This document shows, one piece after another, positions 1 through 64,000 of a stretch of DNA of 64,000 bases (within the stretch, counting starts at the first letter, position 1; each line of letters starts with the position of its first letter). The notes under the pieces were generated by a model. It was given only the letters and a program-made list of their open reading frames with translations, was not told the DNA's origin and made no database searches. The position numbers were made by a program, and so were the translations under genes. The stretch lies in the NCBI GenBank assembly GCA_964560795.1, contig CAZLNX010000001.1:227-64226 (forward strand), read 5' to 3'. Source of the DNA: an uncultured Anaerolineales bacterium (lineage in GTDB: Bacteria > Chloroflexota > Anaerolineae > Anaerolineales > UBA11858).

Positions 1-356
1 GGATCGAACTCTCGCCCTTGATGATCGGAATGGCAGTCAGCGCAGCGATTCACGGACTCCATTTGGGCGTGGGTGCCGATATTCTCTGTGATCTGTTTGC
101 CGATATCTATGTGACACTTCAGGCACAAAACATCTTGGGTTGTCTCCAACGGCAGGTGACAACGTTCGCACTGAGCCTCGAACTCGGCATGAGAATTGAA
201 CCCGCCAAGCGTAACACCAGGACGCGCTTTGGCACTGACATCTCCTGGGCTAAACAGCAATCCACCCTGGGTCCAGAACATACTGCCCAAAACCAGGAAC
301 AAGGTCAAAGTCAGGCTTATACCAAGGGGCGACAGAAATGAACTATTTCGCTTCAT
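1..356 (-). CDS. multihaem c-type cytochrome, N-terminal part (partial, runs off left edge)
   Basis: Absent from the ORF track because there is no stop codon in the window. Reverse-strand translation from ATG at 356 gives MKRNSSFLSPLGISLTLTLFLVLGSMFW (basic N-terminus plus hydrophobic anchor), followed by three CxxCH haem motifs (CERCH, CLKCH, CADCH). Confidence 0.7.
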   Translation of the reverse strand, partial: MKRNSSFLSPLGISLTLTLFLVLGSMFWTQGGLLFSPGDVSAKARPGVTLGGFNSHAEFEAQCERCHLPLETTQDVLCLKCHIDIGKQITENIGTHAQMESVNRCADCHSDHQGREFD

Positions 357-485
357 AATATGGGCTAAGTTTATAAGAATTGGGCTTTTTTATGGTTAAG
401 AAGAAACTGGCTGAAGTTAAGGTTTTATTAAGGCTTGCCGATGAACCCCCTGATCTTCGGATATACTATTGTGGAAGGACATGCT

Positions 486-1184
486 ATGACCCGCATATTA
501 GTTGTTGATGATGATGAATTGATCGCGGACTCGCTCAGCTACAGTCTGACACTTGAAGGCTTTGAAGTGAGCGCAGTTGGCAACGGTTCCCAGGCATTGT
601 TAAGCATGGGAACGTACCAACCTGATCTCGTCGTGCTAGATATTATGCTCCCCGATATTTCTGGGATGGAGGTCTGTCGCCAACTCCGAGAACGCAGCCC
701 CATTCCAGTCATCATGCTTACTGCCAGAGATGAAGAGATCGACCGTGTCATGGGCTTGGAAGTCGGCGCAGACGATTATCTGGTAAAGCCATTTGCCTTC
801 CGCGAACTCCTGGCCCGCATCCGAGCATTACTGCGTCGGGTAAAACTCGACCAGCTAGATGGAACACCTCCTATCATTGAATTTGAGGATATCCGTCTGG
901 ACACCACTGCACGTCGGGTTTTCAAAGCTAAGCAGGAAATCGAGCTATCGACCCGTGAATTCGACCTACTAACGACACTGATGCACCAGGCAGGCAAGGC
1001 AGTCAGCCGGGAGGAGCTCCTAGATTCTGTTTGGGGGCAAGATTGGATTGGGGATCACAGAACCCTGAACGTCCATATCCGTTGGCTACGTCTGAAACTC
1101 GAGGAAGATCCTGCCAGCCCAAGTTTGATTCAAACTGTGCGCGGGTATGGGTATCGCTTCAACTGGGCTGAGGAATTAACATAG
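486..1184 (+). CDS. OmpR-family two-component response regulator
   Basis: The track ORF 435..1184 starts at an alternative TTG. ATG at 486 is preceded by GGAAGG and gives MTRILVVDDDE (receiver domain). C-terminal winged-helix region: LSTREFDLL, GYGYRF. Confidence 0.9.
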   Translation: MTRILVVDDDELIADSLSYSLTLEGFEVSAVGNGSQALLSMGTYQPDLVVLDIMLPDISGMEVCRQLRERSPIPVIMLTARDEEIDRVMGLEVGADDYLVKPFAFRELLARIRALLRRVKLDQLDGTPPIIEFEDIRLDTTARRVFKAKQEIELSTREFDLLTTLMHQAGKAVSREELLDSVWGQDWIGDHRTLNVHIRWLRLKLEEDPASPSLIQTVRGYGYRFNWAEELT

Positions 1185-2639
1185 ATGATCCATACCCTTA
1201 ACAAACGCCTGATTATCTCTCATTTACTGGTAGCGTTAGCCAGTGTTGCCCTGGTCTATGCTTTTGCCAGCCGCACAATATTCCAGTCGGCTGTAGAGCA
1301 GACTGAACATCGTATGGAAGATCTGGCCTTCGCAGTTAGCAATGCGCTTGAAGAACCTATGGAGGATTTGTTTGAGGGAAATGCTTCGCTGGCCTCTGTG
1401 CAGACTGTCATTGCTCATTGGCTGGCTGATGAAGAAGATCTGGACTATGCCGTTTACCTGCCCGATGGGACCCCTGTTGTCAACAATGATGGCGCATCCC
1501 TTGCCTCGCTCAGTGTTGATTCTGCACCTGAGATATTCCTTGCCCTGGAGAGCAAACTTGGCGAAGGTGATGTCATCCGGCCCAACACAGATGGCATTGA
1601 TATGATCTATGTGGCCGTTCGTATCGAACACGAAGATGAAATTCTGGGAGTGCTGCGCCTGGGAACGCCTCTTCAAATAGCCTGGGTCTCAGCACGCAAT
1701 TCTCTGATAACCCTGCTGGTCTTTGCCATCGTCATAATATTTTGCGTAGGGATTGCCGGCTGGCTGCTGGCGCGCAACCTGGCCAAGCCCATCGAACACC
1801 TTACCAGGGTAGCCCGCAAATTATCTGCTGGAGACCTGAGCGTCCGGGCGAAACCTACCGGGCCAGATGAGTTTCAACGCTTAGCTGAAACCTTCAACAA
1901 TATGGGGGCCCAACTACAAGAAAATATCAACAAGCTGCGCGATTTTGTTGCCAATGCAAGCCACGAACTGCGCACACCCCTCACCACAATCAAACTGCGC
2001 GTCGAAGCCTTGCTCGCGGGAGCCACAAATGACCCTAAGACCGCCCAACGTTTCCTAACCGACATCGACAGTGAGGTCGACCGGTTATCCCATATGGTCA
2101 ATGACTTATTAGATCTCTCGCGCATCGAGGCCGGGATGGAGAGAAAAAACCTTGCTCAAACCGATCTGGCAACGCTGGTTTCTGAAACCTGTGATATGTT
2201 CAGTGTACGGGCACAGAAATCCCGAATAAAACTGTTTTCAGAGCAAGAACCAGACATTCCTTCCATCATGGCGAATGAAGATCAACTCCGCCGCGTTTTG
2301 GACAACCTGGTTGCCAATGCCATCCACTACACGCCAGAGGGGGGCCAGGTGTGCATTCATCTCTATTTGGCTGAAAAAAGCCCTTGGGTACACGTAAATG
2401 TCAGTGATACTGGAGTTGGAATACCCCCTGTTCACGTGGAGCACATTTTCAAACGTTTCTATCGCGCTGACCGAACCCGAGCCCATGAAAAACGAGCTCA
2501 CGGGACCGGGTTGGGCCTGGCCATTGTAAAATCAATTATTGAGGCACATGAGGGAATAATCTCAGCGACCAGTGAACTGGGAAAAGGTACCACATTCCAC
2601 ATCAAACTCCCCCTGTTACAACAATCTGCGAAGGATTAA
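1185..2639 (+). CDS. sensor histidine kinase (TM, HAMP, HisKA, HATPase)
   Basis: Two hydrophobic segments. H-box ASHELRTPLT. N and G boxes DNLVANAIHYTP, DTGVGIP, GTGLGLAIV. Start directly abuts the response regulator stop. Confidence 0.9.
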   Translation: MIHTLNKRLIISHLLVALASVALVYAFASRTIFQSAVEQTEHRMEDLAFAVSNALEEPMEDLFEGNASLASVQTVIAHWLADEEDLDYAVYLPDGTPVVNNDGASLASLSVDSAPEIFLALESKLGEGDVIRPNTDGIDMIYVAVRIEHEDEILGVLRLGTPLQIAWVSARNSLITLLVFAIVIIFCVGIAGWLLARNLAKPIEHLTRVARKLSAGDLSVRAKPTGPDEFQRLAETFNNMGAQLQENINKLRDFVANASHELRTPLTTIKLRVEALLAGATNDPKTAQRFLTDIDSEVDRLSHMVNDLLDLSRIEAGMERKNLAQTDLATLVSETCDMFSVRAQKSRIKLFSEQEPDIPSIMANEDQLRRVLDNLVANAIHYTPEGGQVCIHLYLAEKSPWVHVNVSDTGVGIPPVHVEHIFKRFYRADRTRAHEKRAHGTGLGLAIVKSIIEAHEGIISATSELGKGTTFHIKLPLLQQSAKD

Positions 2640-2789
2640 TTTCAGCCCTTTTAGCCCATTTATATAGGAAGCGCTCGAATATGAGCAGACGCGTTCACAG
2701 CACAATCTATTCGACATCTATCTGAGCTATCCACGGGGTTTTTAGAGAATTTGCAAAAAGTTCATATATAATGAAGAAAGCAATGTGTA

Positions 2790-4094
2790 ATGAACATGCC
2801 ATTGCACTATTCAGACTTTCGAGATCGGTTTCTTATTTCCAGCTTTTCACACACGAGTAATGTGAGCCCAATGATCAGAACACAATCTCTAGCAGAACGC
2901 CGCCTTTCCGAAACGGGCACCGTGCGCTTTCTAAAGGAGTATTTCGGGAACACCGCCTGGTTCCCAATTGCCAATACTCTTCTCGAAATCCTGTTGGAGG
3001 GGGCATCTGCTTTCATACGAAAACCAGATTTTTACGCCATCCTGTTCGCCAGCCTGTTGCAGGCGCTTTTCCTTAGTCGCCGTAAGAGCTCTGACAGACC
3101 CATGCGTCTGCTTGGCAACTTGATTGGGCCTGCTATCTACACATTCGTAGAAATACTTTTGGAAGGTACGGAGTTTTTCCAAAGCCCCAACCACATTGCT
3201 TATTGGGGATTTTCGCTGGCAATTGGAATGTTGCAAGAAGTTCAACCTTTTGTACGCGAAAAGGTGCTTGGTGTGATCGTTATCCTGGAAAACCTGATCC
3301 GAACCAGCATACTACTGACGATGTATATTATTTTCGAGTTTATCTCCGATCCCGAAATATACTTCGACATTTCTTCATTTCTGAGTGACTCAAGCCATCA
3401 ATTCATCTCGCTTGCAATTCCTCTATTGGGGATCAGTCTGGGCGTTGCTGATTTAACAGCCCGTAGATACCTGTCTTTACTATCCCAAACATCATCACAA
3501 CTCAAAATATACGCTGAGTGGTTGCTAGGTCGCGATTTTCTTGACCGCTTGATTGTTAATCCCGATGCACTCTCGCTAACGCGTCGCGAGCGCACAGTCC
3601 TTTTTATGGATATTCGTGGTTTCACAGCTTGGAGCGAAAAGCGCACCCCTGAAGAAGTGGTTGGATTTCTCAACCGCTTTTATACACTAGGCGAGGAGAT
3701 ACTTACTCGGTGCAGCGCGATAAAGTTTAAATACAACGCAGACGAAATTATGGCGGTATTCTCAACTCCCACTGATGCTCTTCAGGCTGCTCAAGATTTG
3801 CGGGATGAGAGTATGGGTTTACTCGATGAACAAGATTTGGGAGCTGGCATTGGCGTGCACACTGGCCCATTAGTAGAAGGGCTCTTAGGCAGTACGGGGG
3901 TTCGCTTTTACGATGTCATTGGCGACACAGTCAATACGGCTCAACGACTAGAAAGTGCGGCTGCAGCAGCCGAAATTATTTGTTCAGAATCTGTACGGCA
4001 AGCTCTCCCTGATCTAAATTATGCACCATGCCGACAAATCACCGTCAAGGGAAAACAAGAAGCCCTCAAAGTTTACCCCCTATTGATAAGCTAA
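2790..4094 (+). CDS. membrane-anchored class III adenylate/guanylate cyclase
   Basis: Multi-TM N-terminal half. C-terminal cyclase domain blocks RERTVLFMDIRGFTAWSE, GIGVHTGPLVEGLLGS, YDVIGDTVNTAQRLES. Confidence 0.85.
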   Translation: MNMPLHYSDFRDRFLISSFSHTSNVSPMIRTQSLAERRLSETGTVRFLKEYFGNTAWFPIANTLLEILLEGASAFIRKPDFYAILFASLLQALFLSRRKSSDRPMRLLGNLIGPAIYTFVEILLEGTEFFQSPNHIAYWGFSLAIGMLQEVQPFVREKVLGVIVILENLIRTSILLTMYIIFEFISDPEIYFDISSFLSDSSHQFISLAIPLLGISLGVADLTARRYLSLLSQTSSQLKIYAEWLLGRDFLDRLIVNPDALSLTRRERTVLFMDIRGFTAWSEKRTPEEVVGFLNRFYTLGEEILTRCSAIKFKYNADEIMAVFSTPTDALQAAQDLRDESMGLLDEQDLGAGIGVHTGPLVEGLLGSTGVRFYDVIGDTVNTAQRLESAAAAAEIICSESVRQALPDLNYAPCRQITVKGKQEALKVYPLLIS

Positions 4095-5119
4095 GTTCCC
4101 CAATTGCGTGTCTTTACAATTTCTGCCATAACCGCCAGGGCGATCTCTTCTGGCGAACGTCCCCCTAAATCTAAACCAATAGGTGCGTGCAAACGGTCAA
4201 GCTGTTCTTCACTTATCCCAGCTTCAATGAGTCGCTGGCGACGTTTGGCATGGGTCTTACGGCTGCCCAGCGCGCCGATATAGAAAACCGGACTGTCTAA
4301 GGCAGCTTTGAGGGCAGGGTCATCGATCTTTGGATCATGGGTAAGCATGGCAATCGCCGTTGATGAAGTTAACACCACTTCCTCGAAAGCCTTATCTGGC
4401 CAGGCTTGAATGAGTTGATCGACATGGGGAAAGCGCTCCTGGCTGCCGAACATTTTACGTGGGTCGACCACGATCGTGCGATACCCCAACGTCTTGGCCA
4501 GCGATGCCAGAGGGATAGCAATGTGCACTCCACCAACCATAATCAAAGTTGGCGAGGGTTTGACAACATTGATAAACAGTTCTATAGATTCATCAATCTC
4601 AACTCGTAGTGATTTGCCTTCTTCCAGGGCGCTTTGGGCGTAGTGCAAAGCTTTCGTATCAAGATCAGGCCCAAAGGTGCCCACGGATCCACTCTCTTCA
4701 AGAACGAGCATCTCCTGACCTAGAACCGACTCCGGGGCACGGATGATCATCACCGAAGCCACCGGTTTTCCCTGATTAATTTCTTTTGTGAGATTCTTAT
4801 AAATATCGATGTCCAGGGGGCGCACAAATACTTCAATGGTTCCGCCACAGGACAAACCCACATCCCAGGCAGTCTCGTCAGCAACCCCAAAGTGCAGCAG
4901 CCGTGGTTGGGAATTCTTCAGAACTTCGATCCCAGCCTCGAGCACTGCGCCTTCAACACATCCCCCACTGACCGAGCCTGAAATGCCACCATCTGAGGTC
5001 AAAGCCATATTAGCGCCAACCGCGCGGGGAGATGATCCCCAGGTTTGGATCACCGTAGCCAGGGCAATAGATTTTCCCTGATCAGCCCATGTAGAAATAT
5101 CAGGCAGCACATCAAGCAT
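4091..5119 (-). CDS. XdhC/CoxI-family molybdenum-cofactor insertion accessory protein
   Basis: SGSVSGGCVEGAV block plus a C-terminal Rossmann-like half (TLIMVGGVHIA). Lies beside a Mo hydroxylase gene. Its stop overlaps the convergent stop of 2790..4094 (shared CTAA at 4091-4094). Confidence 0.8.
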   Translation of the reverse strand: MLDVLPDISTWADQGKSIALATVIQTWGSSPRAVGANMALTSDGGISGSVSGGCVEGAVLEAGIEVLKNSQPRLLHFGVADETAWDVGLSCGGTIEVFVRPLDIDIYKNLTKEINQGKPVASVMIIRAPESVLGQEMLVLEESGSVGTFGPDLDTKALHYAQSALEEGKSLRVEIDESIELFINVVKPSPTLIMVGGVHIAIPLASLAKTLGYRTIVVDPRKMFGSQERFPHVDQLIQAWPDKAFEEVVLTSSTAIAMLTHDPKIDDPALKAALDSPVFYIGALGSRKTHAKRRQRLIEAGISEEQLDRLHAPIGLDLGGRSPEEIALAVMAEIVKTRNWGT

Positions 5120-5121
5120 AG

Positions 5122-5556
5122 TTATAGTTTACCAATATCTTCTTGCCACAGGGTAGGATTGTTATCGACAAACTCTTTCATCATTTGTTTGCACGAGTCC
5201 AAATCAAGGTCGATGACTTCTACGCCATGCTGCTCTAAAAACTCAAGCGTTCCAGAGAACGTTGCTGATTCGCCAACGATGACCTTCTTGATACCAAACT
5301 GCACGATAGCACCAGAACAGAGATAACAAGGCATCAGGGTGGAATATAAAACTGTATCGCGGTATGAGCCAACACGACCAGCTTCCTGCAAACAATGAAT
5401 CTCCGCATGCAGTATGGGGTTATCTTGCTGGATGCGCTGATTATGACCACTTCCACATACCTGATCCCCTTTGACCAACACAGACCCAATCGGGATTCCG
5501 CCTTCCGCTAATCCTTTGCGCGCTTCTTCAATTGCCAATTCCATGAATTTGTCCAT
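5122..5556 (-). CDS. CDA-fold zinc deaminase, yeast (Fcy1)-type cytosine deaminase-like
   Basis: Zinc motifs HAEIHCL and PCYLCSGA. End-to-end resemblance, from memory, to Fcy1, including GGIPIGSVLV near the N-terminus and the C-terminal WQEDIG tail. Confidence 0.8.
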   Translation of the reverse strand: MDKFMELAIEEARKGLAEGGIPIGSVLVKGDQVCGSGHNQRIQQDNPILHAEIHCLQEAGRVGSYRDTVLYSTLMPCYLCSGAIVQFGIKKVIVGESATFSGTLEFLEQHGVEVIDLDLDSCKQMMKEFVDNNPTLWQEDIGKL

Positions 5557-5700
5557 GTACTACCTCCAATAAATTTTCACCAACACTGGTGCTACGCAGC
5601 ATAGATTTTGGATTTTATTGGTCAATTTTACTCCATTAAATACAGCAGGCCCAACCTGTATGAAATTGGACCTGCAAATTGATGAATCTCGCACCCGACG

Positions 5701-8469
5701 CTAATTTAGATTTTCCAGCGCAGCCTTTACTCGTTTCTTGTCAGCCGGGATATCATTTATTCGGATGCCCGCGGCGTCATAGATGGCATTCAGGATCGCC
5801 GGCGCGGTGGCCAACGACGGCGCTTCGGCAAAACCTTTCACTCCCAGGGGACCTTCAGGGTGCGGCACTTCTACCATGGCAGGGATAATTTCCGGGGTCA
5901 TGTCCGCGGGGGGGATCTTGCATTTGCGCAGTGTATCGGTTAAGTTGATCCCTTTTTCTACAACGAACTCTTCAGAGAGAGCATATCCTAAACCCATCAC
6001 CACGCCCCCATGGATCTGACCTTCGACAACCGTTCTGTTGAGAACATTGCCCAGGTCGTTGGCTGAGATCACGGTCAGCACTTTGACATCGCCTGTGCGC
6101 ATATTGACTTCGACCACAGCGACCTGCGTGTTATAGGCATAGCACCAGTGCGTAGCACGCGACTCAAAGCCTGGCTTGCCATAGTGGCTGGTCTCGTCTT
6201 CCAAAAGAGGGTCGGTTTTGCTGGGGTTATATTCTTTTTCAACAACAAACTTTCTGCCGATCTGACCTAGCTCGATGGAGTTCCCCGTTTCAGGATCGAC
6301 AACCAGCTTACCGTCCAATTTCAACTTGCCGGGTTCTTGCTCCAGCATCTCCGCGGCACGGCTGAAGATCTCGTCCTTCAAGGCGCGACAAACCATCACT
6401 GTGGCGTTCCCGGTCATATAGGTTTGGCGAGACGCTGTGGTGGGGCCTGTCGGCGGCGTGATGGCTGTGTCCGGTCCGACAATCTCGATATTATCGATGG
6501 GAAGGCCTAACTCCATAGAGACCAGCTTGGCAATCCCCGAATAAGCTCCCTGCCCATATTCGTGCTGACTATGCCGCAAGACCGCGTTTCCTTCGCTATC
6601 CAGCTCGATGATAGCCCCCGCCCGTTCGGTCAGGCCGTGACCGAAACCGATATTCTTGACGGCCGAAGCGACACCATAACCGATCTTCTTGTCTCCATTT
6701 GATGAAGGAAGTTGGATGTTCTGAAATTCCCTTTGGGCTGCTTCGACGGTCTCTTTGATGGATACTACGCCCGCAGGTAGGATGTGATCCGCCGCTGTCG
6801 GCAAATCCACGTCCAGGCCATTGATCAGCCGGATTGTGAAGGGGTCGATATCCAATTGTCGGGCGATCTCATCCAATTGCTGCTCAATGGCCACCGCAAC
6901 CTGGTTGACCCCAAAACCTCGCATGGCACCACACAGCACATTGTTGGTATACCAGGCCCAACCCTCCAGGCGCAAATTAGGCACATAGTAAGGACCAGCG
7001 CCGAAGACCAGGGTATTTTCGAGCACATCGAAACTAAGCGACATGTAAGCCCCGGCGTCGAGCACGACATCTGAGTCAACAGCCAAGATTTTGCCATCTT
7101 TGTCCGCACCGGTCTTGTAATGCATCCAGGCTGGGTGGCGCTTGACATGCACCCTCAGGGATTCCTCGCGATCCAGGACAATCTTGACCCTTTTACCAGA
7201 AAGTTTAGCCCCTAAAGCCAAGTGCTGCTCGATGATCAGGTCTTCTTTGCCGCCAAAGGCGCCCCCTATGGGCAACTGCACCACGCGGATCTTCTCCTCG
7301 GGCATATCCAGAATTTCTGAAAGCTGTGTGCGCACATCAAAGGCACATTGAGTGCCCATCTTCAGCACAACTCCGCCATCGGGTCTGGGATACGCGATAC
7401 CCGACTCAGGTTCCATAAAACCATGCTCAATGAAGGGCGTGGTGTAATCGCCTTCTACGATCACGGCACATTCGGCGAAAGCATCGTCAACATCGCCACG
7501 TTCGATCACCGCGTGATGAGCCAGATTGCCCTTCTCGTGAACCTTGGGCGCATCAGTTGCAGCAGCTTCTCCGGGGGTAAAGACACCAGGCAAAACCTTG
7601 TATTGCACTTTGATTTTGTTCACAGCTTGCTGCGCGATCTCAGGTGTTGTGGCAAATATTGAAGCCAGTGAGTCTCCGATGTAGCGAGTCTTATCTTCGG
7701 CAATAGCGGGTTGGTCACGGATTACAATACCAGCCAGATTCTTCCCAGTTATATCCTTAGCCGTGATCACCAGCTCGACACCTTCAATAGCTTCTGCTTC
7801 TAAGGTATCAATGCCCAAAATCTCGGCATGCGGGTGCTCCGCCCAAAGGATCTTCCCGTGCAGCATGCCCTCTTCGCGGATATCATCACCAAACAGGGTC
7901 GTTCCTGTAACTAAATCAACCGCATCGCGGGTCAACAAGGTCGACCTGACTTGATCACCTTCAGGCGCGATCGGTGGGACTTCATCACCATCACGGATCA
8001 TCTTCCCTGCCGACTCGATAGCATCAAAGATTTTCAAATAACCAGTACAGCGGCACAGACTGTTGTTCTTGGTCAGGGCAGTTTTGATCTCTTCCCGCGT
8101 CGGATCGGGATTGTTTTCCAGCAAAACCTTGGAAGCCATGATCATGCCTGGGGTACAGAATCCACACTGCACAGCGCCCTGCTCGACGAATGCATACTGC
8201 AAGGGGTGAAGATTTCCATCCTGAACCAAAGCCTCGATAGTTTCCACCTGACCCCCATCAACCTTGGACATGCGCACCAGGCAAGCTCGCCGCAGTTTGC
8301 CATTTAGGATCACCGAACAAGCCCCACAATGACCGCTGCCGCAGCCATTCTTGGTGCCTGTCAAGCCCATGTAATCCCGCAGGAAATCCATCAGGTTCAT
8401 ATCAGGAGCTACTTGAGCCTGAACAGGTTCGTTATTTACCGCTAATTGGACGTTGATCAACTCAGACAT
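5701..8469 (-). CDS. fused [2Fe-2S] plus molybdopterin-binding aldehyde oxidoreductase/xanthine dehydrogenase-family hydroxylase (MOP-type, no FAD domain)
   Basis: 922 aa. N-terminal ferredoxin modules (GCGSGHCGACSV, CRCTGY). Mo-domain block PIGGAFGGKED. C-terminal active-site Glu context GFAEAPS. Confidence 0.85.
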   Translation of the reverse strand: MSELINVQLAVNNEPVQAQVAPDMNLMDFLRDYMGLTGTKNGCGSGHCGACSVILNGKLRRACLVRMSKVDGGQVETIEALVQDGNLHPLQYAFVEQGAVQCGFCTPGMIMASKVLLENNPDPTREEIKTALTKNNSLCRCTGYLKIFDAIESAGKMIRDGDEVPPIAPEGDQVRSTLLTRDAVDLVTGTTLFGDDIREEGMLHGKILWAEHPHAEILGIDTLEAEAIEGVELVITAKDITGKNLAGIVIRDQPAIAEDKTRYIGDSLASIFATTPEIAQQAVNKIKVQYKVLPGVFTPGEAAATDAPKVHEKGNLAHHAVIERGDVDDAFAECAVIVEGDYTTPFIEHGFMEPESGIAYPRPDGGVVLKMGTQCAFDVRTQLSEILDMPEEKIRVVQLPIGGAFGGKEDLIIEQHLALGAKLSGKRVKIVLDREESLRVHVKRHPAWMHYKTGADKDGKILAVDSDVVLDAGAYMSLSFDVLENTLVFGAGPYYVPNLRLEGWAWYTNNVLCGAMRGFGVNQVAVAIEQQLDEIARQLDIDPFTIRLINGLDVDLPTAADHILPAGVVSIKETVEAAQREFQNIQLPSSNGDKKIGYGVASAVKNIGFGHGLTERAGAIIELDSEGNAVLRHSQHEYGQGAYSGIAKLVSMELGLPIDNIEIVGPDTAITPPTGPTTASRQTYMTGNATVMVCRALKDEIFSRAAEMLEQEPGKLKLDGKLVVDPETGNSIELGQIGRKFVVEKEYNPSKTDPLLEDETSHYGKPGFESRATHWCYAYNTQVAVVEVNMRTGDVKVLTVISANDLGNVLNRTVVEGQIHGGVVMGLGYALSEEFVVEKGINLTDTLRKCKIPPADMTPEIIPAMVEVPHPEGPLGVKGFAEAPSLATAPAILNAIYDAAGIRINDIPADKKRVKAALENLN

Positions 8470-8559
8470 AAGATATTCCCAATTTTTGTTATGAGGAAAG
8501 CAAGAACCCAGGAATTTGTATGCCCTTTCCTGATTTCCTGGCTTCCTTATATTATTTCT

Positions 8560-9828
8560 TCACACAGGCCATTCTTGGGTCTTCACAATTGATTGCATTT
8601 TCTCCTGATCGACCAGCTTGCCGTGGCTGATGACGTAGGCCGGGGCTTCATGGTTGCGCAGCGCTTCGAGCACGTTGGGTTCATCCAATACCACAATATT
8701 TGCGGGCGCACCAACTTTGAGCTCGAAATCTGGCAAACCGATACACTGGGCTGCTTTGGTGGTAACCATATCATAGAGAGTTTCCATGTCCTGGCGAGTA
8801 GTCATCCACAACAGGTGAGAAACTAAGAAGGCGACTTCGAGCATGTTGTTGCGACCATAGGGATAGTAGGCGTCGGAAATATCATCCATCCCTATGCAAA
8901 CCAGCACATCTTCATCTAGAAGCTCACGCACCCGGGCATGCAGGGGGCCAGTATGCGGATCGCTGACCACGCCCATCTGGGCTTTCTTCAGGAGAGCAGC
9001 AATCTTCTGCAAGTAGGGTTTGGGGTACAAGGCCATAGCCCGGGCATGATGCGCCAGGGAGCGGCCGTGCCAACCACGCTTGATCGTTTCCAACGCCATC
9101 AGTTCCAGGGAGCGCAGGCCTGGATCACCGGCGTCATCGACCAGCATGGATACCGGCTTGTCAAATTTTTCGGCGATGTCATAGCAGACTTTGACGTGCT
9201 CGGCTATATCGGCATCGGTGAACTCGATCCAGGGGATGCCACCGACCACGTCGCAGCCCAACTCCATGGCCTGTTGAACGAGATCAGCCGCGCCGGGCTC
9301 GCGCACAATACCATCCTGAGCGAAGGCTACAACCTGGATATCGACGATATCCTTAAATTCTTCGCGCGCCCGGATCAGGGCTTTGGCACCAATCAATTTG
9401 GCTTTGCTATCCACATCGGCGAAGGCGCGGATATGTGTGCCGCCATAAATTGCAGAGAGCGCTACGGCCTTGCGGACATTCTTGATGATCCAAGATTCGT
9501 CGTAGGATTCCTTTACCCGTGCAGCCAACTCAATGGCCGTCATCGCTTTGCCCATATCCGCCCCATGATAGTCTTTCATAGCTAACTCATCCATCATCGG
9601 CAGGGTGTAGACTTTACACAGGTGCAGGTGCGTATTGACGAAGGCTTCCGTTACCAGGTTGCCTTGGGCGTCGATCACGGTTTGGGCATCGCCGGACACG
9701 CTCTCATCCAAAGCTGTTAATTTCCCTCCCGAAATACCAATGTCGTAGCGTTTTTCCGGCTGACCACGCAGTTGGCAGTTTTTGATCAGAATATCAAATT
9801 TGTTGGTCATTTCTCTCCTCTCAGACAT
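8560..9828 (-). CDS. amidohydrolase-superfamily protein, cytosine deaminase (CodA)/AtzC-like
   Basis: Metal-binding HxH (NTHLHLCKV) early in the protein and later His/Asp blocks typical of Amidohydro_1. The start is ambiguous: ATG at 9828 or in-frame ATG at 9810, each preceded by AGGAGAGAA from the tandem repeat. Confidence 0.75.
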   Translation of the reverse strand: MSERREMTNKFDILIKNCQLRGQPEKRYDIGISGGKLTALDESVSGDAQTVIDAQGNLVTEAFVNTHLHLCKVYTLPMMDELAMKDYHGADMGKAMTAIELAARVKESYDESWIIKNVRKAVALSAIYGGTHIRAFADVDSKAKLIGAKALIRAREEFKDIVDIQVVAFAQDGIVREPGAADLVQQAMELGCDVVGGIPWIEFTDADIAEHVKVCYDIAEKFDKPVSMLVDDAGDPGLRSLELMALETIKRGWHGRSLAHHARAMALYPKPYLQKIAALLKKAQMGVVSDPHTGPLHARVRELLDEDVLVCIGMDDISDAYYPYGRNNMLEVAFLVSHLLWMTTRQDMETLYDMVTTKAAQCIGLPDFELKVGAPANIVVLDEPNVLEALRNHEAPAYVISHGKLVDQEKMQSIVKTQEWPV

Positions 9829-9867
9829 CTTCTCTCCTTTCAGACACCTTCTCTCCTCTCAGGCATC
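9811..9867 (-). repeat. 3 x 19-nt tandem repeat carrying a Shine-Dalgarno sequence plus a start codon
   Basis: Plus-strand units: TTCTCTCCTCTCAGACATC (9811-9829), TTCTCTCCTTTCAGACACC (9830-9848), TTCTCTCCTCTCAGGCATC (9849-9867). A degenerate remnant extends to 9880. On the coding strand each unit reads (A/G)TG(T/C)CTGA(G/A)AGGAGAGAA. Confidence 0.9.
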
Positions 9868-9941
9868 GTCTCATCTCATTGAACAAAAGACCCCGAACAA
9901 CTTGTTGTCATTCGAGGTCTTCAGAACACTCTATTTACTCA

Positions 9942-10667
9942 CTATACCATAACTTCATCAGGCAAGCGCATGGTCTCGTTGGCCTTGATGATCTCATCGG
10001 AAACATCGAAGTTCAGGTCTGCACCAACCATTTGCTGGACGTATTTTTTGATAGATACGTCCCAGTATTTTTTGGTGACGTAGTACACACGGGCGCCGCC
10101 CAACTCGTGCTGGTACTCAGGCCAGGGATAACTGGGTTGGGCCATGCCAACACCCCAACGCTTCCAGCCATTGTAGCTTTCGTAAGTGGCCCACCATTCC
10201 TGATTACCAAGGATTTCGAAGCCATAGTAAGCCTTGGCGTAGTACATGATGGCGCCAATGCGCAAACCGCGCATCAGGGCCATGGTGTGTAGGCTGATGT
10301 TGATCTCTTTGCTCATCAGGCGTCCGTTGGCAAAACCCGCCAACTGGCCATCAACGATGCCAACCAACACGTATGGATCTTTAAGTCGTTTACGATACCA
10401 ACCAGCCAGTTCAGCATAGACACGAGCGCCAACCACATCATAGAAGTCGTGTTTGGCCTGCATCACTTTCATGACATAGTCCATCATCATAGGAGCCTCT
10501 TCAAGCTTGGCTTCACGAATATATAGCTGGCGACCATCTTTCAATTCAATGGTGGCTGGGTTCCAGGGCTCTAAATCCATTGGGGGAGCTTGCAGGATCG
10601 GTTCAATTTCTTCAACATCAAAGGTAACCTGAGGTCGGGTAACTTCACATGGGGGATCGAGTCGCAT
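9942..10667 (-). CDS. hypothetical protein (possible acyltransferase-like fold, function unknown)
   Basis: 241-aa ORF on the same strand and in the same context as its neighbours, preceded by AAGGAGAAAT. I recognise no confident family signature. Confidence 0.5.
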   Translation of the reverse strand: MRLDPPCEVTRPQVTFDVEEIEPILQAPPMDLEPWNPATIELKDGRQLYIREAKLEEAPMMMDYVMKVMQAKHDFYDVVGARVYAELAGWYRKRLKDPYVLVGIVDGQLAGFANGRLMSKEINISLHTMALMRGLRIGAIMYYAKAYYGFEILGNQEWWATYESYNGWKRWGVGMAQPSYPWPEYQHELGGARVYYVTKKYWDVSIKKYVQQMVGADLNFDVSDEIIKANETMRLPDEVMV

Positions 10668-10690
10668 GATATTTCTCCTTTTAGAAACTG

Positions 10691-10710
10691 GATATTAGAT
10701 ATTAGATATT
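10691..10710. repeat. GATATTA x 3 heptamer tandem repeat
   Basis: GATATTAGATATTAGATATT lies about 25 nt upstream of the 9942..10667 start. On the coding strand it reads AATATCTAATATCTAATATC. Confidence 0.8.
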
Positions 10711-10795
10711 GGAAAACTACTCTTAAATCCCGTCACTTCGTTGAGCCTAGTGCAAGCACTGAACGCTTTATGACGGGCTTCTTAAGCAAAGTCGA

Positions 10796-11677
10796 TTATT
10801 CTAAAAGCGCAGCACTAAGCTTATCTAAACTTTCCACATGGCTGGGATCAATCGCATCGCCATGTTTTGTTTTGGGCATACCCGCTTTCTTGGCCATCAA
10901 TTCTTCATAGCGATCATCTTCGACAAAAGCCACACAGCGGCCGATGCTGGCCTCACCATCGACGAAGCGCCAGGGGAAGAAACCAATCTTGGCGCGTTGG
11001 TTGAGCAGCAGATCAATATCACCGCCCAAGCATTCGGCATGGATGATGCCATGCGGGAATAAATCAATATGCATCATCTGGTATTTGTTGTCATCGTAGA
11101 ACTCAGCCAGAGTCTTGCCAAACTTTTTCTGGAAGACCTTTTCGGCTTCTTTGGTCTGACGAGGCATCCAGTTGCGAATGATCGTGTTCATCGGGTGGTC
11201 TGCACTGCCACAATCGACGCCGATCCAGCGCAATTTCTTGGCAATGGCCCATTCTACAAATTCATAGTCTGGACCGGGATGCTTGACCATGTAGCGGATC
11301 TCATCAGCGGTGTCATGATCCCAACCAAAATGATGGTAACCGGTGTGGATGATGAGTATATCGCCCTCTTTGACTTCGACGCGTTCTTCGATCATGGCGC
11401 TGGTATAGACGTCGTAGTCGCCAGCCACATCGCTGAGATCGACAATGACACCCTCATTGACCAAGAAATCCATGTCCAGTTCAGCCATATCCTTGCCCGG
11501 TGTATAAAAATGGATCTCGCCATCCAGGTGCGTGCCCAGGTGATTGGAATGAGTCAGCAGTTGTCCGTTAGCTCCATTGGGGGCTAATCTCTTGAAATAT
11601 TTGACTTGCAGAGGTTCATATGTTGGCCAAGGGGGGGTGCCAACGCCTAAGGGAATCGTAAGATCAATTACTTTCAT
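10796..11677 (-). CDS. cyclase-family hydrolase (kynurenine/arylformamidase-like)
   Basis: HxGTHxDxxxH signature (HLGTHLDGEIHF) and length typical of the putative-cyclase family. Confidence 0.75.
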   Translation of the reverse strand: MKVIDLTIPLGVGTPPWPTYEPLQVKYFKRLAPNGANGQLLTHSNHLGTHLDGEIHFYTPGKDMAELDMDFLVNEGVIVDLSDVAGDYDVYTSAMIEERVEVKEGDILIIHTGYHHFGWDHDTADEIRYMVKHPGPDYEFVEWAIAKKLRWIGVDCGSADHPMNTIIRNWMPRQTKEAEKVFQKKFGKTLAEFYDDNKYQMMHIDLFPHGIIHAECLGGDIDLLLNQRAKIGFFPWRFVDGEASIGRCVAFVEDDRYEELMAKKAGMPKTKHGDAIDPSHVESLDKLSAALLE

Positions 11678-11753
11678 TCAACTTTCTCCTTAAATTTTTT
11701 GAGTGATGAAATGTATCCGAACAATATCAATAAAGTATAGGACTAATTTGGTC

Positions 11754-12875
11754 TTATATCATACCAGATAACAACGCCAGGACAACACCACCTGCAATCA
11801 CGCTACCCAATTGGCCAGCAGTATTTGCACCCATGGCGTGCATAAGCAAGAAATTATCAATATCGTATTCCTGCCCTACGCGTTGTACAACACGCGCCGA
11901 CATAGGAAACGCGCTGATACCAGCAGCCCCAATGAGAGGATTAAACTTACCTCCAGATAAAACGTACAGCAATTTCCCAAACAGAACGCCACCTGCCATA
12001 TCCAATACAAAGGCAAACAAACCCAAAATCAAAATATATAAAGTTTCCAGGCGAACAAAAGCGTCGCCAGTCATCGTAGAACCTACTGCCAGACCTAGAA
12101 ATATGGTCGTCACATTGGCAATTTCATTTTGAGCAGCATTGCTTAGGCGGTCCACAACTCCTGATTCACGTAATAGGTTCCCAAACATAATTGTTGCTAT
12201 CAACGGTGAGGCAACTGGCGCAATCAGAGAAACGAATATAGTTACCACTATCGGAAAGAGCACCCGCGTTGTTTTAGAAACTTCTCTTTCAGAATACGGC
12301 ATGCGAACTTTCCGTTCTGCATCGGTTGTCAGAAGGCGCATGATTGGTGGCTGAATAATTGGCACTAGCGACATGTAACTGTATGCCACCACAGTGATCG
12401 GCGCTAACATATCTGGCGCCAATCGACCCGCCACTAAGATCGCTGTGGGGCCATCCATCGTGCCGATCACACTAATAGAGCCAGCCTGTTTTATATCGAA
12501 ACCAAGAGCCAATGCTAACAACAGGGTGCCAAAAATCCCAATATGCCCGGCCGCCCCGAGCAAAGCCATCTTAGGATTTTCTAGCAACGGTCCAAAATCT
12601 GTCATTGCTCCTAATCCAATAAAGAGCAATAGAGGGAAAAGCTCGGTTTCAATTCCAATCCGATACAAAACACCCAAGAGACCATGCTCACCGGATATCC
12701 CCGTCAAAGGCAAATTGGTCAAGATTGCACCAAAACCAATGGGTAGCAGCAGCATCGGTTCATAATTTTTAGCAACGGCCAGGTAGATCAGCACACCCCC
12801 CAAAGCCATGATCACCAAATTCTTCCAGGTCAGGGCTAAAGGCGCTTGAAAAATGATTTCAGTAATATTGTCCAT
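11754..12875 (-). CDS. Na+-translocating decarboxylase beta subunit (OadB/MmdB/GcdB family)
   Basis: Polytopic membrane protein with the OAD_beta look. The track ORF extends to 12950, but ATG at 12875 (MDNITEIIFQ) follows the upstream gene's stop (12883) without overlap. Confidence 0.85.
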   Translation of the reverse strand: MDNITEIIFQAPLALTWKNLVIMALGGVLIYLAVAKNYEPMLLLPIGFGAILTNLPLTGISGEHGLLGVLYRIGIETELFPLLLFIGLGAMTDFGPLLENPKMALLGAAGHIGIFGTLLLALALGFDIKQAGSISVIGTMDGPTAILVAGRLAPDMLAPITVVAYSYMSLVPIIQPPIMRLLTTDAERKVRMPYSEREVSKTTRVLFPIVVTIFVSLIAPVASPLIATIMFGNLLRESGVVDRLSNAAQNEIANVTTIFLGLAVGSTMTGDAFVRLETLYILILGLFAFVLDMAGGVLFGKLLYVLSGGKFNPLIGAAGISAFPMSARVVQRVGQEYDIDNFLLMHAMGANTAGQLGSVIAGGVVLALLSGMI

Positions 12876-12882
12876 AAAGCCC

Positions 12883-13332
12883 CTACTCGTAGGTGAACAG
12901 CACTTCGCCGTAATCCACAGCCTGACCCACACTGACCTCAACAGTGGCAATTACCCCTTCGCGAGATGCATAGATCACGTTTTTCATCTTCATGGCATCG
13001 AGCACACAAAGCTCATCCCCTGCCCCCACAATCTGACCTTTCTGCGCATGTACTTCTACAATATCTCCGGGCATAGGCGATGTAACTACGTCTTCGCTAG
13101 AAGTGCTTGCCGAAGATATTTCAGGTTTTTTCACAACAGCAGCTGCCGCTGGCAATGGAGTTCGCTTTACTGCCTTGACCTGGGGTTTTTCAACATGACT
13201 GGATAGAACCACCTCATACGTTTTTCCATCAACAACAGCAATTATCGGAGATGCAGATAAATCCTCGATTTCGACTAAGAATTCCTGATCTTCTATTTTT
13301 ACTAAAACCCGTTGGCTTTTATCACTCATCAT
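12883..13332 (-). CDS. biotin carboxyl carrier subunit of the decarboxylase
   Basis: C-terminal biotinyl domain with LDAMKMKN (biotinylated Lys in the AMKM motif) and an Ala/Pro-rich linker. Start trimmed to ATGATG at 13332/13329, preceded by AAGGAG. Confidence 0.85.
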   Translation of the reverse strand: MMSDKSQRVLVKIEDQEFLVEIEDLSASPIIAVVDGKTYEVVLSSHVEKPQVKAVKRTPLPAAAAVVKKPEISSASTSSEDVVTSPMPGDIVEVHAQKGQIVGAGDELCVLDAMKMKNVIYASREGVIATVEVSVGQAVDYGEVLFTYE

Positions 13333-13633
13333 GGCTCCTTTGAACCCCGCTCTTGGGAGGCGGTGATTCAAGCAACGCACCCAAATTGGCAGTGTGTTTT
13401 CTTTCTCTTTGCAAAGAAGCAACCGAAACGGCAATACCGGCTGCTCTCATCCTCAAATCATCCCAATAAGGTGCTAAATCTTCTTGCGCATCTTCCGGTT
13501 CCGAGTTTTCCGTGGTTCTCACGCTGAACATCTCGCGCAAAACAACCATCACCAGTATCAACAAACCCAAAGAGGCAAAGGTGATCAATAAACCCAATAC
13601 ACTGAGTTGAAGCCCCTGTGTTAATTCACTCAT
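13322..13633 (-). CDS. small membrane anchor subunit (OadG/decarboxylase gamma/delta-like)
   Basis: 103 aa with a single N-terminal TM helix (LSVLGLLITFASLGLLILVMVVL). Position between the carboxyltransferase and BCCP genes is as in Na+-pump decarboxylase operons. Confidence 0.7.
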   Translation of the reverse strand: MSELTQGLQLSVLGLLITFASLGLLILVMVVLREMFSVRTTENSEPEDAQEDLAPYWDDLRMRAAGIAVSVASLQRERKHTANLGALLESPPPKSGVQRSHDE

Positions 13634-13643
13634 TGACTATCTC

Positions 13644-15200
13644 CTATAGCGGGATATTGCCGTGCTTTTTTGGACGCGTGGAAACTTGTTTGTCCTTGAG
13701 CAGTTCTAACGCGGCGATCAAACGCGGTCGGGTTTCTGACGGGATCAAAATCTCATCAATATGTCCACTGGCAGCCGAAGTATAGGGCTTAGAGAATTTC
13801 TCTTTGAATTCAGCCACGATCTCCTGGCGCGCTTCCTCAGGATTTTCTTCTTCCTTCAATTGCTTGGAATAAAGGATATTTACCGCTCCATCAGCTCCCA
13901 TCACGGCAACTTCAGCTGTCGGCCAGGCGAAGACCAGATCCGTGCGGATGTACTTGCTGCTCATGACGATATACGCCCCCCCATATGCCTTGCGGGTGAT
14001 CACAGCGATTTTGGGAACCGTCGCTTCTGAATAAGCATAGACGATCTTAGCCCCATGTCGGATGATACCGCCATGCTCCTGTTTGACACCCGGCATAAAC
14101 CCTGGCGTATCCACAAAGGTAAATATGGGGAAATTGAAAGCATCACAGAAGCGAATAAAACGGGCAATCTTATCCGACGCATCGATATCCAAAACACCGG
14201 CCACCGCCAATGGCTGGTTGGCAACAATTCCAACTGCGCGCCCGTGCAAACGGGCAAATCCAACGACAGCGTTAGGAGCAAAATTCTCATGGACAGGCAT
14301 AAAGCTGCCCAGGTCAAAAACTTTTTCGATAACATCGCGGATATCATAGGCTTCGCCAGGGTCAGCGGGGACGATGGTATCCAGGCTTTTATCTTGCCTC
14401 CAGGGGTCGTCCTTTGGGGTGGTTGCCGGCGGAGACTCTGCATTGCTCCCGGGCAGGTACCCAACCAATTTTCGGGCAATTTCAAGAGCGTGGGCTTCAT
14501 CAAGAGCAGCGAAATGAGCTACACCACTGACCCTACTGTGGACTTCCGTCCCACCCAAGGATTCCAGGTCAACCTTTTCACGAGTGACGGTTTCGATTAC
14601 CTTTGGCCCGGTGATGAACATATGGCTGGTATCCTGGGTCATGATCACAAAATCCGTCAGCCCCGGAGAATAAACCGAGCCACCCGCGCAGGGCCCCAAC
14701 ATCACACTGATCTGGGGGATCACGCCGCTGGCCTGGGTATTACGCCAGAACAATTCAGAAAAGGCAGCCAGGCTGTAGACACCTTCTTGAATACGGGCAC
14801 CGACAGAATCCATCAAACCAATGACCGGAACCCCAGAATCCATGGCCAGATCCAAGATTTTCGCTACTTTCTGACCGTGCACTTCTGAGAAGGAACCGCC
14901 CAGGACGGTAAAGTCTTGGGCATAAACACAAACCATACGCCCATCGATCTTACCGAAACCCACCACTACACTGTCTCCAGCGGTGCGCTTCTCGTCCATG
15001 CCAAAATCGCTGTGACGATGAGTCCAATAAGCGTCAACTTCAAGGAAACTACCTTCATCCAGCAATTGATGCACACGTTCGCGCGCCGTCTGTTTGCCCT
15101 TGGCGTGTTGCGCGTCGATACGTTTTTGGCCGCCACCTTTAGCAATCTTCTGGCGCGTTTCCTCTAGTTCATTTATCAAAGATTGGTGTTCTTCTGTCAA
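13644..15200 (-). CDS. acyl-CoA carboxyltransferase (methylmalonyl-CoA decarboxylase alpha / propionyl-CoA carboxylase beta family)
   Basis: 518 aa with two crotonase-like halves. Typical N-terminus (RIDAQHAKGKQTARERVHQLLDEGSF) and GGAYIVMSSK block. Confidence 0.9.
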   Translation of the reverse strand: MTEEHQSLINELEETRQKIAKGGGQKRIDAQHAKGKQTARERVHQLLDEGSFLEVDAYWTHRHSDFGMDEKRTAGDSVVVGFGKIDGRMVCVYAQDFTVLGGSFSEVHGQKVAKILDLAMDSGVPVIGLMDSVGARIQEGVYSLAAFSELFWRNTQASGVIPQISVMLGPCAGGSVYSPGLTDFVIMTQDTSHMFITGPKVIETVTREKVDLESLGGTEVHSRVSGVAHFAALDEAHALEIARKLVGYLPGSNAESPPATTPKDDPWRQDKSLDTIVPADPGEAYDIRDVIEKVFDLGSFMPVHENFAPNAVVGFARLHGRAVGIVANQPLAVAGVLDIDASDKIARFIRFCDAFNFPIFTFVDTPGFMPGVKQEHGGIIRHGAKIVYAYSEATVPKIAVITRKAYGGAYIVMSSKYIRTDLVFAWPTAEVAVMGADGAVNILYSKQLKEEENPEEARQEIVAEFKEKFSKPYTSAASGHIDEILIPSETRPRLIAALELLKDKQVSTRPKKHGNIPL

Positions 15201-15276
15201 AATTGCCTCCCCTGAGTTTCATATTGAATTGTCATATGGCATTCCCTTCACAAATTTGCTCTGATCATGCCGATTT

Positions 15277-15306
15277 ATTGTATTCGCCAATTGTCAGACA
15301 TGTCAA
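15277..15306 (-). promoter_or_regulatory. candidate sigma70-type promoter of the decarboxylase operon
   Basis: Coding strand reads TTGACA (15306-15301), 18 nt, TACAAT (15282-15277), about 75 nt upstream of the start at 15200. Confidence 0.35.
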
Positions 15307-15389
15307 CTTACAAATATCACTTCTCAGAATATTCTACAGCACTCAATATAGTTCTTCCAATACCTTTGCCTGACAAGAATAGCCTAAAT

Positions 15390-15416
15390 TCGAAGCCCCC
15401 AAATAGGGGGCTTCGA
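15390..15416 (-). terminator. stem-loop, candidate intrinsic terminator after the CBS gene
   Basis: Perfect 11-bp stem TCGAAGCCCCC / GGGGGCTTCGA with loop AAATA. On the coding strand it is followed by ATTTAGGCTATTCTT, which is only moderately T-rich. Confidence 0.55.
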
Positions 15417-15525
15417 TCAATCAAGTAACATCCGGAGGATGGATGCTATTTTCTACTGCTCAATACCAAGAATCAAGTGCTTCATTGGCATATATCCAGC
15501 ACTGGATTGCATTCCATGCAGAAAT

Positions 15526-15972
15526 CTAGGTGGCAAAATCTGAGCCGAGGAGATAGTTTTCTAACCCTTTGATCGTGCTTTCGCGATCAGACAACATCGT
15601 ATCAGATACATCTCGAATCGAAACCATGCCGACAAATGTGTCATTATCTATCACGGGGAGATGACGAACGTGGTACTGGTTCATCAACACCATACATTGT
15701 TCCATCGATGTATCCAGATTCACTGTTATCATTTTCCGGGTCATGATTTCACGTACGAGGGTATCAGCTGCAGACATCCCCTTTACCTCACATTTACGCG
15801 AGTAATCCCTTTCGGTAAATATACCAATGACCCTTTCATTTTCAACCACCATCACTGAACCGATGTTGGCTTCAGCCATAACTTCGAGTGCTCGAAGTAC
15901 CGTTGCTGTTCCTGTTAATATATAGTTCTCACGGTTGTCTTTTTGCTCTATCAATTGTCCTACAGTTGCCAT
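15526..15972 (-). CDS. CBS-domain pair protein
   Basis: 148 aa with two CBS repeats (GSVMVVENERVIGIFTERD and RHLPVIDNDTFVGMVSIRD). Confidence 0.85.
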   Translation of the reverse strand: MATVGQLIEQKDNRENYILTGTATVLRALEVMAEANIGSVMVVENERVIGIFTERDYSRKCEVKGMSAADTLVREIMTRKMITVNLDTSMEQCMVLMNQYHVRHLPVIDNDTFVGMVSIRDVSDTMLSDRESTIKGLENYLLGSDFAT

Positions 15973-16013
15973 AATTCAACCTCCAAAATGCTTGAATGGG
16001 TAACCAGGATTCT

Positions 16014-16868
16014 CTAGGCATCTTCTTTGGGTTTATGATCGCGCCAGTAGCTGATATAGCGGGTACCATAGGTATCGCGTCCCATCAGCAGATCGGTCGC
16101 CCGAATGGTGCTGGCCAGCTTGATGGGATCAGTGATAGCACAGGTAGCGCCCTCGCCCATCGCCAGCGACAAGAATGCCTGATTGACCGTGTGTCGGTCT
16201 GGCAGGCCAAAAGATACGTTGCTAGCTCCCAAGTTGATGTTGACTCCGAATTCCTTCTTCAATAATTGAACCGTTTGCAGCGTCACTGCGGCAGCATTGC
16301 TATCGGCGCCTACGGTGAGCACCAACGGATCGATGACGATATCTTCGATACCAATGCCCAGTTTAGCAGCTCGCTCGATGATCTTCTCAGCAATGGCGAC
16401 GCGCGTTTCGGCATCATTGGGAATACCATCATCGTCCATGGTCAGTCCTATCACCGAAACACCATGTTCACCGACCACAGGCAAGACAGCATTTAGTGAT
16501 TTCTCTTCGCCATTGACAGAGTTCACCAAAGGTTTTCCTGGAAGTACAGCCAAGGCTGCTGCTAAGGCCTCATGATTGGCAGAATCCAGGCACAGGGGTG
16601 TATCGACGGATTCAGCGACGATCTTAGCAACCTCGGGCAGCACGGCCACTTCGTCAAGGCCGGGCACGCCAACGTTGACATCCAGAATATCCGCCCCGGC
16701 TTCGACCTGTTTGATCGCTAAGCCACGGACATATTCATAGTCGCCTTCTTTTATCTTTCCGGCCAAGATCTTTCGTCCAGTAGGATTAATCTTCTCCCCG
16801 ATAATCACAAAGGGGGCATCATAACTGATGGTTACTTCTTGTTTCTCGCTTTTCAATATGGTTTTCAT
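16014..16868 (-). CDS. pterin-binding methyltransferase (methyl-corrinoid:tetrahydrofolate, MtgA/AcsE/MtrH-like)
   Basis: 284 aa TIM-barrel pterin-binding domain. Blocks IIGEKINPTG, GADILDVNVG, LCLDS, NSVNGE, GASNVSFGLP. Confidence 0.85.
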   Translation of the reverse strand: MKTILKSEKQEVTISYDAPFVIIGEKINPTGRKILAGKIKEGDYEYVRGLAIKQVEAGADILDVNVGVPGLDEVAVLPEVAKIVAESVDTPLCLDSANHEALAAALAVLPGKPLVNSVNGEEKSLNAVLPVVGEHGVSVIGLTMDDDGIPNDAETRVAIAEKIIERAAKLGIGIEDIVIDPLVLTVGADSNAAAVTLQTVQLLKKEFGVNINLGASNVSFGLPDRHTVNQAFLSLAMGEGATCAITDPIKLASTIRATDLLMGRDTYGTRYISYWRDHKPKEDA

Positions 16869-16910
16869 GGTTTATTCCTTTCTTCTAAGTGTCGAATCTG
16901 CTGTGGGGGA

Positions 16911-18284
16911 TTAGAACGTTACACCAATTTGGATAAGTTCATCTTTGACTTCGTGATACATACCCAGCCATTCAGGCGTAGGTTGCAGGGTACTCAAATC
17001 ATATACCTCTTGGAAAGGCTTACCGATTGGCTGGGATGGCAAATCATCTTCATAGATCGCCAGAAGTTTCTTGACAATCTCATCGGCTTGTTCGCGGCTC
17101 ATCCCGGCGGCGGCATGGGCGACTTCGGCGCTGAAACGAGATTCCAGGCCGCTGCAGTGGCACGAGTTGGTGCCCGTGGCAGTCATGCATGCCTGGGGAA
17201 CAGTGAGACCAGAAGCCACCCCGGAGATGATGAAGGCGGCACATTCATACAGCAAAGATTTTGTGCCCGGTCCCGCGGCAGGTTTGCAGAGCGAAGCCGT
17301 CAGCATCTTGCTGTGTCGCGAGATGGCCTGAAAAGCCAGACTCTGCGCCCAAAGCGATTCGGGAGTGGCATCGCTGTGCAGGAAGGGGTGCGCCGAACTA
17401 ACGCTGATGGTGGTGCCCATGTAATTCTGATTGACCACGATCAAACCTGCTGCCAGGCCAATGACCACACCTTCAGCACCGCCCAAAAAACCGCCATAGA
17501 TGATATTCAAATATCCTTCCATGTGTGCACCAATGCGGGTGATGTGAGCCACTTTGGAAAGTAAATCATAATTGGTTTTGAATTCACTGGGTGCTGAAAC
17601 ATGGTGCCAATCGCTGGGGCGAACACCACCCCAGGAAGCAGCCGAAATCTGAGCCAGAGCTGTAGGAGAGATCTCAATACAGCCAATAGGCATACCCGGT
17701 CTGCCAGCCCGGTTGATGGTCTCGAAAGATAACTCCGTTTCGCGCCAACCGCCCAACACTTCCCATGGTGAAGCTGCTTTAATGGGATGGCCGTAGACGC
17801 GCTCGATGGTCGGATTCTCGATGACATCGATCAACGGCTCCTGAGCATAGCTGAGCATGATGGGCACGAACATATCTTCAGGCACAGGGACACCGAAGGG
17901 ACCTCCTACAAAGGCCGGCGCACTGGGGGATTCCGGCGTGCGAGCCTTGATCGTCACTGTATCATTGCCGGTTCCTAAGACTACTTCTCCCGGGCAACTA
18001 CTCAAACCCTGCAGGTATTCATCTTCTGTCCAGGTGATGCGCCGGTTGGTATCCTGACAGAACATACCTACTTCGACGGCGAATTCCAAGCCGGCCTGAA
18101 AGATGCGATCCGCCAGATCGTCATCGGCGGGCACGATGGTGGCACGATCAAACTTGATATCATATTTTTCAATTAACCGTTTGACCGTCGAGGTGATCAA
18201 TTTGGCTTCGAACTCTTTTTCGTCAATGATAGGGCCAGTTTCTGCCCTGTGAAGGATATCTAAGAGACGTCCACGATTTTTCAT
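16911..18284 (-). CDS. MttB-superfamily methyltransferase paralog 1 (non-Pyl; subfamily A)
   Basis: 457 aa, uninterrupted. Family blocks RAETGPIIDEKEFE, DDDLADRIFQAG, SDWHH, GPGTKSLLYE, SGLESRFSAEVAHA. Its ATG overlaps the TGA of the upstream Mo subunit (ATGA at 18281-18284). Confidence 0.85.
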   Translation of the reverse strand: MKNRGRLLDILHRAETGPIIDEKEFEAKLITSTVKRLIEKYDIKFDRATIVPADDDLADRIFQAGLEFAVEVGMFCQDTNRRITWTEDEYLQGLSSCPGEVVLGTGNDTVTIKARTPESPSAPAFVGGPFGVPVPEDMFVPIMLSYAQEPLIDVIENPTIERVYGHPIKAASPWEVLGGWRETELSFETINRAGRPGMPIGCIEISPTALAQISAASWGGVRPSDWHHVSAPSEFKTNYDLLSKVAHITRIGAHMEGYLNIIYGGFLGGAEGVVIGLAAGLIVVNQNYMGTTISVSSAHPFLHSDATPESLWAQSLAFQAISRHSKMLTASLCKPAAGPGTKSLLYECAAFIISGVASGLTVPQACMTATGTNSCHCSGLESRFSAEVAHAAAGMSREQADEIVKKLLAIYEDDLPSQPIGKPFQEVYDLSTLQPTPEWLGMYHEVKDELIQIGVTF

Positions 18285-20548
18285 TGTTTTTCTCCTTCAA
18301 TTGCGGCCAACACCCGTTCAGGGGTCAGCGGGATTTGGGTCATTCGTATTCCAATGGCATCAGAGACAGCATTGGCAATAGCAGGGGCGGTGGACATCAG
18401 CGAAGGCTCGCCAATACCAACCGCACCATGGGGGCCCAGAGGTTCCGGAATTTCGAGCAGCTTCGTGACTGTCTCTGGCGCATCCAACGAGGTTGGGATC
18501 AGAAAACTTTCCAGGGAATCGCTTAATGTGCGGCCGTCTTCCACGACCAGCTCTTCCATGAGCGAGTAGCCGGTGCCCATGGTGCAGGCTCCCAGCAACT
18601 GGCCGTAGGCGCCGCCATAATTGATGATGCGACCCACGTTCTGGACAGCGTAGATCTTTTCGACGACCACTTCGCCGGTTTCGATATCCACCAGCACCTG
18701 GGCGATCTGCGTTCCAAAGGCTGAGGGACCGACGCCGACATAATCGCTCTTCCCATATATCTCTTCGGGAAATTCCATGGCATAAAAGCCATCGGCATGC
18801 ATGGGGCGGTTGGCAAAGGTGGCCTTGGCCGCCAACTGGGGGACGGTGTAATTGAGCAGTTCTCCCTCGGCATACAAACGACCACCTTTCAGGGATAACA
18901 GGTCCATGGGGAGACCGGTTTCCTCGGCAGCAGTTTCTATCAAACTGTTGCGGATCACAGCTGAGCCCCTTAGTACTGCATTCCCGGAGACGAAAGTCTG
19001 ACGAGAGGCTGCGCTGGGTCCTGCATCCAGTGTTTTGTCTGTATCCGGGCCGATCACCCGGACAGAATTCAGATCCACGCCCAGGGTTTCGGCAGCTATA
19101 CTTGCCAGGACTGTGAAGACACCCTGGCCCATATCTACCGCGGCTGTGCGCAAGACCACTGTCCCGTCTGTAGCCATCTCAGCAATCACGCTGGCATTAT
19201 CCTGGCCTCTGCCCAGGCCGATGACAAACCAGGTCGATGACAAACCCCAACCGCGCCGCAAATTGGGCGCGGGCTGGCGTTCAACCTGATCACGCCCCTG
19301 CCAATCGGCCATCTTGGCGGCATCTTCCATGCCCACTTTGATGGCTTTCACTTCGCGGATTGTGGCGCCCATAGGGGTTGGCTGATCTTTTTCTATCGCA
19401 TTGCGCATCCGAACTTCCAGGGGGTCCAGACCCAGTTCTTTTGCCAGGGCATCCATCTGGCCTTCATAGGCCAGCGCCACCTGCGGGCCGCCAAAGCCGC
19501 GCATCGCCCCGCCGATGGGGTTATTGGTTCGCACACAAAAAGCTTCAATCCGAGCATTGGGTACAAAGTAAGGGCCAGTGGAAACAGATGCCCCAAACCC
19601 CATGATATAGCGGCCAGCATTTTCGTAGGGTCCGGTGTCTCCGATGGTCTCGATTTGAACGGCTGTGAGTTTCCCGTCGGATTGCGCCCCCAGGCGGTGC
19701 TTGACGATCACCGGCACACGCTTGACATGTGTCAGGATCGACTCTTCCCGGCTGCGCATCAGGCGTACCGGCTTTCCCGTCACCCGTGCCAGTAAGGCGG
19801 CATGGATCTGAACGTGGACTTCGTCCTTGGCACCGAATCCCCCACCCACAAACGGTGTGACTACACGCACGCTGTGCTCGGGAATATTCAAAGAACGGGC
19901 AATCTGCATGCGGTCTCGATGCGGGGCTTGATTCGAAGCATAAACAACCACCGTACCATCGAGGTCAATATAGGCCAGAGCACCTTCAGGCTCTAGAAAA
20001 GCGTGCTCGATCCATTGGGTCCGATAGGTATTCTCGATGATCACATCGGCGGTATCAAAGCCCGCATCCACATCTCCAATTTCGAACAGTGCGCTGGGGA
20101 TGACATTGTCATAACCGGGCAGCGCATCTGCAGCATCGGGGCTCATCGCTTCGACGGGATCAAAAATCCCTGGCAAAGGTTCATACTCCACCGCGACGGC
20201 ATCCAAGCCTGCCTGAGCCGCGTCTTCATCTTCAGCGGCCAATGCCACGATGGCATCGCCCAGGTAATTGACGCGATCGACAGCCAGCAGCGGCATATCG
20301 GCCTCGTGGTAAAGATAACTGTTCTCGCCAGGGATATCTGCATGAGTCAACACAGCTACAACGCCGGGCACGGCGCGCGCCGCCTCAACATCGATATTGA
20401 GAATGCGGGCGCAGGGATGAGCGCTGTACAAGAGCTTGCCGATCAGCATCCCGGGCATGTGGAGATCCTTGGTGTAGCGCGCCGCGCCGGTTAGCAGTTG
20501 CTGGTTTTGAATTGCAGGAGCAGGAGCACCAATGACATCATTGGACAT
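18281..20548 (-). CDS. xanthine dehydrogenase-family molybdopterin-binding large subunit
   Basis: 755 aa. Block PFVGGGFGAKDE and C-terminal GIGEPS active-site Glu context. Its start overlaps the end of the 2Fe-2S subunit by 11 nt. Confidence 0.9.
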   Translation of the reverse strand: MSNDVIGAPAPAIQNQQLLTGAARYTKDLHMPGMLIGKLLYSAHPCARILNIDVEAARAVPGVVAVLTHADIPGENSYLYHEADMPLLAVDRVNYLGDAIVALAAEDEDAAQAGLDAVAVEYEPLPGIFDPVEAMSPDAADALPGYDNVIPSALFEIGDVDAGFDTADVIIENTYRTQWIEHAFLEPEGALAYIDLDGTVVVYASNQAPHRDRMQIARSLNIPEHSVRVVTPFVGGGFGAKDEVHVQIHAALLARVTGKPVRLMRSREESILTHVKRVPVIVKHRLGAQSDGKLTAVQIETIGDTGPYENAGRYIMGFGASVSTGPYFVPNARIEAFCVRTNNPIGGAMRGFGGPQVALAYEGQMDALAKELGLDPLEVRMRNAIEKDQPTPMGATIREVKAIKVGMEDAAKMADWQGRDQVERQPAPNLRRGWGLSSTWFVIGLGRGQDNASVIAEMATDGTVVLRTAAVDMGQGVFTVLASIAAETLGVDLNSVRVIGPDTDKTLDAGPSAASRQTFVSGNAVLRGSAVIRNSLIETAAEETGLPMDLLSLKGGRLYAEGELLNYTVPQLAAKATFANRPMHADGFYAMEFPEEIYGKSDYVGVGPSAFGTQIAQVLVDIETGEVVVEKIYAVQNVGRIINYGGAYGQLLGACTMGTGYSLMEELVVEDGRTLSDSLESFLIPTSLDAPETVTKLLEIPEPLGPHGAVGIGEPSLMSTAPAIANAVSDAIGIRMTQIPLTPERVLAAIEGEKQ

Positions 20549-21041
20549 CGCTCACCTCCTGGATCATAGCAGCGGCATGCTTCACCGAATCGATTATCGG
20601 CGCATAACCCGTACAACGACATAAATTCCCGGCGATGGCCCGTTGAATCTCCTCACGGGTGGGGTCCGGTTTCTTTTGCAATAGTGCATAACTTGACAAC
20701 AACACCCCAGGGGTGCAGAAACCGCACTGCAAACCCCACTTCTCGGCGAAGGCTTGCTGCAAAACACCCAGCTCGCCATCGGGTGCCAGCCCTTCGACGG
20801 TTAGCAATTCCTTCCCATCTGCCTGGGGTGCCAGTACGAGACAGGAATTCACGGCCCTGCCATCCATGAGAACAACGCATGCGCCACAATCCCCCTGGCT
20901 GCAGCCATCCTTTGTTCCCGTTAATCCCAGATCTTCTCGTAAAAGGTGCAAAAGGGTCTGGTGAGGAGCAGTTGTTACCTGTTTTTGCTCTCCATTCACA
21001 GTAAATTGGATTTCTACGTCGGCCATTAATTTTTCCTTCAA
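20538..21041 (-). CDS. [2Fe-2S] small subunit of Mo hydroxylase
   Basis: 167 aa with CSQGDCGACVV and CRCTGY cysteine clusters. Confidence 0.9.
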   Translation of the reverse strand: MKEKLMADVEIQFTVNGEQKQVTTAPHQTLLHLLREDLGLTGTKDGCSQGDCGACVVLMDGRAVNSCLVLAPQADGKELLTVEGLAPDGELGVLQQAFAEKWGLQCGFCTPGVLLSSYALLQKKPDPTREEIQRAIAGNLCRCTGYAPIIDSVKHAAAMIQEVSDVQ

Positions 21042-21051
21042 ATTAGCAGGA

Positions 21052-22434
21052 TTACTTTAACAACATTTTTGCACGCTGGTTATGCTTTTCAACGTGCGTC
21101 CCAAGATCGGTGGTTTGCAGGCAGCCCTCTTTAACGATGAACTTACCGCCAATTACGGTGTAATCCGCTGTCACTGGCGCACAAAAGACCAACGCTGCCA
21201 GGGGATCATGCAGCGCTCCCGTGAATGCCAGCTGATCCAGATTGACAGCAAAGAAATCAGCGCATTTACCAACTTCCAGGGAACCAATATCATCACGCCC
21301 TAACACCGCCGCGCTCCCACGGGTGGCTACACGCAGGGCCTGACGGGCAGTCATCAGCGGAGACGATTCATCTCCGGATAATGAAGCCCCTTCCAATCCG
21401 GCAGCCAAACGTGAAAGCAGCATTGCCTGACGAACTTCTCCAAGCATATGCGAGCCATCGTTGCTGGCAGAGCCATCCACACCCAGCCCCACCTTGACAC
21501 CCACCGTGAGCATCTTGAGCAGCGGTGCGATCCCCGAAGCCAAGCGCATATTCGAGCTCGGGCAGTGGGCCACCCCACAGCCCGTTTGGGCATATTGAGC
21601 AATTTCGGCGTCATTGACGTGCACCGAATGCGCAAACCAGACATCCGAGCCGATCCAATCGACCTGCTCCATATAGGCCACCGGCCGGTGACCGAACAAC
21701 TCAATGCAGAACTGCTCCTCGTCCTCGGTCTCCGCCAGGTGCGTATGCAGCTGCACACCATATTCTCTAGCCAAGGCAGCGCTGGCCTTCATCAAGTCAC
21801 CGGTGATGCTGAACGGGGAACAAGGCGCCAGCACAACCTGCGTCAGGGAGCCCGGGTTGGGGTCATGATACTGTTCGATCAGACGCTGGCTGTCTTTCAG
21901 GATGAAATCCTCGTCTTCCACCACGCTGTCCGGGGGCAGGCCGCCATCACTCTCGCCGCGGCTCATCGAACCCCGGCTGGCGTGCAGGCGCACGCCGATG
22001 TCCAACCCGGCCTGGATCTGGTCGTCCAACTTCGATCCATTGGGGAAGATATAGAGATGATCCGAAGCCGTTGTACACCCCGAGAGTGCCAATTCCGCCA
22101 GCGCTGTGATGGTCGAAACATAGATGTCTTCGGACTGCATGCGCGCCCAGATCGGATAGAGCGTTACCAGCCAGTTGAACAGGTTGGCATCCTGCGCGGC
22201 AGGCACCGCCCGGGTCAGCGTCTGGTAGAAGTGGTGATGGGTATTGATCAGGCCTGGCAGCACCACATGGCCTGACAGGTCGAGCACCTCATCGGCTGTT
22301 TCGGGCAGTTCTGATGAAACACCTACCTGCTCGATGAAGCCATCCCGAATGAACAAACCCCCATCACCAATTTCGCGTTCCTTGTCATCGAAGGTGGCCA
22401 GCAGGGTTGCATTTCGAACGAGTAAGGTTGACAT
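21052..22434 (-). CDS. amidohydrolase, 8-oxoguanine/isoxanthopterin deaminase-like
   Basis: 460 aa. Blocks PGLINTHHHFYQTLTR, LYPIWAR, SGCTTASDH, LAPCSPFS, HTHLAE, CPSSNMRLASG, GVDGSASND. From memory these match the 8-oxoguanine deaminase / hydroxyatrazine hydrolase clade. Confidence 0.8.
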   Translation of the reverse strand: MSTLLVRNATLLATFDDKEREIGDGGLFIRDGFIEQVGVSSELPETADEVLDLSGHVVLPGLINTHHHFYQTLTRAVPAAQDANLFNWLVTLYPIWARMQSEDIYVSTITALAELALSGCTTASDHLYIFPNGSKLDDQIQAGLDIGVRLHASRGSMSRGESDGGLPPDSVVEDEDFILKDSQRLIEQYHDPNPGSLTQVVLAPCSPFSITGDLMKASAALAREYGVQLHTHLAETEDEEQFCIELFGHRPVAYMEQVDWIGSDVWFAHSVHVNDAEIAQYAQTGCGVAHCPSSNMRLASGIAPLLKMLTVGVKVGLGVDGSASNDGSHMLGEVRQAMLLSRLAAGLEGASLSGDESSPLMTARQALRVATRGSAAVLGRDDIGSLEVGKCADFFAVNLDQLAFTGALHDPLAALVFCAPVTADYTVIGGKFIVKEGCLQTTDLGTHVEKHNQRAKMLLK

Positions 22435-22479
22435 GAAAATCTCCTAACAATGCAACTTACATCATCACATTCCAGATGT

Positions 22480-23862
22480 TTATAACGGTTTCCAGGGCTT
22501 GACCTGCAAGGTGCCGTTGATCAGTTCTTTCGAGATCACATTGTGGTGGCTCATGACCCTTGGCAGGTCAATTGTGGTGAGTTGGCCCTGATCTATGACT
22601 AATCGTCCGTTGATCACCGAGTAATTCACGTTGACCGGGTGACAAAAGATCAGGGAAGCGGTCAGATCAGCCGAAGTGCCGATAAACCCAATCTGATCCA
22701 GGTCATAGGCCACAAAATCTGCCGCCATGCCGGGAGCCAGATATCCAATATCATCACGGCCCAGCACCTTTGCCCCACCCCGGGTGGCCATCTCCAGCGC
22801 TTCGCGCGCTTTGAGGGCATCCGGTCCACCAAGCACCCGCTGCAGCAGCATGGCTTGTCGCGCCTCCGCCAGCAGATGTCCGGCGTCATTGGCTGCCGCG
22901 CCATCGACGCCCAGTCCGGTGGGTACGCCCGCATCCAGGAACTTACGGATCGGTGCAATACCCGCGGCCGTGCGCATATTGGAATTGGGGCAGTGGCAGA
23001 TGCCGGTTTGTGTGCGGGCAAATTGCTCGATCTCTTGATCGTCCAGCATCACACAATGTGCATGCCAGACATCATCCCCAATCCAACCCACATCCTCGGC
23101 ATATTCTCCCGGACGCATACCAAAGGTCTCCTGGCTGTACTTGATATCTTCGGGGTTTTCCGCCAGGTGGGTGTGCATCCGCACACCGTAACTGCGGGCC
23201 AATTTGGATGATTCGCGCATCAAGTCCTGGCTGACGCTGAACGGAGAACAGGGAGCCAGGCCGACTCGCATCATGGCATAGCGATCTGGATCATGGTAAC
23301 TTTCGATCAATCGGCGGGAATCTTTTAGAATTTCAGCCTCATCTTCCACGACCCGATCCGGAGGCAAACCGCCTTTGCTCTCCCCGATGCTCATACTGCC
23401 GCGCATGGCATGGAAGCGCATGCCGATCCTCTCGGCCGCTTCGATTTCATCATCCAATCGGCAATCATTGGGGTAAATATAGAGGTGGTCGCTGGCCGTA
23501 GTACAGCCGGAAAGCAGCAATTCAGCAAGTCCGGTCAAGGTGGAGTAATAGACCCCCTCGGAGGTCAGCCCAGCCCAGATGGGGTATAAGGTTTGCAGCC
23601 AGACAAACAGCGTAGAATCCTGGCACTTTGGGATCACGCGCGTCAAACCCTGGTAGAGATGATGATGGGTATTGACCAATCCGGGAATGACGATGTGGTT
23701 TTCCAGATCGAGCACACGATCCGCACTGTCAGGCAGCGCGCTCGTTGGTCCGACTTGCTCGATTACACCATCACGCACAAACAGGCCCCCACCGGGGATC
23801 TCGCGCCGCTCGTCATCCATAGTGGCGAGCATGGCCGCGTTTTTGACTAAGATTGTGCTCAT
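22480..23862 (-). CDS. amidohydrolase, 8-oxoguanine/isoxanthopterin deaminase-like (tandem paralog)
   Basis: 460 aa, colinear with 21052..22434 and carrying the same blocks (PGLVNTHHHLYQGLTR, LYPIWAG, CPNSNMRTAAG, GVDGAAAND). Confidence 0.8.
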   Translation of the reverse strand: MSTILVKNAAMLATMDDERREIPGGGLFVRDGVIEQVGPTSALPDSADRVLDLENHIVIPGLVNTHHHLYQGLTRVIPKCQDSTLFVWLQTLYPIWAGLTSEGVYYSTLTGLAELLLSGCTTASDHLYIYPNDCRLDDEIEAAERIGMRFHAMRGSMSIGESKGGLPPDRVVEDEAEILKDSRRLIESYHDPDRYAMMRVGLAPCSPFSVSQDLMRESSKLARSYGVRMHTHLAENPEDIKYSQETFGMRPGEYAEDVGWIGDDVWHAHCVMLDDQEIEQFARTQTGICHCPNSNMRTAAGIAPIRKFLDAGVPTGLGVDGAAANDAGHLLAEARQAMLLQRVLGGPDALKAREALEMATRGGAKVLGRDDIGYLAPGMAADFVAYDLDQIGFIGTSADLTASLIFCHPVNVNYSVINGRLVIDQGQLTTIDLPRVMSHHNVISKELINGTLQVKPWKPL

Positions 23863-24051
23863 TCCTGCAATCCTTCACTAAATTTGTTACTATACATCTG
23901 AATAATAGCCACAGATAAATTGGATATATTGGATGTGAAACAAAAAATCTGTATTGATCTTATTCATCTGTGGTCAATTATTAGCCAAAATAGTTCCATA
24001 TTGGTCTTCCAACGCTCAATGTACGGTAGAGAATGCAATACCAACTTTGAT

Positions 24052-25425
24052 TCAGTTAAGGCCTAGACCCATTCCAACCAGCTCATTTTTGACTTCGTCA
24101 TACATTCCCTGCCATTCAGGCTTGGGCTGGATTCTCTCGACATCATAGACCTCGTCAAAAGGCTTGCCAATCGGTTTACGCTCCAACACGGGTTCATAGT
24201 GACCGAGGAGTTGCTTCACGATTTCGTCCGCCTGGCATCTTTCCATGCCCAGCGCGGCGCGGGAAACTTCTCCGCAAATCTTTGAATCCAACCCGCTGGC
24301 ATGCTTGTGATTGACACCACTGGCAGACATACTGGACTCCACCACCGATATGCCGGAAGCCACATTTGCGATGGTCAAGGCAGCGTTTTCATAGAGAATC
24401 GACTTGGTTCCGGGCCCGCTGGCAGGTTTGTTCATCGAAGCCAGGATAAGACCTGTATTCCTGGACAGCGCCTGGAATGCTAGGCTCTGCGCCCATACTT
24501 GGGGCGTTGTAGTGCCGCAGTGCAAGTTGGGGTGCGCGGAGCTCACACTGAGGGTTGTGCCCATATAGTTTTGGTTCAGTATGATGGGTCCTGCAGTCAA
24601 GCCAATCGCCATGCCCTCTGGCCCGCCAAAGAACCCGCCGTAAATGACATTCAGGTAGGCTTCGATATTGCCGCCAATTCGGGTTGTGTGGGCTACTTTT
24701 GAGAGCAGTTCGTAATTTGTCTTGAACTCGCTGATCACCGAACAGTGATGCCAATCGCTAGGGCTGAAAGCGCCATAGGATGGGGAGATCTGCCCGGCGG
24801 CCGTAGAAGATATGGTCACACAAGCAATCCCCATCCCCGGTCTACCAGCCATGTGTACAACTTGCTTTGCCAGATCGGCTTCTTTCCAACCGCCAAGAAT
24901 TTCCCACGGGGAGCCTGCCTTGATCGGCATACCGTGGACAGAGAGTATCGATGCCGGTTCAAGCAGGTCAATGACGGGCTCCTGGGCATAGCTGAGCATC
25001 ATGGGGATAAACAATTCATCGGGAACCGATACACCCACAGCGCCTCCCGAAACCACCACGGGGCTGTCATCGTCGGGCACACGCGCCCTCAGTGTAACAG
25101 CATCGTATCCCTCACCGATCACGGCCTCGCTAGGACAAAAATGAATGCCCTGCTCATACTCCTGGCGAGACCAGGCAATTCTACGGCTGGTATCCTGGCA
25201 GAACATACCTACTTCAACGGCAAATTCCATCCCAGCTTCGAACAGGCGGTCCGCCATATCATCGTCGCTGGAAACGATCGTATTTCTATCAAAGTGGATG
25301 CCATAGTCCTTAATCAGCCTTTTTACCGTTGAGCGGATAAGCTGAGCATCAAACTCTTTTTCTTCGATCAACGGCCCAGTTTCAGCCCGGCGCAGGATTT
25401 CTGGCAGTCTGCCTCTGTGCTTCAT
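24052..25425 (-). CDS. MttB-superfamily methyltransferase paralog 2 (subfamily A)
   Basis: The track ORF runs to 25470. ATG at 25425 (MKHRGRLPEILRRAETGP) aligns with the N-termini of paralogs 1, 6 and 8 and has AAGGAAG upstream. Confidence 0.85.
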   Translation of the reverse strand: MKHRGRLPEILRRAETGPLIEEKEFDAQLIRSTVKRLIKDYGIHFDRNTIVSSDDDMADRLFEAGMEFAVEVGMFCQDTSRRIAWSRQEYEQGIHFCPSEAVIGEGYDAVTLRARVPDDDSPVVVSGGAVGVSVPDELFIPMMLSYAQEPVIDLLEPASILSVHGMPIKAGSPWEILGGWKEADLAKQVVHMAGRPGMGIACVTISSTAAGQISPSYGAFSPSDWHHCSVISEFKTNYELLSKVAHTTRIGGNIEAYLNVIYGGFFGGPEGMAIGLTAGPIILNQNYMGTTLSVSSAHPNLHCGTTTPQVWAQSLAFQALSRNTGLILASMNKPASGPGTKSILYENAALTIANVASGISVVESSMSASGVNHKHASGLDSKICGEVSRAALGMERCQADEIVKQLLGHYEPVLERKPIGKPFDEVYDVERIQPKPEWQGMYDEVKNELVGMGLGLN

Positions 25426-25548
25426 AAATTCTTCCTTTTTTTCAAGTGACTGCAATCGGCGAGAGGCCAAACGTATCGCCTGGCCTGATCGCCTATTGCA
25501 ATTTTCGTATCATGTTAGCTTTATCAATTATTGATAATGTGATCTTTC

Positions 25549-26937
25549 CTACAGCGGCATACCTAAGTCAATGGCTTCTTGCTTGACTTCATCATACATG
25601 GCATGCCACTCAGGTTTGGCTTCGAATTTTTCAAGATCATAGACATCGGTGACAATCTTGCCAACATCTGGGGTCTTGATGGCGTCTTCATATTTGGGCA
25701 ATATCACCTTGGCAATTTCGTTGACTTTCTCTAACGACATCCCCGAGGCTGCACGGGCAACCTCAGCCACCCATTTGCATTCCAAAGGCGACAGATAATC
25801 ATCCAATTTACCGCCAGCAGAGCGCGGGCCGGTAGACAATGACACACCGGATGCAGAAAGCGTCGCCTGCCCTACCAAGGTTTCATACAGCAAGGTCTTT
25901 GTGCCGGGACCAGAAACCTGGTTGGCGATGCCCTGGGTAAGGATACTGGTATTGCGGCTCAACGCTTGATGGACAACCGACAATGCCCAGATACCTTCCC
26001 GATTGACGTTGGAAAGGTAGCGGATATCATAAAGCTCACCACCGCCTACATCAGCCAGCAAAATAGGATACTGCAATAATCCTGCAGCAATACTCGACAA
26101 TGCCGCGCCTTCGGGTGGGCCGGGCATACCACCGATCATCCCTGGTGAACCGGCAAAGATTATCCCGCCCACATTCAACGTGTGCACCACTTTATGCAGC
26201 GTCTGATAGTTGACCTTCAACTCCGAAGGATAAAGAATTAATGACAAGTCTGTCGTAGGCAGCGCGCCAGCGATACCGTATCCGCCAAACTGGCCGTACT
26301 CGGTTACCGCCGAGATCTGCCCCACGCCGCCCATACCCGGTCGGCCAACTTTCGCCCGAATTTCGACATGCATCTTGGCTTGCTCAAAACCCACCAGGGT
26401 TTCTGAGGGCGCGTCGGGGATGACGTCGATGCCATGGATCGATTTCAGTGAGCCACCTTCCAGTAGATCGACTTCTTTCTGGCGGGCAATCCCTTCGGTC
26501 ACCAGCGGCCATATATCTTCAGACATGGTGATGCCCAGCGAGGCGATCATCTTCGTGGGATAGGGGTCTGAAGGCGTGCGCGCTTTGATGACCGAGGCAT
26601 CCTCCCCATAGCCCACGGTGATTTCGGACGGCGCGGCTTTGATGGCGGCATCCAGTTCCTCTTCAGAGACCTTGATAATGCGGTCGGTGGTCTCACACAA
26701 CATACCTAATTCCAGCGCGAGTTCATAGCCCGCTTTGAAAAAGCGATCCGCCAATTCACTATCCTGGTTGACAGGATTCCCCTGATCGCAGGTTTTCGCA
26801 AGATCATATTTGTTTAGCTTTTCGCGCACGGCCTTCGGAATGCGCTTGACATCCCATTCTTTGACGGTGCAGTATTCGCCGTTTTGTGAACGGTCTAAAA
26901 TTTTGATGATTTCCGGCTTATTCATTATTCTCTCCAA
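25549..26937 (-). CDS. MttB-superfamily methyltransferase paralog 3 (divergent)
   Basis: 462 aa. Blocks ELADRFFKAGYELA, GPGTKTLLYE, SPLECKWVAEVARA. Starts 3 nt after the stop of the corrinoid protein gene. Confidence 0.8.
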   Translation of the reverse strand: MERIMNKPEIIKILDRSQNGEYCTVKEWDVKRIPKAVREKLNKYDLAKTCDQGNPVNQDSELADRFFKAGYELALELGMLCETTDRIIKVSEEELDAAIKAAPSEITVGYGEDASVIKARTPSDPYPTKMIASLGITMSEDIWPLVTEGIARQKEVDLLEGGSLKSIHGIDVIPDAPSETLVGFEQAKMHVEIRAKVGRPGMGGVGQISAVTEYGQFGGYGIAGALPTTDLSLILYPSELKVNYQTLHKVVHTLNVGGIIFAGSPGMIGGMPGPPEGAALSSIAAGLLQYPILLADVGGGELYDIRYLSNVNREGIWALSVVHQALSRNTSILTQGIANQVSGPGTKTLLYETLVGQATLSASGVSLSTGPRSAGGKLDDYLSPLECKWVAEVARAASGMSLEKVNEIAKVILPKYEDAIKTPDVGKIVTDVYDLEKFEAKPEWHAMYDEVKQEAIDLGMPL

Positions 26938-26940
26938 GAA

Positions 26941-27639
26941 TTAAGTTAATGCGCCCAGCACTAGGGGTTTGTCAAAGGGTGGCTTGGCTTCACCGCTCAT
27001 CACCTGACGGGTCAGTTCGGCAGCATCGCCGGCATCGCGGCCGTAGCCATCGGCGCCGATATCGGCAGCCCATTCGGGGGTCACCGGGCCGCCGCCTACG
27101 ATGACATAGAATTTCTCACGATTGCCCGAATCCACCAGGGTCTTGAGGATTTGGCTGAATAGAGGCTGGGTGGTAGACAGCAATGTCGAGATGGCAACCA
27201 CATCGGCCTTTTCGTCGATGGCAGCGCGCACAAAATCCTTGGGGGTCACATCGGTGCCCAGATCTTTGACTTTGAAGCCAGTAGCCATCAAGTAGGCGGC
27301 GACAATATTCTTACCGATATCGTGCATGTCGCCTTGAATGGTGCCGATCACGACGGTGCCACCGGCGGAGGCATCCAGATCATCGACCGAAATATGCGGC
27401 ACAATCACGTCCGAGGCCGCCCGGGCAGCATCGCCGATCATGATCAATTCTGGCAGGAAGAGGTCACCATCCTGGAAAGCTTTGCCGATATCTTCCATGG
27501 GCTCGTTGATGGCCTGCTTGATCAGCTTTGAGGGGTCCAGGCCTGCCTCGATAGCAGCCTTGGCCTTGAGAGGGGCGGCTTCTTCGTCGCCATCTACAAT
27601 CACTTGCCTTAAGGCATCAATCAATTCTTGGTTTGTCAT
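26941..27639 (-). CDS. corrinoid (B12-binding) methyl-carrier protein 1
   Basis: Helical cap region plus Rossmann B12 domain with GDMHDIGKNIV (DxHxxG) and IVGGG. The track ORF starts at TTG 27780. ATG at 27639 (MTNQELIDAL), preceded by GGAG, gives the usual length of about 230 aa. Confidence 0.85.
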   Translation of the reverse strand: MTNQELIDALRQVIVDGDEEAAPLKAKAAIEAGLDPSKLIKQAINEPMEDIGKAFQDGDLFLPELIMIGDAARAASDVIVPHISVDDLDASAGGTVVIGTIQGDMHDIGKNIVAAYLMATGFKVKDLGTDVTPKDFVRAAIDEKADVVAISTLLSTTQPLFSQILKTLVDSGNREKFYVIVGGGPVTPEWAADIGADGYGRDAGDAAELTRQVMSGEAKPPFDKPLVLGALT

Positions 27640-27907
27640 ATCAATTCTCCGTGTATTTTTTTCTTCTTTCAAGCCTTGCGCACGGATTGTCTGTTTTAGA
27701 CTTAAGGTCTCATCCTCTGCAGGATTCGTCTTAAGGTTGCTGTCCAATGCGTCCGATTTTTTCCAATCCAAGATATTCAATCAACTCATCAATACTTCTT
27801 TGAGCTTCCACTTGGATGGAAATCTCATCAACATTTTCAATTTTTTCTACTCTTCACCTCCTTAACGGTGTTGGGCTCTCCTAATAAGATCCTCAATAAT
27901 TTGATAC

Positions 27908-29314
27908 CTATTCATTTTGCCAATGTGTTCTGAAGTGTGTTAATCCAAGTCGATCAAACAATTCATCCGCCCGGCCTTGGACTTCATCCATCACGGCTTG
28001 TTCGTCAACCAGGGTACATCGCCCATCTTCATATACAATTTGGCCGCCAATGATGGTCATCTGTACATCTGAGCCCCGGCCGTTATATACCAGGGTTCCG
28101 ATGGCATTGTTTAATGGTTTTTGTTGTGGTTCGTCCAAGCCGATGACAACCATATCGGCCTGTTTTCCAGGAATAAGTTGACCGGCATCGATGCCCGCAT
28201 ATCGAGCACCTCCGATGGTGGCCATTTCAAGGGCGCCATTAGCTTTGGCTTCAGTAGGATCGAGGGTATTGACTCGTTGTAACAACACAGCCGTGCGCAT
28301 CGCCAAAATCAGATCCTGATTCCCGCAACACGAACCATCGCTGCCCAATCCAACAACGGCACCGGATGATCGCAAATCTCGCAACCGCATGATGCCGGTG
28401 GCCAGATATTGATTACTGACCGGGCAATGGGCGATACCGGCATGCGCGTCACCGAGCATTTCGATATCTTTGTCAGCCAGCCAAATCGCATGGGCAAAGG
28501 TGCCATCATCAAGCAGCCCTTCCCGATGCAGCCACTCAACCTGTCCAACTCCATAATGTTCAAGATATTGCCCCTCTTCGGAATCATCCTCTGCCAGATG
28601 GGTATGCCAGCGAGCGCCGAACTCACGCGCCAGCTCTACAGCACGCATAAGCAAATCTTGCGGGTTGTAGGAAACGCACTCGGGTGTTGGCCAGACAGCC
28701 ACTTTGCTGCCAGGTGGACGCGCTTCCATGGCTGCCCTGGTTATGTCGATCTCGTCAGCGACGCTGTACATAAAGGTGCGTTCAAGATCATATCCATACG
28801 ATGCGGATATTTTTGTGGGATGGGCATACATCCCACGAGCGACCACCCCTCTCAAGCCAGTGCTCTCGATAGCATCTGCAACGGCGAGCGTGGTTTCCAG
28901 ATCGGTGGGCGCGTAATGGTTATCGATCACATAGGTAGTACCGTTACGGATGGCTTCCAAGGCACAATTGGTAACCGCGGCCACAACTTCATCGCGGGTA
29001 ACTTTATCTCCAAATGGCTGCAGTAGCTGACTTAACCATGGCCACAGTTTCATACCCTCACCAACACCACGCAGCAACGATTCAAAGAGATGATTGTGAC
29101 AATCGACAAAACCTGGGGTAATCAGTTTTCCCTGACAATCAATGCGACGCTTGGCTTGATAATCAACCAGTTCATCGGGCGTACCGACGGCCACGATCCG
29201 CTCACCGTCAATGGCAACCGTACCCGGATCCAAGACACGCCGCTCGTCATCGACGGTGATCACAATGCCACCCGTAAGCAGCAAATCACAGTGTTTTTCG
29301 TGGCCCATTTTCAT
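27908..29314 (-). CDS. amidohydrolase, MtaD/TrzA/chlorohydrolase-like deaminase
   Basis: Blocks PGFVDCHNHLFESLLRG, HTHLAEDD, HCPVSNQYL, GLGSDG. Start trimmed to ATG 29314 (or 29308) so that it follows the upstream gene's stop at 29331. Confidence 0.8.
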   Translation of the reverse strand: MKMGHEKHCDLLLTGGIVITVDDERRVLDPGTVAIDGERIVAVGTPDELVDYQAKRRIDCQGKLITPGFVDCHNHLFESLLRGVGEGMKLWPWLSQLLQPFGDKVTRDEVVAAVTNCALEAIRNGTTYVIDNHYAPTDLETTLAVADAIESTGLRGVVARGMYAHPTKISASYGYDLERTFMYSVADEIDITRAAMEARPPGSKVAVWPTPECVSYNPQDLLMRAVELAREFGARWHTHLAEDDSEEGQYLEHYGVGQVEWLHREGLLDDGTFAHAIWLADKDIEMLGDAHAGIAHCPVSNQYLATGIMRLRDLRSSGAVVGLGSDGSCCGNQDLILAMRTAVLLQRVNTLDPTEAKANGALEMATIGGARYAGIDAGQLIPGKQADMVVIGLDEPQQKPLNNAIGTLVYNGRGSDVQMTIIGGQIVYEDGRCTLVDEQAVMDEVQGRADELFDRLGLTHFRTHWQNE

Positions 29315-29330
29315 GATCACCTTTACACAC

Positions 29331-30563
29331 TCAAGATTCCCGCACAGCCTCAACCATCGCCTGGACATTCTCCGGTTTGGCTTCATCGGGGATACCGACG
29401 CTGCCATCCACAATCAAGCCTCCCTGGGGGCCGAAGAGGTCGATCAACTCTCTGACATCCTCTTTGACTTGCTCCGGGGTGCCAGTGGACAACAGTGCAG
29501 AAGAGATCCCACCCCAGAAACACTGCCGGTCCCCCATAATTTCCAGAGCCTGCTGACGGTCGATGCGATCATAATGGATAGGCACTTTGCCGCGCGGCAG
29601 CTCAGCCAGGTAGGGCAGCCTGGGGGTGTAATCCCCCTGGACATGCAGGATGGGAGTCAATCCGGCTTCGACCAGCGCCAGGATGATTTTATGAATACTG
29701 GGCCAGTAGAACTTTTTAAAATGCTCGTCAGACATGAAGCCAGCCGCGCCGCGATGCAACCAGAAGAAGACACGCGGGTTATCGATGGCTGCGGCCCAGT
29801 CAATGGCAGCCTGGATCTGCGGCTCGACATACAGATCGACTGCTGCTAAGAGTTTATCGGGGACACGGAACATATCCAGCATCACGCCGCGCATGCCGCG
29901 CAGAAAATCGGCGACCATATCGAAGGGCGGCGTGAAGTTGGCGCCATAAGAAACTGGATAGCCAAGTTCTACCATTTCTGCGAAATAATCCGCTTCTGCT
30001 TGCATAGATGCCTGGGATGCCTCAGCCAGCTTTTTGAGGGTTTCCAGCATCTCGAGTTGTTCTTCGTAGGCAAAGGCCGGACCCAGGAAAATCGGGTCGG
30101 GGCCGATGGCGAAAAATGGCTGCATATCCGCCAGAGGCTCGAGACCCGCGGTCATGCGCGGCCACAGCACCCGCATGGTGAAATCGTTGGGATTGGCCAG
30201 GAACTGATCGTATTCATCAGCCAGGAGATATTCCTTTTCAACAAACTGGAAAGTCATATCGTCCGGCAACCCACCACCGGGCCATTTATAGTGTTTGGCC
30301 CCCAAAATCGAATACCACTGGGCCGGGTACACGCCAGACTGCAGTGCAATGTCAAAATCGAAGCGCAGCAGCGATTCTTTCAGTGCTGCATAGCGCCTGG
30401 GGTGATCCAGCATGGCGTCTTTATTCGAAATTCCGGCCATCCTGGTCGAGAAGAAGTGATCCGAACTGGGGCCAATCAACACTCGATCTGGAGATTCGAG
30501 CCGTAATGCTTTATTAAAATGATCCAATCGAAATTGATAGTCTGATTGCTTTTCTTTTGTCAT
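29331..30563 (-). CDS. URO-D-family (MtaA/MtbA/O-demethylase MT-like) methyltransferase
   Basis: 410 aa. Blocks FLRGMRGVMLDMFRVPDKLLAAVD and C-terminal GGLIVDGSVGIPDEAKPENVQAMVEAV, typical of the uroporphyrinogen-decarboxylase-like methyltransferase family. Its ATG overlaps the TGA of the Mo subunit (ATGA at 30560-30563). Confidence 0.65.
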   Translation of the reverse strand: MTKEKQSDYQFRLDHFNKALRLESPDRVLIGPSSDHFFSTRMAGISNKDAMLDHPRRYAALKESLLRFDFDIALQSGVYPAQWYSILGAKHYKWPGGGLPDDMTFQFVEKEYLLADEYDQFLANPNDFTMRVLWPRMTAGLEPLADMQPFFAIGPDPIFLGPAFAYEEQLEMLETLKKLAEASQASMQAEADYFAEMVELGYPVSYGANFTPPFDMVADFLRGMRGVMLDMFRVPDKLLAAVDLYVEPQIQAAIDWAAAIDNPRVFFWLHRGAAGFMSDEHFKKFYWPSIHKIILALVEAGLTPILHVQGDYTPRLPYLAELPRGKVPIHYDRIDRQQALEIMGDRQCFWGGISSALLSTGTPEQVKEDVRELIDLFGPQGGLIVDGSVGIPDEAKPENVQAMVEAVRES

Positions 30564-32836
30564 GACGTGCTCTTAATCTCAAGGATTTCTAGAATTCGCT
30601 CGGGTGTTATAGGTAACTGTGTAACAGGCGCGCCGATGGCATCTGCCACAGCATTGGCGATCGCAGCCGGTGCAATATTCATGGGTGGCTCGCCAATCGG
30701 TTTTGCACCCAGGGGCGCTTCATCTTCTGGGAGTTCAACCACATCTGCGACGATTTGTGGAGAATCGAACGCCGTCGGTACCAAGTAACTCTCTAAGGAA
30801 GTGTTTTGGATCACCCCCTGATGGACAAGTAATTCCTCCATCAGGCTGTATCCAGAAGCCATGGTCACGGCCCCCTCGATTTGCCCCCGTACGCCTTTGG
30901 GATTAACCACCTGGCCAATATCGTGCACGGCAACCACCTTTTCAACAGTCACCTGCCCGGTTTCGATATCGACCAACACCTGAGCAATATGCGCACCGAA
31001 GTCCGCGAGATGCTCGTATCCTGTAGAACCATCAGGCAATTCGACTTCGGGATAATCCATGGCATAAAAGCCACTGGCCTGCATGGGCAGGTTCTTCTCA
31101 TAAGCCTTGGCAGCTAGATCGGCCACCTGGAGGCTTAGGCGTTCTCCTTCCGCATAAACAAAACCCTGGCGCAAATCCATTAAATCTGTATCAGCACCTG
31201 TTTCCTGAGCGGCCAGATCCAACAACACTTGACGGATCGGCTCAGCGGCTCGCAGCACCGCATTGCCTGAAAAAACGGTTGCTCGGCTGGCGACAGAGGC
31301 TCCAGCATCTGCGGCCAGCGTGGTATCCGGTTTGAAAACCTTGACATCCGCAGGCGTGATCCCTAATTGTTCTGCCACAAACTGAGCGATGACCGTATGG
31401 GCTCCCTGACCCATGTCTGCTGCGCCGGTACGCACCAAAACCGAACCATCGGGTGCCATGTTGACCGCCGCCGAGGCGTGGTCTGTGACACCGCAACCGA
31501 ATCCGATTTTATGAAATCCGGTCGCTACGCCCCACCCCCGGCGAAGATGGGCTTCTGGATGACGGGGTATTTTTTCCCGGTCCTTCCAGTTAGCAAGTTG
31601 CGCAACTTTCTCAAGACAGGCCTGCATCCCATCCCCCTTGCTTATAACGTACTGGGCCTGAAATTGCTGCCCAGTCTTCAAGCCGTTCAATAATCGCAGT
31701 TCCAGGGGATCCATTTCTAATTTTCGGGCCAGTTCATCCATCTGCCGCTCAAATGCGAAGGTGCACTGCGTGACTCCAAAACCTCGAAATGCCCCGCAGA
31801 TGGGATTATTGGTGAGCACAGTGTACGCTTCTGAGCGTGCATTGGGAACGTAATACGGACTGACTCCGTAACCCGCCATCACCATCATGACCTCTTCGCC
31901 GGCGTTGACATATGGACCGGTATCGCCAATCCCGACCATATGAACCGCGGTTAGCTTTCCATCTTTGGTCGCCCCAGTGCGATAACGGATTTTTGTCGGA
32001 TGCCGCTTGACATGAGTCCGAATTGACTCCTCTCGAGTACGCACGACTTTGACAGGCCGACCGGTTTTCTGAGCCAGCAAAGCGGCATGGATCTGGATGT
32101 GAGCCTCGTCCTTGGCCCCAAATGCCCCACCAATATGAGGCGTGATTTCACGGACCATCATTTCCGGCACACCCAATGCACGCGCAATTTGCATACGGTC
32201 ACGATGGGGGGCCTGCGCCGAGGCATAGACCACCATGGTGCCATCGAAATCGACATAGGCCACCGCCGACTCGGTCTCCAGCATGGCATGCTCTTCGAAG
32301 GGAGTGATATAGGTGTTTTCGATGATCAAATCAGCGGAATTGAAACCCGCCTCGATATCGCCCCATTCTTCCACGTGATGGCTTTGTGTATTTTCTTTGT
32401 CAGCCCAAACCCTTGTTGCATCCGGCTTCATAGCCTCTTCGGGATCGAAGACACCATTTAGGGGTTCGTACTCCACTTCGATGGCATTCAGGGCAGCCAG
32501 GGCAATTTCCTCCGTCTCTGCTGCCACCGCTGCGACCGCATCCCCGATATAGCGGACATAATCCTCAACCAAAAGAGGCTGATCGGGATACCAATACAGG
32601 TAGCTATTCTCTCCGGGGATATCCGCACCGGTCATCACAGCCGCCACCCCAGGGATGGCGCGCGCTTCTGTCACATCCAACCGCAGAATGCGGGCACAGG
32701 CATGGGGGCTGTAGAGCAATTTCCCGATTAGCATATTGGGAAATTCAAGGTCTGGGCTGTAAACCGCTTTGCCCGTAACTACATCCCGGGCACCCACGGC
32801 TGCTAGATCTTTTCCAACGACATCGAACTCTGGCAT
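30560..32836 (-). CDS. xanthine dehydrogenase-family molybdopterin-binding large subunit
   Basis: 758 aa. Block PHIGGAFGAKDE and C-terminal PIGEPP Glu context. Colinear with 18281..20548. Confidence 0.9.
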   Translation of the reverse strand: MPEFDVVGKDLAAVGARDVVTGKAVYSPDLEFPNMLIGKLLYSPHACARILRLDVTEARAIPGVAAVMTGADIPGENSYLYWYPDQPLLVEDYVRYIGDAVAAVAAETEEIALAALNAIEVEYEPLNGVFDPEEAMKPDATRVWADKENTQSHHVEEWGDIEAGFNSADLIIENTYITPFEEHAMLETESAVAYVDFDGTMVVYASAQAPHRDRMQIARALGVPEMMVREITPHIGGAFGAKDEAHIQIHAALLAQKTGRPVKVVRTREESIRTHVKRHPTKIRYRTGATKDGKLTAVHMVGIGDTGPYVNAGEEVMMVMAGYGVSPYYVPNARSEAYTVLTNNPICGAFRGFGVTQCTFAFERQMDELARKLEMDPLELRLLNGLKTGQQFQAQYVISKGDGMQACLEKVAQLANWKDREKIPRHPEAHLRRGWGVATGFHKIGFGCGVTDHASAAVNMAPDGSVLVRTGAADMGQGAHTVIAQFVAEQLGITPADVKVFKPDTTLAADAGASVASRATVFSGNAVLRAAEPIRQVLLDLAAQETGADTDLMDLRQGFVYAEGERLSLQVADLAAKAYEKNLPMQASGFYAMDYPEVELPDGSTGYEHLADFGAHIAQVLVDIETGQVTVEKVVAVHDIGQVVNPKGVRGQIEGAVTMASGYSLMEELLVHQGVIQNTSLESYLVPTAFDSPQIVADVVELPEDEAPLGAKPIGEPPMNIAPAAIANAVADAIGAPVTQLPITPERILEILEIKSTS

Positions 32837-32845
32837 AAACTCTCC

Positions 32846-33304
32846 TTATCCTTGGCGAGGCAGCACAAGATATACACCTACAACCATCAGCACCAAACCA
32901 ACAATACGAGGCAAGGTCAAAGGGACTCTTTCATAGCCACCGATTCCGATCGTGTCGATCAAAATTGCTAGAGCCATCTGGCCAAATAGCATGGCCATGT
33001 TTCCTGCAGCCACACCAATCCGGGGCATGGCATAGGCCACCCCAGCAACGGCCACAATGATCAAGACAGCCACCACCGCCGAGGCAGGCAAAACACCTTT
33101 GGTGTTATCCCAAGTCAAGGTGCCGCGCATGAAAAGAAAGACAATCGCTGGAACAGCGATCAGTGCAGCGACAGCATGCTCAAGCAAACTGGCACTGATG
33201 GCGCCAACAGAACGCCCGATAAAACCCTCAATCGAAGTCACAATACCGAATACGCCACCGCTGAGCGCGGCCACAATCACACCCATGTTAAATCGCTGAC
33301 TCAT
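32846..33304 (-). CDS. small DMT-superfamily membrane protein (DUF606/YdcZ-like half transporter)
   Basis: 152 aa with about 4-5 hydrophobic helices and a glycine-rich TM pattern. The family assignment is tentative. Confidence 0.55.
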   Translation of the reverse strand: MSQRFNMGVIVAALSGGVFGIVTSIEGFIGRSVGAISASLLEHAVAALIAVPAIVFLFMRGTLTWDNTKGVLPASAVVAVLIIVAVAGVAYAMPRIGVAAGNMAMLFGQMALAILIDTIGIGGYERVPLTLPRIVGLVLMVVGVYLVLPRQG

Positions 33305-33384
33305 TTGAATCTCCTTTGCCAGTCATGACGTACCGATTTAGAGATATGAACAGGTTACAAGTTCAAACCTCTCAGAAGCCAAAC

Positions 33385-34059
33385 TTAGAGCTTTCCCAGC
33401 AGCATCTTGCATTTTTCAACGCCATCGGCAGCAGAGCTGCCGTAGGCATTGGCGCCCATCTCTTCGGTGATATCTGGGGTGGTAGCTGCGCCGCCGATGA
33501 TCACGGCGAATTTCTCGCGGATACTCTTGCCAACCAGCATGTCACCCACATCCTTCATATAGGGCAAGCAAGTGGTCAGCAGTGCAGACATGCCGATGAT
33601 GTCAACATTCTCCTGCTCTGCGCGGGCGATGATGTCCGATGGGGAGACATTGGTGCCCATGTCGATCACGTCGAATCCGTTGACCTTGAGCATCAAGCCG
33701 ACCATATTCTTGCCGATATCGTGCAAATCGCCCTGGACAGTTGCCAGAAGAACTTTTCCTAAGGACATACTGGCACCGCCTTGAGCACCCGCCACAGCAG
33801 GGTTGATCACTTCGGTGTTGACCTTCTCAACAGTGTCCGCGGCGGTGACCATCTCGGGCAGGAAGATATCCAGGGTCTCGAAACGCTTGCCGACATCTTG
33901 CAGAGAGGGAGCGATGCAGTTCTCGAAGAACTCCACCGGGGTAGCGCCACCATCCAATGTCTCGCGCGCCATAGTAACGGCGGCATCTTCATCGCCAGCC
34001 AACATAAATTCAATAAATTTCGGTTGCAGGGTTTCCCAGTTACTCATAGCTTTCTCCAT
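33385..34059 (-). CDS. corrinoid (B12-binding) methyl-carrier protein 2
   Basis: 224 aa with GDLHDIGKNMV (DxHxxG), SALLTT and IIGGA. Confidence 0.9.
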   Translation of the reverse strand: MEKAMSNWETLQPKFIEFMLAGDEDAAVTMARETLDGGATPVEFFENCIAPSLQDVGKRFETLDIFLPEMVTAADTVEKVNTEVINPAVAGAQGGASMSLGKVLLATVQGDLHDIGKNMVGLMLKVNGFDVIDMGTNVSPSDIIARAEQENVDIIGMSALLTTCLPYMKDVGDMLVGKSIREKFAVIIGGAATTPDITEEMGANAYGSSAADGVEKCKMLLGKL

Positions 34060-34080
34060 TTAATTTCTAGGTTTATTTTG

Positions 34081-34174
34081 ATCACGAATGAAGACGAATT
34101 TTTCGAATACCATGAATTCCTATAAAATATTATTCCTATTCGTACCATTGGTGATATTCGTTTTCATTCGTGAT
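34081..34174. repeat. R1 palindromic element (phased CGAAT / ATTCG words), copy a
   Basis: Outer arms ATCACGAATGAAGACGAAT (34081-34099) and ATTCGTTTTCATTCGTGAT (34156-34174) are reverse complements with one mismatch. (C/T)GAAT words sit at 34085, 34095, 34104 and 34113, mirrored on the right arm. Confidence 0.85.
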
Positions 34175-34177
34175 TTT

Positions 34178-34651
34178 TTATATATTCATCTCAGCAGCGG
34201 TTGCTTCGATGGCTTCGGTGATTTCATGGTAGCCAGTACAGCGACACAAATTTCCAGCCACAGCTGCTTTGATCTCAGCCTGGGTGGGCTCTGGATTCTT
34301 CATCAGTAGCGCATAGGCCGACATCAACATCCCGGCGGTGCAATAGCCGCATTGGAATGCCCACTTATCGATGAAATTCTGCTGCAATGGGTGCAGCTTA
34401 CCAGCCTCTTCAAGACCCTCAACCGTCATCAGCTCAGCACCATCGGCCTGGGGAGCCAGGACCAAACAGGAATTGACTGCTTCTCCGTCCATTAGGATCA
34501 CGCAGGCTCCACAATCTCCCTGGCCGCAGGCCTCTTTGGCACCTTTTAATTTGAGATCATCGCGCAGCACGCTGAGCAAGGTGCGGCTAGGTTCGGTTTC
34601 GATCGCAACCGGGTTACCATTCACAGCAAAACGCACAGTGCTTTTTGCCAT
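34178..34651 (-). CDS. [2Fe-2S] small subunit of Mo hydroxylase
   Basis: 157 aa with CGQGDCGACVI and CRCTGY clusters. Starts immediately after the FAD subunit stop. Confidence 0.9.
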   Translation of the reverse strand: MAKSTVRFAVNGNPVAIETEPSRTLLSVLRDDLKLKGAKEACGQGDCGACVILMDGEAVNSCLVLAPQADGAELMTVEGLEEAGKLHPLQQNFIDKWAFQCGYCTAGMLMSAYALLMKNPEPTQAEIKAAVAGNLCRCTGYHEITEAIEATAAEMNI

Positions 34652-35521
34652 CTACACCCCCTCCTCGATCTGCTTCCAGGCCGCAGCCAAAGCCCTGCGG
34701 GTCAGCACACTGACCATTTTCGCCCGGTACTCCCCGCTAGCGCGAATATCTGAAATAGGCGAAGCTTCTGTTCTGGCAACATTTCCAGCCTCGATGAAAA
34801 CTTCAACACTCGGGGATTGCCCCATGAGCACTGCCTCCGCTTTGACAGCGCGGATTGGTGTGGGTGCAACGGACCCTAAGGCGATCCTGGCCTGGGGTAT
34901 TTTTCCTGATTCGTCCAGCGTCAGCCGGGCAGCGGCGCTCACGACAGCTATCGCCATGGCCCTGCGCTTGCCTAACTTGATAAAGGCCGATGATGTGTTT
35001 TTTGGAGCGAACGGGATGCGAATTTCGGTCAGGATCTCGTCGGCTGCCAGAACTGTGGACCCTGGGCCTGTGAAGAAATCCGCCAGGGGCACATCACGTT
35101 GAGTGTCGGCTTTCGCCAGAACAATCACAGCATCATAGACCAACAGCGGCGGTGCCAAATCTGCCGCAGGTGAAGCATTGACCAGGTTGCCGCCTACCGT
35201 CCCACGATTGCGGATTGGAGGGCCAGCAATATCCCAGGCGGCTTCGATCAGCGCGGGACAGTGCTCCGCCAACAATTCGGATTCCAGGACTTCGGTATGG
35301 GTGGTACTGGCTCCGAGGTGAATCCCGTCTCCAAGCATTTCAATGCCACCCAAACCGAGCAGTCGTAAATCGACCAGCAGAGAAGGTTCGATCATCCTGG
35401 AGCGCATGCGCGGGATCAGGTCCGTACCCCCAGCAATGATCTGCACCCCTTCAGCTTGTTTTCCCAAGGTTTTCAATGCTTCAGATAAAGATTGTGGCGC
35501 AAGATAATCAGGTTTGTTCAT
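34652..35521 (-). CDS. FAD-binding medium subunit of Mo hydroxylase (CoxM/XdhB-like)
   Basis: 289 aa. Blocks IIAGGTDLIP and GTVGGNLVNASPAAD, plus a CO-dehydrogenase flavoprotein C-terminal-like tail. Confidence 0.85.
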   Translation of the reverse strand: MNKPDYLAPQSLSEALKTLGKQAEGVQIIAGGTDLIPRMRSRMIEPSLLVDLRLLGLGGIEMLGDGIHLGASTTHTEVLESELLAEHCPALIEAAWDIAGPPIRNRGTVGGNLVNASPAADLAPPLLVYDAVIVLAKADTQRDVPLADFFTGPGSTVLAADEILTEIRIPFAPKNTSSAFIKLGKRRAMAIAVVSAAARLTLDESGKIPQARIALGSVAPTPIRAVKAEAVLMGQSPSVEVFIEAGNVARTEASPISDIRASGEYRAKMVSVLTRRALAAAWKQIEEGV

Positions 35522-35539
35522 ATATCTCCTCTAACAAAA

Positions 35540-36919
35540 TCAGAGTACGAGTCCAAGTTCTTTTAATTCCTTGATGACTTCTTCATAGACGGCCTGCCAT
35601 TCCGGGTCAGGTTCCAGGGTATCCAGGTTGTAGGTTTCACGGAAATGCTTGCCAATATCTGCCGTGGGTATTTTTTCGGCATATTTGGCAACCAACTTTT
35701 GAACCAAGGCATTTCCCTCAGTACGGCTCATGCCCTCAACAGCATGGGCTACCTGGGCGCAGAAGCGCGCTTCCAATGGTGAAGTGTGCCCCATATTGCG
35801 TCCGGTGGCCGATTGCACCGACTTGATATAATCCACCCCGGAAGTGACACCGACAATGGCCATGGTAGCAACTTCATAGAGGATTTCCTTCACGCCAGGG
35901 CCATGAGCCGGGCGGATGTGAATACCATTCAGTAGATGGGTATTGCGGGCCAGGGCCTGGAAGCTGAGCGCCTGGGCTGCCAGCATATCCGGATGCGTAT
36001 CGCAGCTCAGATGAGCATGGCTGGGTCCGGCGTTGACGGTATCGCCGAACAGGCAGGCTCGCAGCATGATACACCCGGCAGCATTGCCAATAGCTACGCC
36101 AGCCTTGCCTCCCAGATAACCGCCGTAAATCGGGTCGCAGAAGGTGTGCGCCACGGATCCGGTCTGAAAGAAATGGGTCGCCCGGGTCAGGTCGGCATAG
36201 GATACTTTCAACTCGCTGACAAAAGAGGCGTGATGCCAATCGCTGCGCCGATAGGCGCCATAGCTGGTAGCTGCCAACTCGATGATCTCACTGCCCGAAG
36301 TGGCTGCGGCCCCGATGCATATATCCGGCCTCCCAGCGCGTGCCACAGCCGCCCGTGCCAGGTCGGCCTCGCGTTTGGCGGCCACCGCCTCCCAAGGGGA
36401 TTGAATGCGGATGGTACGTCCCAACGCAGTGGGAATGGAGGGCGGCTCGATAATATCCAGCAGGCGTTCTTTGGCATAAGCTTCCACCATGGCGCCGAAG
36501 AGTTCTTCTTCGATCAGGGTGCCGTAGGCCCCGCCAAGGATAGTGACTCGCGCCGCTTCTTCCGGTTTGCGGAACTTGATGACCACCTGATCAGCACCCT
36601 CACCGACAGACAACGCATCGGGAGCAGAATCAACCGCCTTCTGGAGTTCATCCTGGCTCCAGACCATCTGGCGCTTGGTGTTAAGGCAGAGCACCCCGCT
36701 CTCCAGAGCCAATTCCCAACCGGCCTGAAATAAGCGATCAGCCAGATCATCATCGGAAGGGATCAGCACTTCATCATCCCAGGTGATATCGTATTTTGAA
36801 ATTAATTCTTTAACTTTGGCCCCGATATACTGTCGATCCCAATCCTTCTCATCGATGATGGGTCCCGTATCAGCCTTCTCCAGAACGGATGCCATATATT
36901 CAAAATCATTTTTTTCCAT
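35540..36919 (-). CDS. MttB-superfamily methyltransferase paralog 4 (subfamily B)
   Basis: 459 aa. Blocks KADTGPIIDEKDWD, DDDLADRLFQAG, SDWHHASFVSELKVSY, GPGVKEILYE, SPLEARFCAQVAHA. Confidence 0.85.
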   Translation of the reverse strand: MEKNDFEYMASVLEKADTGPIIDEKDWDRQYIGAKVKELISKYDITWDDEVLIPSDDDLADRLFQAGWELALESGVLCLNTKRQMVWSQDELQKAVDSAPDALSVGEGADQVVIKFRKPEEAARVTILGGAYGTLIEEELFGAMVEAYAKERLLDIIEPPSIPTALGRTIRIQSPWEAVAAKREADLARAAVARAGRPDICIGAAATSGSEIIELAATSYGAYRRSDWHHASFVSELKVSYADLTRATHFFQTGSVAHTFCDPIYGGYLGGKAGVAIGNAAGCIMLRACLFGDTVNAGPSHAHLSCDTHPDMLAAQALSFQALARNTHLLNGIHIRPAHGPGVKEILYEVATMAIVGVTSGVDYIKSVQSATGRNMGHTSPLEARFCAQVAHAVEGMSRTEGNALVQKLVAKYAEKIPTADIGKHFRETYNLDTLEPDPEWQAVYEEVIKELKELGLVL

Positions 36920-36963
36920 GTGCTACTCCTAAAGATGATGTTTCTAAAAAGAGAGTAATATTC

Positions 36964-37037
36964 ACCACGAAGTCGCGAAGATCGCAAAGATTAATTGAAT
37001 ATTTCTCTAAGCTTAGCGACCTTGGTGCCTTTGCGGT
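36964..37037. repeat. R2 palindromic element (CGNNAAG words), copy c
   Basis: Left arm ACCACGAAGTCGCGAAGATCGCAAAG (36964-36989). Right arm CTTAGCGACCTTGGTGCCTTTGCGGT (37012-37037). The two 26-nt arms form an imperfect inverted repeat. Confidence 0.8.
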
Positions 37038-37049
37038 TCAAAAATAATA

Positions 37050-38426
37050 TCAACCTAATACATGATCTTCCGGAACGAGCTTTTCATAACGCTCCCAAAA
37101 AGAGGGGACAATCTCCCGGGACCTGGCCTTGATTTCATCTTCATCTAGGGTGGTTAAGATGCGATCTTTCATCAAAACCTGGCCGTTGACAATCGTGGTG
37201 GTGATCATGGATTCGTTGAAGCCAAAGACAAAGTGTCCAGCCAAGTTTTCGACCGTCATCGGCGTTGTCGGTTTGTAATCGACAAAAATCAGATCCGCTA
37301 AAGCCCCTGGCTCGATGACACCCACCCGGCCATCAGGGAAATAGGCTGAAGCCAGGGCAGCGTTGTTGTGTATCGCCATCTGCAGTAATTGATCGCCGGG
37401 CAAACGCCGGCTGTCGCGGTGTTTGATCTTCTGCAAGAGATAAGCAGCTTCTGCTTCGCGCCACATGGTATTCGTCAGGCCATCATTTCCCAGGCAAACG
37501 GGTATACCAGCCCGTAAATAGGATTCGACTTCGGCAATACCGTCAGCGGCATTCTGATTATTGCGCGGCTGATGGCTGACCCAAGAATTGCTCTCGGCAA
37601 TTAGCTGCACTTCGCGTGCATCCAGGTGAATGGCATGGGCCAGAATGGATTTATCCCCAAGAATACCGTGCTTCAGCAAACGATCCACAGAGCGTATCCC
37701 GGACATAGCCTGGCTGCGGACCTGGTCATATTCGTGTTCTGCCACATGCAGGTGGAATCCAGTTCCCTCGGGCACAGCCTCCCGGCAGGCAGCCAGGGTT
37801 TCTTCGGAAACCGTCATGGGCGCGTGAATGCCAAAATTGGCTGCCACACGTCCCTCAGAAATCTGATCCTGGTTGCAGCGGCGCACGAAACGGGCATTCT
37901 CAGCAATTCCAGCCTTGGCGCGTTCGGGGCCATCGCGGTCGGTGACTTCAAAACACAACACTGAGCGCAGTCCGGATTCGTCCATCGCTTCGGCAATCAC
38001 ATCCAAAACACCATCGATAAAGTTGGGGGAAGAATGATGATCGAACAAGGTGGTTGTACCGTGCTTGATAGCATCAATGGCTCCCACCAACGCGGAATAG
38101 CGCACATCTTCCTCGCTGAGCGCTTTATCAAAGGGCCACCATAACTTATGTAAGATAGTGGGCAACGTAATCGGCGCGTCACCCGGAACCGATATTCCGA
38201 CCGCGAATGCACTGTAATAATGACCATGAGCGTTGATATTTCCGGGCATCACATATTGGCCGCGGGCGTCCATCCATTCTTCACCCGAATATCGTTTGGC
38301 CAATTCCGTAGAGGGACCAATTTCAGTGATCATTCCATTGCGAATAAACACAGCCTGATTCTCTATAATCTGGTTAGGGGTTCCCCAGGTGATCAAGTGT
38401 GCATTCGTAATTAACATAACTATCAA
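37050..38426 (-). CDS. ssnA: amidohydrolase, SsnA-like putative aminohydrolase
   Basis: 458 aa. Blocks PGNINAHGHYYSAF, LWWPFDKALSEEDV, KHGTTTLFDHHSSP, CFEVTDRDG and HLHVAEHEYD follow the E. coli SsnA pattern as I recall it. Confidence 0.7.
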   Translation of the reverse strand: MIVMLITNAHLITWGTPNQIIENQAVFIRNGMITEIGPSTELAKRYSGEEWMDARGQYVMPGNINAHGHYYSAFAVGISVPGDAPITLPTILHKLWWPFDKALSEEDVRYSALVGAIDAIKHGTTTLFDHHSSPNFIDGVLDVIAEAMDESGLRSVLCFEVTDRDGPERAKAGIAENARFVRRCNQDQISEGRVAANFGIHAPMTVSEETLAACREAVPEGTGFHLHVAEHEYDQVRSQAMSGIRSVDRLLKHGILGDKSILAHAIHLDAREVQLIAESNSWVSHQPRNNQNAADGIAEVESYLRAGIPVCLGNDGLTNTMWREAEAAYLLQKIKHRDSRRLPGDQLLQMAIHNNAALASAYFPDGRVGVIEPGALADLIFVDYKPTTPMTVENLAGHFVFGFNESMITTTIVNGQVLMKDRILTTLDEDEIKARSREIVPSFWERYEKLVPEDHVLG

Positions 38427-38439
38427 TCCTTTAAAGCCA

Positions 38440-39606
38440 CTAAACTTCTATCTGGCTCAATCGTTGGGCAATGCCCATGAATCCACTCACTGAACGCACC
38501 AGTTCAGGGATTTCAATATATTCATCGGTTACGTGAGCCACAAGGACAGAACCTGGCCCAAAAACAATTGTGGGGATACCCCGCTCTCCAGCACTGCCAG
38601 ACCCATTGGTGCAATAAGGTGTGCCATAGGTGATCGGGGGGATACCCGCCCCTTCTAAACCTTCCAGGCTGAGCCTGACCCAATCCGAATCAGGCTCTAC
38701 GGCCCAGGCGGGGTGGAAATCTTTTCGTGTAATGTGTACCCCCGTATAGCAATCAAACGAGAGCTCATCATAGTCAACATCCCAGCCTGTAAGATCATCG
38801 AGAGCCTTGCGATGGATCTCAAGCACTGTTTCGCGTGTCTCACCACGCACCATACGCCGATCAAAAATGACCTGGCACTCATAGGGTATAGTCGAGAAGC
38901 TCGGGTTTGGTTTGGAACTAATATGGATGGGTTCCATCACGCTGCGCCCCAATAGAGGATCTTCAACAAGGGGGATCTGGCGCACCCGGCGAATTACTTC
39001 AACAGCTTTCTCGATGGCATTCTCGCCGACTTCAGGTGAGGAGCTGTGGGCGGATTTCCCTTTGACAGAAAAGATCACCCGGCAGCGACCTTTGTGGCCA
39101 ATCCCAAGGCGACAGTCGGTCGGCTCTCCAATCACAACGCCATCGGGTTGGACGGCATCTAAGACACTTTCTAAAGCAGCACCTTCCAGAAGCTCTTCCC
39201 CAACTGTGCCCACTGCGTAAACTTCACCTGAGAATGAGTCGCGCTGCAAAGCCGCCAAAGCGATTGTAAAAGCAGCCAAGCTGCCCCGATCATCTGTTGA
39301 TCCGCGCCCCCAGAGCTTTCCATCAACGACTTCACCCCCAAAGGGATCATGAACCCAGGCATCTCGGTCACCCACCTCGACAGTATCCATATGGGCATCG
39401 AAGACAAGTTTGGGACCAGGTTTACTCCCCACGCGCCGGCCAATTACATTGCCAACTTCATCACGCCAGACATCATCGAAGCCCAAGGCGCGCATCTTGT
39501 TAAGGGCAACGTCAGCTACGGCTTCCAAATCGCCAGCCAGGCCGGGTGCCCGCACCAATTCCTGTAAGTATTCAACAACTTCGTTTTCGATGTCCATAGT
39601 AGGCAT
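38440..39606 (-). CDS. M20-family metallohydrolase (ArgE/DapE/YgeY-like)
   Basis: Blocks FDAHMDTV, GRGSTDDRG and GEE, plus a dimerisation-domain layout. Start trimmed to ATG 39606 (MPTMDIEN), after the upstream stop at 39612. Confidence 0.8.
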   Translation of the reverse strand: MPTMDIENEVVEYLQELVRAPGLAGDLEAVADVALNKMRALGFDDVWRDEVGNVIGRRVGSKPGPKLVFDAHMDTVEVGDRDAWVHDPFGGEVVDGKLWGRGSTDDRGSLAAFTIALAALQRDSFSGEVYAVGTVGEELLEGAALESVLDAVQPDGVVIGEPTDCRLGIGHKGRCRVIFSVKGKSAHSSSPEVGENAIEKAVEVIRRVRQIPLVEDPLLGRSVMEPIHISSKPNPSFSTIPYECQVIFDRRMVRGETRETVLEIHRKALDDLTGWDVDYDELSFDCYTGVHITRKDFHPAWAVEPDSDWVRLSLEGLEGAGIPPITYGTPYCTNGSGSAGERGIPTIVFGPGSVLVAHVTDEYIEIPELVRSVSGFMGIAQRLSQIEV

Positions 39607-39611
39607 AAAAT

Positions 39612-40631
39612 CTAAACGCCATCGGCAAAGGCATCGATGACGTCTCTGATATTGCCGCGCAGAGGATACAAAATCGGGCAAGTGACTCCAGCATCGATAT
39701 ACTCTTTGACCTTAGCGCGGCAATCTGCGGCAGTACCAACAGCCATGATGTCACGCACAATCTCCTCGGGGATCACGGCGCTGGCGCGCTCGTAATCTTC
39801 CTCGGTGGCGGGCCAGCCCATCAGGGCTTTGGCCTTGTCAGCGATCTCTTCGCTAACGCCGCTGGCCTTCATGATATGGGGCTCTGTGGCGAAATAGTAG
39901 GCGGCCAACTTTTTACCCGAGTGCAGGGCGGCATCCGGGTCTTCATCGGACATAGAGACCACCATCAATTCGGGCAGGTCGACATCTTTGATCGTCTTGC
40001 CCGCTTTCTGCGCACCTTTCTCCACCAGGGCAATGGCGCGTTTGACATAGTCAACGGAGACGCCGTAATTCAGGCAAACTCCATCACAAATCTCTCCAGC
40101 CAACTCAAGCATTTTCGGGCCGGTAGCGCCCAAGTAAATAGGAATATCGCGGGGTGACGTATCCCCATAAACCACATCCAGGCTGACGTTTTCCAGGTTG
40201 ACGAATTCGCCCTGATAGGTGATGGTCTCCATAGTCAGCAACTGACGCACAGCTTCGATATTTTCACGCATAGCCTTGAGAGGTTTGCTCATCTTCACAC
40301 CAACCCGGCTGGCGATAGGCTCCCACCAGGCACCCAGACCGAGCATCACCCGGCCACGGCCATCCACCTTGCCACCCAGTTCCCACATGGTGCTGAAACT
40401 GGCTGCAATCACTGCCGGATTCCGGGTCCAGATGGGCAATACACCTGACGCTACACGAAGGCGTTTGGTATGCGTAAGGAAAGCGCTCATCAAGACAATA
40501 CAATCCCTGGCCAGGCGGTTGTCGCCCTGCCAGATCTCACTGAAACCGCGCTCTTCCATATAGCGCGCCAGTTCTAGCTCTTCACGGATGTCAACCACAT
40601 CCTGCATGTAGATGGCCATTCGGTTAGTCAT
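39612..40631 (-). CDS. luciferase-like (LLM) flavin/F420-dependent oxidoreductase, Mer-like
   Basis: 339 aa TIM-barrel LLM pattern ([35 protein letters not shown]). Confidence 0.75.
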
Positions 40632-40660
40632 AGTTCACTCCAATAAAAAACGCATACCTG

Positions 40661-40754
40661 TCCTTGCGAAGGCGCCTCAGCGATTGAAACAATCTCTTCA
40701 ATCAACGCGGGAGACTGCCATGTCGCACGCTAATTGCGTGCTCATCGCAGTGAC
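40661..40754. repeat. degenerate R3-like palindromic element
   Basis: Contains GCGAAGGCGCCTCAGCGATTG, the hairpin GCACGC-TAATT-GCGTGC and the terminal GCTCATCGCAGTGAC. Resembles the R3 termini but is incomplete. Confidence 0.4.
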
Positions 40755-40758
40755 ATCA

Positions 40759-42150
40759 TCATAATGTCAGGCCCAATAAATCTTCCATCTCCTGGCAGAC
40801 TTCTTCGTACATTGCCTGCCACTCCGCTGTGGGTTGGAGGGACTCGACATCATAGGCTTCGGTGAAATGTTTACCTGCCATGGCGACACCCAGTTTTTGC
40901 GATTCAGCATAGAGAGGGGTCAGCTTCCTTACCAGAGGGTCAGCCTCGGCTCGTGTTAATCCTACGCTAGCACGCCCGACCTGGGCCAGGAATTTAGCTT
41001 CCAGGCCGGTGACATGCCCCTCGATGCGCCCGGCGGCGGATTGGACCCCTTCCAGGATCGAACAACCCGCCGGGACCGTAGCCACAGCCATAGCGGCAGC
41101 CTCATAGAGAAGTTCCTTGGTGACAGGTCCAGCGACCGGGCGCGGAAAGGAGGAAGTCAGCAATTTGGAGTTGCGGCTGATAGCCTGGAAACCCAGCGAC
41201 AAAGCCGGGATCATGGCGGGGAAGGTGCTGCAGCTGAGATGGGCATGGCTGGGACCGGGATTGAAGGTTGTCCCGTTGAGGGTGGCTTTCATCAAAATCA
41301 CACCAGCCACAATCGCAACGGCCAAACCATCTGCACCACCGACATATCCACCATAGATAGTGTTATAGAAATTGTGCGCAAATGCACCGGTATGCTGATA
41401 ATGCATCGCTTTGGTCAACTCGGCATAGGCGACTTTCAACTCAGAGATGAAGGAAGCATGATGCCAATCGGTGAGTCGGAAACCACCGTATGTACACGTA
41501 GCTAACTCGCCGATCTCTGATGGAGAATCTTCTGCACAGCCAATGGGCATCCCAGGGCGGCCAACCAGCTCAAGCACTTCGAAGGAGAGCTGCGCTTCTT
41601 GCCAACAGCCCACGGCTTCCCAGGGAGAGCCGGCTTTGATCGGCCGTCCATGTGTAGTGCTCAGGGTGGCGTTATCGATATAGTCAAGCACCCGCTCCTG
41701 AGCATAGCTGGCCATGATGGGGACAAATAATTCTTCAGGGACTGGGGTTCCATAGGGGCCACCGATGGTGGTTATGGGCGAATCCTGATCAGGAAGGCGA
41801 TGACGGATGGTGACACTATCATCGCCCAAACCGATGGTCTCCTCCTCTGGCGCCGTCGACAAGATCCAATCCAGCTCGTCCTGTGTCCACTTCATCTGGC
41901 GCTTGGTCTCCAGGCAATACACGCCCGTCTCGCGGGCCAGCTCCATTCCCGCTTCGAAAAGACGATCCGCTAAAGCGTCATCAGCGGGCACCATCGTTTC
42001 GGCATCCCATTGGATATCGTACTTCTGAATCAGACCTTTGATCGCCTGATGGATATACTTGAGATCCCAATCTTTCTCTTCCACCACAGGGCCATTTTCT
42101 GCTTTGTCCAGAACGGACAGCATGTATTGATAGGTTTCGCTAAGTTCCAT
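40759..42150 (-). CDS. MttB-superfamily methyltransferase paralog 5 (subfamily B)
   Basis: 463 aa. Blocks KAENGPVVEEKDWD, DDALADRLFEAG, TDWHHASFISELKVAY, TGLEAKFLAQVGRA. Confidence 0.85.
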   Translation of the reverse strand: MELSETYQYMLSVLDKAENGPVVEEKDWDLKYIHQAIKGLIQKYDIQWDAETMVPADDALADRLFEAGMELARETGVYCLETKRQMKWTQDELDWILSTAPEEETIGLGDDSVTIRHRLPDQDSPITTIGGPYGTPVPEELFVPIMASYAQERVLDYIDNATLSTTHGRPIKAGSPWEAVGCWQEAQLSFEVLELVGRPGMPIGCAEDSPSEIGELATCTYGGFRLTDWHHASFISELKVAYAELTKAMHYQHTGAFAHNFYNTIYGGYVGGADGLAVAIVAGVILMKATLNGTTFNPGPSHAHLSCSTFPAMIPALSLGFQAISRNSKLLTSSFPRPVAGPVTKELLYEAAAMAVATVPAGCSILEGVQSAAGRIEGHVTGLEAKFLAQVGRASVGLTRAEADPLVRKLTPLYAESQKLGVAMAGKHFTEAYDVESLQPTAEWQAMYEEVCQEMEDLLGLTL

Positions 42151-42185
42151 GAATATAACTCCTGATATTTTTGTCTTTATTATTT

Positions 42186-42302
42186 ACCGCGAAGACGCCA
42201 AGAGCGCTAAGATTGATCATTAGGGACAGATTCGGTAACGATTTAGTTGATTCTCTTTGCATTCCAAATATTATTTCTTCGCGAGCTTTGCGCCTTGGCG
42301 TT
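42186..42302. repeat. R2 palindromic element, copy d
   Basis: Left arm ACCGCGAAGACGCCAAGAGCGCTAAG (42186-42211). Right arm CTTCGCGAGCTTTGCGCCTTGGCGTT (42277-42302). The core between the arms is 65 nt and variable. Confidence 0.8.
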
Positions 42303-42315
42303 TCAATTACCGCCT

Positions 42316-43563
42316 TTACGCAGGTACCTGGGGAGAGAACTCAGTGCGCAATTCGTTCTGAACCAATATCTCGCCTTCCCGAATTACATACAGCCGCTCG
42401 GGTTTGCGGCGCAGGGCGTCTACGGCCGATGTGGCATTCAGCAAGATTAAATTGGCATCGGCGCCTACATGGACGCCGTAATCCTCCAGGCCGATATTAC
42501 GGGCGGCGTTATAGCGCGGCATATCGAAGGCCACCTGGATCTGATCGGGCGAGGTGAGATGCCCGGCGTGGGCGGCAATATTGGCGACTTCCAGGGGGTC
42601 CATTTGCCCAAAGGGGTAGAACATATTCATCAGGTCATCCTGCCCACAGCAGACGTTGACCCCGGCTTCGATCAGTTCAGCGATGCGCGCAATTCCGCGG
42701 CGCACAGGGATCTCATCAAGGCGTCCCTGCAGCAGCAGGTTGATGGGCGTATTGCTGACCACGGTGATATCGGCTTCTTTGACCTTGTCAATCACCCGGT
42801 TCAGGGTAGCCTTATCCCAGGCGGCCATGGAGGTACAGTGACCGGCGGTCACCCTGCCCTGGTAGCCTTCTTCGGTGGTCTTTTCGGCCAGCAGCTCTAG
42901 CGAGCGCCAATAGGGATCATCGGTCTCGTCTATATGCATATCGATATTGACATCCTTGGCCTTGGCGATCTCAAAGACGATCTCGATCTGCCGGGCGCCG
43001 TCTTCCATATTCTTCTCATGATGAGGAATCCCCCCTACCAACGTGGCACCGTTTTCCATGGCCTGCCACATCAGGTCAACCGATTCAGGATTGCGGGCCA
43101 GACCATGCTGGGGGAAAGCGATCAGTTGCAGGTCAAAAACATGTTTGAATTTCTCGCGAGCCGCGACGACAGCATAAAGTAGATCTAACTTGGCATACTG
43201 GTCGATATCGACATGGTTGCGCATCCACAAGGTGCCGTGGGCGATAGCTTCATGGATGGTCTGCGTGGCCCGTTGCAGGATATCCTCAGGGGTCAAATTG
43301 ACTTTGACCTCCGCATAAATGTCGATGGCCTCGCGCAGGGTGCCGCTCTGATTGAGATTATCTGTATCCCAAATCAGGGAATTTTCGATGTGGAAATGCG
43401 TCTCGATCAAAGCTGGGGAGATCATCGCCCCCTGTGCGTCAATGGATTTCTCCCCGGGTGAAATTTCATCCGAAGAAACCAGGATGATCTTTCCATCCTG
43501 TATGCCCACATGGACAATTTCAAGCGTTTTATCATGGAGTGCATTATGAAGGGTTAAATCCAT
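42316..43563 (-). CDS. amidohydrolase, cytosine deaminase (CodA)-like
   Basis: 415 aa. Blocks IETHFHIEN, GGIPHHE, NIDMHIDETDD, GHCTS. Paralog of 44465..45703. Confidence 0.8.
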   Translation of the reverse strand: MDLTLHNALHDKTLEIVHVGIQDGKIILVSSDEISPGEKSIDAQGAMISPALIETHFHIENSLIWDTDNLNQSGTLREAIDIYAEVKVNLTPEDILQRATQTIHEAIAHGTLWMRNHVDIDQYAKLDLLYAVVAAREKFKHVFDLQLIAFPQHGLARNPESVDLMWQAMENGATLVGGIPHHEKNMEDGARQIEIVFEIAKAKDVNIDMHIDETDDPYWRSLELLAEKTTEEGYQGRVTAGHCTSMAAWDKATLNRVIDKVKEADITVVSNTPINLLLQGRLDEIPVRRGIARIAELIEAGVNVCCGQDDLMNMFYPFGQMDPLEVANIAAHAGHLTSPDQIQVAFDMPRYNAARNIGLEDYGVHVGADANLILLNATSAVDALRRKPERLYVIREGEILVQNELRTEFSPQVPA

Positions 43564-43581
43564 GTAGATACCTTTCGTTTG

Positions 43582-44346
43582 CTATTTCGATCGTCGTGCT
43601 GCCCGCCGGGTAATGTAGAAGCGGAAGTTATCGGTCACAAAATAGATATAGCCTATCCCCAGGATTTCCCCTGTAGCAGCAAAGTACGTTTCTTCCATAT
43701 GGAAAACCGGCTTTCCTGCCGGGATACCCAACTTGCTGGCAATCTCCTCGGTGGCTTCGATGGCAAAAATCTCCGAGCGAGTGTGAGATAGCGGCGGATC
43801 ACGATCGTCAAGAAAATAAATAAATACGGAATCCTGGTATGAAGTCAACTTATCATAAAGTCCTGCGGTACCAATGAAATAATCATCGAAATACATACAG
43901 CGCTTATCATCAATGGCATCGATTGTTTGAATTCGCACCAGGTCCACTCCCTGCTCGACATTCAACATCGCCGCCAGTTCTGGTGTAGCTGCTACTGTAT
44001 CGATCGATTTTTCAACATTGGCGTGTTCCACGCCCGCGGCCTGTGCCAATTCCTGCAGAGGTTCCAAACGCTGCAAGCCGCCGAAAAATCCTGGGCCGGT
44101 TGGGATAGTAACAAAGGTCCCGATGCCCTGCCTGCGGGCAATCAAGCCATGCGATTCCAAATGTCCCAGCGCTTCCCGTAGCGTGGATCTTGAAATGCCT
44201 AACTTCCTGGCCAACTCATCTTCTGGTGGAAGTTGATCACCAGGTTCCAGTTGACCCGTTTCGATCATATTGGTGAGCGCATCGATGGCCTGAACATATA
44301 AAGGCCTGCGATCCCTCAAACCGAGTGAGTTTCCGTTATCGGTCAT
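43582..44346 (-). CDS. GntR-family transcriptional regulator (HutC-like, UTRA effector domain)
   Basis: N-terminal winged helix (LPPEDELARKLGISRSTLREAL) and a C-terminal domain of about 150 aa. Confidence 0.85.
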   Translation of the reverse strand: MTDNGNSLGLRDRRPLYVQAIDALTNMIETGQLEPGDQLPPEDELARKLGISRSTLREALGHLESHGLIARRQGIGTFVTIPTGPGFFGGLQRLEPLQELAQAAGVEHANVEKSIDTVAATPELAAMLNVEQGVDLVRIQTIDAIDDKRCMYFDDYFIGTAGLYDKLTSYQDSVFIYFLDDRDPPLSHTRSEIFAIEATEEIASKLGIPAGKPVFHMEETYFAATGEILGIGYIYFVTDNFRFYITRRAARRSK

Positions 44347-44368
44347 AATTCACCTCTAGTTGTAAGTC

Positions 44369-44382
44369 GTCAAACGTTTGAC
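44369..44382. promoter_or_regulatory. perfect 14-bp palindrome GTCAAACGTTTGAC (candidate GntR operator, site 1)
   Basis: Lies within the 18-mer AGTCGTCAAACGTTTGAC (44365-44382), which is identical to 50854-50871. Sits 22 nt upstream of the GntR start codon. Confidence 0.7.
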
Positions 44383-44388
44383 AATATA

Positions 44389-44417
44389 AAAATATCAGGA
44401 TTCGTACAAAGAGTCAA
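44389..44417 (-). promoter_or_regulatory. candidate promoter P1 (TTGACT-17-TATTTT)
   Basis: Coding strand reads ATTTGACT, 17 nt, TATTTT, 6 nt, then the palindrome. The spacing is the same as at 50878..50906. Confidence 0.55.
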
Positions 44418-44464
44418 ATAATCTGACCCTTATGGGGAGAATTGTCACCTCCAACATGTGACAA

Positions 44465-45703
44465 TCAAGCCCAATGCAGTTTCTGTTCGACCCTATTTTC
44501 CGCTAGGATCCGCCCTCCCCTGACCACGTACCGGCGAGGGGGCTGCAGCCGCAGGGCATCCTGGGCGTTGTCGGCTTCGAAGAGGGTAAAGTCGGCTGGA
44601 TTCCCGATCTCAAGACCGTAATCTGACAATCTCAAAGCTCTCGCTGCCCGCCAGCGCGGCATATCAAAAGCCGTTTGGATTTCATCAGGAGTCGAGAGAT
44701 GGGCTGTCAGCGCCGTGACCAACGCCACCTCGAGCATATCCATGCGCCCAAAGGGGAAGAAGATATTCTTGACATCGTCGAGGCCGCAGGAGACATTGAC
44801 ACCCGTTTCCAACAATTCCTTAACGCGCGTGATACCGCGGCGCACAGGTTGGGCATCGCCGCGCCCCTGCAGGTACAGGTTGATCATCGGATTGGTAACC
44901 ACGGTGATTTCCGCCTCGGCGACCTTCTCGATGACGCGTTTTGCATAATCATCTGGATAGGCTGCCAGGGCACAGCAGTGTCCTGCGATCACCCGCCCCT
45001 GGTAGCCCTCGCGGATGGTGGTCTCAGCCAGCTGTTCCAGGGTTCGGGAGTCGGGATCGTCGGTCTCGTCGATGTGCATGTCGACATCGGCGTCGAACTC
45101 TTTGGCAATTTCGAAGGCGATGTCGATGTGTTCCTGGGCGTCAGCGCGGTTGGCCTCGGCATGGGGCATACCACCGACCACATCTGCACCCTGTCGCATG
45201 GATTCTCGCATCCAGGGCACGCTCTCGGGGTCGCGCACCAGACCCAGCTGCGGAAAGCAGACTATCTGCACATCGACTACACCGGCAAATTTTCCCTTCG
45301 CTTCAACGATGGGATACAGCAGCTTCAAACCAGAAACCGAGTCGACATCGACATGATTACGTATCCAACCGGTGCCATTTACCAACGCTTCGGTCAGCGC
45401 CCGGCAGGCTTTCGTGTAAATTTCTTTTGCGGGTCGGTCATCCTTGATGCGGGCGTTGATCTCGATGGCCTCATCGAGGGTGCCTGAATGATTAACATAT
45501 TCATCGAGATAAGCGCAATCGAGGTGGTGGTGTGGATCGATGAATAGCGGCGAGGCCAGCAATCCCGAGGCCTGGATATCGTTTTCAGGATTTGTCGGGG
45601 CTGGCAGGTCAGGCCCAATGGCCGCGATGACACCTGCCTGGACGCCAATATCCAGCGGTTTGTCGTGGCCTTCAATGAGTACATTGCGAAAGGCAAGATC
45701 CAT
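44465..45703 (-). CDS. amidohydrolase, cytosine deaminase (CodA)-like
   Basis: 412 aa. Blocks IDPHHHLDC, GGMPHAE, DVDMHIDETDD, GHCCA. Confidence 0.8.
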   Translation of the reverse strand: MDLAFRNVLIEGHDKPLDIGVQAGVIAAIGPDLPAPTNPENDIQASGLLASPLFIDPHHHLDCAYLDEYVNHSGTLDEAIEINARIKDDRPAKEIYTKACRALTEALVNGTGWIRNHVDVDSVSGLKLLYPIVEAKGKFAGVVDVQIVCFPQLGLVRDPESVPWMRESMRQGADVVGGMPHAEANRADAQEHIDIAFEIAKEFDADVDMHIDETDDPDSRTLEQLAETTIREGYQGRVIAGHCCALAAYPDDYAKRVIEKVAEAEITVVTNPMINLYLQGRGDAQPVRRGITRVKELLETGVNVSCGLDDVKNIFFPFGRMDMLEVALVTALTAHLSTPDEIQTAFDMPRWRAARALRLSDYGLEIGNPADFTLFEADNAQDALRLQPPRRYVVRGGRILAENRVEQKLHWA

Positions 45704-45753
45704 AGTTATTTGTCACTACAATAAATATCTAGTAACCAAAATGGGCAGATAAA

Positions 45754-45861
45754 ACCGCCAAGACACGAAGTTCGCGAAGACATATCATTTATGTCTGATG
45801 TTGATCTCAACATCAGGAGAATTTATTAAATATCTCTTTGCGCCCTTTGCGCCTTAGCGGT
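45754..45861. repeat. R2 palindromic element, copy e
   Basis: Left arm ACCGCCAAGACACGAAGTTCGCGAAG (45754-45779). Right arm CTTTGCGCCCTTTGCGCCTTAGCGGT (45836-45861). The core contains the hairpin CTGATGTTGA / TCAACATCAG. Confidence 0.8.
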
Positions 45862-45880
45862 AATAATCATATTTTCGAAA

Positions 45881-47269
45881 CTAAACCAATCTGTCCAAAG
45901 GAAGTCCGAGGTCGATCAGTTCTTGGCGAACTTCGTCGTACATGCCCTGCCATTCAGGCGTCGGCTCGACGTTATCGATGTCGTAGACCTCTTCGAAAGG
46001 CTTGCCGATGGGCTTCTTGTCCAGGTCATCCACGTAGAGCGGGATGATCTGCTTGACGATCTCGTCCGCTTCGGCACGGCTCATGCCGCGCACGGCTCGG
46101 GTGACCTCGCCACAGATCTTGGAGTCCAGACCGCTGGCGTGGCGGGGGATGCTGCCACCGGAAGCCGAGTGGCAGGAGGTCATCAGTGATTGACCGGAAA
46201 CGGTGGTCGCAGCGACGAAAGCCGCGTTCTCGTATAACATGGTCTTGGTGCCAGGCCCGCCAGCGGGACCTACCAGGGTATCCACCAACATGTTGGTATT
46301 GCGGGTCAGCCCTTGCACGCCCAGGGCAATTGCCCAGATCATCTCGGGGGTGGTGTCGCAGTTGTAGAAGGGATGATTGGGGCGGGTGTTATACGTATGC
46401 CCAGGATGACATTGGTTGAGCAGGATCAGGCCGCCAACTACAGCGATGGCAATGCCTTCACCGCCGCCCACGTACCCACCATAGATGGGGTTGTAATAGG
46501 CCTCGAGCAGGGTTCCCGTGCGCACAGAGTGGGTGACAATGGAGAGCATATCGTAGTTGGTCTTCAGCTCGCTCATGATGGGCGCGTGCAACCAATCGGT
46601 AGTACGATAACCACCATAGGATACGCCCGAAAGGCCGCCTAAAGCTGTGGCGGACAGTTCGACGCAACCCAGGCACATGCCGGGGCGTCCTGCAATTTCG
46701 GCTGCCTGAAGGGCCAGTTCGGCCTCGCGGCGAGCAGCCAGCACTTCCCAGGGTGAGCCGGCCTTGACCGGGTGCCCGTAGACAGACTCCAGCGAGGGGT
46801 TGTCGATAACGTCGATGACACCCTCTTTGAGATAGCTGAGGCTCATGGGGATGTACATGTACTCGGGAACAGGCACACCATAGGCCCCACCGGCCACCAC
46901 TACCCGCTCATCATCATCGGGCACGCGCGCCTTGCACACCACGGCGTCCGCCCCTGCCCCCATGACGATCTCCGATGGCACGTGGCGCAGCCCCTCCAGC
47001 AGTTCTTCTTTTGTCCAGACAATGCGGCGGCTGGTGTTCTGGCAGAACATACCTGCCTCTGTCGCCAGATCCAGGCCAGCCTGGAAGACGCGGTCGGCCA
47101 GGTCATCATCGCTGTTAACAATCACGGATTCGTCAAACTTGATATCGTAATCTTCGATCAGCTTTTTTACAGTGGGCGCGATCAATTTGCGCTCAAAGTC
47201 TTCCTCCTCCATGATCGGTCCTGTTTCCGCCCGGTGAAGAACCTCAACAATTCTTGCTCGGTGTCCCAT
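45881..47269 (-). CDS. MttB-superfamily methyltransferase paralog 6 (subfamily A)
   Basis: 462 aa. Blocks RAETGPIMEEEDFE, DDDLADRVFQAG, GPGTKTMLYE, SGLDSKICGEVTRA. Confidence 0.85.
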   Translation of the reverse strand: MGHRARIVEVLHRAETGPIMEEEDFERKLIAPTVKKLIEDYDIKFDESVIVNSDDDLADRVFQAGLDLATEAGMFCQNTSRRIVWTKEELLEGLRHVPSEIVMGAGADAVVCKARVPDDDERVVVAGGAYGVPVPEYMYIPMSLSYLKEGVIDVIDNPSLESVYGHPVKAGSPWEVLAARREAELALQAAEIAGRPGMCLGCVELSATALGGLSGVSYGGYRTTDWLHAPIMSELKTNYDMLSIVTHSVRTGTLLEAYYNPIYGGYVGGGEGIAIAVVGGLILLNQCHPGHTYNTRPNHPFYNCDTTPEMIWAIALGVQGLTRNTNMLVDTLVGPAGGPGTKTMLYENAAFVAATTVSGQSLMTSCHSASGGSIPRHASGLDSKICGEVTRAVRGMSRAEADEIVKQIIPLYVDDLDKKPIGKPFEEVYDIDNVEPTPEWQGMYDEVRQELIDLGLPLDRLV

Positions 47270-47326
47270 GACAAACTCTCCTTTCCAAATATTGGTTTTG
47301 GTCTTCTACTTCCTCTTAATGGCAAT

Positions 47327-48721
47327 TCAATCAAGTGGGATTCCTAATTCAATCATCTCTTGCCGCGCAACCTCATACACCGCTTGCCACTCGGCCGTCG
47401 GCTCGAGCGTTTCAAGGTCAAAGCACTCGTCAAAGGGTTGTCCTTTTTTGAGCAGATTTTGTTCATCCTTGAACATGCCGATCAGCTTGTTGACGATTGG
47501 GTGAGCCTCGGCGCGTCTCATACCGCTGGCAGCATGCGCTACTTCGGCGGCGAAACGGGCTTCGAGCGGCGAGCAGTGCCCTTCAAATCGGCCGGTGGCG
47601 GTCTGCACACCCTGTCCCAACCACACGCCAGATGTGACCGTGGCCAGTTGGTAGGCGGCAATTTCGTACAGCATGTCTATCTCTGTCGGGCCCGCAGCCG
47701 GGCGAGTAAAGTTGGCGATGCAAATATTGGAATTGCGCGAGAGCGCCTGCATAGCTACGGCTTGAGAGACGATAAGCGGGGGGAAGGTATTGAAACTGTG
47801 ATGTGCGTGACTGATGCCTGTATTGAAATAATCGCCAAAAAGCGTGGCCTTCATCAAGATGAAACCAGCCACGGTGGCGATGGCCGTACCTTCAACACCC
47901 CCAGCGAAACCACCAAAGATGGGGTTGTAGAAATTATGCACAAACGAATTGGTTTCAATAAAATGAGAGGTGCGGATAAGGTCTTCATAGGGCACTTTTA
48001 GCTCGCTCATAAACGAGGCGTTCTGCACATCAGTCCGGCGCATGCCCCCATAAGATTGCACACTGACAGTGCCGATTGCGGAAGCAGAAGTGTTCGGTGC
48101 ACAAACCGCCATCCCTGGGCGCCCGACATCTTCAATGGCCTGCATGGTCATGCGGACCTCATGCCAACAGCCAGCGGTATCCCAGGGTGATCCAGCCCGC
48201 ACCGGTCTACCGTGGACAGTCTTGAGCGCACCGGTGGTGAAATAGTTAAAAAGCGGTTCCTTGACATAGGCCTTGTTCAGGCGCAAGAAGTACTCCTCGG
48301 GGATCACCACCCCCCATGGCCCGCCGCCAAAAGGCACTTTTCCTGAAGAATCCGGGGTGCGTTTGTTAATCACAAAAGCATCTTCACCTGTCCCGGCAGT
48401 TAACGTATCAGGTATCCGGTCGAGCACGCCCTGGATTTCCTCTTCCGTCCAGATCATTCGGCGGCCGGTATCCGTGCAGTACACACCAGCATCCACGCAA
48501 AGCTGGATGGCAGCGGCAAACAAGCGGTCCGCCAGGTCATCATCATCTGGCACGCCTGGCTCGGCAACTGGAAAGCTTAGATCATATTTTTCAACCAACT
48601 CTTTGATCTTGGCATAGATATAGACGTTGTCCCATTCCTTAAGATCGATCATGGGGCCATTCTCGGCCTTGTCGAGTACAGCTAGGAACTCTTCGTGCGG
48701 AACTTTGGGCTCAAACGGCAT
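47327..48721 (-). CDS. MttB-superfamily methyltransferase paralog 7 (subfamily B)
   Basis: Start trimmed from 48757 to ATG 48721 (MPFEPKV), preceded by AAGGAG. This removes the overlap with paralog 8. Blocks KAENGPMIDLKEWD, SFMSELKVPY, SPLEARFAAEVAHA. Confidence 0.85.
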   Translation of the reverse strand: MPFEPKVPHEEFLAVLDKAENGPMIDLKEWDNVYIYAKIKELVEKYDLSFPVAEPGVPDDDDLADRLFAAAIQLCVDAGVYCTDTGRRMIWTEEEIQGVLDRIPDTLTAGTGEDAFVINKRTPDSSGKVPFGGGPWGVVIPEEYFLRLNKAYVKEPLFNYFTTGALKTVHGRPVRAGSPWDTAGCWHEVRMTMQAIEDVGRPGMAVCAPNTSASAIGTVSVQSYGGMRRTDVQNASFMSELKVPYEDLIRTSHFIETNSFVHNFYNPIFGGFAGGVEGTAIATVAGFILMKATLFGDYFNTGISHAHHSFNTFPPLIVSQAVAMQALSRNSNICIANFTRPAAGPTEIDMLYEIAAYQLATVTSGVWLGQGVQTATGRFEGHCSPLEARFAAEVAHAASGMRRAEAHPIVNKLIGMFKDEQNLLKKGQPFDECFDLETLEPTAEWQAVYEVARQEMIELGIPLD

Positions 48722-48734
48722 ACTTGTATCTCCT

Positions 48735-50126
48735 TTAATTCTGTCCAAATTGATCAAGCGGCATCCCCATGGCGATCAACTCACCCCTGACCTCATCGTA
48801 GATTCCCTGCCATTCGGCAGTCGGCTCCACGGTTTCAATATCGTAAACTTGTTCAAAGGGTTTTCCGATGGGTTTTTTCTCTAAATCAGATTGATAGAGT
48901 GGCACGATTTGAGTGAGCAGCTCGTTGGCATGTTCACGCGTCAACCCTGGCATCGTTCGAGCAACCTCGGCACAAATCCGGGCATCAAGACCGCTGCCAT
49001 GACGCGGTACAGCCCCTCCAGCAGAGTGGCTAGCCAGCAGTTCAGACACCCCTGAAGCCATTGACATCAATGCGAATGCAGCGTTTTCATAGACAATGGT
49101 CTTGGTTCCTGGCCCACCAGCTGGACCAGCCAGCGTAGCGATCATCAGATCACTATTGCGGGTTAATGCCTGTACGCCCAGGCTTGTGGCCCACAAGATT
49201 TCCGGTGTGGTGTCGCAGCCATAAAATGGATGGGTAGGACGAGTGCAAAAAGTATGGCCAATAGAAATCTGATTGAGTAAGATCATCCCCGCCGCCACGG
49301 CAATTGCAGTGCCTTCGGCCCCTCCAACATGGCCTCCATAGATTGGGTTGTAATAAGCCCCGATAAATCCATTCAAATTATGGATGTGAGTAATGATGGC
49401 CAGCAAATCGTTGTTGGTTTTGAATTCACTGGTGGTTGCAACATGGTGGCGGTCAAAGGTGCGATAGCCACCCCAGGTAACCCCGGCCAATCCGCCCAGC
49501 GCCGTCGGAGCCAATTCGACAGCGGAAAATGGGGTTCCCATCTTTCCAACAAGGGATAGTGCTTCCTGGGCCAATTCGGCTTTCCTCCAGGCCCCTAATA
49601 CTTCCCAACCTGTACCAGCCTTTATGGGATAGCCATAGGCCGTTTCAAGAGAAACGCTATCAATAGAATCAAAAATTCCCTGCTTGAGAAAACTCAATGT
49701 CAGGGGAAGATGCAAATCTTCTGGGAAAGGTATACCAACTACGCCTCCCAGGAGCGCAACGCGCTGTGAATCCTCGGGCATGCGGGCAACAACAGTGAAC
49801 TGTTCGTCCCTCTCTCCTAGTGAGGCCTGATTATGGCAAGTTTGTATGGCTTCTTCAATTTCATCACGAGTCCAGGTGATGCGACGGCTGGTGCTCTGAT
49901 TGAACATCCCAACTTCACTGGCAAAATCTACTCCGGCTTGGAACACCCGATCAGCAAGATCGTCGTCGGAATTGACATAGGATTCACCCGTATACTGAAT
50001 ATCGTATTTTTCGACCAGACGTTTGATCGTTGGTCCCACCAGCTTACGCTCAAAATCGACCTCGTCCATGATAGGCCCAGACTCAGAGCGCTCGAGGACT
50101 TCGAAAAGCCTAGGATGCTGCTTCAT
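48735..50126 (-). CDS. MttB-superfamily methyltransferase paralog 8 (subfamily A)
   Basis: Start trimmed from 50279 to ATG 50126 (MKQHPRLFEVLERSESGP), preceded by AAGGAG and lying downstream of the corrinoid gene stop at 50152. Confidence 0.85.
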   Translation of the reverse strand: MKQHPRLFEVLERSESGPIMDEVDFERKLVGPTIKRLVEKYDIQYTGESYVNSDDDLADRVFQAGVDFASEVGMFNQSTSRRITWTRDEIEEAIQTCHNQASLGERDEQFTVVARMPEDSQRVALLGGVVGIPFPEDLHLPLTLSFLKQGIFDSIDSVSLETAYGYPIKAGTGWEVLGAWRKAELAQEALSLVGKMGTPFSAVELAPTALGGLAGVTWGGYRTFDRHHVATTSEFKTNNDLLAIITHIHNLNGFIGAYYNPIYGGHVGGAEGTAIAVAAGMILLNQISIGHTFCTRPTHPFYGCDTTPEILWATSLGVQALTRNSDLMIATLAGPAGGPGTKTIVYENAAFALMSMASGVSELLASHSAGGAVPRHGSGLDARICAEVARTMPGLTREHANELLTQIVPLYQSDLEKKPIGKPFEQVYDIETVEPTAEWQGIYDEVRGELIAMGMPLDQFGQN

Positions 50127-50151
50127 TGCTAGTCTCCTTTTATTGTTCCGA

Positions 50152-50829
50152 CTACGCAGGTCGATCCAGCAATGCCAGGCATTTCTCCACAGCTTCGACA
50201 GCATCCTTGCCAAAGGCATCGGCGCCAATTTCAGCGGTGTATTCGGCCGTGATCGGTGCTCCACCGACGATGACGACAAAATCGTTCTTTAGGCCAAAGC
50301 CATCCCGGAGTTCGACACATTCCTTCATGTAGGGCATCGAGGTGGTCATCAAGGATGATAAGCCGACAATATCAGCGCCCACTTCTTTGGCCTTATCAAG
50401 CATATCGCGCGGCGGCACATCAACACCCATATCGAAGACTTCGAAGCCGTTCACCCGCAGCATCAGCACGACCATGTTCTTGCCAATATCATGCAGATCA
50501 CCCTTGACTGAGCCGATAACGATCTTGCCCCGGATCACTTCTTGATCCGAATCGGAGGCCGCCAACATAGGCTGTACCACCTGATCGCTGATAGCCTGGG
50601 CGCGGTCTGCGGCATCCATCAATTCAGGCAAAAAGATCTCCATGCGACCAAATTTGTCACCGACTGCTGCCATAGCGGGAGTAAAGATCATATTGAAGAA
50701 ATCCGTGACACCGATATCACCAGCCAAAGTTTCTTTGGCCCAATCCAGACCGGCATCCGGTTCATCTCCTAATAACAATTCCATGAGTTCTTTCTGCAGT
50801 GCTTTAAAATCAGACATAGGGACCTCCAA
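50152..50829 (-). CDS. corrinoid (B12-binding) methyl-carrier protein 3
   Basis: 225 aa with GDLHDIGKNMV, SSLMTT and IVGGA. The start may instead be ATG 50817. Confidence 0.9.
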   Translation of the reverse strand: MEVPMSDFKALQKELMELLLGDEPDAGLDWAKETLAGDIGVTDFFNMIFTPAMAAVGDKFGRMEIFLPELMDAADRAQAISDQVVQPMLAASDSDQEVIRGKIVIGSVKGDLHDIGKNMVVLMLRVNGFEVFDMGVDVPPRDMLDKAKEVGADIVGLSSLMTTSMPYMKECVELRDGFGLKNDFVVIVGGAPITAEYTAEIGADAFGKDAVEAVEKCLALLDRPA

Positions 50830-50857
50830 GGCATATTCGCGGAATTAGTTGTCAGTC

Positions 50858-50871
50858 GTCAAACGTTTGAC
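50858..50871. promoter_or_regulatory. perfect 14-bp palindrome GTCAAACGTTTGAC (candidate GntR operator, site 2)
   Basis: Lies within AGTCGTCAAACGTTTGAC (50854-50871), identical to site 1. Sits 28 nt upstream of the corrinoid protein ORF. Confidence 0.7.
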
Positions 50872-50877
50872 GTTTAG

Positions 50878-50906
50878 AGATTAGCATATTTTTTCACAAA
50901 AGTCAA
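50878..50906 (-). promoter_or_regulatory. candidate promoter P2 (TTGACT-17-TAATCT)
   Basis: Coding strand reads ATTTGACT, 17 nt, TAATCT, 6 nt, then the palindrome. The geometry equals that of P1. Confidence 0.55.
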
Positions 50907-50933
50907 ATTTTCATAATTTTTTGAATTAAGGAT

Positions 50934-51039
50934 GTCATCCTGAGCGGAGCGAAGGATCTGAATCGTATTTTTTTGAGAGATTCTTCGCCCCTCGCCGTAG
51001 GCGGACCTTGCCGTAGGCACGTCTTAGACAGGCCATGAC
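50934..51039. repeat. R3 REP-like palindromic element, copy f
   Basis: GTCATCCTGAGCGGAGCGAAGGATCT ... AGATTCTTCGCC ... GGCCATGAC. The right half carries a direct duplication of GCCGTAGGC. Confidence 0.75.
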
Positions 51040-51067
51040 AGTTCAACTGGAAAACTTTCAAAATACG

Positions 51068-52441
51068 TTAACTAATCTGCAACCCCCACCCACCAACTTC
51101 TTCTTTGACTTTGTTGTAAATATCCATCCATTCAGGCTTCGGCTGCATATTCTCAAGGTCATAGGCCTCGGAGAAGGCAATCCCAACAGGTTTTTGATCC
51201 ATCACCGGTTGATATTGGGCGATGGCCTTTTGTACGATCTCGTCGGCCTGCTCCCGGCTCAGGCCCGCGGCGGCGTGAGCGACTTTTCCATTGAAGCGCG
51301 TCTCCAGCCCGGTGCAGTGGTTCTCGACCACCCCCACCCCAGAGCGCACGCCCAGGGCGCGCGAACCACCACAAACCGAGATTGTCATGGCCATAGCTAC
51401 ACACTCGTACAGCAGCGACTCGGTTCCAGGCCCACTGACCGGCGAGGTCATGAATTCAGACAGCAAATGCGAATTGCGTGATGTAGCCGCAGCCACCACG
51501 CTGATCGCCCGCATGATATCCGGGAAAGTGGAGTTAGCCAGGAAAGGATGTGTGGGGCACGACTCGACACTATCAGGCATGTAGATCAGATGCATGGCCA
51601 TCCAACCGGCAAGGATCAGGATCGCAACGCCTTCGGCGCCACCGCCCAGGCCGCCCATAATGGGGTTATAGAAACCCAGAATGACTCCCTCTTGACGCAG
51701 GCTGTGAGCCACTTTGTTCAGCAATTCATTATTGGTCTTCATCTCACTGATCAAAGCGACGATATGTGTATCCGTTGGTCGATAGCCGCCGCGGCTGATG
51801 GCCGAGAGATGCCCCAAATCGCTCATGGCCATCTCTACGCCCATGACCGACAACCCGGCTCGATCTGCACGCGCGGCAGCTTCCTGCACCAGGTCAACTT
51901 CCTGCCAGGAAGAGATCACTTCCAGGGGGGATTTGGCGCGCACTTTGCGGCCATAGCTGGTGGCTAGAGTTCCGGGGACGACAATATCTAAGATCGGCTC
52001 CTGAAAATAGGACTGCATGATGGGCACATACATATCTTCAGAAAGCGGCGTACCAATGGGACCACCACCCACCAAAGGGGGCTGCGGATCTTCGACCTGG
52101 CGTGGTCTGAATGCCCGAGCATCAACACCGTCTCCAATGGTGACCTGGGAAGGCGCAGCTTCCAGGGCAGCTTCAATTTCATCTTTGCTGAATTGGATCA
52201 CGCGCTGCGTGTCGGTATGGTAAACGCCACACTCCACCAGGAAATCCAGGGCGGCCTGCCAGACCCGATCGATCATATTGTCATCGCGCTGGAGTATGAG
52301 ATCTTTGTTGAAGGTGATCTCATACTCCTTGATCACGCGCGAAACGCCCGCGGACACAGATTTATCGAATTCCTTTTCGTCCACGATGGGGCCGGTGTAT
52401 ATTTTGTCGATTACGTCTAAAAGTCGCTGAATTTTATGCAT
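51068..52441 (-). CDS. MttB-superfamily methyltransferase paralog 9 (A-like, divergent)
   Basis: 457 aa. Blocks YTGPIVDEKEFD, GPGTESLLYE, TGLETRFNGKVAHA. Confidence 0.85.
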   Translation of the reverse strand: MHKIQRLLDVIDKIYTGPIVDEKEFDKSVSAGVSRVIKEYEITFNKDLILQRDDNMIDRVWQAALDFLVECGVYHTDTQRVIQFSKDEIEAALEAAPSQVTIGDGVDARAFRPRQVEDPQPPLVGGGPIGTPLSEDMYVPIMQSYFQEPILDIVVPGTLATSYGRKVRAKSPLEVISSWQEVDLVQEAAARADRAGLSVMGVEMAMSDLGHLSAISRGGYRPTDTHIVALISEMKTNNELLNKVAHSLRQEGVILGFYNPIMGGLGGGAEGVAILILAGWMAMHLIYMPDSVESCPTHPFLANSTFPDIMRAISVVAAATSRNSHLLSEFMTSPVSGPGTESLLYECVAMAMTISVCGGSRALGVRSGVGVVENHCTGLETRFNGKVAHAAAGLSREQADEIVQKAIAQYQPVMDQKPVGIAFSEAYDLENMQPKPEWMDIYNKVKEEVGGWGLQIS

Positions 52442-52471
52442 TATTGAGCCTCGAAAATCTCATTACTAATT

Positions 52472-52583
52472 GTCACTCTGAGCTTCATCCGGAGCAAAGT
52501 CGAAGGAAAAGCGAAGAGTCTCCCGCCCTCCGGGCGGAGATTCTTCACTTCGTTCACGTCAAAGGCGGGCCTATAGCCATGAC
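52472..52583. repeat. R3 REP-like palindromic element, copy g
   Basis: GTCACTCTGAGC ... GCGAAGAGTCTCCCGCCCTCCGGGCGGAGATTCTTCAC ... GCCATGAC. Confidence 0.7.
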
Positions 52584-52593
52584 AATACACTAA

Positions 52594-53226
52594 TTACACA
52601 GCCACCCACTCCTTCGCCAAACGCACGGCGCTCATGGCATCGGGACCCCAGGCATCGGCGTTGGCGTATTCGCAAGCGTAATCATCGACCTGACCGCCGC
52701 CGATCATCACTTTGACTTTCTCATCTAGTCCAGCTTCCCCCATTGCTTCCACAGTCGCTTTCATGGGGTCATAGGCCAGGGTCAAGAAACCGCTCAAAGC
52801 CAGGATCGAAGCGCCAGTCTCTTTTATTTTTTCCACAAATACGCCTGGGGGCACGTCCACACCTAAATCGAAAACTTCAAACCCATTGATATCCAGCATG
52901 AAGACCACGATATCTTTGGCGATATCGTGGATATCCCCCTGCACCGTGCCGATGACCACATTGCCGATTCGTTCCTGTTGGGATCCAGATGTCATCTTGG
53001 GTTTGACCAATTCAGAGATCGTCTTCAAGATCTCACCGGCCATCATCAGTTCAGGCAAGAAAGCTTCTTCACGCTCAAAGCGCCCCCCGATGATGGTCAT
53101 AGCTTCACGGCAGTCGCTGAGGATATCTAAGGGATCGACTCCCTCATCGAGCAACTGCGTTGTAATTTGTGCGGCCTCCCCTTCGGCCATATTTACGATT
53201 GCATTAACGAGTTCATTGTTGGGCAT
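52594..53226 (-). CDS. corrinoid (B12-binding) methyl-carrier protein 4 (DxHxxA variant)
   Basis: 210 aa. The B12 loop reads GDIHDIAKDIV, with Ala where the other three copies have Gly. Also LSGFLT and MIGGG. Confidence 0.85.
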   Translation of the reverse strand: MPNNELVNAIVNMAEGEAAQITTQLLDEGVDPLDILSDCREAMTIIGGRFEREEAFLPELMMAGEILKTISELVKPKMTSGSQQERIGNVVIGTVQGDIHDIAKDIVVFMLDINGFEVFDLGVDVPPGVFVEKIKETGASILALSGFLTLAYDPMKATVEAMGEAGLDEKVKVMIGGGQVDDYACEYANADAWGPDAMSAVRLAKEWVAV

Positions 53227-53289
53227 AATACTCTACTTTCAATGGATTCTTGCTACCTGCATTTTGTATGGGAGTTGATCCTTTTCTCA

Positions 53290-53392
53290 ATCACGAATTA
53301 GAGCGAATGTCCCGAATTACACGAATATTTAGTGATAATTTGTAAAAATTATTGTATTCGTGCAATTCGTAGTATTCGGATTCATTCGTGAT
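53290..53392. repeat. R1 palindromic element, copy b
   Basis: CGAAT words at 53294, 53304, 53313 and 53322 are mirrored exactly by ATTCG words at 53356, 53365, 53374 and 53384. Outer arms are ATCACGAAT and ATTCGTGAT. Confidence 0.85.
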
Positions 53393-53412
53393 AAGGATCT
53401 TAGCTGTTCGTG

Positions 53413-53823
53413 TTATGTCGAAATCAGATAGATCGCCACCACAGACAGGCCAATCCCAATACCCTGCCTTGGGGTCACGACCTCATTGAGAAAGATCATT
53501 CCCATCAGGATGGCGAGCATAGGGTACAGCGCGGATATTGGCGCGACCAACGTCAAAGGTCCTTTGGAAACGGCAATCAGGTATGCAAACGCACCCAAGA
53601 ATCCAAATACGCCAACCGCCAAACCATAAGAAAACCCTGGGATATTAAATTGCACTTTGAATTTCATGGATATCAGCACTCCCAATCCAACCAGTATCCC
53701 TCCCAAAACCTGGTAGATCATGGCGCTGTTGTAATCGATATAGCGAGTGGCAATTTTGGGAAGGAATGCCCAAAAACCCCAGGCAAGTAGAGTCAGGATC
53801 GTAGGTACGAGCCAATCTTTCAT
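53413..53823 (-). CDS. small EamA/DMT-type membrane protein (single EamA domain)
   Basis: 136 aa with 4-5 TM helices and an EamA-like pattern (LAWGFWAFLPK, PISALYPMLAILMGMIFLNE). Confidence 0.65.
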   Translation of the reverse strand: MKDWLVPTILTLLAWGFWAFLPKIATRYIDYNSAMIYQVLGGILVGLGVLISMKFKVQFNIPGFSYGLAVGVFGFLGAFAYLIAVSKGPLTLVAPISALYPMLAILMGMIFLNEVVTPRQGIGIGLSVVAIYLIST

Positions 53824-53880
53824 GGCGGTTTCCAGCCTCCCAAGGATTAGCAGATTCTAGTTACAAGGATTTTTTTGACT

Positions 53881-53974
53881 GTAATTCTGAGCCGCCAGGG
53901 GCGCGCCTGCGGCGAGCGAAGAATCTGAGATGCTGCTAACCTAGATTCTTCGCCCCAATGGGGCTCAGAATGAC
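53881..53974. repeat. R3 REP-like palindromic element, copy h
   Basis: GTAATTCTGAGCC ... GAGCGAAGAATCT - loop - AGATTCTTCGCCCCAATGGGGCTCAGAATGAC. Confidence 0.8.
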
Positions 53975-54035
53975 AATTGTATTGAAGAAATTTGAACATC
54001 AGGCTAGCCAATTCGTTTTGGTTTTGAATTTTGAA

Positions 54036-54986
54036 TCACTCTCTCGAATAGGGCACACCCAGTTTAGCCGGTTGGGCAGAACGAACCCTTGAGAGCGCCA
54101 GCGCCACCAATGCCAGCACGTAGGGCATGACCAAAAAGACTTCATAAGGAACGGCAATCTCAAAGGTTGTCAACGTAACTTGTAAAGCACCCAGGAAGGC
54201 AAAGAGCAGCGTGGCAATCACCATACGAATTGGATTCCAGTTTCCCGCGATGACGACGATAATTGCCAGCCAGCCTCGACCCGCAGTAAGATTCGGCAGA
54301 TAGCGAGAGGTCACAGACATCAGAAATGCGCCGCCAAGGCCTGCCATCATGCCCGCAAACACTGTAGCAGACAGGCGAACCCGATTGACATTAATGCCGC
54401 GTGTATCTACTGCCCGCGGATTTTCACCAGCGCTGCGGATCGTCAGGCCATACTTCGTCCGGCGCAAGAACCAGGCAATCGCAATAACGCTTATGCCGGC
54501 CAAATAGGTATAAGGACTCTGCTGGAATAGGATTTCCCCAATATAGGGAATATCCGCTAAAAGTGGGATATGAAAATCAGGTAGTATCACTACCTGCACC
54601 GATTCCATTTCTGCGTTGAGCATGCGGTGGAAATATTCGCCAACACCGACTGCCAGCAGGTTGATCGAAAGTCCCGAAACAGTCTGGTCTACTTTTAGGT
54701 AGATCACCAGCAAACCCAGCAGCAGGCCCAAAAGGGCGCCGACGATCAAGGCCACGCCTCCACCCATGATCGTAGTGCCGCCAAGGGAGGTAACCAACCA
54801 GACTGCGAAAACACCAAACAGCATCATCCCTTCAAGGCCCATGTTCATAATCCCTGAGCGCTCGGCGACCAGTTCACCCATAGCGCCCAACAGCAACGGT
54901 GTCGAAATGCGGATGGTCGCCGCCAGGACATTAATGATTATGGCTGCCTGTAAAATATCATCTAACATGGGGAATCCTCCGGACAC
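54036..54986 (-). CDS. ABC transporter permease (BMP/nucleoside-type system)
   Basis: 316 aa polytopic protein. The start may be ATG 54968. Overlaps the end of the upstream permease. Confidence 0.8.
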   Translation of the reverse strand: MSGGFPMLDDILQAAIIINVLAATIRISTPLLLGAMGELVAERSGIMNMGLEGMMLFGVFAVWLVTSLGGTTIMGGGVALIVGALLGLLLGLLVIYLKVDQTVSGLSINLLAVGVGEYFHRMLNAEMESVQVVILPDFHIPLLADIPYIGEILFQQSPYTYLAGISVIAIAWFLRRTKYGLTIRSAGENPRAVDTRGINVNRVRLSATVFAGMMAGLGGAFLMSVTSRYLPNLTAGRGWLAIIVVIAGNWNPIRMVIATLLFAFLGALQVTLTTFEIAVPYEVFLVMPYVLALVALALSRVRSAQPAKLGVPYSRE

Positions 54987-56046
54987 GATATTTCATCAAC
55001 GCTCGGCTGACCAGCACTGAGATGAGAACAAGAGCCTGTATTACGAAGGTAATTGAGGAATGTACACCGGTTGAAGTGGCCATAACTACGGATCCGTTGA
55101 TCAAGCCCCCGAAGAATATCGCCGTTATGATCACGAATATTGGGTTTAATTCCGCCAGCATGGCCACAATGATTCCCGTGTAGCCATAGCCGGGTGAAAT
55201 ATCCAAATTGACATTGTGGTGGACCCCAAATAATTCACCCACTCCTGCCAACCCGGCCAGACCACCACTGAGGAACATGGTGATTAGCGTTAATTTTTTG
55301 ACATCGATGCCTTTGAACTGGGTGGCGACAGGATTGGCGCCTAAGGCACGTAAATCAAAACCATAAGGGGTCCTTTTCATTACCCAGTAGATTAGGATCG
55401 CTAGGCCAATGGCGATCAGGAAACCCATATGCAGCCTGGAACCTTCGATCAGCACCGGGTACCAGGCATCCTTGGGGATGATGGCTGAACGCGGATAAAA
55501 GTGGTTAGGGTCCATCCAATATTTATGGTCATAGAGCAGGAATTGCAGCGCGGTGACAATAATGTAATTCAACAACACCGTACTGATGATAATATCGACA
55601 TTGAAACGCGTTCGTAGCCAACCTGCCAGCCATCCCAGCAATGCCCCACCAAAAAATCCGGCTATTACTAGTATTGGTAGAAGTGCAATAGGAAGTAAAA
55701 ATGGGTAAAGTATCTGATATATAGCATACGAAAGCATCGCCCCAGCGAACAACTGACCTTCCTGGCCGATCGACCAGATCTGCGCCCGAAAAGCGATCAC
55801 CGTCGCCAGCGCGGTGAGCAACAAGGGAGATGAGCGCATCAGCGTGTTCAATATCTTTCGTTGCTCGCCAAAAGCGCCGTCGAACATCGCGGTGAAAGAT
55901 TCAATCGGGTCATGGCCAGTCAGGCTGATGACCCACCCAGAGATTGCAATTGCAACCAAGAGACCTACAATCACCACCACAATTTGAATGAGAGGGTGGA
56001 CTTCACGCCTCTTAACTATCTCAATACCCAGAGCTTTTAGCATCAT
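54958..56046 (-). CDS. ABC transporter permease (BMP/nucleoside-type system)
   Basis: 362 aa polytopic protein. There is a 4-nt overlap with the ATPase gene. Confidence 0.8.
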   Translation of the reverse strand: MMLKALGIEIVKRREVHPLIQIVVVIVGLLVAIAISGWVISLTGHDPIESFTAMFDGAFGEQRKILNTLMRSSPLLLTALATVIAFRAQIWSIGQEGQLFAGAMLSYAIYQILYPFLLPIALLPILVIAGFFGGALLGWLAGWLRTRFNVDIIISTVLLNYIIVTALQFLLYDHKYWMDPNHFYPRSAIIPKDAWYPVLIEGSRLHMGFLIAIGLAILIYWVMKRTPYGFDLRALGANPVATQFKGIDVKKLTLITMFLSGGLAGLAGVGELFGVHHNVNLDISPGYGYTGIIVAMLAELNPIFVIITAIFFGGLINGSVVMATSTGVHSSITFVIQALVLISVLVSRALMKYRVRRIPHVR

Positions 56047-57587
56047 GGACCTTCCTTGACTCCGGCCATCAAGAGACCGATCTTATCAATATCTGCATCG
56101 GCAGCGTCAAAAATACCTAGAATCTCGCCCTGGAAAACTACAGCAATGTGATCTGAGAGGGTCAGGATCTCATCCAGGTCTTCTGAAAACAACAGGATAC
56201 CCACTCCTTCACCACGTAACTTAAGAAACTGATTGTGTACGTACTCGATCACACCTACATCCAGCCCACGGGTGGGTTGGCTAGCGATGAGTACTTTCGG
56301 GCTGCTACCGATCTCGCGTGCCAAAACTACCTTTTGCAGGTTTCCGCCTGAAAGATTACCTGTGACGTGATCAATGGAAGGCGCTGCGATTTCATAGTCT
56401 TCTAAACCCTCATTCGCAAATGAACGGATAGCTTTGTTGTTTAACTGCGTTCCCTTGCGGAAAGGTTCATTCCATTCACGGCCCAGAATCATATTTTCGG
56501 CAATGGTGAAATCCATCACCAAGCCTTCCTTGATACGATCGCTGGGCACATGCGCCATGCCCATCGATTGAATGTGTCCGACGCTCTTGCCGGTGATGTT
56601 GTCACCGTTCAACATAACCTGGCCACTCTCTAACTGGCGCATTCCGATCAGCACTTCAAAGAGTTCTTTCTGGCCATTGCCCGCCACACCGGCAACACCG
56701 ACGATTTCACTTTGATGCAAATACAGGTCAATACCACGGACGCATTCCAAGCCAATGTCGTTACAAGCCTGAACACCTTTGATCTCAAGCACCGGTTTTC
56801 CCCGATCGATTTGTTCCCTTTTTACACGGAAGACCACATCGCGCCCGACCATCATGCGCGCCAGCCCAGCCTTGGATACTTCCCATGAGTTAACGGTATC
56901 GATCTTCTTACCTTTTCTCAGCACAGTCACGCGATCTGAAACCTGCACCACCTCATTTAACTTATGGGTGATGAAGATTATTGAGAGATCATCAAAACTC
57001 ATCTTCTTCAAGATCGAAAAAAGACGTTCACTTTCCTGGGGTGTCAGCACGGCAGTTGGCTCATCCATGATCAGCAAATCCACGCCGTCATAGAGCGCCT
57101 TGAGGATTTCCACCCACTGCTGCTCCCCCACGGAAAGCTGCCAAATGAGGGAGTCGGGATCCATATTGACATTGTACTGCTCGCACAGCTCGGTGATGCG
57201 CTCCCGGGCAGCTTTTTCATCGAGGAGCATCCCCGGTGTGTCACGACCCAGCAAGATGTTTTCCAGTACGCTGTGCGTATCCACCAGCATGAAGTGCTGG
57301 TGCACCATGCCGATGCCCAGATCCATGGCTGCCGCAGGAGAGGATATGTCGACTTTCTCCCCTTTCCAATAGATCTCACCAGCATCGGGTGAATAGAAAC
57401 CAAACAGTGATTCAGCCAGTGTGGATTTCCCAGCGCCGTTCTCCCCAAGCAAACAGTGGATTTCTCCTTCGCGCACTTCGAAATCAACCGCGTCGTTAGC
57501 CAACACTAAGGGGAATTGTTTGGTCAGTTTTCTTGTTTCCAGCAATATTGGGCCATGCCCTGTTGGAGTTTCGACCGTACGGTCCAA
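56043..57587 (-). CDS. ABC transporter ATP-binding protein with two ABC domains
   Basis: 514 aa. Walker A GENGAGKST, signature LSVGEQQ, and a second degenerate domain (LSGGNLQK). TTG start preceded by AGGAGG. Confidence 0.9.
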   Translation of the reverse strand: MDRTVETPTGHGPILLETRKLTKQFPLVLANDAVDFEVREGEIHCLLGENGAGKSTLAESLFGFYSPDAGEIYWKGEKVDISSPAAAMDLGIGMVHQHFMLVDTHSVLENILLGRDTPGMLLDEKAARERITELCEQYNVNMDPDSLIWQLSVGEQQWVEILKALYDGVDLLIMDEPTAVLTPQESERLFSILKKMSFDDLSIIFITHKLNEVVQVSDRVTVLRKGKKIDTVNSWEVSKAGLARMMVGRDVVFRVKREQIDRGKPVLEIKGVQACNDIGLECVRGIDLYLHQSEIVGVAGVAGNGQKELFEVLIGMRQLESGQVMLNGDNITGKSVGHIQSMGMAHVPSDRIKEGLVMDFTIAENMILGREWNEPFRKGTQLNNKAIRSFANEGLEDYEIAAPSIDHVTGNLSGGNLQKVVLAREIGSSPKVLIASQPTRGLDVGVIEYVHNQFLKLRGEGVGILLFSEDLDEILTLSDHIAVVFQGEILGIFDAADADIDKIGLLMAGVKEGP

Positions 57588-57605
57588 GGCTTCCTCCTCT
57601 TATTC

Positions 57606-57638
57606 GGGTGTGCCTCTAACAAGTAGAGAGGCACACCC
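57606..57638 (-). promoter_or_regulatory. intercistronic stem-loop between the binding-protein and ATPase genes
   Basis: Perfect 12-bp stem GGGTGTGCCTCT / AGAGGCACACCC with a 9-nt loop. No T-tract follows on the coding strand. Confidence 0.6.
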
Positions 57639-57721
57639 AATTTGAAATTGAAAACCCAAGGTTTTGTTCTTTGATAGCTCAGCGTTTGTCAAAAACCTTT
57701 TAGGTTATCACCTAGTAAGAA

Positions 57722-58864
57722 CTACTCTGATGCGGGCTCCTCGATATTGAGTTCAGGAACAATCGAGCCATCCATGATTCCCGCGATGGTGGCGTTAAAC
57801 TGCTCGAGTACATCAGCAGGCAAGGTCTCTTCAATGCCTTCCCCGAGTTTCACAGTGCAAGCGCCAGTAGCCATGTTGTTCTCGAAGCCATTTCGAATAC
57901 CACCGTTCCATTCACCGGTTGTCTTGTACTTCAGCCACTCCTGCAAGGCCCACTCATAGCCAGGTTCCCAGGTAGCCAGGTAACTGGCCATCACATTGCC
58001 AGGGTATAGTTCACTGAAATCGATATAGGGGCCGTAGCACATCGCGCCAGTACCAGGGCCACATACGTCGAAGTTCTCAGCGGCCATGAAGAGCTGGTCG
58101 GCACCAGCAGCTTTCTGGGCCTCGGCTAACTCGCCGGCAGCAACAGGGTCGTACCAGGAGTTAATGAAGCCAACCTTCTGCTTCAATTCAGGCTTAACCG
58201 ATTTTGCGCCCTCGAAGAAGGAGTTGAGCACATCATTAACATCTTCTGCGGGGAAGCCGGCAGCAGCACCGATAACAGTGCCTTCAGTCACCAAGCCCGC
58301 CAGAACGCCCATGGCGTAGACGCCGTCGTAACAACGGTACATGTAGTGATAGTTGTTTTCGACGCCATCGATCCAACCCGAACCTACCTCAATGAACATC
58401 ACATCTGGATAGTCTGGAGCGACGTTGAGAACGATGTCATTGTAACCGCCGTGCATCCACATGACATCACAGCCACTCTCGGCGTATTCCCGCATGGCAG
58501 CTTCGGCCTCATCTCCCCACAATCCTTCGACGAAGCGCAGCTCGAGCACTTCGATGTCCGCACCGGGGTTCTCAGCAAAGCGCAAGAAACTCTCATGACC
58601 AGAGCGGTCCCAGCCGTTGTCGGTGATGGAGGTCGAGTATATGGTGCAGAACTGCACCTGGGTGGGGGCTTCCATGGCCTCTTCTTCGGCCGGTTCTTCT
58701 ACCACTTCTTCTTCAGCCTCTTCCACTTCCTCGACGGGTTCTTCGGCAACCGCTTCCTCAGCAGCAGGTTCTTCTGCGGCCGGCTCAGGAGCTGGCTTGC
58801 AGGCTGCAAAGAGCATGCCAAAGACCACCAGCAGACTTAATACAAGCATAAATTTTTTAGACAT
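57722..58864 (-). CDS. BMP-family (PnrA/Med-like) ABC substrate-binding lipoprotein
   Basis: Start trimmed to ATG 58864 (MSKKFMLVLSLLVVFGMLFAAC: signal peptide plus lipobox Cys). An E/A/P-rich linker is followed by a periplasmic-binding-protein fold. The family call is tentative. Confidence 0.7.
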   Translation of the reverse strand: MSKKFMLVLSLLVVFGMLFAACKPAPEPAAEEPAAEEAVAEEPVEEVEEAEEEVVEEPAEEEAMEAPTQVQFCTIYSTSITDNGWDRSGHESFLRFAENPGADIEVLELRFVEGLWGDEAEAAMREYAESGCDVMWMHGGYNDIVLNVAPDYPDVMFIEVGSGWIDGVENNYHYMYRCYDGVYAMGVLAGLVTEGTVIGAAAGFPAEDVNDVLNSFFEGAKSVKPELKQKVGFINSWYDPVAAGELAEAQKAAGADQLFMAAENFDVCGPGTGAMCYGPYIDFSELYPGNVMASYLATWEPGYEWALQEWLKYKTTGEWNGGIRNGFENNMATGACTVKLGEGIEETLPADVLEQFNATIAGIMDGSIVPELNIEEPASE

Positions 58865-58985
58865 CTTTACTCTCCTCTTGGTATCAACTTTGTAATTAGT
58901 TTGATTCTGGTAACCAAATCTCATTTACGTTCCATCTTCCTCCTTTCGATCTCAAAAAGATACAACTACAATCAGCCACTCTCCT

Positions 58986-59744
58986 TCATAATATCCGCCG
59001 TATAGTTTCATATTTACTTGCAACTCCAAATAAATGCTCCAGGGAGTGAAATACGGGCTTCCCATCGCTGGTGAATCCTACATCCTCGATGACCAACACA
59101 GGGGTATTCAGTGCATAATCTGAAAACTCTTCTGGCAGATTGCAGCTCTCAACGGTTTGGGGATAAAGGCATGATGTCAAATGATCTATCGGTGTATTAC
59201 ATTTTTGCCTGAAAAATTGAAAGAATGGCTCGGTAATTCCTGGTTGGGTAATTTGATCCTGGGAAAAATAATTTTCGAATACCCAAAGGGGGATATGGTT
59301 GATGATGTAAATGATGGGTTTGTTGTCGGCCGTCCAGATTTTCTTGATCTGCAGAGACTTTCCACCCTTTTCGATCTCCAGCTTTTCGGTGATCCCGGCA
59401 TCCGTATTGACGATATCTGCCCCCAACTGCTCAAAACCCGACTCGAATCCCTGCATGGCAATGCGGTCATCGAAATCGATCATCTGAAAAAGCGGGTTCG
59501 CAATACTGAGCTGCTTGCTGACAAAGGTGCCAATGCCCTGGCGGCGTTGGATCAATTTGCGCTCTTCGAGCTTGGCATAGGCGCTGCGCAGCGTGGCCCT
59601 GCTGACATTGAACTCTTCAATTAACTCATTTTCAGTGGGGAGCTGGCTTCCTGGATGATAGACACCTTCCTTGATCCGATCAATGAGAATTCGCAGCACT
59701 TGATCGGCAAGGGAAGGTTGACGGACCAGTTTTAACTCATCCAT
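58986..59744 (-). CDS. GntR-family transcriptional regulator (HutC-like)
   Basis: Start trimmed to ATG 59744 (MDELKLVRQPSLADQV). Winged helix LPTENELIEEFNVSRATLRSA plus a UTRA-like C-terminal domain. Confidence 0.85.
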   Translation of the reverse strand: MDELKLVRQPSLADQVLRILIDRIKEGVYHPGSQLPTENELIEEFNVSRATLRSAYAKLEERKLIQRRQGIGTFVSKQLSIANPLFQMIDFDDRIAMQGFESGFEQLGADIVNTDAGITEKLEIEKGGKSLQIKKIWTADNKPIIYIINHIPLWVFENYFSQDQITQPGITEPFFQFFRQKCNTPIDHLTSCLYPQTVESCNLPEEFSDYALNTPVLVIEDVGFTSDGKPVFHSLEHLFGVASKYETIRRIL

Positions 59745-59812
59745 GGTACAGGATCCTTTCGGGACACTTTGAAACCAGGTCGAGCACGCGCACGTTGAAA
59801 CATCATTCGTCA

Positions 59813-59839
59813 ATCATCAGTTGGTAGCCATCTGATGAT
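59813..59839. promoter_or_regulatory. inverted repeat ATCATCAG-N11-CTGATGAT (candidate operator)
   Basis: Perfect 8-bp arms. The spacer TTGGTAGCCAT contains the half-palindrome TGG...CCA. Starts 3 nt downstream of the -10 element of the promoter at 59843..59871. Confidence 0.5.
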
Positions 59840-59842
59840 CAA

Positions 59843-59871
59843 ACTATACACGAATACTATTCCCCTGTCAA
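59843..59871 (-). promoter_or_regulatory. near-consensus sigma70-type promoter (TTGACA-17-TATAGT)
   Basis: Coding strand reads TTGACA (59871-59866), 17 nt, TATAGT (59848-59843), about 100 nt upstream of the GntR start at 59744. Confidence 0.6.
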
Positions 59872-60112
59872 TATAAGACAATTGCCCAAAGTACTTACCC
59901 TGGACTATTTATGTGATCGCTCAATTTTTAAGGTACAGATCGAATCCAATTGTATTGATCGACGAATTCCACTCTACAGCAGACTCAATCGTCATGTGAT
60001 CCTAAACCGGCTCAAAAGGCTTGCCGATCGAATGTGCATTGAGCCTATGCGCACAAATCGATACCAACGTAGCAACTATTTCATTTACTTCGATACGAAT
60101 CATTCCTAGTGA

Positions 60113-61546
60113 TTATGCTCCAAGGGTATTGTTCCTGCGCTTGAGAGCCTTTTTCCAGCCGTCATCCATATCCAGGCCCATGCCTGTCAATGCTTCTTTG
60201 ACCTTCAAGTAAGGTTCCAGCCACTCCTGAGTGGGTTCAAGGGTATCCAGATCATACAGTTTCGGGAAAGGTTTTCCTAAATCTGGCTCGGCCAGCTTAT
60301 CCTGGTATTTCTCGAGACAGGTCAAAACCAGCTCATTGACCTCCCTGCGGGGCTTTCCCAATGTGGCATGGGCAACCTCTGCCTGGAAGCGCGCTTCCAA
60401 TCCGCTGGTGTGATCCAGTTCATTGCCACAGGTAGCCCCAATGCCGTGTTGGTGCAGCCCGCACACGGCCCCAATCATGGCGCCAGCGGCGATCTCCCAG
60501 AAAATATCCTCGGTGCCCAAACCCGACCGAGTGTAAAGATCGTTAATGGATACGACGGGAGTATTGCGCGCCAACGCTTGCCCGGCCACAGCCTGCACCC
60601 ACAACCCCAAGGGGTCAGTATTGTGTGACCACTGTAGGGACATATGCCCCATAAAATGGTAGGAAACACCATAGCACAGCACACCCAAAAGGTGACTGGC
60701 CACAGTCACCATGGCCGTGCCCTGGGCACCGCCACCCAGCCCCCCAATCAGCGGCGTCATTAGATCGACGATGTGCATGCCCACGGACTGCATATAGGCC
60801 ACCCTAGAAAGCTGGTCATAATCCGTCTTAAGTTCCGGAAGCTGCGAAACCAACAACCCATCGGAAGGGCGCATACCGTTTTCCGGCATGAACGTAGAAA
60901 TCTTGCCCGCGCAGGTCAGCGGCAAGGCCATATCTTCGATATGCATACCTGGTCGGCCGGCTTTGCGAATGGCTTCTCGAGCCTGAACCGCATCCCGCTG
61001 CGCCGCCATAATCTCTAACGGCGTGCCCGGGATGATCATGTCCCCGTGATATGTAGCTACAGAACCATGCCCTAGACAATCCACCAGGGGTTCTTGGGCG
61101 CAGCTCTGCAGGATCAAGCCGTGGTATGCTTCACTGGTTGGCGTACCCGTGGGTCCGCTGTGCATGCAGCAAGGTTCCATATCCTCCACGCCGCGATGGC
61201 GCTCGATAACGGCATCCTTGCCCGTCCCCAATACCACCGTATTTGGTGCTGCAGCGACAGCGTCTTCAACCTCTTCTCTACTAAATAATATGCGCCGCTG
61301 CGTGGATTGGTTGTAAACGCCCATTTCAAGGAACAGGTCGACGCTGGCCTGGTAAAGGCGGTCGGCCAGATCATCATCACTGGGTACGAGAACCTGCGGA
61401 TCATAGGTCAGCTCATATTCACCCACCAGCTTCATCACAGTTTTCGCCAGGGTCAGATCATATTCTGACTCTTTCATATAGGGTCCATTTTCCGATCGTC
61501 GCACGATATCTGGGAGCCAGTTAGTTTGCATAGTAAGGCCTTTCAA
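60113..61546 (-). CDS. MttB-superfamily methyltransferase paralog 10 (divergent)
   Basis: 477 aa. Blocks RSENGPYMKESEYD, DDDLADRLYQAS, SGLEARFQAEVAHA. The start may be ATG 61531. Confidence 0.8.
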   Translation of the reverse strand: MKGLTMQTNWLPDIVRRSENGPYMKESEYDLTLAKTVMKLVGEYELTYDPQVLVPSDDDLADRLYQASVDLFLEMGVYNQSTQRRILFSREEVEDAVAAAPNTVVLGTGKDAVIERHRGVEDMEPCCMHSGPTGTPTSEAYHGLILQSCAQEPLVDCLGHGSVATYHGDMIIPGTPLEIMAAQRDAVQAREAIRKAGRPGMHIEDMALPLTCAGKISTFMPENGMRPSDGLLVSQLPELKTDYDQLSRVAYMQSVGMHIVDLMTPLIGGLGGGAQGTAMVTVASHLLGVLCYGVSYHFMGHMSLQWSHNTDPLGLWVQAVAGQALARNTPVVSINDLYTRSGLGTEDIFWEIAAGAMIGAVCGLHQHGIGATCGNELDHTSGLEARFQAEVAHATLGKPRREVNELVLTCLEKYQDKLAEPDLGKPFPKLYDLDTLEPTQEWLEPYLKVKEALTGMGLDMDDGWKKALKRRNNTLGA

Positions 61547-61564
61547 GTTCTGATACTACAAATC

Positions 61565-62143
61565 TCAGCTTTCTTGGTCCTGAGCGAGGGCAAGTTTGCG
61601 GCCCAAATCGAAAGCTCGCTGCATTAATTCTGGTTCTTTCTCTGCATCACCAATTTTGTCTGCAGTGCCATGGACGATCTCTTCGAAATCAAACCCGACA
61701 TAGCGGCTGAAGCGGTCTACTGTGTAGATGACGGTATCGCCTCCCGATGAGTAAAGGTCCTCTGCTGCATAGACCATCAGCAGTGCCAGCTGTTTTCCGG
61801 CCAATTCGAAACCATCGGGGAGTTCCATAGCGTACCAGCGATCGATGCACAGCTTGGCCTGGGCAGTAAGACTACACCAATACACTGGGGATGCAATCAC
61901 GATGGCATCGGCGGCGCGCAGCTTCGGATACAGCTGCTGCATATCATCGCTAACCACACAGCCATCTCCATTCTCCTGGCAAAAATCGCAGGCATCACAC
62001 GGTCGGATATCCATGTCATGGAGGTAAACGCTTTCTACAGCTGCGCCAACTTCTTCAGCACCCGCCGTTAGTTGGTTGGCCAGAGTCACTGTATTGCCAT
62101 TTTCACGGGGACTGCCGTTCAAAATCAAGATCGATTTGCTCAT
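61565..62143 (-). CDS. iron-sulfur flavoprotein (Isf-like, NADPH-dependent FMN reductase fold)
   Basis: 192 aa flavodoxin-like fold (ILILNGSPRENGNT) with the compact cysteine motif CDACDFCQENGDGC (C-x2-C-x2-C-x6-C). Confidence 0.75.
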   Translation of the reverse strand: MSKSILILNGSPRENGNTVTLANQLTAGAEEVGAAVESVYLHDMDIRPCDACDFCQENGDGCVVSDDMQQLYPKLRAADAIVIASPVYWCSLTAQAKLCIDRWYAMELPDGFELAGKQLALLMVYAAEDLYSSGGDTVIYTVDRFSRYVGFDFEEIVHGTADKIGDAEKEPELMQRAFDLGRKLALAQDQES

Positions 62144-62215
62144 TAGGTATTCTCCTAGAAATTATTGAGTTAGCAAATTATCAATCAGGCTCAGGAATTG
62201 GTCGCAGCATATCTC

Positions 62216-63640
62216 TTAGACAACTATTTTTAGACCGAATTCTTGATTGACTTCAGCAATGGCATCGATATACATCTGGTTCCACTCCGGGGTTGGATCG
62301 AGCGTCTCAAGGTCGTGCAGTTCCTGGAAGGGTTTACCCACCAGGGCTTTATCTTGTACATCTTTGTAGCGTTCGATCATCCAGGCTACAAGGGGGGCAG
62401 CCTCTGCACGCGACATACCCTGAACAGCATGCGTCAACTTGGCGACAAATAACACCTCCAGAGGCGAAGCATGCGCCGCGCTGACCCCGCATGCCGACTG
62501 GGCTGCATCGGTGTAGGAACACCCCGCCACCGCGCTGGCCACAGCCAGTCCGCCGCACTCGTAGAAGATCTCCTTCGTTCCTGGTCCGGTGGTCGGCCGG
62601 ATGAAAGGAGACGTGAGGAAATTTCCGTGGCGCGCCAGGGCTTGAATACCCAACTGCAGGGCGCGCAGCACATCCGGATAGGTGCTGGTACTGATGTGGA
62701 CATGGGTAGGACCCATGTTATTCAGCGTGCCCTGATAGCAAGCCCGCATGACGATCGAGCCCGAAACGCAGGCCAATGCCACGCCTGCCCCTCCACCAAC
62801 ATAGCCTCCGAACATGGGGTTGAAGTAGGACTCGGAAAAGGCATCGATATGGGCATAATGTGCCGCTTCCGTTAGATGATGGTAAGCCGTTTTCTGCTCA
62901 CTGATGAAATTGATCTTGTGGCAGTCGGTGGGGCGGTAGCCGCCATAGGTTGTACCGGCCAGTTCGCCCACCTCTGTCGTAGCGATCTCCACGCAGCCCA
63001 TAGCCATCCCAGGACGGCCGACGCGTTCGAGGATCTCGAAGGCTAGTTCTTTCTCCTGCCAGGCAGCGATAGCCTCTAAAGGCGACCCGGCGCGGATCTT
63101 GCGGCCACGGGTGGAAAGCAAGGTGCCCATATTGAAGATCTCGATAAGCGGCTCGCGGGCATAGGCTTCGTGGAAGGGGATAAACAGTTCTTCAGAAACC
63201 GGGATGCCAAAGGGGCCGCCGTAAATGACCACATGGCTGTCTTCCTCGGGTCTGCGGCGGACAATGGTAACTTTATCGTCACCAGTGCCAACGGTCACAT
63301 CCGGGGGCATGGCAGCGACGATCTTTTCCAATTCGTCCTTCGACCAGACCATGCGGCGCTTGGTATCGATGCAGTAGACCCCGGTCTTGGCGGCCAGTTC
63401 CATCCCAGCTTCCCAAAGCCGGTCCGCTAAGGCGTCGTCGTTTGTGACAAAGGGATCATCCTTGTCCAGCTTGATATCATATTTTTGAATGGTCTCGCGA
63501 AAGTTTTTCCCGATTACGTCTTTGTCCCAATCCTTCTCGTCCAGGACAGGGCCATTCTCAGCACGGTCCAATGCTGTCAGTAGTAATTCATAATCCATGC
63601 CATTTTTCATAGAATGCTTCCTCTCGTAATTTGTTCGCAT
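62216..63640 (-). CDS. MttB-superfamily methyltransferase paralog 11 (subfamily B)
   Basis: 474 aa. Blocks RAENGPVLDEKDWD, NDDALADRLWEAG, TDCHKINFISEQKTAY, SPLEVLFVAKLTHA. The start is probably ATG 63610 or 63598. Confidence 0.85.
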   Translation of the reverse strand: MRTNYERKHSMKNGMDYELLLTALDRAENGPVLDEKDWDKDVIGKNFRETIQKYDIKLDKDDPFVTNDDALADRLWEAGMELAAKTGVYCIDTKRRMVWSKDELEKIVAAMPPDVTVGTGDDKVTIVRRRPEEDSHVVIYGGPFGIPVSEELFIPFHEAYAREPLIEIFNMGTLLSTRGRKIRAGSPLEAIAAWQEKELAFEILERVGRPGMAMGCVEIATTEVGELAGTTYGGYRPTDCHKINFISEQKTAYHHLTEAAHYAHIDAFSESYFNPMFGGYVGGGAGVALACVSGSIVMRACYQGTLNNMGPTHVHISTSTYPDVLRALQLGIQALARHGNFLTSPFIRPTTGPGTKEIFYECGGLAVASAVAGCSYTDAAQSACGVSAAHASPLEVLFVAKLTHAVQGMSRAEAAPLVAWMIERYKDVQDKALVGKPFQELHDLETLDPTPEWNQMYIDAIAEVNQEFGLKIVV

Positions 63641-63647
63641 TACATTG

Positions 63648-64000
63648 TCAGGTCAGTTCGATCCCGAATTGCGCTTCAATTTCCTTACAAACGTTGTCGT
63701 ACTCTTGGTACCATTTGTTCGTGGGCTGAAGCGTGTCTAGGTCATAGAGCTCTGGAAAGGGTTGACCAACCAACCCCTCACTCTGAATATGCCTATATTT
63801 TTCTACCAACCAGGTAACAATTGGATCGGCGTCTTTACGTGTCATTCCTTCTGCGGCATGGGCGAGCTCACCGCAGAAACGCGCTTCCAGGGGTGTTGCA
63901 TGCATTTGATTGTTGCCCGTTGCAGATTGGACACAATCGATCAGCGCCGCGCCCGATACAACCGCGGCTAAGGTCAACGCGCCGCTCTCGTAGAAAATCT
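63648..64000 (-). CDS. MttB-superfamily methyltransferase paralog 12, C-terminal part (partial, runs off right edge)
   Basis: The frame stays open to position 64000 (IFYESGALTLAAVVSGAALIDCVQSATG ... TPLEARFCGELAHAAEGM). Aligns with the C-terminal third of subfamily B paralogs. Confidence 0.85.
   Translation of the reverse strand, partial: IFYESGALTLAAVVSGAALIDCVQSATGNNQMHATPLEARFCGELAHAAEGMTRKDADPIVTWLVEKYRHIQSEGLVGQPFPELYDLDTLQPTNKWYQEYDNVCKEIEAQFGIELT

Follow-up and report, generated by a model that had tools for sequence, protein, structure and literature searches.

A molybdenum hydroxylase gene joined to a pyrrolysine-free MtmB gene across related loci: a candidate bacterial module for anaerobic catabolism of N-methylated bases

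Judging from gene order, an anaerobic catabolic island appears to be built so that the enzymes of purine-type hydroxylation and deamination are made together with those of corrinoid methyl transfer. The stop codon of the gene for Mo1, the molybdopterin subunit of a xanthine dehydrogenase (XDH)-family hydroxylase, overlaps the start codon of the gene for MtmB1, a predicted methyltransferase of the MtmB family, and comparison with relatives indicates that this junction is not a chance one. We propose that the island houses a module for anaerobic catabolism of N-methylated N-heteroaromatic bases, in which the methyl group would pass via B12 to tetrahydrofolate (THF), a reading to which we assign a probability of roughly one half. 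Gene content, family assignments, active-site residues and synteny were obtained directly; what we infer is which class of substrate is used, in which order the steps run and whether the proteins form a complex.

The window, by which we mean the whole 64,000-nucleotide stretch of DNA analysed, comes from an uncultured Anaerolineales bacterium from anoxic waters. A catabolic island of ∼60 kb runs along one strand (∼4–64 kb of the window), and the gene string at 15526–23862 forms its last module; every feature given coordinates here lies on the minus strand. All seven ORFs of the string were found where a preliminary description had placed them, and the intergenic gaps (45, 10, −11, −4, 42 and 41 nt) agree with it. 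Pfam and NCBIfam searches also bore out its domain calls for amidohydrolases A1 (22480..23862) and A2 (21052..22434), the 2×[2Fe-2S] small subunit FeS1 (20538..21041; Pfam Fer2 and Fer2_2), Mo1 (18281..20548), the pterin-binding methyltransferase MT2 (16014..16868) and a stand-alone CBS-pair protein (15526..15972; two Pfam CBS domains). The remaining gene, MtmB1 (16911..18284), lies between Mo1 and MT2. Both overlaps reported earlier are present: the 3′ end of FeS1 overlaps the Mo1 start by 11 nt, with an AGGAGG site, and Mo1 and MtmB1 share an ATGA (18281..18284) with a GGAG Shine–Dalgarno sequence 7–8 nt upstream. The GC-rich hairpin reported at 15390..15416 has a folding energy of −25.3 kcal/mol (z = −5.9), which none of 200 shuffles matched, and is probably the terminator of the string. 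Shuffled sequence gives promoter-like and terminator-like matches at least as often as the interior of the operon does, and a search for purine, cobalamin or Moco riboswitches found none. The CBS-pair gene is not kept in relatives, being missing from L014, L019, L022 and others.

The junction is conserved. The preliminary description had suggested looking for it in related genomes, and in all 15 related loci with upstream DNA the MtmB1 ortholog directly follows a Mo1 ortholog (66–90% identity), in 13 of the 15 with an overlap of 1, 4 or 8 nt. This adjacency spans at least five operon layouts, with Mo1 identity down to 66%, and outlasts rearrangement of all other neighbours. In L009 (69%/62% identity) the pair sits in one cluster with genes for FAD and FeS subunits, an amidohydrolase, a Bmp ABC transporter and MT2, and in L012 and L022 an MtmB gene is located between FeS1 and Mo1. 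The distant loci L071 and L072 comprise MtmB, two amidohydrolases, FAD–FeS–Mo, an amidohydrolase, a corrinoid protein and MtmB, adjoined by a Bmp ABC transporter, and the same ensemble is found in L016, from an Acidimicrobiia MAG. Across lineages, MtmB genes co-occur with Bmp-type base transporters, XDH-family hydroxylases and nucleobase deaminases. Related metagenome loci of 5 kb or longer numbered 25; 17 of them have a Bmp-type transporter, 13 have XDH-family genes, and 23 have at least one of transporter, XDH-family gene and amidohydrolase. MtmB1-like genes at 74–77% identity have no Mo subunit adjoining; a Mo–MtmB gene fusion was looked for and none was seen.

The window contains a second, independent hydroxylase–methyltransferase coupling, with a methyltransferase type unrelated to MtmB. 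The module at 27908..35521 comprises a FAD subunit (34652–35521), FeS2, the corrinoid protein Cor2, a YdcZ-like protein, Mo2 (a Mo1 paralog; 30560–32836), a URO-D MT1 (29331–30563) and amidohydrolase A3, and the Cor2 gene is located between FeS2 and Mo2. Like that of MtmB1, the start of the 410-aa URO-D MT1 overlaps a Mo-subunit stop codon, again by ATGA. The CdmBCA and O-demethylase systems have an MT1 of the URO-D superfamily (PMC13222342), and CdmB is the only solved relative of the protein encoded here (E = 9 × 10−33), although the similarity is low and covers the C-terminal half only. Counted from ORF coordinates, exact 4-nt overlaps occur at 3 of ∼40 same-strand junctions in the window: Mo1/MtmB1, Mo2/URO-D methyltransferase and an ABC ATPase/permease pair.

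MtmB1 is an MtmB homolog and not, as it had been called, an MttB paralog. The 457-aa protein matches PF05369 end to end (338 bits), PF06253 gives no match, and alignment with M. barkeri MtmB (PDB: 1l2q; E = 1.6 × 10−71) places Gly at the position of Pyl202. We therefore predict a pyrrolysine-free substrate:corrinoid methyltransferase (MT1), an assignment that alters which known biochemistry applies. The window encodes 11 MtmB paralogs, MtmB1 included, at 30–62% identity, most of them with small residues at the Pyl202 position, which would leave room for a bulkier substrate. The sole non-Pyl MtmB homolog with known function demethylates positively charged N-methyl compounds; it belongs to the MtqB/MtqC/MtqA tetramethylammonium/choline methyltransferase system of Methanococcoides (PMC13044021). 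Compared by family only, MtmB1 resembles MtqB as a pyrrolysine-free full-length PF05369 member accompanied by a B12-binding corrinoid protein and a second methyltransferase. Unlike the MtqB system, this one has a pterin-binding MT2 with THF and not coenzyme M as predicted acceptor, a bacterial host, and genes interleaved with those for a Mo hydroxylase, nucleobase deaminases and a Bmp-type transporter. Bacterial MttB-superfamily systems for quaternary-amine demethylation (MtgB/MtgC/MtgA of Desulfitobacterium hafniense; MtcB, MtpB and MtyB of Eubacterium limosum) have the same flow from MT1 to corrinoid protein to pterin-binding MT2 to methyl-THF, and they too use pyrrolysine-free relatives of a methanogen methylamine methyltransferase, with many paralogs per genome. 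However, their MT1 family (PF06253/COG5598) is unrelated to the PF05369 family found here. We know of no hydroxylase or deaminase partners in those systems.

Mo1 (755 aa) does not have a canonical xanthine site. In common with xanthine and nicotinate dehydrogenases, it has hammerhead and MoCoBD_1/2 domains (Pfam), a separate 2×[2Fe-2S] subunit and the invariant catalytic Glu and Gln, and an acidic residue occupies the Glu802 position. Unlike in those enzymes, the equivalent of the purine-binding Arg880 is Phe and one of the two stacking Phe residues is Leu; these two losses, together with a score under all NCBIfam equivalog cutoffs, including every xanthine dehydrogenase cutoff, set it apart from such a site. 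Among solved structures Mo1 best matches nicotinate dehydrogenase and 4-hydroxybenzoyl-CoA reductase, and we take caffeine dehydrogenase to be comparable to Mo1/FeS1 as a fellow XDH-family Mo hydroxylase of N-heteroaromatics. To our knowledge, translational coupling to a corrinoid methyltransferase has been described for no XDH-family member.

The description of the hydroxylase as FAD-less holds for the gene string but cannot be extended to the enzyme. A domain search found no FAD-subunit gene inside 15526–23862, another difference from xanthine and nicotinate dehydrogenases, and no close relative has one adjoining FeS1–Mo1. However, the FAD gene of the second module lies in the same island, 14 kb upstream of the FeS1–Mo1 string, and the distant Mo1 orthologs of L009, L071 and L072 are located in FAD–FeS–Mo operons. 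On this distribution the absence of a FAD gene next to FeS1–Mo1 is conserved in the close clade but derived.

A1 and A2 are predicted 8-oxoguanine-deaminase-type enzymes. Both pass the NF006055 cutoff of 532 bits (A1, 694; A2, 669), and over their full length A1 (460 aa) and its paralog A2 (58% identical to A1) are 64% (E = 3 × 10−194) and 55% identical, respectively, to 8-oxoguanine deaminase (PDB: 7ww2; see also 3hpa). Unlike that enzyme they are two tandem paralogs in a methyl-transfer operon. The pair is limited to the closest lineage; in other relatives a different, DadD-like COG0402 amidohydrolase replaces it, and every operon layout contains an amidohydrolase. The earlier proposal that hydroxylation/deamination and corrinoid methyl transfer are expressed as one unit gains support from synteny as regards joint production, but A1 and A2 themselves fall outside the conserved core. 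MT2 is a predicted methylcorrinoid:THF methyltransferase (NF005719, 299 bits versus a cutoff of 259) whose top PDB match is MT2 of D. hafniense (4o0q/4o1e).

The string was also said to have no corrinoid protein, which is correct within 15526–23862. However, Cor1 (DxHxxG; 26941–27780) is encoded three genes upstream on the same strand, in a group (24052..27780) with MtmB3 (25549–26937) and MtmB2 (24052–25470), and in L014 and L015 Cor1–MtmB3 directly precede FeS1–Mo1–MtmB1 in the same tight string. This gene order indicates that Cor1 is the module's own corrinoid protein.

Elsewhere in the island, at 35540..53226, lie MtmB4–9, Cor3, Cor4, SsnA and YgeY (both above their NCBIfam cutoffs), a Mer-like LLM oxidoreductase, CodA-like amidohydrolases A5 and A6 and a GntR regulator. 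A Bmp/PnrA-family ABC importer (54036..58924) consists of a substrate-binding protein, a duplicated ATPase and two permeases; among solved structures, the binding protein is closest to AtzT (PDB: 6pi5), which co-purifies with guanine (PMC6834077). A GntR/UTRA regulator, MtmB10, an FMN reductase and MtmB11 occupy 58986..63640.

In the pathway that we propose, the Bmp-type ABC system would import the base. The sequence itself names no methylated compound; context suggests a purine-like class, with methylated purines most likely and pyrimidines perhaps. MtmB1 would transfer the N-methyl group to Co(I) of Cor1, and MT2 would pass it onward to THF. The two-subunit Mo/FeS enzyme would hydroxylate the ring, the 8-oxoguanine-deaminase-type amidohydrolases would deaminate it, and the products would enter SsnA/YgeY-type anaerobic purine breakdown. 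Through the Mo1/MtmB1 overlap the hydroxylase and its methyltransferase would be produced together, because both would act consecutively on the same scaffold. An alternative order is chemically attractive: if hydroxylation and deamination preceded Co(I) attack on the methyl group, the ring nitrogen would be improved as a leaving group, as in methylurates. If true, this would be an undescribed oxygen-free removal of methyl groups from methylated nucleobases; in the literature we found no report tying Mo hydroxylase or deaminase genes to corrinoid demethylation of methylated bases.

Could the two routes merely share a C1 economy? The MtmB homologs might act on ordinary methylated amines (quaternary amines, choline, methylamines) and the hydroxylase and deaminases on ordinary purines, co-located and co-regulated solely because each supplies the THF-bound C1 pool of a fermenting anaerobe. 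The sole characterised non-Pyl MtmB does use tetramethylammonium and choline (PMC13044021), methyl groups would reach THF through MT2, SsnA/YgeY-type genes are present, and L070 has a Mo1 homolog (64%) with no MtmB nearby. Nevertheless, we consider this unlikely: it leaves unexplained the Mo stop/methyltransferase start overlap in 13 of 15 loci, the like coupling of Mo2 to an unrelated MT1 family, and the corrinoid and MtmB genes between FeS and Mo subunit genes. Moreover, the linked transporter is of the Bmp type, akin to a guanine binder, and not of the betaine/choline type, and 11 paralogs this divergent argue for many distinct substrates. That number also speaks against a relay in which amidohydrolases free methylamine from, for example, N6-methyladenine or N2-methylguanine and MtmB homologs demethylate it without pyrrolysine, as a single small substrate needs no eleven divergent paralogs. 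The amidohydrolase superfamily has alkylamine-releasing enzymes, with TRZ/ATZ models and triazine hydrolases as next-best matches; small methylamine activity was reported for MtqB (PMC13044021); and no operon layout is without an amidohydrolase. We still find such a relay quite improbable, since Gly or other small residues stand in place of pyrrolysine, which activates methylamine in true MtmB, the tight coupling that relatives conserve joins MtmB to Mo and not to an amidohydrolase, and the enzyme to which A1 is 64% identical frees ammonia from 8-oxoguanine.

Two further readings concern the hydroxylase and the overlap themselves. The Mo/FeS heterodimer, with no FAD gene beside it in any close relative, might chiefly supply electrons to the methyltransferase system: it would oxidise a heterocycle and send low-potential electrons via its 2Fe-2S clusters to re-reduce inactive Co(II) corrinoid protein; no RACo-type corrinoid activase is encoded in the 64-kb window, and hydroxylase subunit genes are interleaved with corrinoid genes. 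But couples of the purine/urate type lack the reducing power to take Co(II) to Co(I) unless ATP is supplied, a standard RACo activase follows MT2 in L007, the FAD subunit is still present in more distant orthologous clusters, and Mo1 retains the catalytic residues expected of a normal hydroxylase, making this role very doubtful. Four-base overlaps are the most frequent overlap class in bacterial genomes and the genes of the island crowd a single strand, so the ATGA might reflect only this density and say nothing special about how the two products relate. Synteny already disfavours this explanation, to which we give very little credence: two of the three 4-nt overlaps join a Mo subunit to an MT1, and Mo1 and MtmB1 stay adjacent while every other neighbour rearranges.

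An AT-rich spacer of 189 nt (23863..24051) precedes A1 and contains a 17-nt inverted repeat (23909–23925/23957–23973). It is possibly an internal promoter/operator or a small insertion; in the closest relatives, L010 and L019, only 21–26 nt separate the Cor1–MtmB3(–MtmB2) group from the first deaminase.

The gene string at 15526-23862 sits in one large island (window ~4-64 kb) with nearly all of its genes on the minus strand. Its seven open reading frames encode two amidohydrolases of the 8-oxoguanine-deaminase type (A1 and A2), the FeS1 and Mo1 subunits of a hydroxylase of the xanthine dehydrogenase (XDH) family, MtmB1 (16911-18284), a pterin-binding methyltransferase (MT2) and, from the last gene, a CBS-pair protein. 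The layout reported in the preliminary description holds throughout: all seven genes are on the minus strand, their coordinates are exact, the CBS assignment is right and the packing is tight (gaps of 45, 10, −11, −4, 42 and 41 nt). The stop codon of Mo1 and the start codon of MtmB1 do share an ATGA at 18281-18284 (in the sequence ...GAAGGAGAAAAACAATGAAAAAT), with a GGAG ribosome-binding site 7-8 nt 5' of the overlap. FeS1 and Mo1 overlap by the 11 nt claimed, with an AGGAGG site in front. The reported stem-loop is a hairpin at 15390-15416 with a 10-11-bp GC-rich stem and a folding energy of −25.3 kcal/mol (z = −5.9).

Promoter and terminator consensus matches across 15-34.5 kb are no different in number from those in shuffles. 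A 189-nt AT-rich spacer (23863-24051) separates A1, the first deaminase, from the paralog MtmB2. It carries an inverted repeat with 17-nt arms (23909-23925 and 23957-23973) and a perfect 12-nt core, CCACAGATRAAT. We rejected this repeat as an operator common to the island because its motif has no second occurrence anywhere in the window. The same spacer is merely 21-26 nt long in the closest relatives, and the transcription unit may therefore start farther upstream than the string itself; the 189 nt may have arisen by a small insertion or may serve as an operator or internal promoter. No purine, cobalamin, Moco or THF riboswitch emerged from Rfam scans of the entire window, run at the gathering threshold and at E ≤ 0.5.

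The gene at 16911-18284 had been called an MttB paralog. It is not: in a Pfam scan (E ≤ 1e-3) its product matches PF05369 (MtmB) alone and not PF06253, the family to which a genuine gene in the related locus L008 belongs. The PF05369 match (338 bits) places residues 8-454 on profile positions 4-449 of 450, and residues 9-457 align with the solved Methanosarcina barkeri MtmB (1l2q, E 1.6e-71). On these alignments, the full-length homology of MtmB1 to solved MtmB is unambiguous. MtmB1 is nevertheless no pyrrolysine (Pyl) MtmB, as its reading frame has no in-frame stop and Pyl202 is replaced by Gly. Moreover, the window has no tRNA genes and therefore no tRNA-Pyl.

MtmB1 has company. Between 16911 and 63640, all on the minus strand, are 11 full-length pyrrolysine-free MtmB paralogs with mutual identities of 30-62% (beginning at 16911, 24052, 25549, 35540, 40759, 45881, 47327, 48735, 51068, 60113 and 62216). 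Their residues in the Pyl202 column are G, A, V, G, G, G, C, S, M, E and G. A single contig with this many divergent paralogs, every one of them in a setting of nucleobase enzymes, is a notable concentration, because a scan of 1.84 billion representative proteins found just ~1,170-1,200 clusters at 50% identity in the whole family. The first function shown for any non-Pyl MtmB, that of MtqB, was published in 2026, in a study that labelled ~1,000 other non-Pyl homologs "unknown function" (PMC13044021). The MtqB clade is described as comprising tetramethylammonium/choline methyltransferases with a conserved Met/Cys/aromatic pocket (PMC13044021).

Both methyltransferase halves proposed for the string are present: MtmB1 is the candidate substrate:corrinoid methyltransferase (MT1), and the 284-aa MT2 exceeds the NF005719 cutoff for methyl-THF:corrinoid methyltransferases (299 bits versus 259), in addition to matching PF00809 with 101 bits. 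The best PDB matches of MT2 are the Desulfitobacterium hafniense methylcorrinoid:THF methyltransferase (4o0q/4o1e) and MeTr (2e7f). The claim that the operon has no corrinoid protein is correct within 15526-23862. However, the same strand encodes Cor1 (26941-27780) three genes farther upstream, with MtmB3 and MtmB2 next in order, so that MtmB1, Cor1 and MT2 make up all three components. Cor1 has B12-binding and B12-binding_2 domains and, like the corrinoid proteins Cor2 and Cor3, a DxHxxG motif; in the related loci L014 and L015 it is contiguous with the module, Cor1-MtmB3 standing ahead of FeS1-Mo1-MtmB1. A fourth corrinoid protein, Cor4 (52594-53226), has DIHDIA in place of the canonical cobalt-ligand motif, which reads DxHDIG in Cor1-3. 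In another related locus (L007, GCA_964621835.1, 12330-14841), MT2 is followed by a 232-aa protein that matches no family and then by a RACo-type corrinoid activase. The window has no homolog of either; a tblastn search with the L007 RACo protein for a RACo/RamA-type activase gave no match there.

The subunit assignments for the hydroxylase are sound. FeS1 is a 2×[2Fe-2S] small subunit, and Mo1 is a 755-aa protein with a hammerhead domain and both Moco-binding domains. Mo1 has the general features of the XDH family: besides the Moco-binding domains and the 2×[2Fe-2S] partner, it has the catalytic Glu (E1261 equivalent) and the Gln767 equivalent, both invariant in 117 of 117 homologs. It is not a canonical xanthine dehydrogenase, a candidate assignment that we rejected on scores and on active-site residues. 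Mo1 falls below every NCBIfam equivalog cutoff (pucD, 528 versus 784; XdhA, 504 versus 780; xdhB, 353 versus 850). Mo1 has Phe at the position of the substrate-binding Arg of XDH (bovine R880, R. capsulatus R310), and none of the 117 homologs has Arg there; of the Phe-Phe sandwich, the F914 equivalent is kept and the F1009 equivalent is Leu. At the Glu802 position Mo1 keeps an acidic "KDE". Because the catalytic residues are kept, the Arg and Phe are replaced and the scores are sub-cutoff, Mo1 is predicted to be an active hydroxylase of some N-heteroaromatic compound, and not a canonical XDH.

The string indeed lacks a gene for a FAD subunit. The island does not: its only such gene lies at 34652-35521, beside FeS2, in a second hydroxylase/methyltransferase module (29331-35521). 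No FAD gene adjoins FeS1-Mo1 in nine related loci (L010, L012, L014, L019, L022, L025, L027, L065 and L069), and the FAD-less arrangement is conserved across the clade of at least 66% Mo1 identity. FAD subunit genes do stand beside Mo1 homologs in L009, L071 and L072. The FAD-less arrangement is derived, since the more distant orthologs have FAD-FeS-Mo.

The two deaminase-like calls were also well founded. Both 460-aa amidohydrolases score above the NCBI equivalog cutoff for 8-oxoguanine deaminases (NF006055; A1 694 and A2 669 bits, cutoff 532), and they are 64% and 55% identical, respectively, to the solved 8-oxoguanine deaminase 7ww2. By profile and by identity, A1 and A2 are thus predicted members of that family. 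In loci L021-L025 a DadD-like amidohydrolase 3' of MtmB1 replaces the pair. The binding protein of the island's transporter has as its closest solved relative AtzT, which co-purified with guanine (PMC6834077).

The preliminary description had proposed conservation of the Mo1-MtmB1 junction in related genomes as a test of its reading. We collected related loci from species-representative genomes, JGI metagenomes and exact-protein look-ups and annotated them against the window proteins. Among loci with an MtmB1 ortholog of at least 78% identity and upstream DNA present, a Mo1 ortholog lies directly upstream in 15 of 15. The two genes overlap by 4 nt in L014, L019, L021, L023, L024, L025, L027 and L069, by 8 nt in L012, L022, L026 and L065, and by 1 nt in L010; in L011 and L020 they are ~90 nt apart. 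Across these 15 loci Mo1 identity goes down to 66% and the other neighbours vary. In L012 (5673-11374) and L022 (1673-7374), for example, an MtmB5-like gene has split the hydroxylase operon between FeS1 and Mo1, and in L027 an ortholog of Mo2, the large subunit of the second module, lies directly ahead of FeS1-Mo1-MtmB1.

Beyond this group the arrangement loosens. The L009 homologs of Mo1 and MtmB1 (69% and 62% identity) are not adjacent and belong to the same cluster, which also holds FAD, FeS, amidohydrolase, Bmp transporter and MT2 genes. In L008, L028 and L029 (74-77% identity) the MtmB1-like gene stands between a GntR gene and the Bmp transporter, and a more distant member of the XDH family is encoded downstream. 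L070, with a 64% Mo1 homolog, has no MtmB nearby. A 1,135-aa Mo1::MtmB1 fusion frame in L015, which would have been Rosetta-stone evidence, proved spurious, the two genes being joined across a scaffold gap filled with N. The best 150 family representatives of MtmB are all at most 483 aa long, with no fusions among them, and no PF05369 domain was found in the Mo1 homologs.

A second coupling is present in the island. The stop codon of Mo2, which is 54% identical to Mo1, overlaps the start of a URO-D-superfamily protein in an ATGA at 30560-30563. Among solved structures that protein has a single relative, CdmB, which serves the chloromethane system as its substrate-activating MT1 (PMC13222342). 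Inserted between FeS2 and Mo2 are genes for a corrinoid protein and for a membrane protein of YdcZ-like type. From the two ATGA overlaps it follows that two paralogous hydroxylases are each coupled, as predicted at the level of translation, to a putative substrate:corrinoid methyltransferase, and that these belong to unrelated families.

The wider neighbourhoods repeat the pattern. In a set of 25 related metagenome loci, each 5 kb or longer, 21 have at least two MtmB genes, 18 a corrinoid protein, 17 a Bmp-type transporter and 13 XDH-family genes; at least one of transporter, XDH-family gene and amidohydrolase occurs in 23 of the 25. Mo1 homologs of 57-59% identity on megabase contigs lie in strings of MtmB, two amidohydrolases, FAD, FeS, Mo, amidohydrolase, corrinoid protein and MtmB, adjoining a Bmp ABC system. 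The same ensemble is found in an Acidimicrobiia MAG.

Gene order and homology show what is predicted to be a complete MT1-corrinoid-MT2 system, passing methyl groups to tetrahydrofolate and genetically welded to a Mo hydroxylase. A predicted COG0402 aminohydrolase always accompanies the coupled system, and the surrounding island has a putative purine-base-type importer. We infer that N-methylated N-heteroaromatic bases are the substrates, with methylpurines the most likely among them, and that there would be one MtmB paralog per methylated base or position. The string would then place a three-component corrinoid methyltransferase system in an unprecedented partnership with a hydroxylase and deaminases, and its predicted substrate class would be new. 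In the lineage of the window the substrate would be a guanine-type compound, hydroxylated at C8 by Mo1, deaminated by A1/A2 and demethylated by MtmB1. If hydroxylation and deamination came before demethylation, the ring nitrogen would leave more readily on attack by Co(I). The opposite order, demethylation before the ring steps, would fit cationic N-methyl purines, whose chemistry is close to that of the quaternary amines on which MtqB, the sole characterised non-Pyl MtmB, acts (PMC13044021). We further propose, with a probability of roughly one in three, that pyrrolysine-free MtmB proteins include a large unrecognised group of nucleobase N-demethylases, and that in these Anaerolineales the Mo/FeS hydroxylase and its coupled MtmB act as one unit, possibly a complex. 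Ring oxidation would activate the N-methyl purine, and the methyl group would pass to cob(I)alamin and then to tetrahydrofolate.

Other explanations of the string are conceivable, and we consider each less probable than N-demethylation of nucleobases. The two routes might share the THF economy and nothing else, or methylamine might be relayed to the methyltransferase via N-methylaminohydrolases. Alternatively, the FAD-less enzyme might act as a redox helper, or the ATGA junction might reflect mere operon compaction. We rank all four lower mainly because none of them explains why Mo-to-MT1 coupling is conserved in two paralogous pairs.

The open-access literature yielded no description of an association of MtmB or corrinoid proteins with XDH, methylpurines, 7-methylguanine or caffeine, an absence that is not proof. 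A 2026 preprint describes anaerobic N-demethylation of caffeine in sediments and assigns no enzyme to the reaction. The string would be the first example of an XDH-family enzyme forming part of an operon for corrinoid methyl transfer, and the strictly conserved coupling offers a concrete substrate hypothesis for an entire branch of the MtmB family. If nucleobase N-demethylation is correct, N-methylated heteroaromatic bases would join the substrates of B12-dependent methylotrophy, and the missing enzymology of anaerobic methylpurine N-demethylation would be supplied. The system would do without oxygen what AlkB- and Ndm-type demethylases do oxidatively, and anaerobes could then live on methyl groups from modified nucleic-acid bases or from methylxanthines. 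It would also reveal a new way for abundant uncultured Chloroflexi to gain carbon, nitrogen and reducing power from nucleic-acid debris in anoxic waters. The window itself almost certainly derives from a metagenome contig of an uncultured Anaerolineales (Chloroflexota) population in anoxic water columns.

Besides the 11 pyrrolysine-free MtmB paralogs, the island encodes four B12-binding corrinoid proteins, three XDH-family Mo enzymes (Mo1, Mo2 with FAD and FeS2, and a fused FeS-Mo protein) plus XdhC, and seven amidohydrolases (two of 8-oxoguanine-deaminase type, one DadD-like, SsnA and three CodA-like). A CDA-fold deaminase, YgeY, a Mer-like LLM oxidoreductase, an FMN reductase, two GntR/UTRA regulators and one Bmp/PnrA-type ABC importer are also present. 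SsnA (478 bits, cutoff 444) and YgeY (344 bits, cutoff 321), at 37050-40631, are markers of the E. coli-type anaerobic purine/selenium-linked locus. They adjoin the luciferase-like oxidoreductase, which is best matched by models of F420-dependent methylene-H4MPT reductases (Mer) and could substitute for a methylene-THF reductase in oxidising harvested methyl groups. Cor4 and the transporter are separated by an 809-nt "gap" that contains a gene (53413-53823) for a 136-aa membrane protein similar to the small EamA-type half-transporters beside the module in L007.

Directly past the probable terminator hairpin, at 10796-15200, are genes for a Na+-translocating biotin decarboxylase (carboxyltransferase, OAD gamma, biotin carrier and OAD beta) and a PF04199 cyclase/formamidase-like protein. 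If ring cleavage yields a dicarboxylate, these proteins may use it for energy conservation. At its low-coordinate end (4091-9828) the island holds XdhC (4091-5119; a Moco-insertion chaperone), the CDA-fold deaminase, a CodA-like amidohydrolase and the 922-aa fused FeS-Mo protein, whose closest model is the selenium-dependent xanthine dehydrogenase (691 bits, cutoff 830). The island is bounded there by plus-strand genes (435-4094) for a two-component system and a nucleotide cyclase.

Follow-up and report, generated by a model that had tools for sequence, protein, structure and literature searches.

The window analysed here, a 64,000-nucleotide stretch of DNA from an uncultured Anaerolineales bacterium (Chloroflexota), contains a ~60-kb catabolic gene island with genes present at the coordinates given below. 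The 50 genes between 4091 and 64000 all lie on the minus strand, and TAG serves as an ordinary stop codon in 16 of them. No tRNA genes were found in the window, and none of the window genes scanned matched a domain for pyl biosynthesis or synthetase in profile searches, in agreement with an earlier note on this DNA that had reported pyl genes to be absent. A riboswitch pointing to a ligand was likewise not found in the window, which also contains no activase gene, methyl-tetrahydrofolate-oxidising gene or Wood-Ljungdahl gene; these absences weigh against the pathway proposed below. Where it could be computed, dN/dS relative to orthologs is 0.02-0.07, which indicates strong purifying selection.

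Twelve of the genes encode non-pyrrolysine (non-Pyl) homologs of the monomethylamine methyltransferase MtmB. PF05369 (MtmB) is the sole Pfam match of all 12 proteins, with E values of 1e-67 to 1e-100, and 4e-18 for a partial copy. The paralogs span this profile end to end, while the partial twelfth copy matches its C-terminal portion. The earlier note listed the same twelve ORFs and named them members of the MttB superfamily, an assignment that we reject because all 12 match PF05369 and none matches the MTTB profile (PF06253) in the Pfam search. The sequence blocks quoted with that name (ETGP..DEKEFE, DDDLADR, SDWHH, GPGTK..LYE, and SGLE.RF..VAHA) are present in the alignment, but they are not MttB-family blocks. 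The best solved relative of the paralogs is Methanosarcina barkeri MtmB1 (PDB 1L2Q; E 1.6e-71 with the paralog at 16911), and comparison with this structure places a glycine at the Pyl202 position of that paralog. Across the paralogs the pyrrolysine position is occupied by G, A, V, C, S, M, or E, with variation in the surrounding residues of the alignment as well, and none of the 12 has an internal stop, where the earlier note had already seen no in-frame TAG. Pairwise identity among the paralogs is 28-61%, and orthologs in other metagenome-assembled genomes (MAGs) are 77-95% identical; together with the varying Pyl column, this favours functional divergence of the paralogs.

Paralog 1 (16911..18284; PF05369 E 1.3e-100, profile positions 4-449 of 450) has a dN/dS of 0.022 against its ortholog in L008, and its start overlaps by 4 bp the stop of the upstream Mo-hydroxylase gene at 18281-20548. 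Paralog 2 (24052..25470; E 1.3e-91), with alanine in the Pyl column, likely starts near 25425. Paralog 3 (25549..26937; E 2.1e-67) is the most divergent, at 28-34% identity to the others, and lies 3 bp downstream of the corrinoid gene at 26941. Paralog 4 (35540..36919; E 5.4e-92) sits 18 bp upstream of a Mo-hydroxylase FAD-subunit gene. At higher coordinates are paralogs 5 (40759..42150; E 2.1e-93), 6 (45881..47269; E 2.9e-93), and 7 (47327..48757; E 6.6e-95, likely start ~48721). The longest ORF for paralog 8 (48735..50279) encodes 514 amino acids, of which residues 58-505 match the profile (E 2.7e-79), and its true start is most likely near 50126. The remaining copies are paralogs 9 (51068..52441; E 3.5e-99), 10 (60113..61546; E 1.7e-97), and 11 (62216..63640; E 1.5e-82), and the C-terminal part of paralog 12 (63648..64000; E 3.6e-18, profile 340-446 of 450), which is cut by the end of the window.

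The island also encodes the partners of a complete methyl-transfer kit. Each of four corrinoid proteins has B12-binding and B12-binding_2 domains and a DxHxx(G/A) motif, the latter as described earlier, in the form DxHDIGK or DxHDIAK: protein 1 (26941..27780; DMHDIGK; TIGR02370-like, below cutoff), protein 2 (33385..34059; DLHDIGK; also covered by the NCBIfam search), protein 3 (50152..50829; DLHDIGK), and protein 4 (52594..53226; DIHDIAK). The gene for protein 3 heads a run of corrinoid gene, three MtmB genes, and a CodA-like amidohydrolase gene. The pterin-binding protein at 16014..16868 (Pterin_bind 1.3e-28) passes NCBIfam NF005719, scoring 299 bits where 259 are required, making it a methyl-corrinoid:tetrahydrofolate methyltransferase (MT2). 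The UroD-superfamily protein at 29331..30563, whose gene overlaps the Mo-hydroxylase gene at 30560 by 4 bp, matches Pfam URO-D over its C-terminal half only (2.5e-18). It was counted earlier as a second methyltransferase of the kit; it is present, but scores far below the NCBIfam MtaA and MtbA cutoffs and has CdmB (PDB 9RUI, E 9e-33), a substrate-side methyltransferase (PMC13222342), as its best PDB match. Its similarity to CdmB/O-demethylase-type enzymes makes it a candidate thirteenth substrate-side methyltransferase.

Three Mo-hydroxylase large subunits are interspersed with these genes. Set A (18281..21041) comprises a [2Fe-2S] subunit (20538-21041) and a PucD/XdhA-like Mo-binding subunit (18281-20548), below NCBIfam cutoffs, with 4-hydroxybenzoyl-CoA reductase and nicotinate dehydrogenase as best PDB matches. 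Set B comprises a Mo-binding subunit (30560..32836; Pfam, NCBIfam, and PDB searches) and FAD (34652-35521; FAD_binding_5, CO_deh_flav_C) and [2Fe-2S] (34178-34651; Fer2_2) subunits within 34178..35521. Set C (4091..8469) comprises a fused [2Fe-2S] and Mo-binding protein (5701-8469), the CDA-fold deaminase reported earlier as Fcy1-type (5122-5556), and an XdhC maturation factor (4091-5119). The best NCBIfam model for the fused protein is the Se-dependent xanthine dehydrogenase (XDH), at 691 bits against a cutoff of 830. In PDB searches the Mo subunits are nearest to nicotinate dehydrogenase and 4-hydroxybenzoyl-CoA reductase.

Seven amidohydrolases, as counted in the earlier note, accompany the hydroxylases. 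Two tandem proteins (21052-22434 and 22480-23862, together 21052..23862) pass the 8-oxoguanine deaminase model NF006055 with 669 and 694 bits (cutoff 532), and match PDB entries 3HPA (1e-175) and 7WW2, the latter labelled '8-oxoguanine deaminase / hydroxydechloroatrazine ethylaminohydrolase'. Within 37050..39681, an SsnA aminohydrolase (37050-38426) passes NF005540 (478 bits, cutoff 444) and a YgeY-family M20 hydrolase (38440-39681) passes NF009555 (344 bits, cutoff 321). The other amidohydrolases are a TRZ/ATZ-type protein (27908..29413) resembling 5'-deoxyadenosine deaminase and N-ethylammeline chlorohydrolase, below all cutoffs, and CodA-like proteins at 8560..9828, 44465..45703, and 42316..43563, the last scoring 393 bits, short of the 438-bit cutoff, and with Escherichia coli CodA (1.6e-79) and then AtzC as PDB matches. 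A cyclase/arylformamidase-like hydrolase is encoded at 10796..11677 (Pfam Cyclase 9.5e-31). The feature range proposed earlier, 16014-64000, leaves out this cyclase, the amidohydrolase at 8560, the XDH at 5701, and the deaminase at 5122. None of the Mo hydroxylases, and neither the CodA-like enzymes nor the TRZ-like enzyme, reaches the cutoff of a curated family, which weighs against reading a substrate from family membership.

The BMP-family ABC importer noted earlier (54036..58924) consists of a binding protein (57722-58924), an ATPase (56043-57587), and two permeases (54958-56046 and 54036-54986). The best PDB matches of its binding protein are AtzT (6PI5, 7e-22) and 3S99 (6e-20). GntR/UTRA (HutC-type) regulators are encoded at 43582..44346 and at 58986..59813, immediately upstream of the importer genes. 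A perfect palindrome, GTCAAACGTTTGAC, lies at 44369..44382, 22 bp upstream of the first regulator gene, and is a candidate operator that L017 and L020 retain at the corresponding position. A second exact copy of GTCAAACGTTTGAC at 50858..50871, kept in L017, lies 29 bp upstream of the corrinoid gene at 50152-50829. Identical 14-bp sites thus precede both the corrinoid-MtmB-CodA-like run and the GntR and CodA-like genes followed by MtmB 40759, and could be an operator common to the methyltransferase operon and the regulator/amidohydrolase operon. Accessory genes encode a luciferase-like oxidoreductase (39612..40631; Pfam Bac_luciferase) nearest to F420-dependent, Mer-like families but below the cutoffs of NCBIfam F420 LLM models, an NADPH-dependent FMN reductase or flavodoxin-like protein (61565..62143) flanked by two MtmB paralogs, and half-size DMT (YdcZ-type; 32846..33304) and EamA/DMT (53413..53823) membrane proteins.

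The island is syntenic in the Anaerolineales MAGs CAZUSV, CAZUMA, CAZOUN, CALBUI, and CAYUXO. Among the related loci 15 kb or longer, 36 in all, counted in MAGs with several loci sharing a MAG and with no random-locus control, MtmB homologs adjoin corrinoid genes in 34 and have a BMP binding protein nearby in 27, an amidohydrolase in 20, and an XDH large subunit in 13; about a third (13 of 36) have neither amidohydrolase nor Mo hydroxylase within 10 kb, a point against the heterocycle reading. The clade of paralog 10 has the highest linkage among clades, with corrinoid genes adjoining in 29 of 29 members and BMP importers in 14 of 29. In the clade of paralog 5, a CodA-like amidohydrolase lies within 4 kb in 8 of 13 members, and L031 and L037 carry compact syntenic clusters of CodA-like, MtmB, LLM, YgeY, SsnA, XDH FAD and FeS, DMT, XDH Mo, and MT2 genes. 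Linkage extends to other phyla, with Acidimicrobiia (L069, L061) and, for BMP importers, also Verrucomicrobiota and Oscillospiraceae. Twelve of the related loci contain RACo activase genes, several of them near the MT2 gene. Betaine-type genes are absent from the window and from the recurrent neighbours of related loci, as the earlier note had remarked for the paralogs here. Across relatives, those in other phyla included, the methyltransferase genes stay linked to amidohydrolases, Mo hydroxylases, and most of all the BMP importer; an absence of such linkage, which that note held would count against its proposal, is not what the survey found.

We are highly confident that the island transfers methyl groups through corrinoid proteins and uses non-Pyl MtmB homologs to do so. 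The earlier proposal of an N-heterocycle demethylation island loses its MttB family and keeps its many methyltransferases, few corrinoid proteins, and single tetrahydrofolate methyltransferase amid catabolic genes; this core gains support from the conserved linkage, the 4-bp MtmB/Mo-hydroxylase overlap, the palindrome, and the AtzT-like binding protein. In the proposed pathway, the BMP-type transporter, under GntR/HutC-type regulators, would import methylated purine-, pyrimidine-, pyridine-, or triazine-like bases. Twelve MtmB-family TIM-barrel enzymes and one UroD-type enzyme would each demethylate their own substrate, passing the methyl group to Co(I) of one of the four corrinoid proteins and then, via the single MT2, to tetrahydrofolate, with cobalt kept reduced by an activase of the RACo/RamA type whose gene would lie elsewhere in the genome. 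The three Mo hydroxylases would hydroxylate the demethylated rings, which 8-oxoguanine-deaminase-type, CodA-type, TRZ-type, and CDA-fold enzymes would deaminate and SsnA, YgeY, and cyclase-type hydrolases would open. We infer the direction of methyl flow, the pairing of one substrate with each paralog, and, above all, the heterocyclic substrates. Such substrates are plausible, with hints that come from the surrounding genes and not from the residues of any paralog: the AtzT/3S99-like binding protein, the 8-oxoguanine deaminase, SsnA, and YgeY models passed, the PDB matches of the Mo subunits, and the lack of betaine-type genes; our literature search found no paper linking the MtmB family to heterocycle catabolism. 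The explanation as a whole, heterocycles included, is tentative, and we place it slightly below even chances. The island suggests a new, putative oxygen-free demethylation route for purine- or pyrimidine-like compounds.

Among known systems, the importer's binding protein is nearest to the AtzT binding protein rather than to betaine binders. The MttB-superfamily enzymes MtgB, MtpB, MtcB, and MtyB are analogues of the island paralogs and not relatives, because the MtmB and MttB families have no significant sequence homology (PMC9842639). MtqB, described in 2026, is the one non-Pyl MtmB that has been characterised (PMC13044021). Its substrates, tetramethylammonium and choline, are small aliphatic amines, which counts against the heterocycles proposed here.

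Between positions 4091 and 64000 the window carries 50 consecutive genes, all on the minus strand, and twelve of these (16911, 24052, 25549, 35540, 40759, 45881, 47327, 48735, 51068, 60113, 62216, and 63648) encode paralogous proteins of 457–477 aa after trimming of over-long starts, with the twelfth cut by the window end. The gene calls bear out the ends of the twelve ORFs described in an earlier note on this DNA, which had placed them in the non-pyrrolysine (non-Pyl) MttB superfamily (COG5598). That placement has to be withdrawn. In hmmscan searches of Pfam-A, MtmB (PF05369) was the sole match of all twelve paralogs, with E values from 2e-67 to 1e-100 over profile positions ~3–450 of 450, and 4e-18 for the partial copy, and no paralog matched MTTB (PF06253) at E ≤ 1e-3. 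By comparison, the true MTTB gene of L021, a related locus from our genome-collection scan, reaches 1e-93 in an equivalent search. Among solved structures, paralog 16911 is closest to MtmB1 from M. barkeri (PDB 1L2Q/1NTH; E 1.6e-71, residues 9–457), and this sequence match settles the fold of the paralogs as that of 1L2Q. The conserved blocks that the earlier note read as MttB blocks are present in the paralog alignment, but they are not blocks of that family. Pairwise identity among the paralogs is 28–61%, and their identity to MtmB1 is 27–33%, whereas other non-Pyl representatives reach 38–42%. A profile built from the paralogs and run against 1.84 billion representatives clustered at 50% identity found 1,583 family members at E ≤ 1e-3 and 429 at 1e-30. 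The family is therefore small, and a notable share of its diversity lies in this one island.

The paralogs show no sign of pyrrolysine. Their ORFs have no internal stop, as the earlier note had also observed for in-frame TAG, and TAG serves as an ordinary stop codon in 16 of the 50 window genes. MtmB1 reads GRPGMGV-Pyl-GPE around Pyl202, and the aligned column in the eleven full-length paralogs reads G, A, V, G, G, G, C, S, M, E, and G, with glycine the commonest residue at this position among 158 homologs from the window and related loci. We detected neither a tRNA gene in the window nor a PylS/B/C/D-type domain in any of its gene products, so that the earlier statement that pyl genes are absent holds for the part of the genome covered by the window.

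Alongside the paralogs, which would act as substrate-side methyltransferases (MT1), are four proteins with B12-binding and B12-binding_2 domains and the motif DxHDIGK or DxHDIAK (genes 26941, 33385, 50152, and 52594), consistent with the four corrinoid proteins noted earlier. The single pterin-binding methyltransferase (MT2, 16014–16868), also anticipated, scores 299 bits against a cutoff of 259 for NCBIfam NF005719 (methyl-THF:corrinoid methyltransferase). A CBS-domain gene follows the MT2 gene. The URO-D protein encoded at 29331–30563 falls far under the MtaA/MtbA cutoffs; among solved structures it is closest to CdmB, the chloromethane:corrinoid methyltransferase from Acetobacterium (E 9e-33), which is grouped with the UroD-type substrate-side enzymes MtvB, OdmB, VdmB, and MtoB (PMC13222342). 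Because its closest solved relative belongs with substrate-side enzymes, this protein is more probably a thirteenth MT1, with a different fold, than a second MT2; the gene is where the earlier note placed it, but the second-MT2 role is the less likely of the two. No RamA/RACo-type reductive activase is encoded in the window. Genes for such activases (RACo_C_ter, 1e-81) occur in 12 related loci and in several lie close to the MT2 gene; examples are L003 12306–14820, L058 7942–10453, and L059 15910–18430, with nine other loci. A protein of ~232 aa with weak similarity to the methionine synthase activation domain is found in 11 related loci, in several of them together with the activase near MT2. 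Judged by sequence, the window encodes a complete bacterial corrinoid methyl-transfer kit, with many MT1 enzymes, few corrinoid proteins, and one MT2, that is built on non-Pyl MtmB homologs.

The genes interleaved with this kit encode hydroxylases and hydrolases of types that act on N-heterocycles. Three sets of xanthine dehydrogenase (XDH)-family Mo hydroxylase genes (18281–21041; 30560–32836 with 34178–35521; and 4091–8469) are accompanied by XdhC, in line with the three hydroxylases reported before. All of the Mo-hydroxylase large subunits score under curated NCBIfam cutoffs; for the selenium-dependent XDH model (TIGR03311) the best, 5701–8469, reaches 691 bits against a cutoff of 830, and the other two are lower still. 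The closest structures to the Mo subunits 18281 and 30560, the two that were compared with structures, are 4-hydroxybenzoyl-CoA reductase and nicotinate dehydrogenase. The seven amidohydrolases divide as the earlier note had it. Two of them (21052–22434 and 22480–23862) pass the 8-oxoguanine deaminase equivalog model at 669 and 694 bits, respectively, with a cutoff of 532, and are predicted by this curated model to be 8-oxoguanine deaminases of the amidohydrolase cog0402 group; the match of the 8-oxoguanine-deaminase-type enzymes to PDB 3HPA has an E value of 1e-175. A third, 37050, passes the SsnA model NF005540 (478 versus 444 bits), three are CodA-like, with E. coli CodA and then AtzC as best PDB matches, and one is TRZ/ATZ-like. 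For the M20 hydrolase, the YgeY model NF009555 gives 344 bits, above its cutoff of 321. The BMP-type ABC importer has a binding protein closest to AtzT (6PI5, 7e-22) and 3S99 (6e-20), with other BMP lipoproteins far behind. We take the ligands of AtzT to be guanine and hydroxyatrazine, and that of 3S99 to be adenine. A cyclase-type hydrolase and a CDA-fold deaminase are also encoded, so that the importer, M20 hydrolase, cyclase, and cytosine-deaminase-type gene recognized earlier are all accounted for, together with two GntR/UTRA regulators, an F420-type luciferase-like oxidoreductase, and an FMN reductase. A search for riboswitches and other RNA elements returned none, the lone match at E ≤ 1 being a chance miRNA match.

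Several further genes share the region. Inside the island, on the same strand and between its two groups of heterocycle-catabolism genes, a Na+-translocating complex of the decarboxylase type is encoded (OAD beta subunit, biotin carrier, and carboxyltransferase; 11754–15200). A 241-aa ORF (9942–10667) with no Pfam match at E ≤ 1e-3 lies between a CodA-like amidohydrolase gene and the cyclase gene. Two half-size membrane proteins of the DMT/EamA type (136–152 aa; 32846–33304 and 53413–53823), found at the same positions in related metagenome-assembled genomes (MAGs), could act as a paired small exporter or importer. The other strand encodes, at the island's left edge (435–4094), a response regulator, a HAMP histidine kinase, and a protein with an adenylate/guanylate-cyclase domain.

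The methyltransferase and heterocycle-type genes are closely packed. MtmB gene 16911 shares 4 bp with the end of Mo-hydroxylase gene 18281, and all gaps in the run 22480, 21052, 20538, 18281, 16911, and 16014 are ≤45 bp. Mo-hydroxylase gene 30560 and URO-D gene 29331 also overlap by 4 bp, and a gene for an FAD subunit begins 18 bp downstream of MtmB gene 35540. Physically, and probably also in transcription, the methyl-transfer kit is linked to the importer and to hydroxylases and hydrolases of the N-heterocycle type. The window contains exactly two copies of a perfect 14-bp palindrome, GTCAAACGTTTGAC. One copy (44369–44382) is 22 bp upstream of GntR gene 43582, which is followed downstream by CodA-like gene 42316 and MtmB gene 40759, and the other (50858–50871) lies 29 bp upstream of a corrinoid gene at the head of a run that continues with three MtmB genes and a CodA-like gene. 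With one mismatch allowed, three matches turn up across 1.0 Mb of related loci, all at orthologous positions in one or other of two related MAGs (L017 2750 and 9212; L020 11527). We regard the palindrome as a candidate HutC-type operator through which methyltransferase and amidohydrolase genes would be regulated together. Among the other intergenic regions searched for a second shared palindrome, none stood out in the same way.

The genome-collection scan identified at least 375 loci encoding relatives of the paralogs, and the best 71 were analyzed; all are from MAGs, and the neighborhood figures are raw counts rather than an enrichment statistic. Almost all of the 71 come from Anaerolineales or other Chloroflexota, with others from Acidimicrobiia, Verrucomicrobiota, and Clostridia, and 62 contain a corrinoid gene. 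The synteny of the island itself is retained, apart from the gain and loss of genes, in CAZUSV, CAZUMA, CAZOUN, CALBUI, and CAYUXO, all of them MAGs. A compact version in L031 and L037 consists of genes for a CodA-like enzyme, an MtmB of the 40759 type, LLM, YgeY, SsnA, XDH FAD and FeS subunits, DMT, an XDH Mo subunit, MT2, and the CBS protein. Of the 36 loci that span at least 15 kb, 34 have a corrinoid gene, 29 an ABC ATPase, 27 a BMP binding protein, 23 GntR, 20 an amidohydrolase, and 13 an XDH large subunit; 23 have an amidohydrolase or XDH gene. The linkage seen in the window is shared by relatives. XDH and amidohydrolases of these kinds are rare per genome. The recurring core module consists of GntR, MtmB, a corrinoid protein (often doubled), and the BMP-ABC importer, and individual MtmB clades have preferred partners: the 40759 clade occurs with a CodA-like enzyme in 8 of 13 cases, the 25549 clade with a TRZ-like enzyme in 4 of 8, and the 47327 clade with XDH in 5 of 9. 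MTTB-family (PF06253) or GcvT-type folate-dependent aminomethyltransferase genes adjoin MtmB homologs in some loci (L021 16066–17496; L027 5607–7100; L033 13263–14039; L061 11396–12640 and 19094–20338; L062 19187–20467; L068 12751–13980), with true MTTB genes in L021, L027, and L033; different demethylation systems are therefore mixed in such islands. No plasmid-borne homologs in cultured strains were found. The possibility that the array is an assembly artefact or is decaying is ruled out, because dN/dS is 0.01–0.13 for all island genes compared with orthologs (with dS saturated or near-saturated), the exact protein 16911, with unchanged neighbors, recurs on at least 10 metagenome contigs, and synteny is retained in several independent MAGs.

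In the mechanism that we propose, each paralog would demethylate its own imported substrate onto Co(I), MT2 would then form methyl-THF, and the demethylated ring would be hydroxylated, deaminated, and opened. For the operon from 22480 to 16014 a speculative sequence can be written in which methylguanine would be demethylated and then hydroxylated at C8, with the 8-oxoguanine deaminases yielding urate and SsnA/YgeY-type enzymes acting further. We are highly confident of the corrinoid-system part of this explanation. The full statement, including heterocyclic substrates, is finely balanced, and we place it slightly on the doubtful side. Heterocyclic substrates are proposed because of the conserved BMP importer with its AtzT-like binding protein, the curated-model matches for 8-oxoguanine deaminase, SsnA, and YgeY, the operon-level coupling, and the lack of betaine-type genes. 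More tentatively still, most of the non-Pyl MtmB family may consist of corrinoid N-demethylases for methylated nucleobase-like heterocycles that are imported by BMP-type systems and donate their methyl groups to tetrahydrofolate; candidate substrates include 7-methylguanine, N-methyladenines, methylcytosines, methylxanthines, and N-methylpyridinium compounds. On this wider reading, the family would be an oxygen-free counterpart to oxidative N-demethylases of the Rieske (Ndm) and AlkB types and a methyl source, so far unrecognized, for fermenting Chloroflexota and other anaerobes.

Of the 36 longer related loci, about a third have neither amidohydrolase nor XDH genes, which would fit a reading of the island as a general collection of nitrogen-compound genes with no shared pathway, in which the paralogs act on small aliphatic methylamines or quaternary amines as MtqB does. 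MtqB is the sole biochemical precedent in the family and also has slight monomethylamine activity (PMC13044021). We nevertheless consider this reading unlikely: the most conserved partner of the methyltransferases is a BMP-type importer with a binding protein closest to AtzT, and no gene for betaine, choline, or carnitine metabolism was seen either in the window, as the earlier note had remarked, or among the recurrent neighbors. The start/stop overlap with a Mo-hydroxylase gene, the shared operator candidate, and the clade-specific pairing with particular types of amidohydrolase all argue for a shared pathway, and the paralogs are more distant from MtmB1 than other non-Pyl representatives are. 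A second alternative reverses the order of events, with AtzB-, AtzC-, or TrzN-like amidohydrolases freeing methylamine or other alkylamines from N-alkylamino heterocycles (for example, of the N6-methyladenine type) and the paralogs using these amines without pyrrolysine. Several of the amidohydrolases indeed fall nearest to the TRZ/ATZ, AtzC, or hydroxyatrazine-ethylaminohydrolase families; monomethylamine is the substrate of the founding MtmB enzyme, and MtqB has trace activity with it. One or two amine methyltransferases would suffice for such a pathway, however, and twelve divergent paralogs under strong purifying selection, with a varied Pyl region, fit many substrates better; pyrrolysine is also held to be necessary for activating monomethylamine (PMC9842639, PMC13044021). 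Hydrolysis before methyl transfer is accordingly quite improbable. It is less probable still that the system runs in reverse or is biosynthetic, with methyl groups from methyl-THF passed to heterocycles or to a cofactor precursor: corrinoid methyl transfers are reversible in principle and sequence does not fix their direction, but the importer, HutC-type repressors, and degradative hydrolases and hydroxylases form a catabolic layout, and known catabolic systems likewise have many MT1 enzymes for each MT2 (PMC8604678, PMC13222342). Kinship of the paralogs with MtgB, MtpB, MtcB, and MtyB is refuted, even though both families comprise TIM-barrel corrinoid methyltransferases with non-Pyl members and true MTTB genes occur in related loci, by the full-length PF05369 matches, the missing PF06253 match, and the MtmB1 structure match, given that MttB, MtbB, and MtmB "exhibit no significant sequence homology" (PMC9842639).

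The literature that we searched contains no description of an enzyme system that removes N-methyl groups anaerobically from purines, pyrimidines, or related heterocycles. Known substrates of corrinoid-dependent demethylation are methanol, methylamines, betaine-type quaternary amines, aryl methyl ethers, methyl sulfides, and chloromethane. A full-text search found no paper tying MtmB homologs to xanthine dehydrogenase, Anaerolineae, or methylated purines; PMC10418091 concerns a subject other than the MtmB family. One function was assigned to non-Pyl MtmB homologs in 2026, with the roles of the rest described as elusive (PMC13044021). According to a 2026 preprint, caffeine in anoxic sediment has its N-methyl carbon turned into methane, with enrichment of Anaerolineae (8.7-fold) and Verrucomicrobiota; no enzyme was identified, and Methanosarcina was credited (10.64898/2026.01.06.697959). 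For the island this work is circumstantial at best, but it shows that the reaction class occurs. What would be new here is the predicted substrate class and the use of an almost uncharacterized MT1 family, within a familiar architecture. The island and its conserved relatives offer a concrete, testable answer to the role of non-Pyl MtmB homologs, in that they define a set of enzymes and point to candidates for the binding protein and for the regulator and its operator. If the heterocyclic reading is true, it adds a substrate class to B12 enzymology. It would also add a source of methyl groups to anoxic carbon cycling, for example from methylated bases of necromass nucleic acids or from methylxanthine and alkylated-heterocycle pollutants, and would explain the caffeine response of some Anaerolineae in anoxic sediments.

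Among known systems, the closest in MT1 type is MtqB/MtqC, the tetramethylammonium/choline:corrinoid methyltransferase of Methanococcoides methylutens Q3c, in which MtqB (ACT9XH_RS04775) was the first non-Pyl MtmB to have its function demonstrated and is still the only one; it has conserved Met/Cys/aromatic pocket residues and is placed near the Pyl-MtmBs (PMC13044021). Set beside the low identity of the window paralogs to MtmB1 (27–33%, against 38–42% reached by other non-Pyl representatives), this placement gives an indirect hint about how they relate to the MtqB clade. Like the window genes, it pairs a Pyl-free MtmB homolog with an adjacent cognate corrinoid protein. Unlike them, it is a single archaeal gene that feeds coenzyme M in methanogenesis and acts on aliphatic quaternary amines, whereas the window has twelve bacterial paralogs with a THF methyltransferase as predicted acceptor and linkage to a BMP importer, Mo hydroxylases, and amidohydrolases. 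The non-Pyl protein-cluster representatives closest to MtmB1 (P0219, P0234, P0195, and P0150) were considered as proxies for MtqB and rejected, as the P0219 contigs have no adjacent corrinoid gene. P0219 is the non-Pyl MtmB closest to Pyl-MtmB1 (41% identity) and stands alone (L075 2647–4032; L076 3598–4983) beside NifU, cysteine-desulfurase, and homoserine O-succinyltransferase-type genes, a context quite unlike that of the window.

The Pyl-dependent MtmB/MtmC/MtbA system of Methanosarcina (1L2Q/1NTH) shares the family and fold over the full length and the class of corrinoid protein. It differs in that the window paralogs are 27–33% identical to its MtmB1 and have Pyl202 replaced, with no amber codon, tRNA, or pyl gene in the window, and in that its acceptor is coenzyme M rather than THF. 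The systems of Desulfitobacterium and Eubacterium limosum that use MtgB, MtpB, MtcB, and MtyB are likewise bacterial and THF-linked and have many MT1 enzymes, few corrinoid proteins, one pterin-binding MT2, and an activase, but their MT1 family is unrelated (PF06253 rather than PF05369) and their substrates are of the betaine type. The comparison is one of analogy and not of relationship, because MttB and MtmB lack significant sequence homology. We know of no described linkage of MttB-superfamily systems to heterocycle catabolism.

Sets of the SsnA/YgeY/XdhD type are associated with anaerobic purine and urate breakdown. The window resembles these sets, labeled "selenium metabolism-linked" in NCBIfam, in having SsnA and YgeY beside XDH-family subunits and XdhC; it differs in that its Mo subunits lie below the Se-XDH cutoff, and no homologs of selD, ygeW, ygeX, ygfK, or hyuA were seen in it. 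To our knowledge, no methyltransferases have been described in such clusters. The Atz/Trz pathway for atrazine offers parallels in the AtzT-like binding protein and in amidohydrolases nearest to 8-oxoguanine deaminase/AtzB-, AtzC/CodA-, and TrzN-type enzymes, a resemblance that consists of family-level sequence matches. Atz enzymes remove N-alkyl groups by hydrolysis as alkylamines and not by corrinoid methyl transfer. Finally, CdmBCA and the UroD-type O-demethylases (MtvB, OdmB, VdmB, and MtoB; PMC13222342) have the same three-component architecture and a substrate-side enzyme, CdmB, similar to 29331–30563, but in the window there is a single gene of this kind, and its start/stop overlap ties it to a Mo-hydroxylase gene.

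Follow-up and report, generated by a model that had tools for sequence, protein, structure and literature searches.

In the present study, we found that a gene for a putative zinc-free methyltransferase of the UroD fold (UROD) is packed with the genes of a three-subunit molybdenum (Mo) hydroxylase, a corrinoid protein (CoP), a YdcZ-type membrane protein (DMT) and an aminohydrolase, and that related genomes show the same packing. Region 29331-36919, together with the aminohydrolase gene at 27908..29314, is probably one conserved catabolic operon and one module of a larger island. We favour a coupled pathway in which UROD and the Mo-hydroxylase act on a methylated N-heterocycle as the candidate substrate class, a coupling proposed from gene order. 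An operon with a B12-dependent demethylase, its carrier and a transporter inside suggests an undescribed anaerobic breakdown route for methylated nitrogen-ring compounds such as modified purines.

The window, i.e. the whole stretch of 64,000 nucleotides that was analysed, comes from an uncultured anaerobic Anaerolineales bacterium. The island (~16.0-64 kb) takes up most of it and contains 11 complete non-pyrrolysine MtmB paralogs, four corrinoid proteins, three Mo-hydroxylases and many aminohydrolases. The seven open reading frames listed by the first-pass annotation were recovered at the same positions, all on the minus strand and with strong Pfam support (Table 1).

Table 1. Features discussed in this study and the matches behind each assignment
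Feature	Coordinates	Strand	Evidence
Pterin-binding methylcorrinoid:tetrahydrofolate methyltransferase (MT-II)	16014..16868	-	Pterin_bind, E 1e-28
Aminohydrolase, ATZ/TRZ / 8-oxoguanine-deaminase type	27908..29314	-	Amidohydro_1
UROD, putative UroD-fold zinc-free MT-I, CdmB/O-demethylase clade, 410 aa	29331..30563	-	URO-D, E 2.5e-18; CdmB match; AF2 model
Molybdopterin-binding large subunit (Mo)	30560..32836	-	Ald_Xan_dh_C + MoCoBD_1 + MoCoBD_2, E 5e-78
DMT, YdcZ-type membrane protein, 152 aa	32846..33304	-	DMT_YdcZ PF04657, E 5e-17
CoP2, corrinoid (cobalamin-binding) carrier protein	33385..34059	-	B12-binding_2 + B12-binding
94-nt imperfect palindrome, ACGAAT/ATTCGT units	34081..34174		Inverted repeat; arms 34081-34117 and 34138-34174
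[2Fe-2S] subunit (FeS), abuts FAD gene	34178..34651	-	Fer2 + Fer2_2, E 1e-32
FAD-binding subunit	34652..35521	-	FAD_binding_5 + CO_deh_flav_C, E 1e-49
MtmB-family methyltransferase without pyrrolysine, putative MT-I	35540..36919	-	PF05369, 309 bits

Gene order in related loci

The order FAD-FeS-CoP-DMT-Mo-UROD-aminohydrolase was found in four independent Anaerolineales loci (L001/L002, L003, L087 and L006), with UROD 71-79% and Mo 71-78% identical. No gap exceeds 45 nt in L001, L003 and L087, the Mo-UROD junction lies between -11 and +17 nt in all four, and L006 has an additional MtmB gene between CoP and DMT. The insertion of CoP and DMT into the hydroxylase genes, to which the first-pass annotation had drawn attention, is thus kept in homologous loci. 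The CoP2 orthologs (71-84% identical) always adjoin the DMT gene, the DMT orthologs (49-68%) stand alongside UROD in all three gene arrangements, and the aminohydrolase orthologs (64-77%) directly follow UROD in L001, L003 and L006. Orthologs of the MT-II occur in L003 and L005 (69-78%).

It had also been proposed that the ATGA overlap of the Mo stop with the UROD start, with a second such overlap and the insertion, indicates a functional pairing. Both overlaps were read directly (30563-30560 and 18284-18281), but the partner at the second is an MtmB homolog and not a URO-D protein. A third same-strand 4-nt overlap lies between ABC-transporter genes (56043-56046); such overlaps are ordinary operon packing and alone indicate co-transcription only. 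In the homologous loci ATGA is not kept, the Mo-UROD gaps being -11, +8, +17 and +17 nt. The repeated adjacency of hydroxylase and methyltransferase genes was borne out, as other Mo large-subunit genes in the window, L003, L005 and L039 are directly followed by MtmB-type methyltransferase genes.

A total of 84 related loci were surveyed, 77 of them with enough upstream sequence for a 400-nt count. In 37 of these 77, the 400 nt upstream of the UROD homolog include a corrinoid-protein gene; a pterin-binding MT-II is nearby in 11 loci, and Mo genes are present in only 6 of the 84. In L086 and the P0052 locus the order is rearranged, UROD-DMT being directly followed by FAD-FeS::Mo. In distant relatives (UROD 58-60% identical), UROD adjoins a DMT gene and a different Mo-hydroxylase paralog, with 38-43% identity to this Mo subunit, whereas the paralogs within the window share 54% with one another; what UROD is linked to is therefore a Mo-hydroxylase in general and not this ortholog. 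No hydroxylase adjoins UROD in L005 and L088, and the wider family (at most 52% identity) occurs in plain CoP-UROD arrays without Mo genes. Since the exact order is found only in relatives that are fairly close (UROD identity of 71% or more), common ancestry accounts for part of it.

The variation of gene order among clades (types A, B, C and D), the extra MtmB gene of L006, the different paralog beside UROD in L086, the loci with no adjoining hydroxylase and the rarity of Mo genes in the wider family would all suit modules that sit together and may be regulated together but act independently in biochemical terms. UROD and the Mo-hydroxylase would then use different molecules, as parts of often-rearranged demethylase/hydroxylase/hydrolase cassettes for a broad nutrient class, and CoP-DMT would have landed between FeS and Mo by rearrangement. 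We consider this explanation rather unlikely, since the close junctions and the seven-gene order survive about 25-30% protein divergence, UROD still adjoins a FAD-containing hydroxylase after rearrangement, and the succession of a Mo large-subunit gene and an MT-I gene recurs.

Substrate class and proposed pathway

Both cysteine motifs of the [2Fe-2S] subunit are readable in its sequence. The best NCBIfam model for the FAD subunit is XdhB (230 bits, under the 310 cut-off), and for the Mo subunit the PucD, 4-HBCR-alpha and XdhA models are all under their equivalog cut-offs. In the Mo subunit the catalytic Glu of GEPP is retained, but the xanthine-binding Arg is absent, with Val as the equivalent of R. 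capsulatus Arg310 (bovine Arg880) and Asp-Glu where Glu232 (bovine Glu802) would stand. Judged by these residues, the Mo enzyme appears to be a hydroxylase that is not of xanthine type.

The aminohydrolase gene lies 17 nt downstream of UROD; its start was corrected to the ATG at 29314, which was read directly and follows an AGGTGAT Shine-Dalgarno sequence. Its best NCBIfam models are 5'-deoxyadenosine deaminase, 8-oxoguanine deaminase and N-ethylammeline chlorohydrolase, all under cut-offs, and its best PDB matches are AtzA, 8-oxoG deaminase/AtzB, MTA deaminase and TrzN. Those AtzA/TrzN/8-oxoguanine-deaminase members among the matches that have been characterised act by displacing a substituent of a purine, pterin or triazine ring. 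Just upstream of the module, at 37050-39681, the SsnA and YgeY models score above their equivalog cut-offs, and the window also encodes a Bmp/PnrA-type ABC transporter, XdhC and deaminases. These neighbours, together with the AtzA/TrzN-type aminohydrolase and a Mo subunit that keeps Glu without the xanthine-binding Arg, point to an N-heterocycle, most plausibly a purine-like one.

In CoP2 the DxHxxG motif reads GDLHDIG, and the SxL and GG motifs are readable too; its closest NCBIfam models are methylamine/glycine-betaine corrinoid proteins, under cut-offs. It shows only 28-35% identity to the corrinoid proteins adjoining UROD homologs elsewhere, to which another corrinoid protein of the window (52594-53226) is closer (48%), so CoP2 is no more than one candidate for the cognate carrier of UROD. 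The DMT protein is hydrophobic along its whole sequence and is a putative substrate or product transporter. The MT-II of Table 1 is the sole pterin-binding one in the window and is presumed to be a shared methyl-group outlet; a RACo-type activator was not found in the window.

In the proposed coupled pathway, an N-heteroaromatic compound that carries an O-methyl, or possibly an N- or S-methyl, group and is most plausibly purine-like would enter via the YdcZ protein, and UROD would pass this methyl group on to the corrinoid protein in its Co(I) state. The MT-II would then discharge methyl-Co(III) to tetrahydrofolate. The Mo enzyme may hydroxylate the heterocycle before or after demethylation, and an oxo group beside the methylated atom would improve the ring as a leaving group. 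Finally, the downstream aminohydrolase would strip ring substituents hydrolytically and feed the SsnA/YgeY-type purine-ring degradation genes.

It could be argued that UROD O-demethylates a methoxylated aromatic acid which the Mo enzyme then reductively dehydroxylates in the manner of 4-hydroxybenzoyl-CoA reductase (4-HBCR), as the Mo subunit finds its best PDB match in 4-HBCR alpha (1rm6, E 3.5e-112) and aryl methyl ether O-demethylases belong to UROD's clade (PMC13222342). This is improbable: the 4-HBCR-alpha model reaches 544 bits where its cut-off is 995, and 4-HBCR-beta 119 where it is 405, the FAD subunit has a single Cys and hence not the [4Fe-4S]-binding insertion that defines 4-HBCR, no CoA ligase/benzoyl-CoA pathway genes were found among the scanned window ORFs, and the surroundings are aminohydrolases and SsnA/YgeY.

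Assignment of the UROD protein

The Pfam URO-D match of UROD spans residues 187-409 only. CdmB (9rui) aligned over nearly the whole length (E 9e-33 with a single sequence, 2e-55 with a profile) and is the nearest characterised relative, HemE and MtaA being about 50 orders of magnitude worse in the profile search. CdmB is an MT-I without zinc in the MtvB/OdmB/VdmB/MtoB clade, and none is present in its crystal structure (PMC13222342). The lack of the usual His/Cys zinc motif, remarked in the first-pass annotation, is real, since the Cys positions of MtaA align with Gln309 and Val of UROD; it is also what CdmB would lead one to expect, which has the Q-G-D/E motif in common with UROD and a zinc-free structure (PMC13222342). 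Taken together, these alignments place UROD, with its UroD fold and no zinc site, in the substrate:corrinoid methyltransferase (MT-I) clade of CdmB and the O-demethylases, which agrees with the first of the two methyltransferase roles suggested earlier.

The second, a corrinoid:acceptor enzyme, would make UROD an MtaA/MtbA-like MT-II that moves MtmB-collected methyl groups to a thiol or other acceptor. The AF2 model, a confident one (pLDDT 94.3), has the UroD/MtaA fold, its best Foldseek matches are MtaA (4ay7/4ay8, TM 0.61-0.75) and UroD, and the weak best NCBIfam matches are methylcobalamin:CoM methyltransferase models. MtaA ranks first in Foldseek because the library used did not contain 9rui; UROD has no HxCxnC zinc site, its sequence matches MtaA only marginally (E 0.013, as against 2e-55 for CdmB), the NCBIfam models reach 34-54 bits where their cut-offs are 235-600, and the window already has a pterin-binding MT-II, all of which makes this role highly improbable. 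The profile test for a true uroporphyrinogen decarboxylase was negative, with 26.7 bits for the HemE model against a cut-off of 303, and every NCBIfam model was far under its cut-off. A UroD-type decarboxylase acting on a carboxylated heterocycle from the hydroxylase pathway would fit the Pfam placement and the structural matches to uroporphyrinogen decarboxylases, but this HemE score, UroD matches confined to the C-terminal half (E 1e-5 or worse) and the genome-wide linkage of UROD relatives to corrinoid-protein genes leave it barely credible.

Neighbouring elements

The palindromic element reported earlier was confirmed within the 118-nt gap between FeS and CoP2. As RNA it reaches -26.6 kcal/mol (z = -4.15), and no T-run follows it. 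A second copy, at 53290-53392, is likewise placed upstream of a gene for a corrinoid protein (52594-53226), and a 19-nt arm occurs four times in the window (0.05 expected). The palindrome is absent from L001, L003, L087 and L006 and is genome-specific; the FeS-CoP gap there is 23-32 nt by called genes (L001, L003, L087) or about 88 nt between tblastn matches (L006). In this genome, the hairpin-bearing gap could split the module into two transcripts.

The module opens with a gene that ends 18 nt ahead of the FAD gene. It had been labelled an MttB paralog, but it belongs to the MtmB family and aligns in full length with M. barkeri MtmB1 (1l2q, E 2e-59), with Gly in place of Pyl202. The other complete "MttB" paralogs of the window are likewise PF05369 MtmB. 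In L001, L003 and L006, orthologs of the opening gene (76-80% identical) are also found ahead of the FAD gene.

Comparison with known systems

The closest characterised system is CdmBCA, the chloromethane dehalogenase/methyltransferase of Acetobacterium dehalogenans (PDB 9rui; PMC13222342). The alignment of CdmB with UROD includes the N-terminal extensions, in both the Q-G-D/E motif replaces the His-x-Cys of MtaA, and both loci follow a scheme of MT-I, corrinoid protein and pterin-binding MT-II. The relationship is distant, as the single-sequence E value indicates. Unlike CdmB, the UROD family has invariant polar residues, e.g. His270 (together with Arg271 in the consensus), in a segment gapped in CdmB, which argues for a polar substrate that needs leaving-group protonation and not a haloalkane. 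Furthermore, CdmB lies in a simple BCA cluster, whereas UROD is part of the operon of a Mo-hydroxylase, alongside a YdcZ transporter and an aminohydrolase.

The relatives of UROD come in CoP-MT-I pairs and in arrays of several copies, some with an MT-II and some without, as is typical of O-demethylase genes. The O-demethylases MtvB, OdmB, VdmB and MtoB belong to the same UroD-superfamily MT-I clade, as placed by the CdmB paper (PMC13222342). In contrast to them, the genomic context of UROD indicates N-heterocycles and not lignin-type aromatics, and our literature search turned up no described O-demethylase whose gene lies within the operon of a Mo-hydroxylase.

The PucCDE/XdhABC xanthine dehydrogenase/purine hydroxylase operons and nicotinate dehydrogenase have the FAD / 2Fe-2S / MoCo three-component architecture in common with this locus. 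The Mo subunit resembles xanthine dehydrogenase-type enzymes in its catalytic Glu and in having PucD and XdhA as best-scoring models, but differs from them in falling under the equivalog cut-offs and in the change of bovine Arg880 to Val. Unlike those operons, the hydroxylase subunit genes here are interrupted by corrinoid-protein and transporter genes.

MtqB, a tetramethylammonium/choline methyltransferase, is the only non-Pyl MtmB homolog with demonstrated function (PMC13044021). The MtmB paralogs of the window (35540-36919 and ten more complete ones) share its non-Pyl family and its association with corrinoid proteins; unlike MtqB, they are bacterial and stand beside Mo-hydroxylases and aminohydrolases instead of in a quaternary-amine context.

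Results

The open reading frames named in the first-pass annotation were each found in the window where it had placed them, all on the minus strand, and Pfam upheld their families (see the table of features). One name was corrected. The gene at 35540-36919 had been called MttB, but it is of the MtmB family (PF05369, 309 bits; no MttB match, PF06253, reported by Pfam), as are all other complete paralogs in the window. The ATGA junctions at 30563-30560 and 18284-18281 were both found in the sequence, the methyltransferase at the second being MtmB-type by Pfam. These overlaps had been read as evidence of pairing; they are real, but they have no special status and represent ordinary operon packing, and a third same-strand 4-nt overlap lies at 56043-56046. 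For the aminohydrolase after the URO-D-family protein (UROD), the ATG at 29314 is favoured as start, 17 nt past the UROD stop and with an AGGTGAT Shine-Dalgarno sequence before it. The TTG start of the ORF list (27908-29413), which overlaps the upstream gene, was rejected. This TTG-start call and that at 48735-50279 are over-extended, running into upstream genes. Promoter and terminator consensus counts over 27.5-37.5 kb did not exceed shuffle expectation and were uninformative on operon breaks.

Features of the Mo-hydroxylase module and of related genes in the window
Feature	Coordinates	Strand	Evidence or remark
FAD subunit	34652-35521	-	Pfam FAD_binding_5 and CO_deh_flav_C
2Fe-2S subunit (FeS)	34178-34651	-	Pfam; abuts FAD gene
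Corrinoid protein CoP2	33385-34059	-	Pfam B12-binding_2 and B12-binding; GDLHDIG, SxL and GG motifs seen
YdcZ-type DMT protein	32846-33304	-	Pfam
Mo large subunit	30560-32836	-	Pfam, three domains, best E 5e-78
URO-D-family protein (UROD)	29331-30563	-	Pfam
Palindrome, two copies	34081-34174; 53290-53392		
Further corrinoid protein	52594-53226		
Pterin-binding methyltransferase	16014-16868		
SsnA aminohydrolase and YgeY-type M20 hydrolase	37050-39681		Directly upstream of module
FeS-Mo-MtmB module	18281-21041		Overlapping junctions
Third Mo-hydroxylase with XdhC/deaminase neighbours	5701-8469 and 4091-5556		
Na+-translocating decarboxylase set	11754-15200		
Luciferase-like oxidoreductase and FMN reductase	39612-40631 and 61565-62143		
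MtmB paralogs, complete	16911-18284, 24052-25470, 25549-26937, 35540-36919, 40759-42150, 45881-47269		PF05369
MtmB paralogs, complete, continued	47327-48757, 48735-50279, 51068-52441, 60113-61546, 62216-63640		PF05369
MtmB paralog, partial	near 63817-64000		Cut by 3' window end

Database relatives of UROD number more than 1,100, and a genome scan confirmed at least 576 related stretches. Among the matches listed, the relatives were from Anaerolineales, Dehalococcoidia, Thermodesulfobacteriota and Actinomycetota MAGs, and the closest genome was an uncultured Anaerolineales MAG (79% identity). The window proteins were mapped by tblastn onto 85 loci with UROD homologs (84 non-redundant, 77 of them with enough upstream sequence). 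A corrinoid-protein gene (CoP) was located within 400 nt upstream of the UROD homolog in 37 of these 77, and many loci are multi-copy CoP-UROD arrays; such linkage and arrays are the signature of a substrate:corrinoid methyltransferase (MT-I) family. The pterin-binding methylcorrinoid:acceptor methyltransferase (MT-II) was present in 11/84 loci. Mo-hydroxylase genes were near UROD in only 6/84, so the tie to the hydroxylase belongs to a subclade only.

Gene orders around UROD homologs in related loci
Type	UROD identity	Loci	Gene order
A	71-79%	L001/L002, L003, L087, L006	(MtmB)1-3 - FAD - FeS - CoP - DMT - Mo - UROD - aminohydrolase - CoP - MtmB
B	58-60%	L086, P0052 locus	GntR - CoP - MtmB(-MtmB) - UROD - DMT - FAD - FeS::Mo (fused) - Pterin_bind - Mo - amidohydrolase
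C	65%	L005	CoP - DMT - GntR - UROD - CoP - MtmB - amidohydrolase - FeS - Mo - MtmB
D	54%	L088	Without hydroxylase near UROD

The type A proteins are 71-78% (Mo), 80-84% (CoP), 68-70% (DMT) and 64-77% (aminohydrolase) identical to those of the window, and locus L006 has one additional MtmB gene between CoP and DMT. The gaps between called genes in L001, L003 and L087 are 23-32 nt (FeS-CoP), 42-45 nt (CoP-DMT) and 15-16 nt (DMT-Mo); the FeS-CoP gap of L006, measured between tblastn hits, is about 88 nt. At the Mo-UROD junction the distance is -4 nt in the window, -11 in L006, +8 in L001 and +17 in L003 and L087. Tight Mo-UROD packing is kept among type A loci and the ATGA overlap is not. The first-pass annotation had relied on both the corrinoid gene inside the operon and the overlap; the insertion is kept in homologous loci, but the overlap itself is not.

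The steadiest partners of UROD are the YdcZ-type DMT gene (types A-C, 49-68% identity) and the CoP2 ortholog beside it, the latter in types A and C. A Mo large-subunit gene followed directly by an MtmB gene was seen in the window, L003, L005 and L039, with overlapping genes in the first three, so that "Mo large subunit then MT-I" recurs as a rule in these islands. We consider a real functional coupling of UROD with the hydroxylase probable. Gene orders vary among the loci, and the type B hydroxylases are not orthologs of the window Mo subunit (38-43% identical, compared with 54% between the stand-alone paralogs of the window); both points favour a set of independent cassettes in a rearranging island, which we nevertheless think unlikely.

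The 118-nt gap between FeS and CoP2 contains a 94-nt imperfect palindrome of ACGAAT/ATTCGT units, with a fold of -26.6 kcal/mol (z = -4.15). The palindrome occurs twice in the window (copies about 94-103 nt), each time directly upstream of a corrinoid-protein gene. The Rfam gathering scan of the whole window gave no RNA family, and the palindrome belongs to no known class of riboswitch or RNA. Its arm gave one unrelated match in 88 related loci; the palindrome is missing from all relatives and is thus a later, genome-specific addition. In a metagenome-wide scan with the 17-base arm, the matches listed were single and chance-like, apart from one contig with two on the same strand, 247 nt apart, and so gave no evidence for a dispersed mobile element. 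An insertion scar of CoP-DMT was rejected, because relatives without the palindrome keep the insertion. The palindrome could be an operator array for a GntR/UTRA regulator or an mRNA-stability hairpin.

By Pfam and alignment, the FAD, 2x[2Fe-2S] and MoCo subunits are all present with the catalytic Glu. In alignment to solved structures, this residue of the GEPP motif of the Mo subunit matches Glu730 of R. capsulatus. Val takes the place of R. capsulatus Arg310 (bovine Arg880), and Glu232 (bovine Glu802) aligns to Asp, with Glu next. The roles of these residues follow established knowledge of xanthine oxidoreductases, in which Arg310 orients xanthine. None of the NCBIfam models passed its cut-off on the Mo subunit: PucD gave 580 bits against 784, the alpha subunit of 4-hydroxybenzoyl-CoA reductase (4-HBCR; HcrA) 544 against 995, and XdhA 540 against 780. 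A canonical xanthine dehydrogenase was rejected on the Val at the Arg310 position and on the PucD and XdhA scores below equivalog cut-offs. The FAD subunit (289 aa) has a single Cys and is without the [4Fe-4S] insertion, which excludes a 4-HBCR-type reductase, and its HcrB score (119 against 405) is below cut-off like that of HcrA. O-demethylation followed by 4-HBCR-like dehydroxylation is very improbable, as the missing insertion and the genomic context are both against it. The FAD/FeS/Mo enzyme is a genuine hydroxylase, predicted to be catalytically intact, with a predicted substrate pocket that is not xanthine-type.

The window holds three Mo-hydroxylases, of which the two stand-alone Mo large subunits are 54% identical to each other and the third is only 36% identical to both. 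The second forms the FeS-Mo-MtmB module, with no adjoining FAD-subunit gene; either it borrows the FAD subunit of the UROD operon or it is FAD-independent. This module is kept in L003 (14861-18967) and L005 (14877-19070). The third, with fused FeS and Mo domains (922 aa), adjoins an XdhC maturation factor and a small cytidine/guanine-type deaminase.

The Pfam URO-D match in UROD is confined to residues 187-409 (66.6 bits). CdmB of Acetobacterium dehalogenans was its sole strong PDB-sequence match (E 9e-33 with the single sequence; alignment over residues 4-407), and a 30-sequence family profile gave 2e-55 for CdmB, 9e-6 for UroD and 0.013 for MtaA. CdmB, described in 2026, is the chloromethane:corrinoid methyltransferase (MT-I) of the CdmB/CdmC/CdmA system, and its clade in the UroD superfamily also includes the O-demethylase MT-I enzymes MtvB, OdmB, VdmB and MtoB (PMC13222342). 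In our comparison CdmB was the one MT-I reference. A Q-G-D/E motif is common to UROD and CdmB ("FQGEH" in CdmB). The AF2 model (pLDDT 94.3, pTM 0.90) has the UroD/MtaA fold, and the model, Foldseek and the CdmB alignment together show a UroD-type TIM barrel with N-terminal extensions. Foldseek against PDB ranked MtaA and UroD at the top (E 4e-9, TM 0.6-0.75). The library predates the release of the CdmB structure (9rui), which could not appear there, so the top rank of MtaA carries no functional weight and is not evidence for an MT-II. The invariant polar residues of the family are Gln106, Glu117, Tyr118, Asp215, Arg222 and His270. His270, with Arg271 in the family consensus, sits in a segment gapped in CdmB, which may hint at a polar substrate needing leaving-group protonation. 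On this sequence evidence, UROD is very probably an MT-I of the CdmB/O-demethylase clade, predicted to transfer methyl groups to a Co(I)-corrinoid protein.

The first-pass annotation had correctly seen no zinc motif in UROD. In the profile alignment both MtaA Cys positions are replaced, "LHiCG" being "LHVQG" (Cys to Gln309) and "pgCGi" being "GSVGI" (Cys to Val), and the motif is missing because UROD belongs to the CdmB-type clade; zinc is absent from the CdmB crystal structure (PMC13222342). NCBIfam scores were far below cut-offs (TIGR01463, the MtaA/CmuA model, 46 bits against 235, MtaA 34 against 400, MtbA 28 against 600). An MtaA-like zinc MT-II, although of the same fold, was rejected on the absent zinc site and these scores, and with the affinity to CdmB we judge it highly improbable. 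A true uroporphyrinogen decarboxylase was rejected, since the HemE profile (TIGR01464) gave 26.7 bits against 303 over residues 273-409 only. With the linkage of the family to corrinoid proteins, these scores make a decarboxylase function of UROD hardly credible.

The window encodes four corrinoid proteins and one pterin-binding MT-II. CoP2, in the same operon, is by position the candidate carrier of UROD. The CoP adjoining the UROD homolog in L004 is 48% identical to the corrinoid protein at 52594-53226 and 34% to CoP2; the cognate carrier of UROD may thus be encoded elsewhere than in the hydroxylase operon. No RACo-type activator is encoded across the 64-kb window. RACo is present in L003 (20614-21221), just after the pterin-binding MT-II, and that of this genome must be located outside the window. 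A conserved 232-aa protein of L003 had no counterpart in the window.

The 11 complete MtmB paralogs have no in-frame stops, and a twelfth is partial. The paralog at 35540-36919, in which the pyrrolysine (Pyl) position was checked, aligned at full length with M. barkeri MtmB1 (1l2q, E 2e-59), with Gly at Pyl202. To our knowledge, nearly all MtmB homologs without pyrrolysine (non-Pyl) lack an assigned function. The window carries a large expansion of this family, in which MtqB is the one non-Pyl member of known function. The 2026 paper on MtqB presents it as the first of them with a demonstrated function (PMC13044021).

Discussion

The closest matches of the aminohydrolase behind UROD are AtzA, 8-oxoguanine deaminase/AtzB, MTA/SAH deaminase, isoxanthopterin-type deaminase and TrzN. 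The characterised enzymes of this group act on purine, pterin or s-triazine rings, where they displace an amino, alkylamino, chloro, methoxy or methylthio substituent. SsnA and the YgeY-type hydrolase, both above NCBIfam equivalog cut-offs, mark the selenium-linked cluster for anaerobic purine/urate degradation known from E. coli and gut anaerobes. The window also has the XdhC maturation factor, the cytidine/guanine-type deaminase, two GntR/UTRA regulators and a Bmp/PnrA-type ABC transporter. A purine-like, N-heterocyclic substrate is a suggestion with chances a little short of even.

In the proposed pathway, a methylated N-heteroaromatic compound would be taken in through the YdcZ protein, and UROD would place its methyl for attack by Co(I) on the corrinoid protein. 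The methyl group would pass to tetrahydrofolate through the pterin-binding MT-II, the ring would be hydroxylated by the Mo enzyme and a ring substituent removed by the aminohydrolase. Hydroxylation may come before demethylation, as leaving-group activation, or after; hydroxylation beside the methylated atom would let the ring leave readily on attack by Co(I). The combined explanation, in which MT-I identity, hydroxylase coupling and a methylated N-heterocycle pathway go together, is the one towards which we lean. In the window there is also a carboxyltransferase, biotin carrier and OAD_beta membrane subunit set, a Na+-translocating decarboxylase and a possible means of conserving energy from a dicarboxylate or acyl-CoA made by ring degradation. 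The luciferase-like (possibly F420/FMN-dependent) oxidoreductase and FMN reductase genes lie among methyltransferase genes of a presumed anaerobe.

A wider proposal is that methylated N-heterocycles are handled by a corrinoid-dependent anaerobic pathway encoded in these islands, the first of its kind, with each Mo-hydroxylase functionally, possibly physically, paired with a downstream MT-I of UroD-type or non-Pyl MtmB-type. The candidate substrates in this proposal would be purines methylated at O or N, for example O6- or N7-methylguanine, methylxanthines or methoxypurines. We hold this proposal as speculative and doubtful; if true, it would be a new substrate class for both MT-I families and would explain the expansion of non-Pyl MtmB paralogs. 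The operon is a concrete, testable candidate gene set for anaerobic N-methyl-heterocycle demethylation, and it points to the abundant uncultured Anaerolineales as methyl-group scavengers.

By corrinoid-dependent demethylases, anaerobes route the methyl groups of ethers, amines and halomethanes into C1 metabolism. So far they are known to act on aryl methyl ethers, simple and quaternary amines, methanol, methylthiols and halomethanes, and we know of no enzymes that demethylate caffeine or other N-methyl heterocycles under anaerobic conditions. In a sediment study, anaerobic caffeine N-demethylation was seen with genes not identified, and the O-demethylation genes it reported in bacterial MAGs relate to naproxen (bioRxiv 10.64898/2026.01.06.697959). 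Our literature search on MtmB- or UroD-type methyltransferases with xanthine dehydrogenase, amidohydrolase or purine found no description of such a linkage. Neither the three-component corrinoid demethylase scheme nor the CdmB/O-demethylase MT-I clade is new. What is new, as far as published descriptions were found, is a conserved MT-I with its carrier and YdcZ transporter inside a Mo-hydroxylase operon, and new too is the setting of this operon beside purine/triazine-type aminohydrolases and a non-Pyl MtmB expansion.
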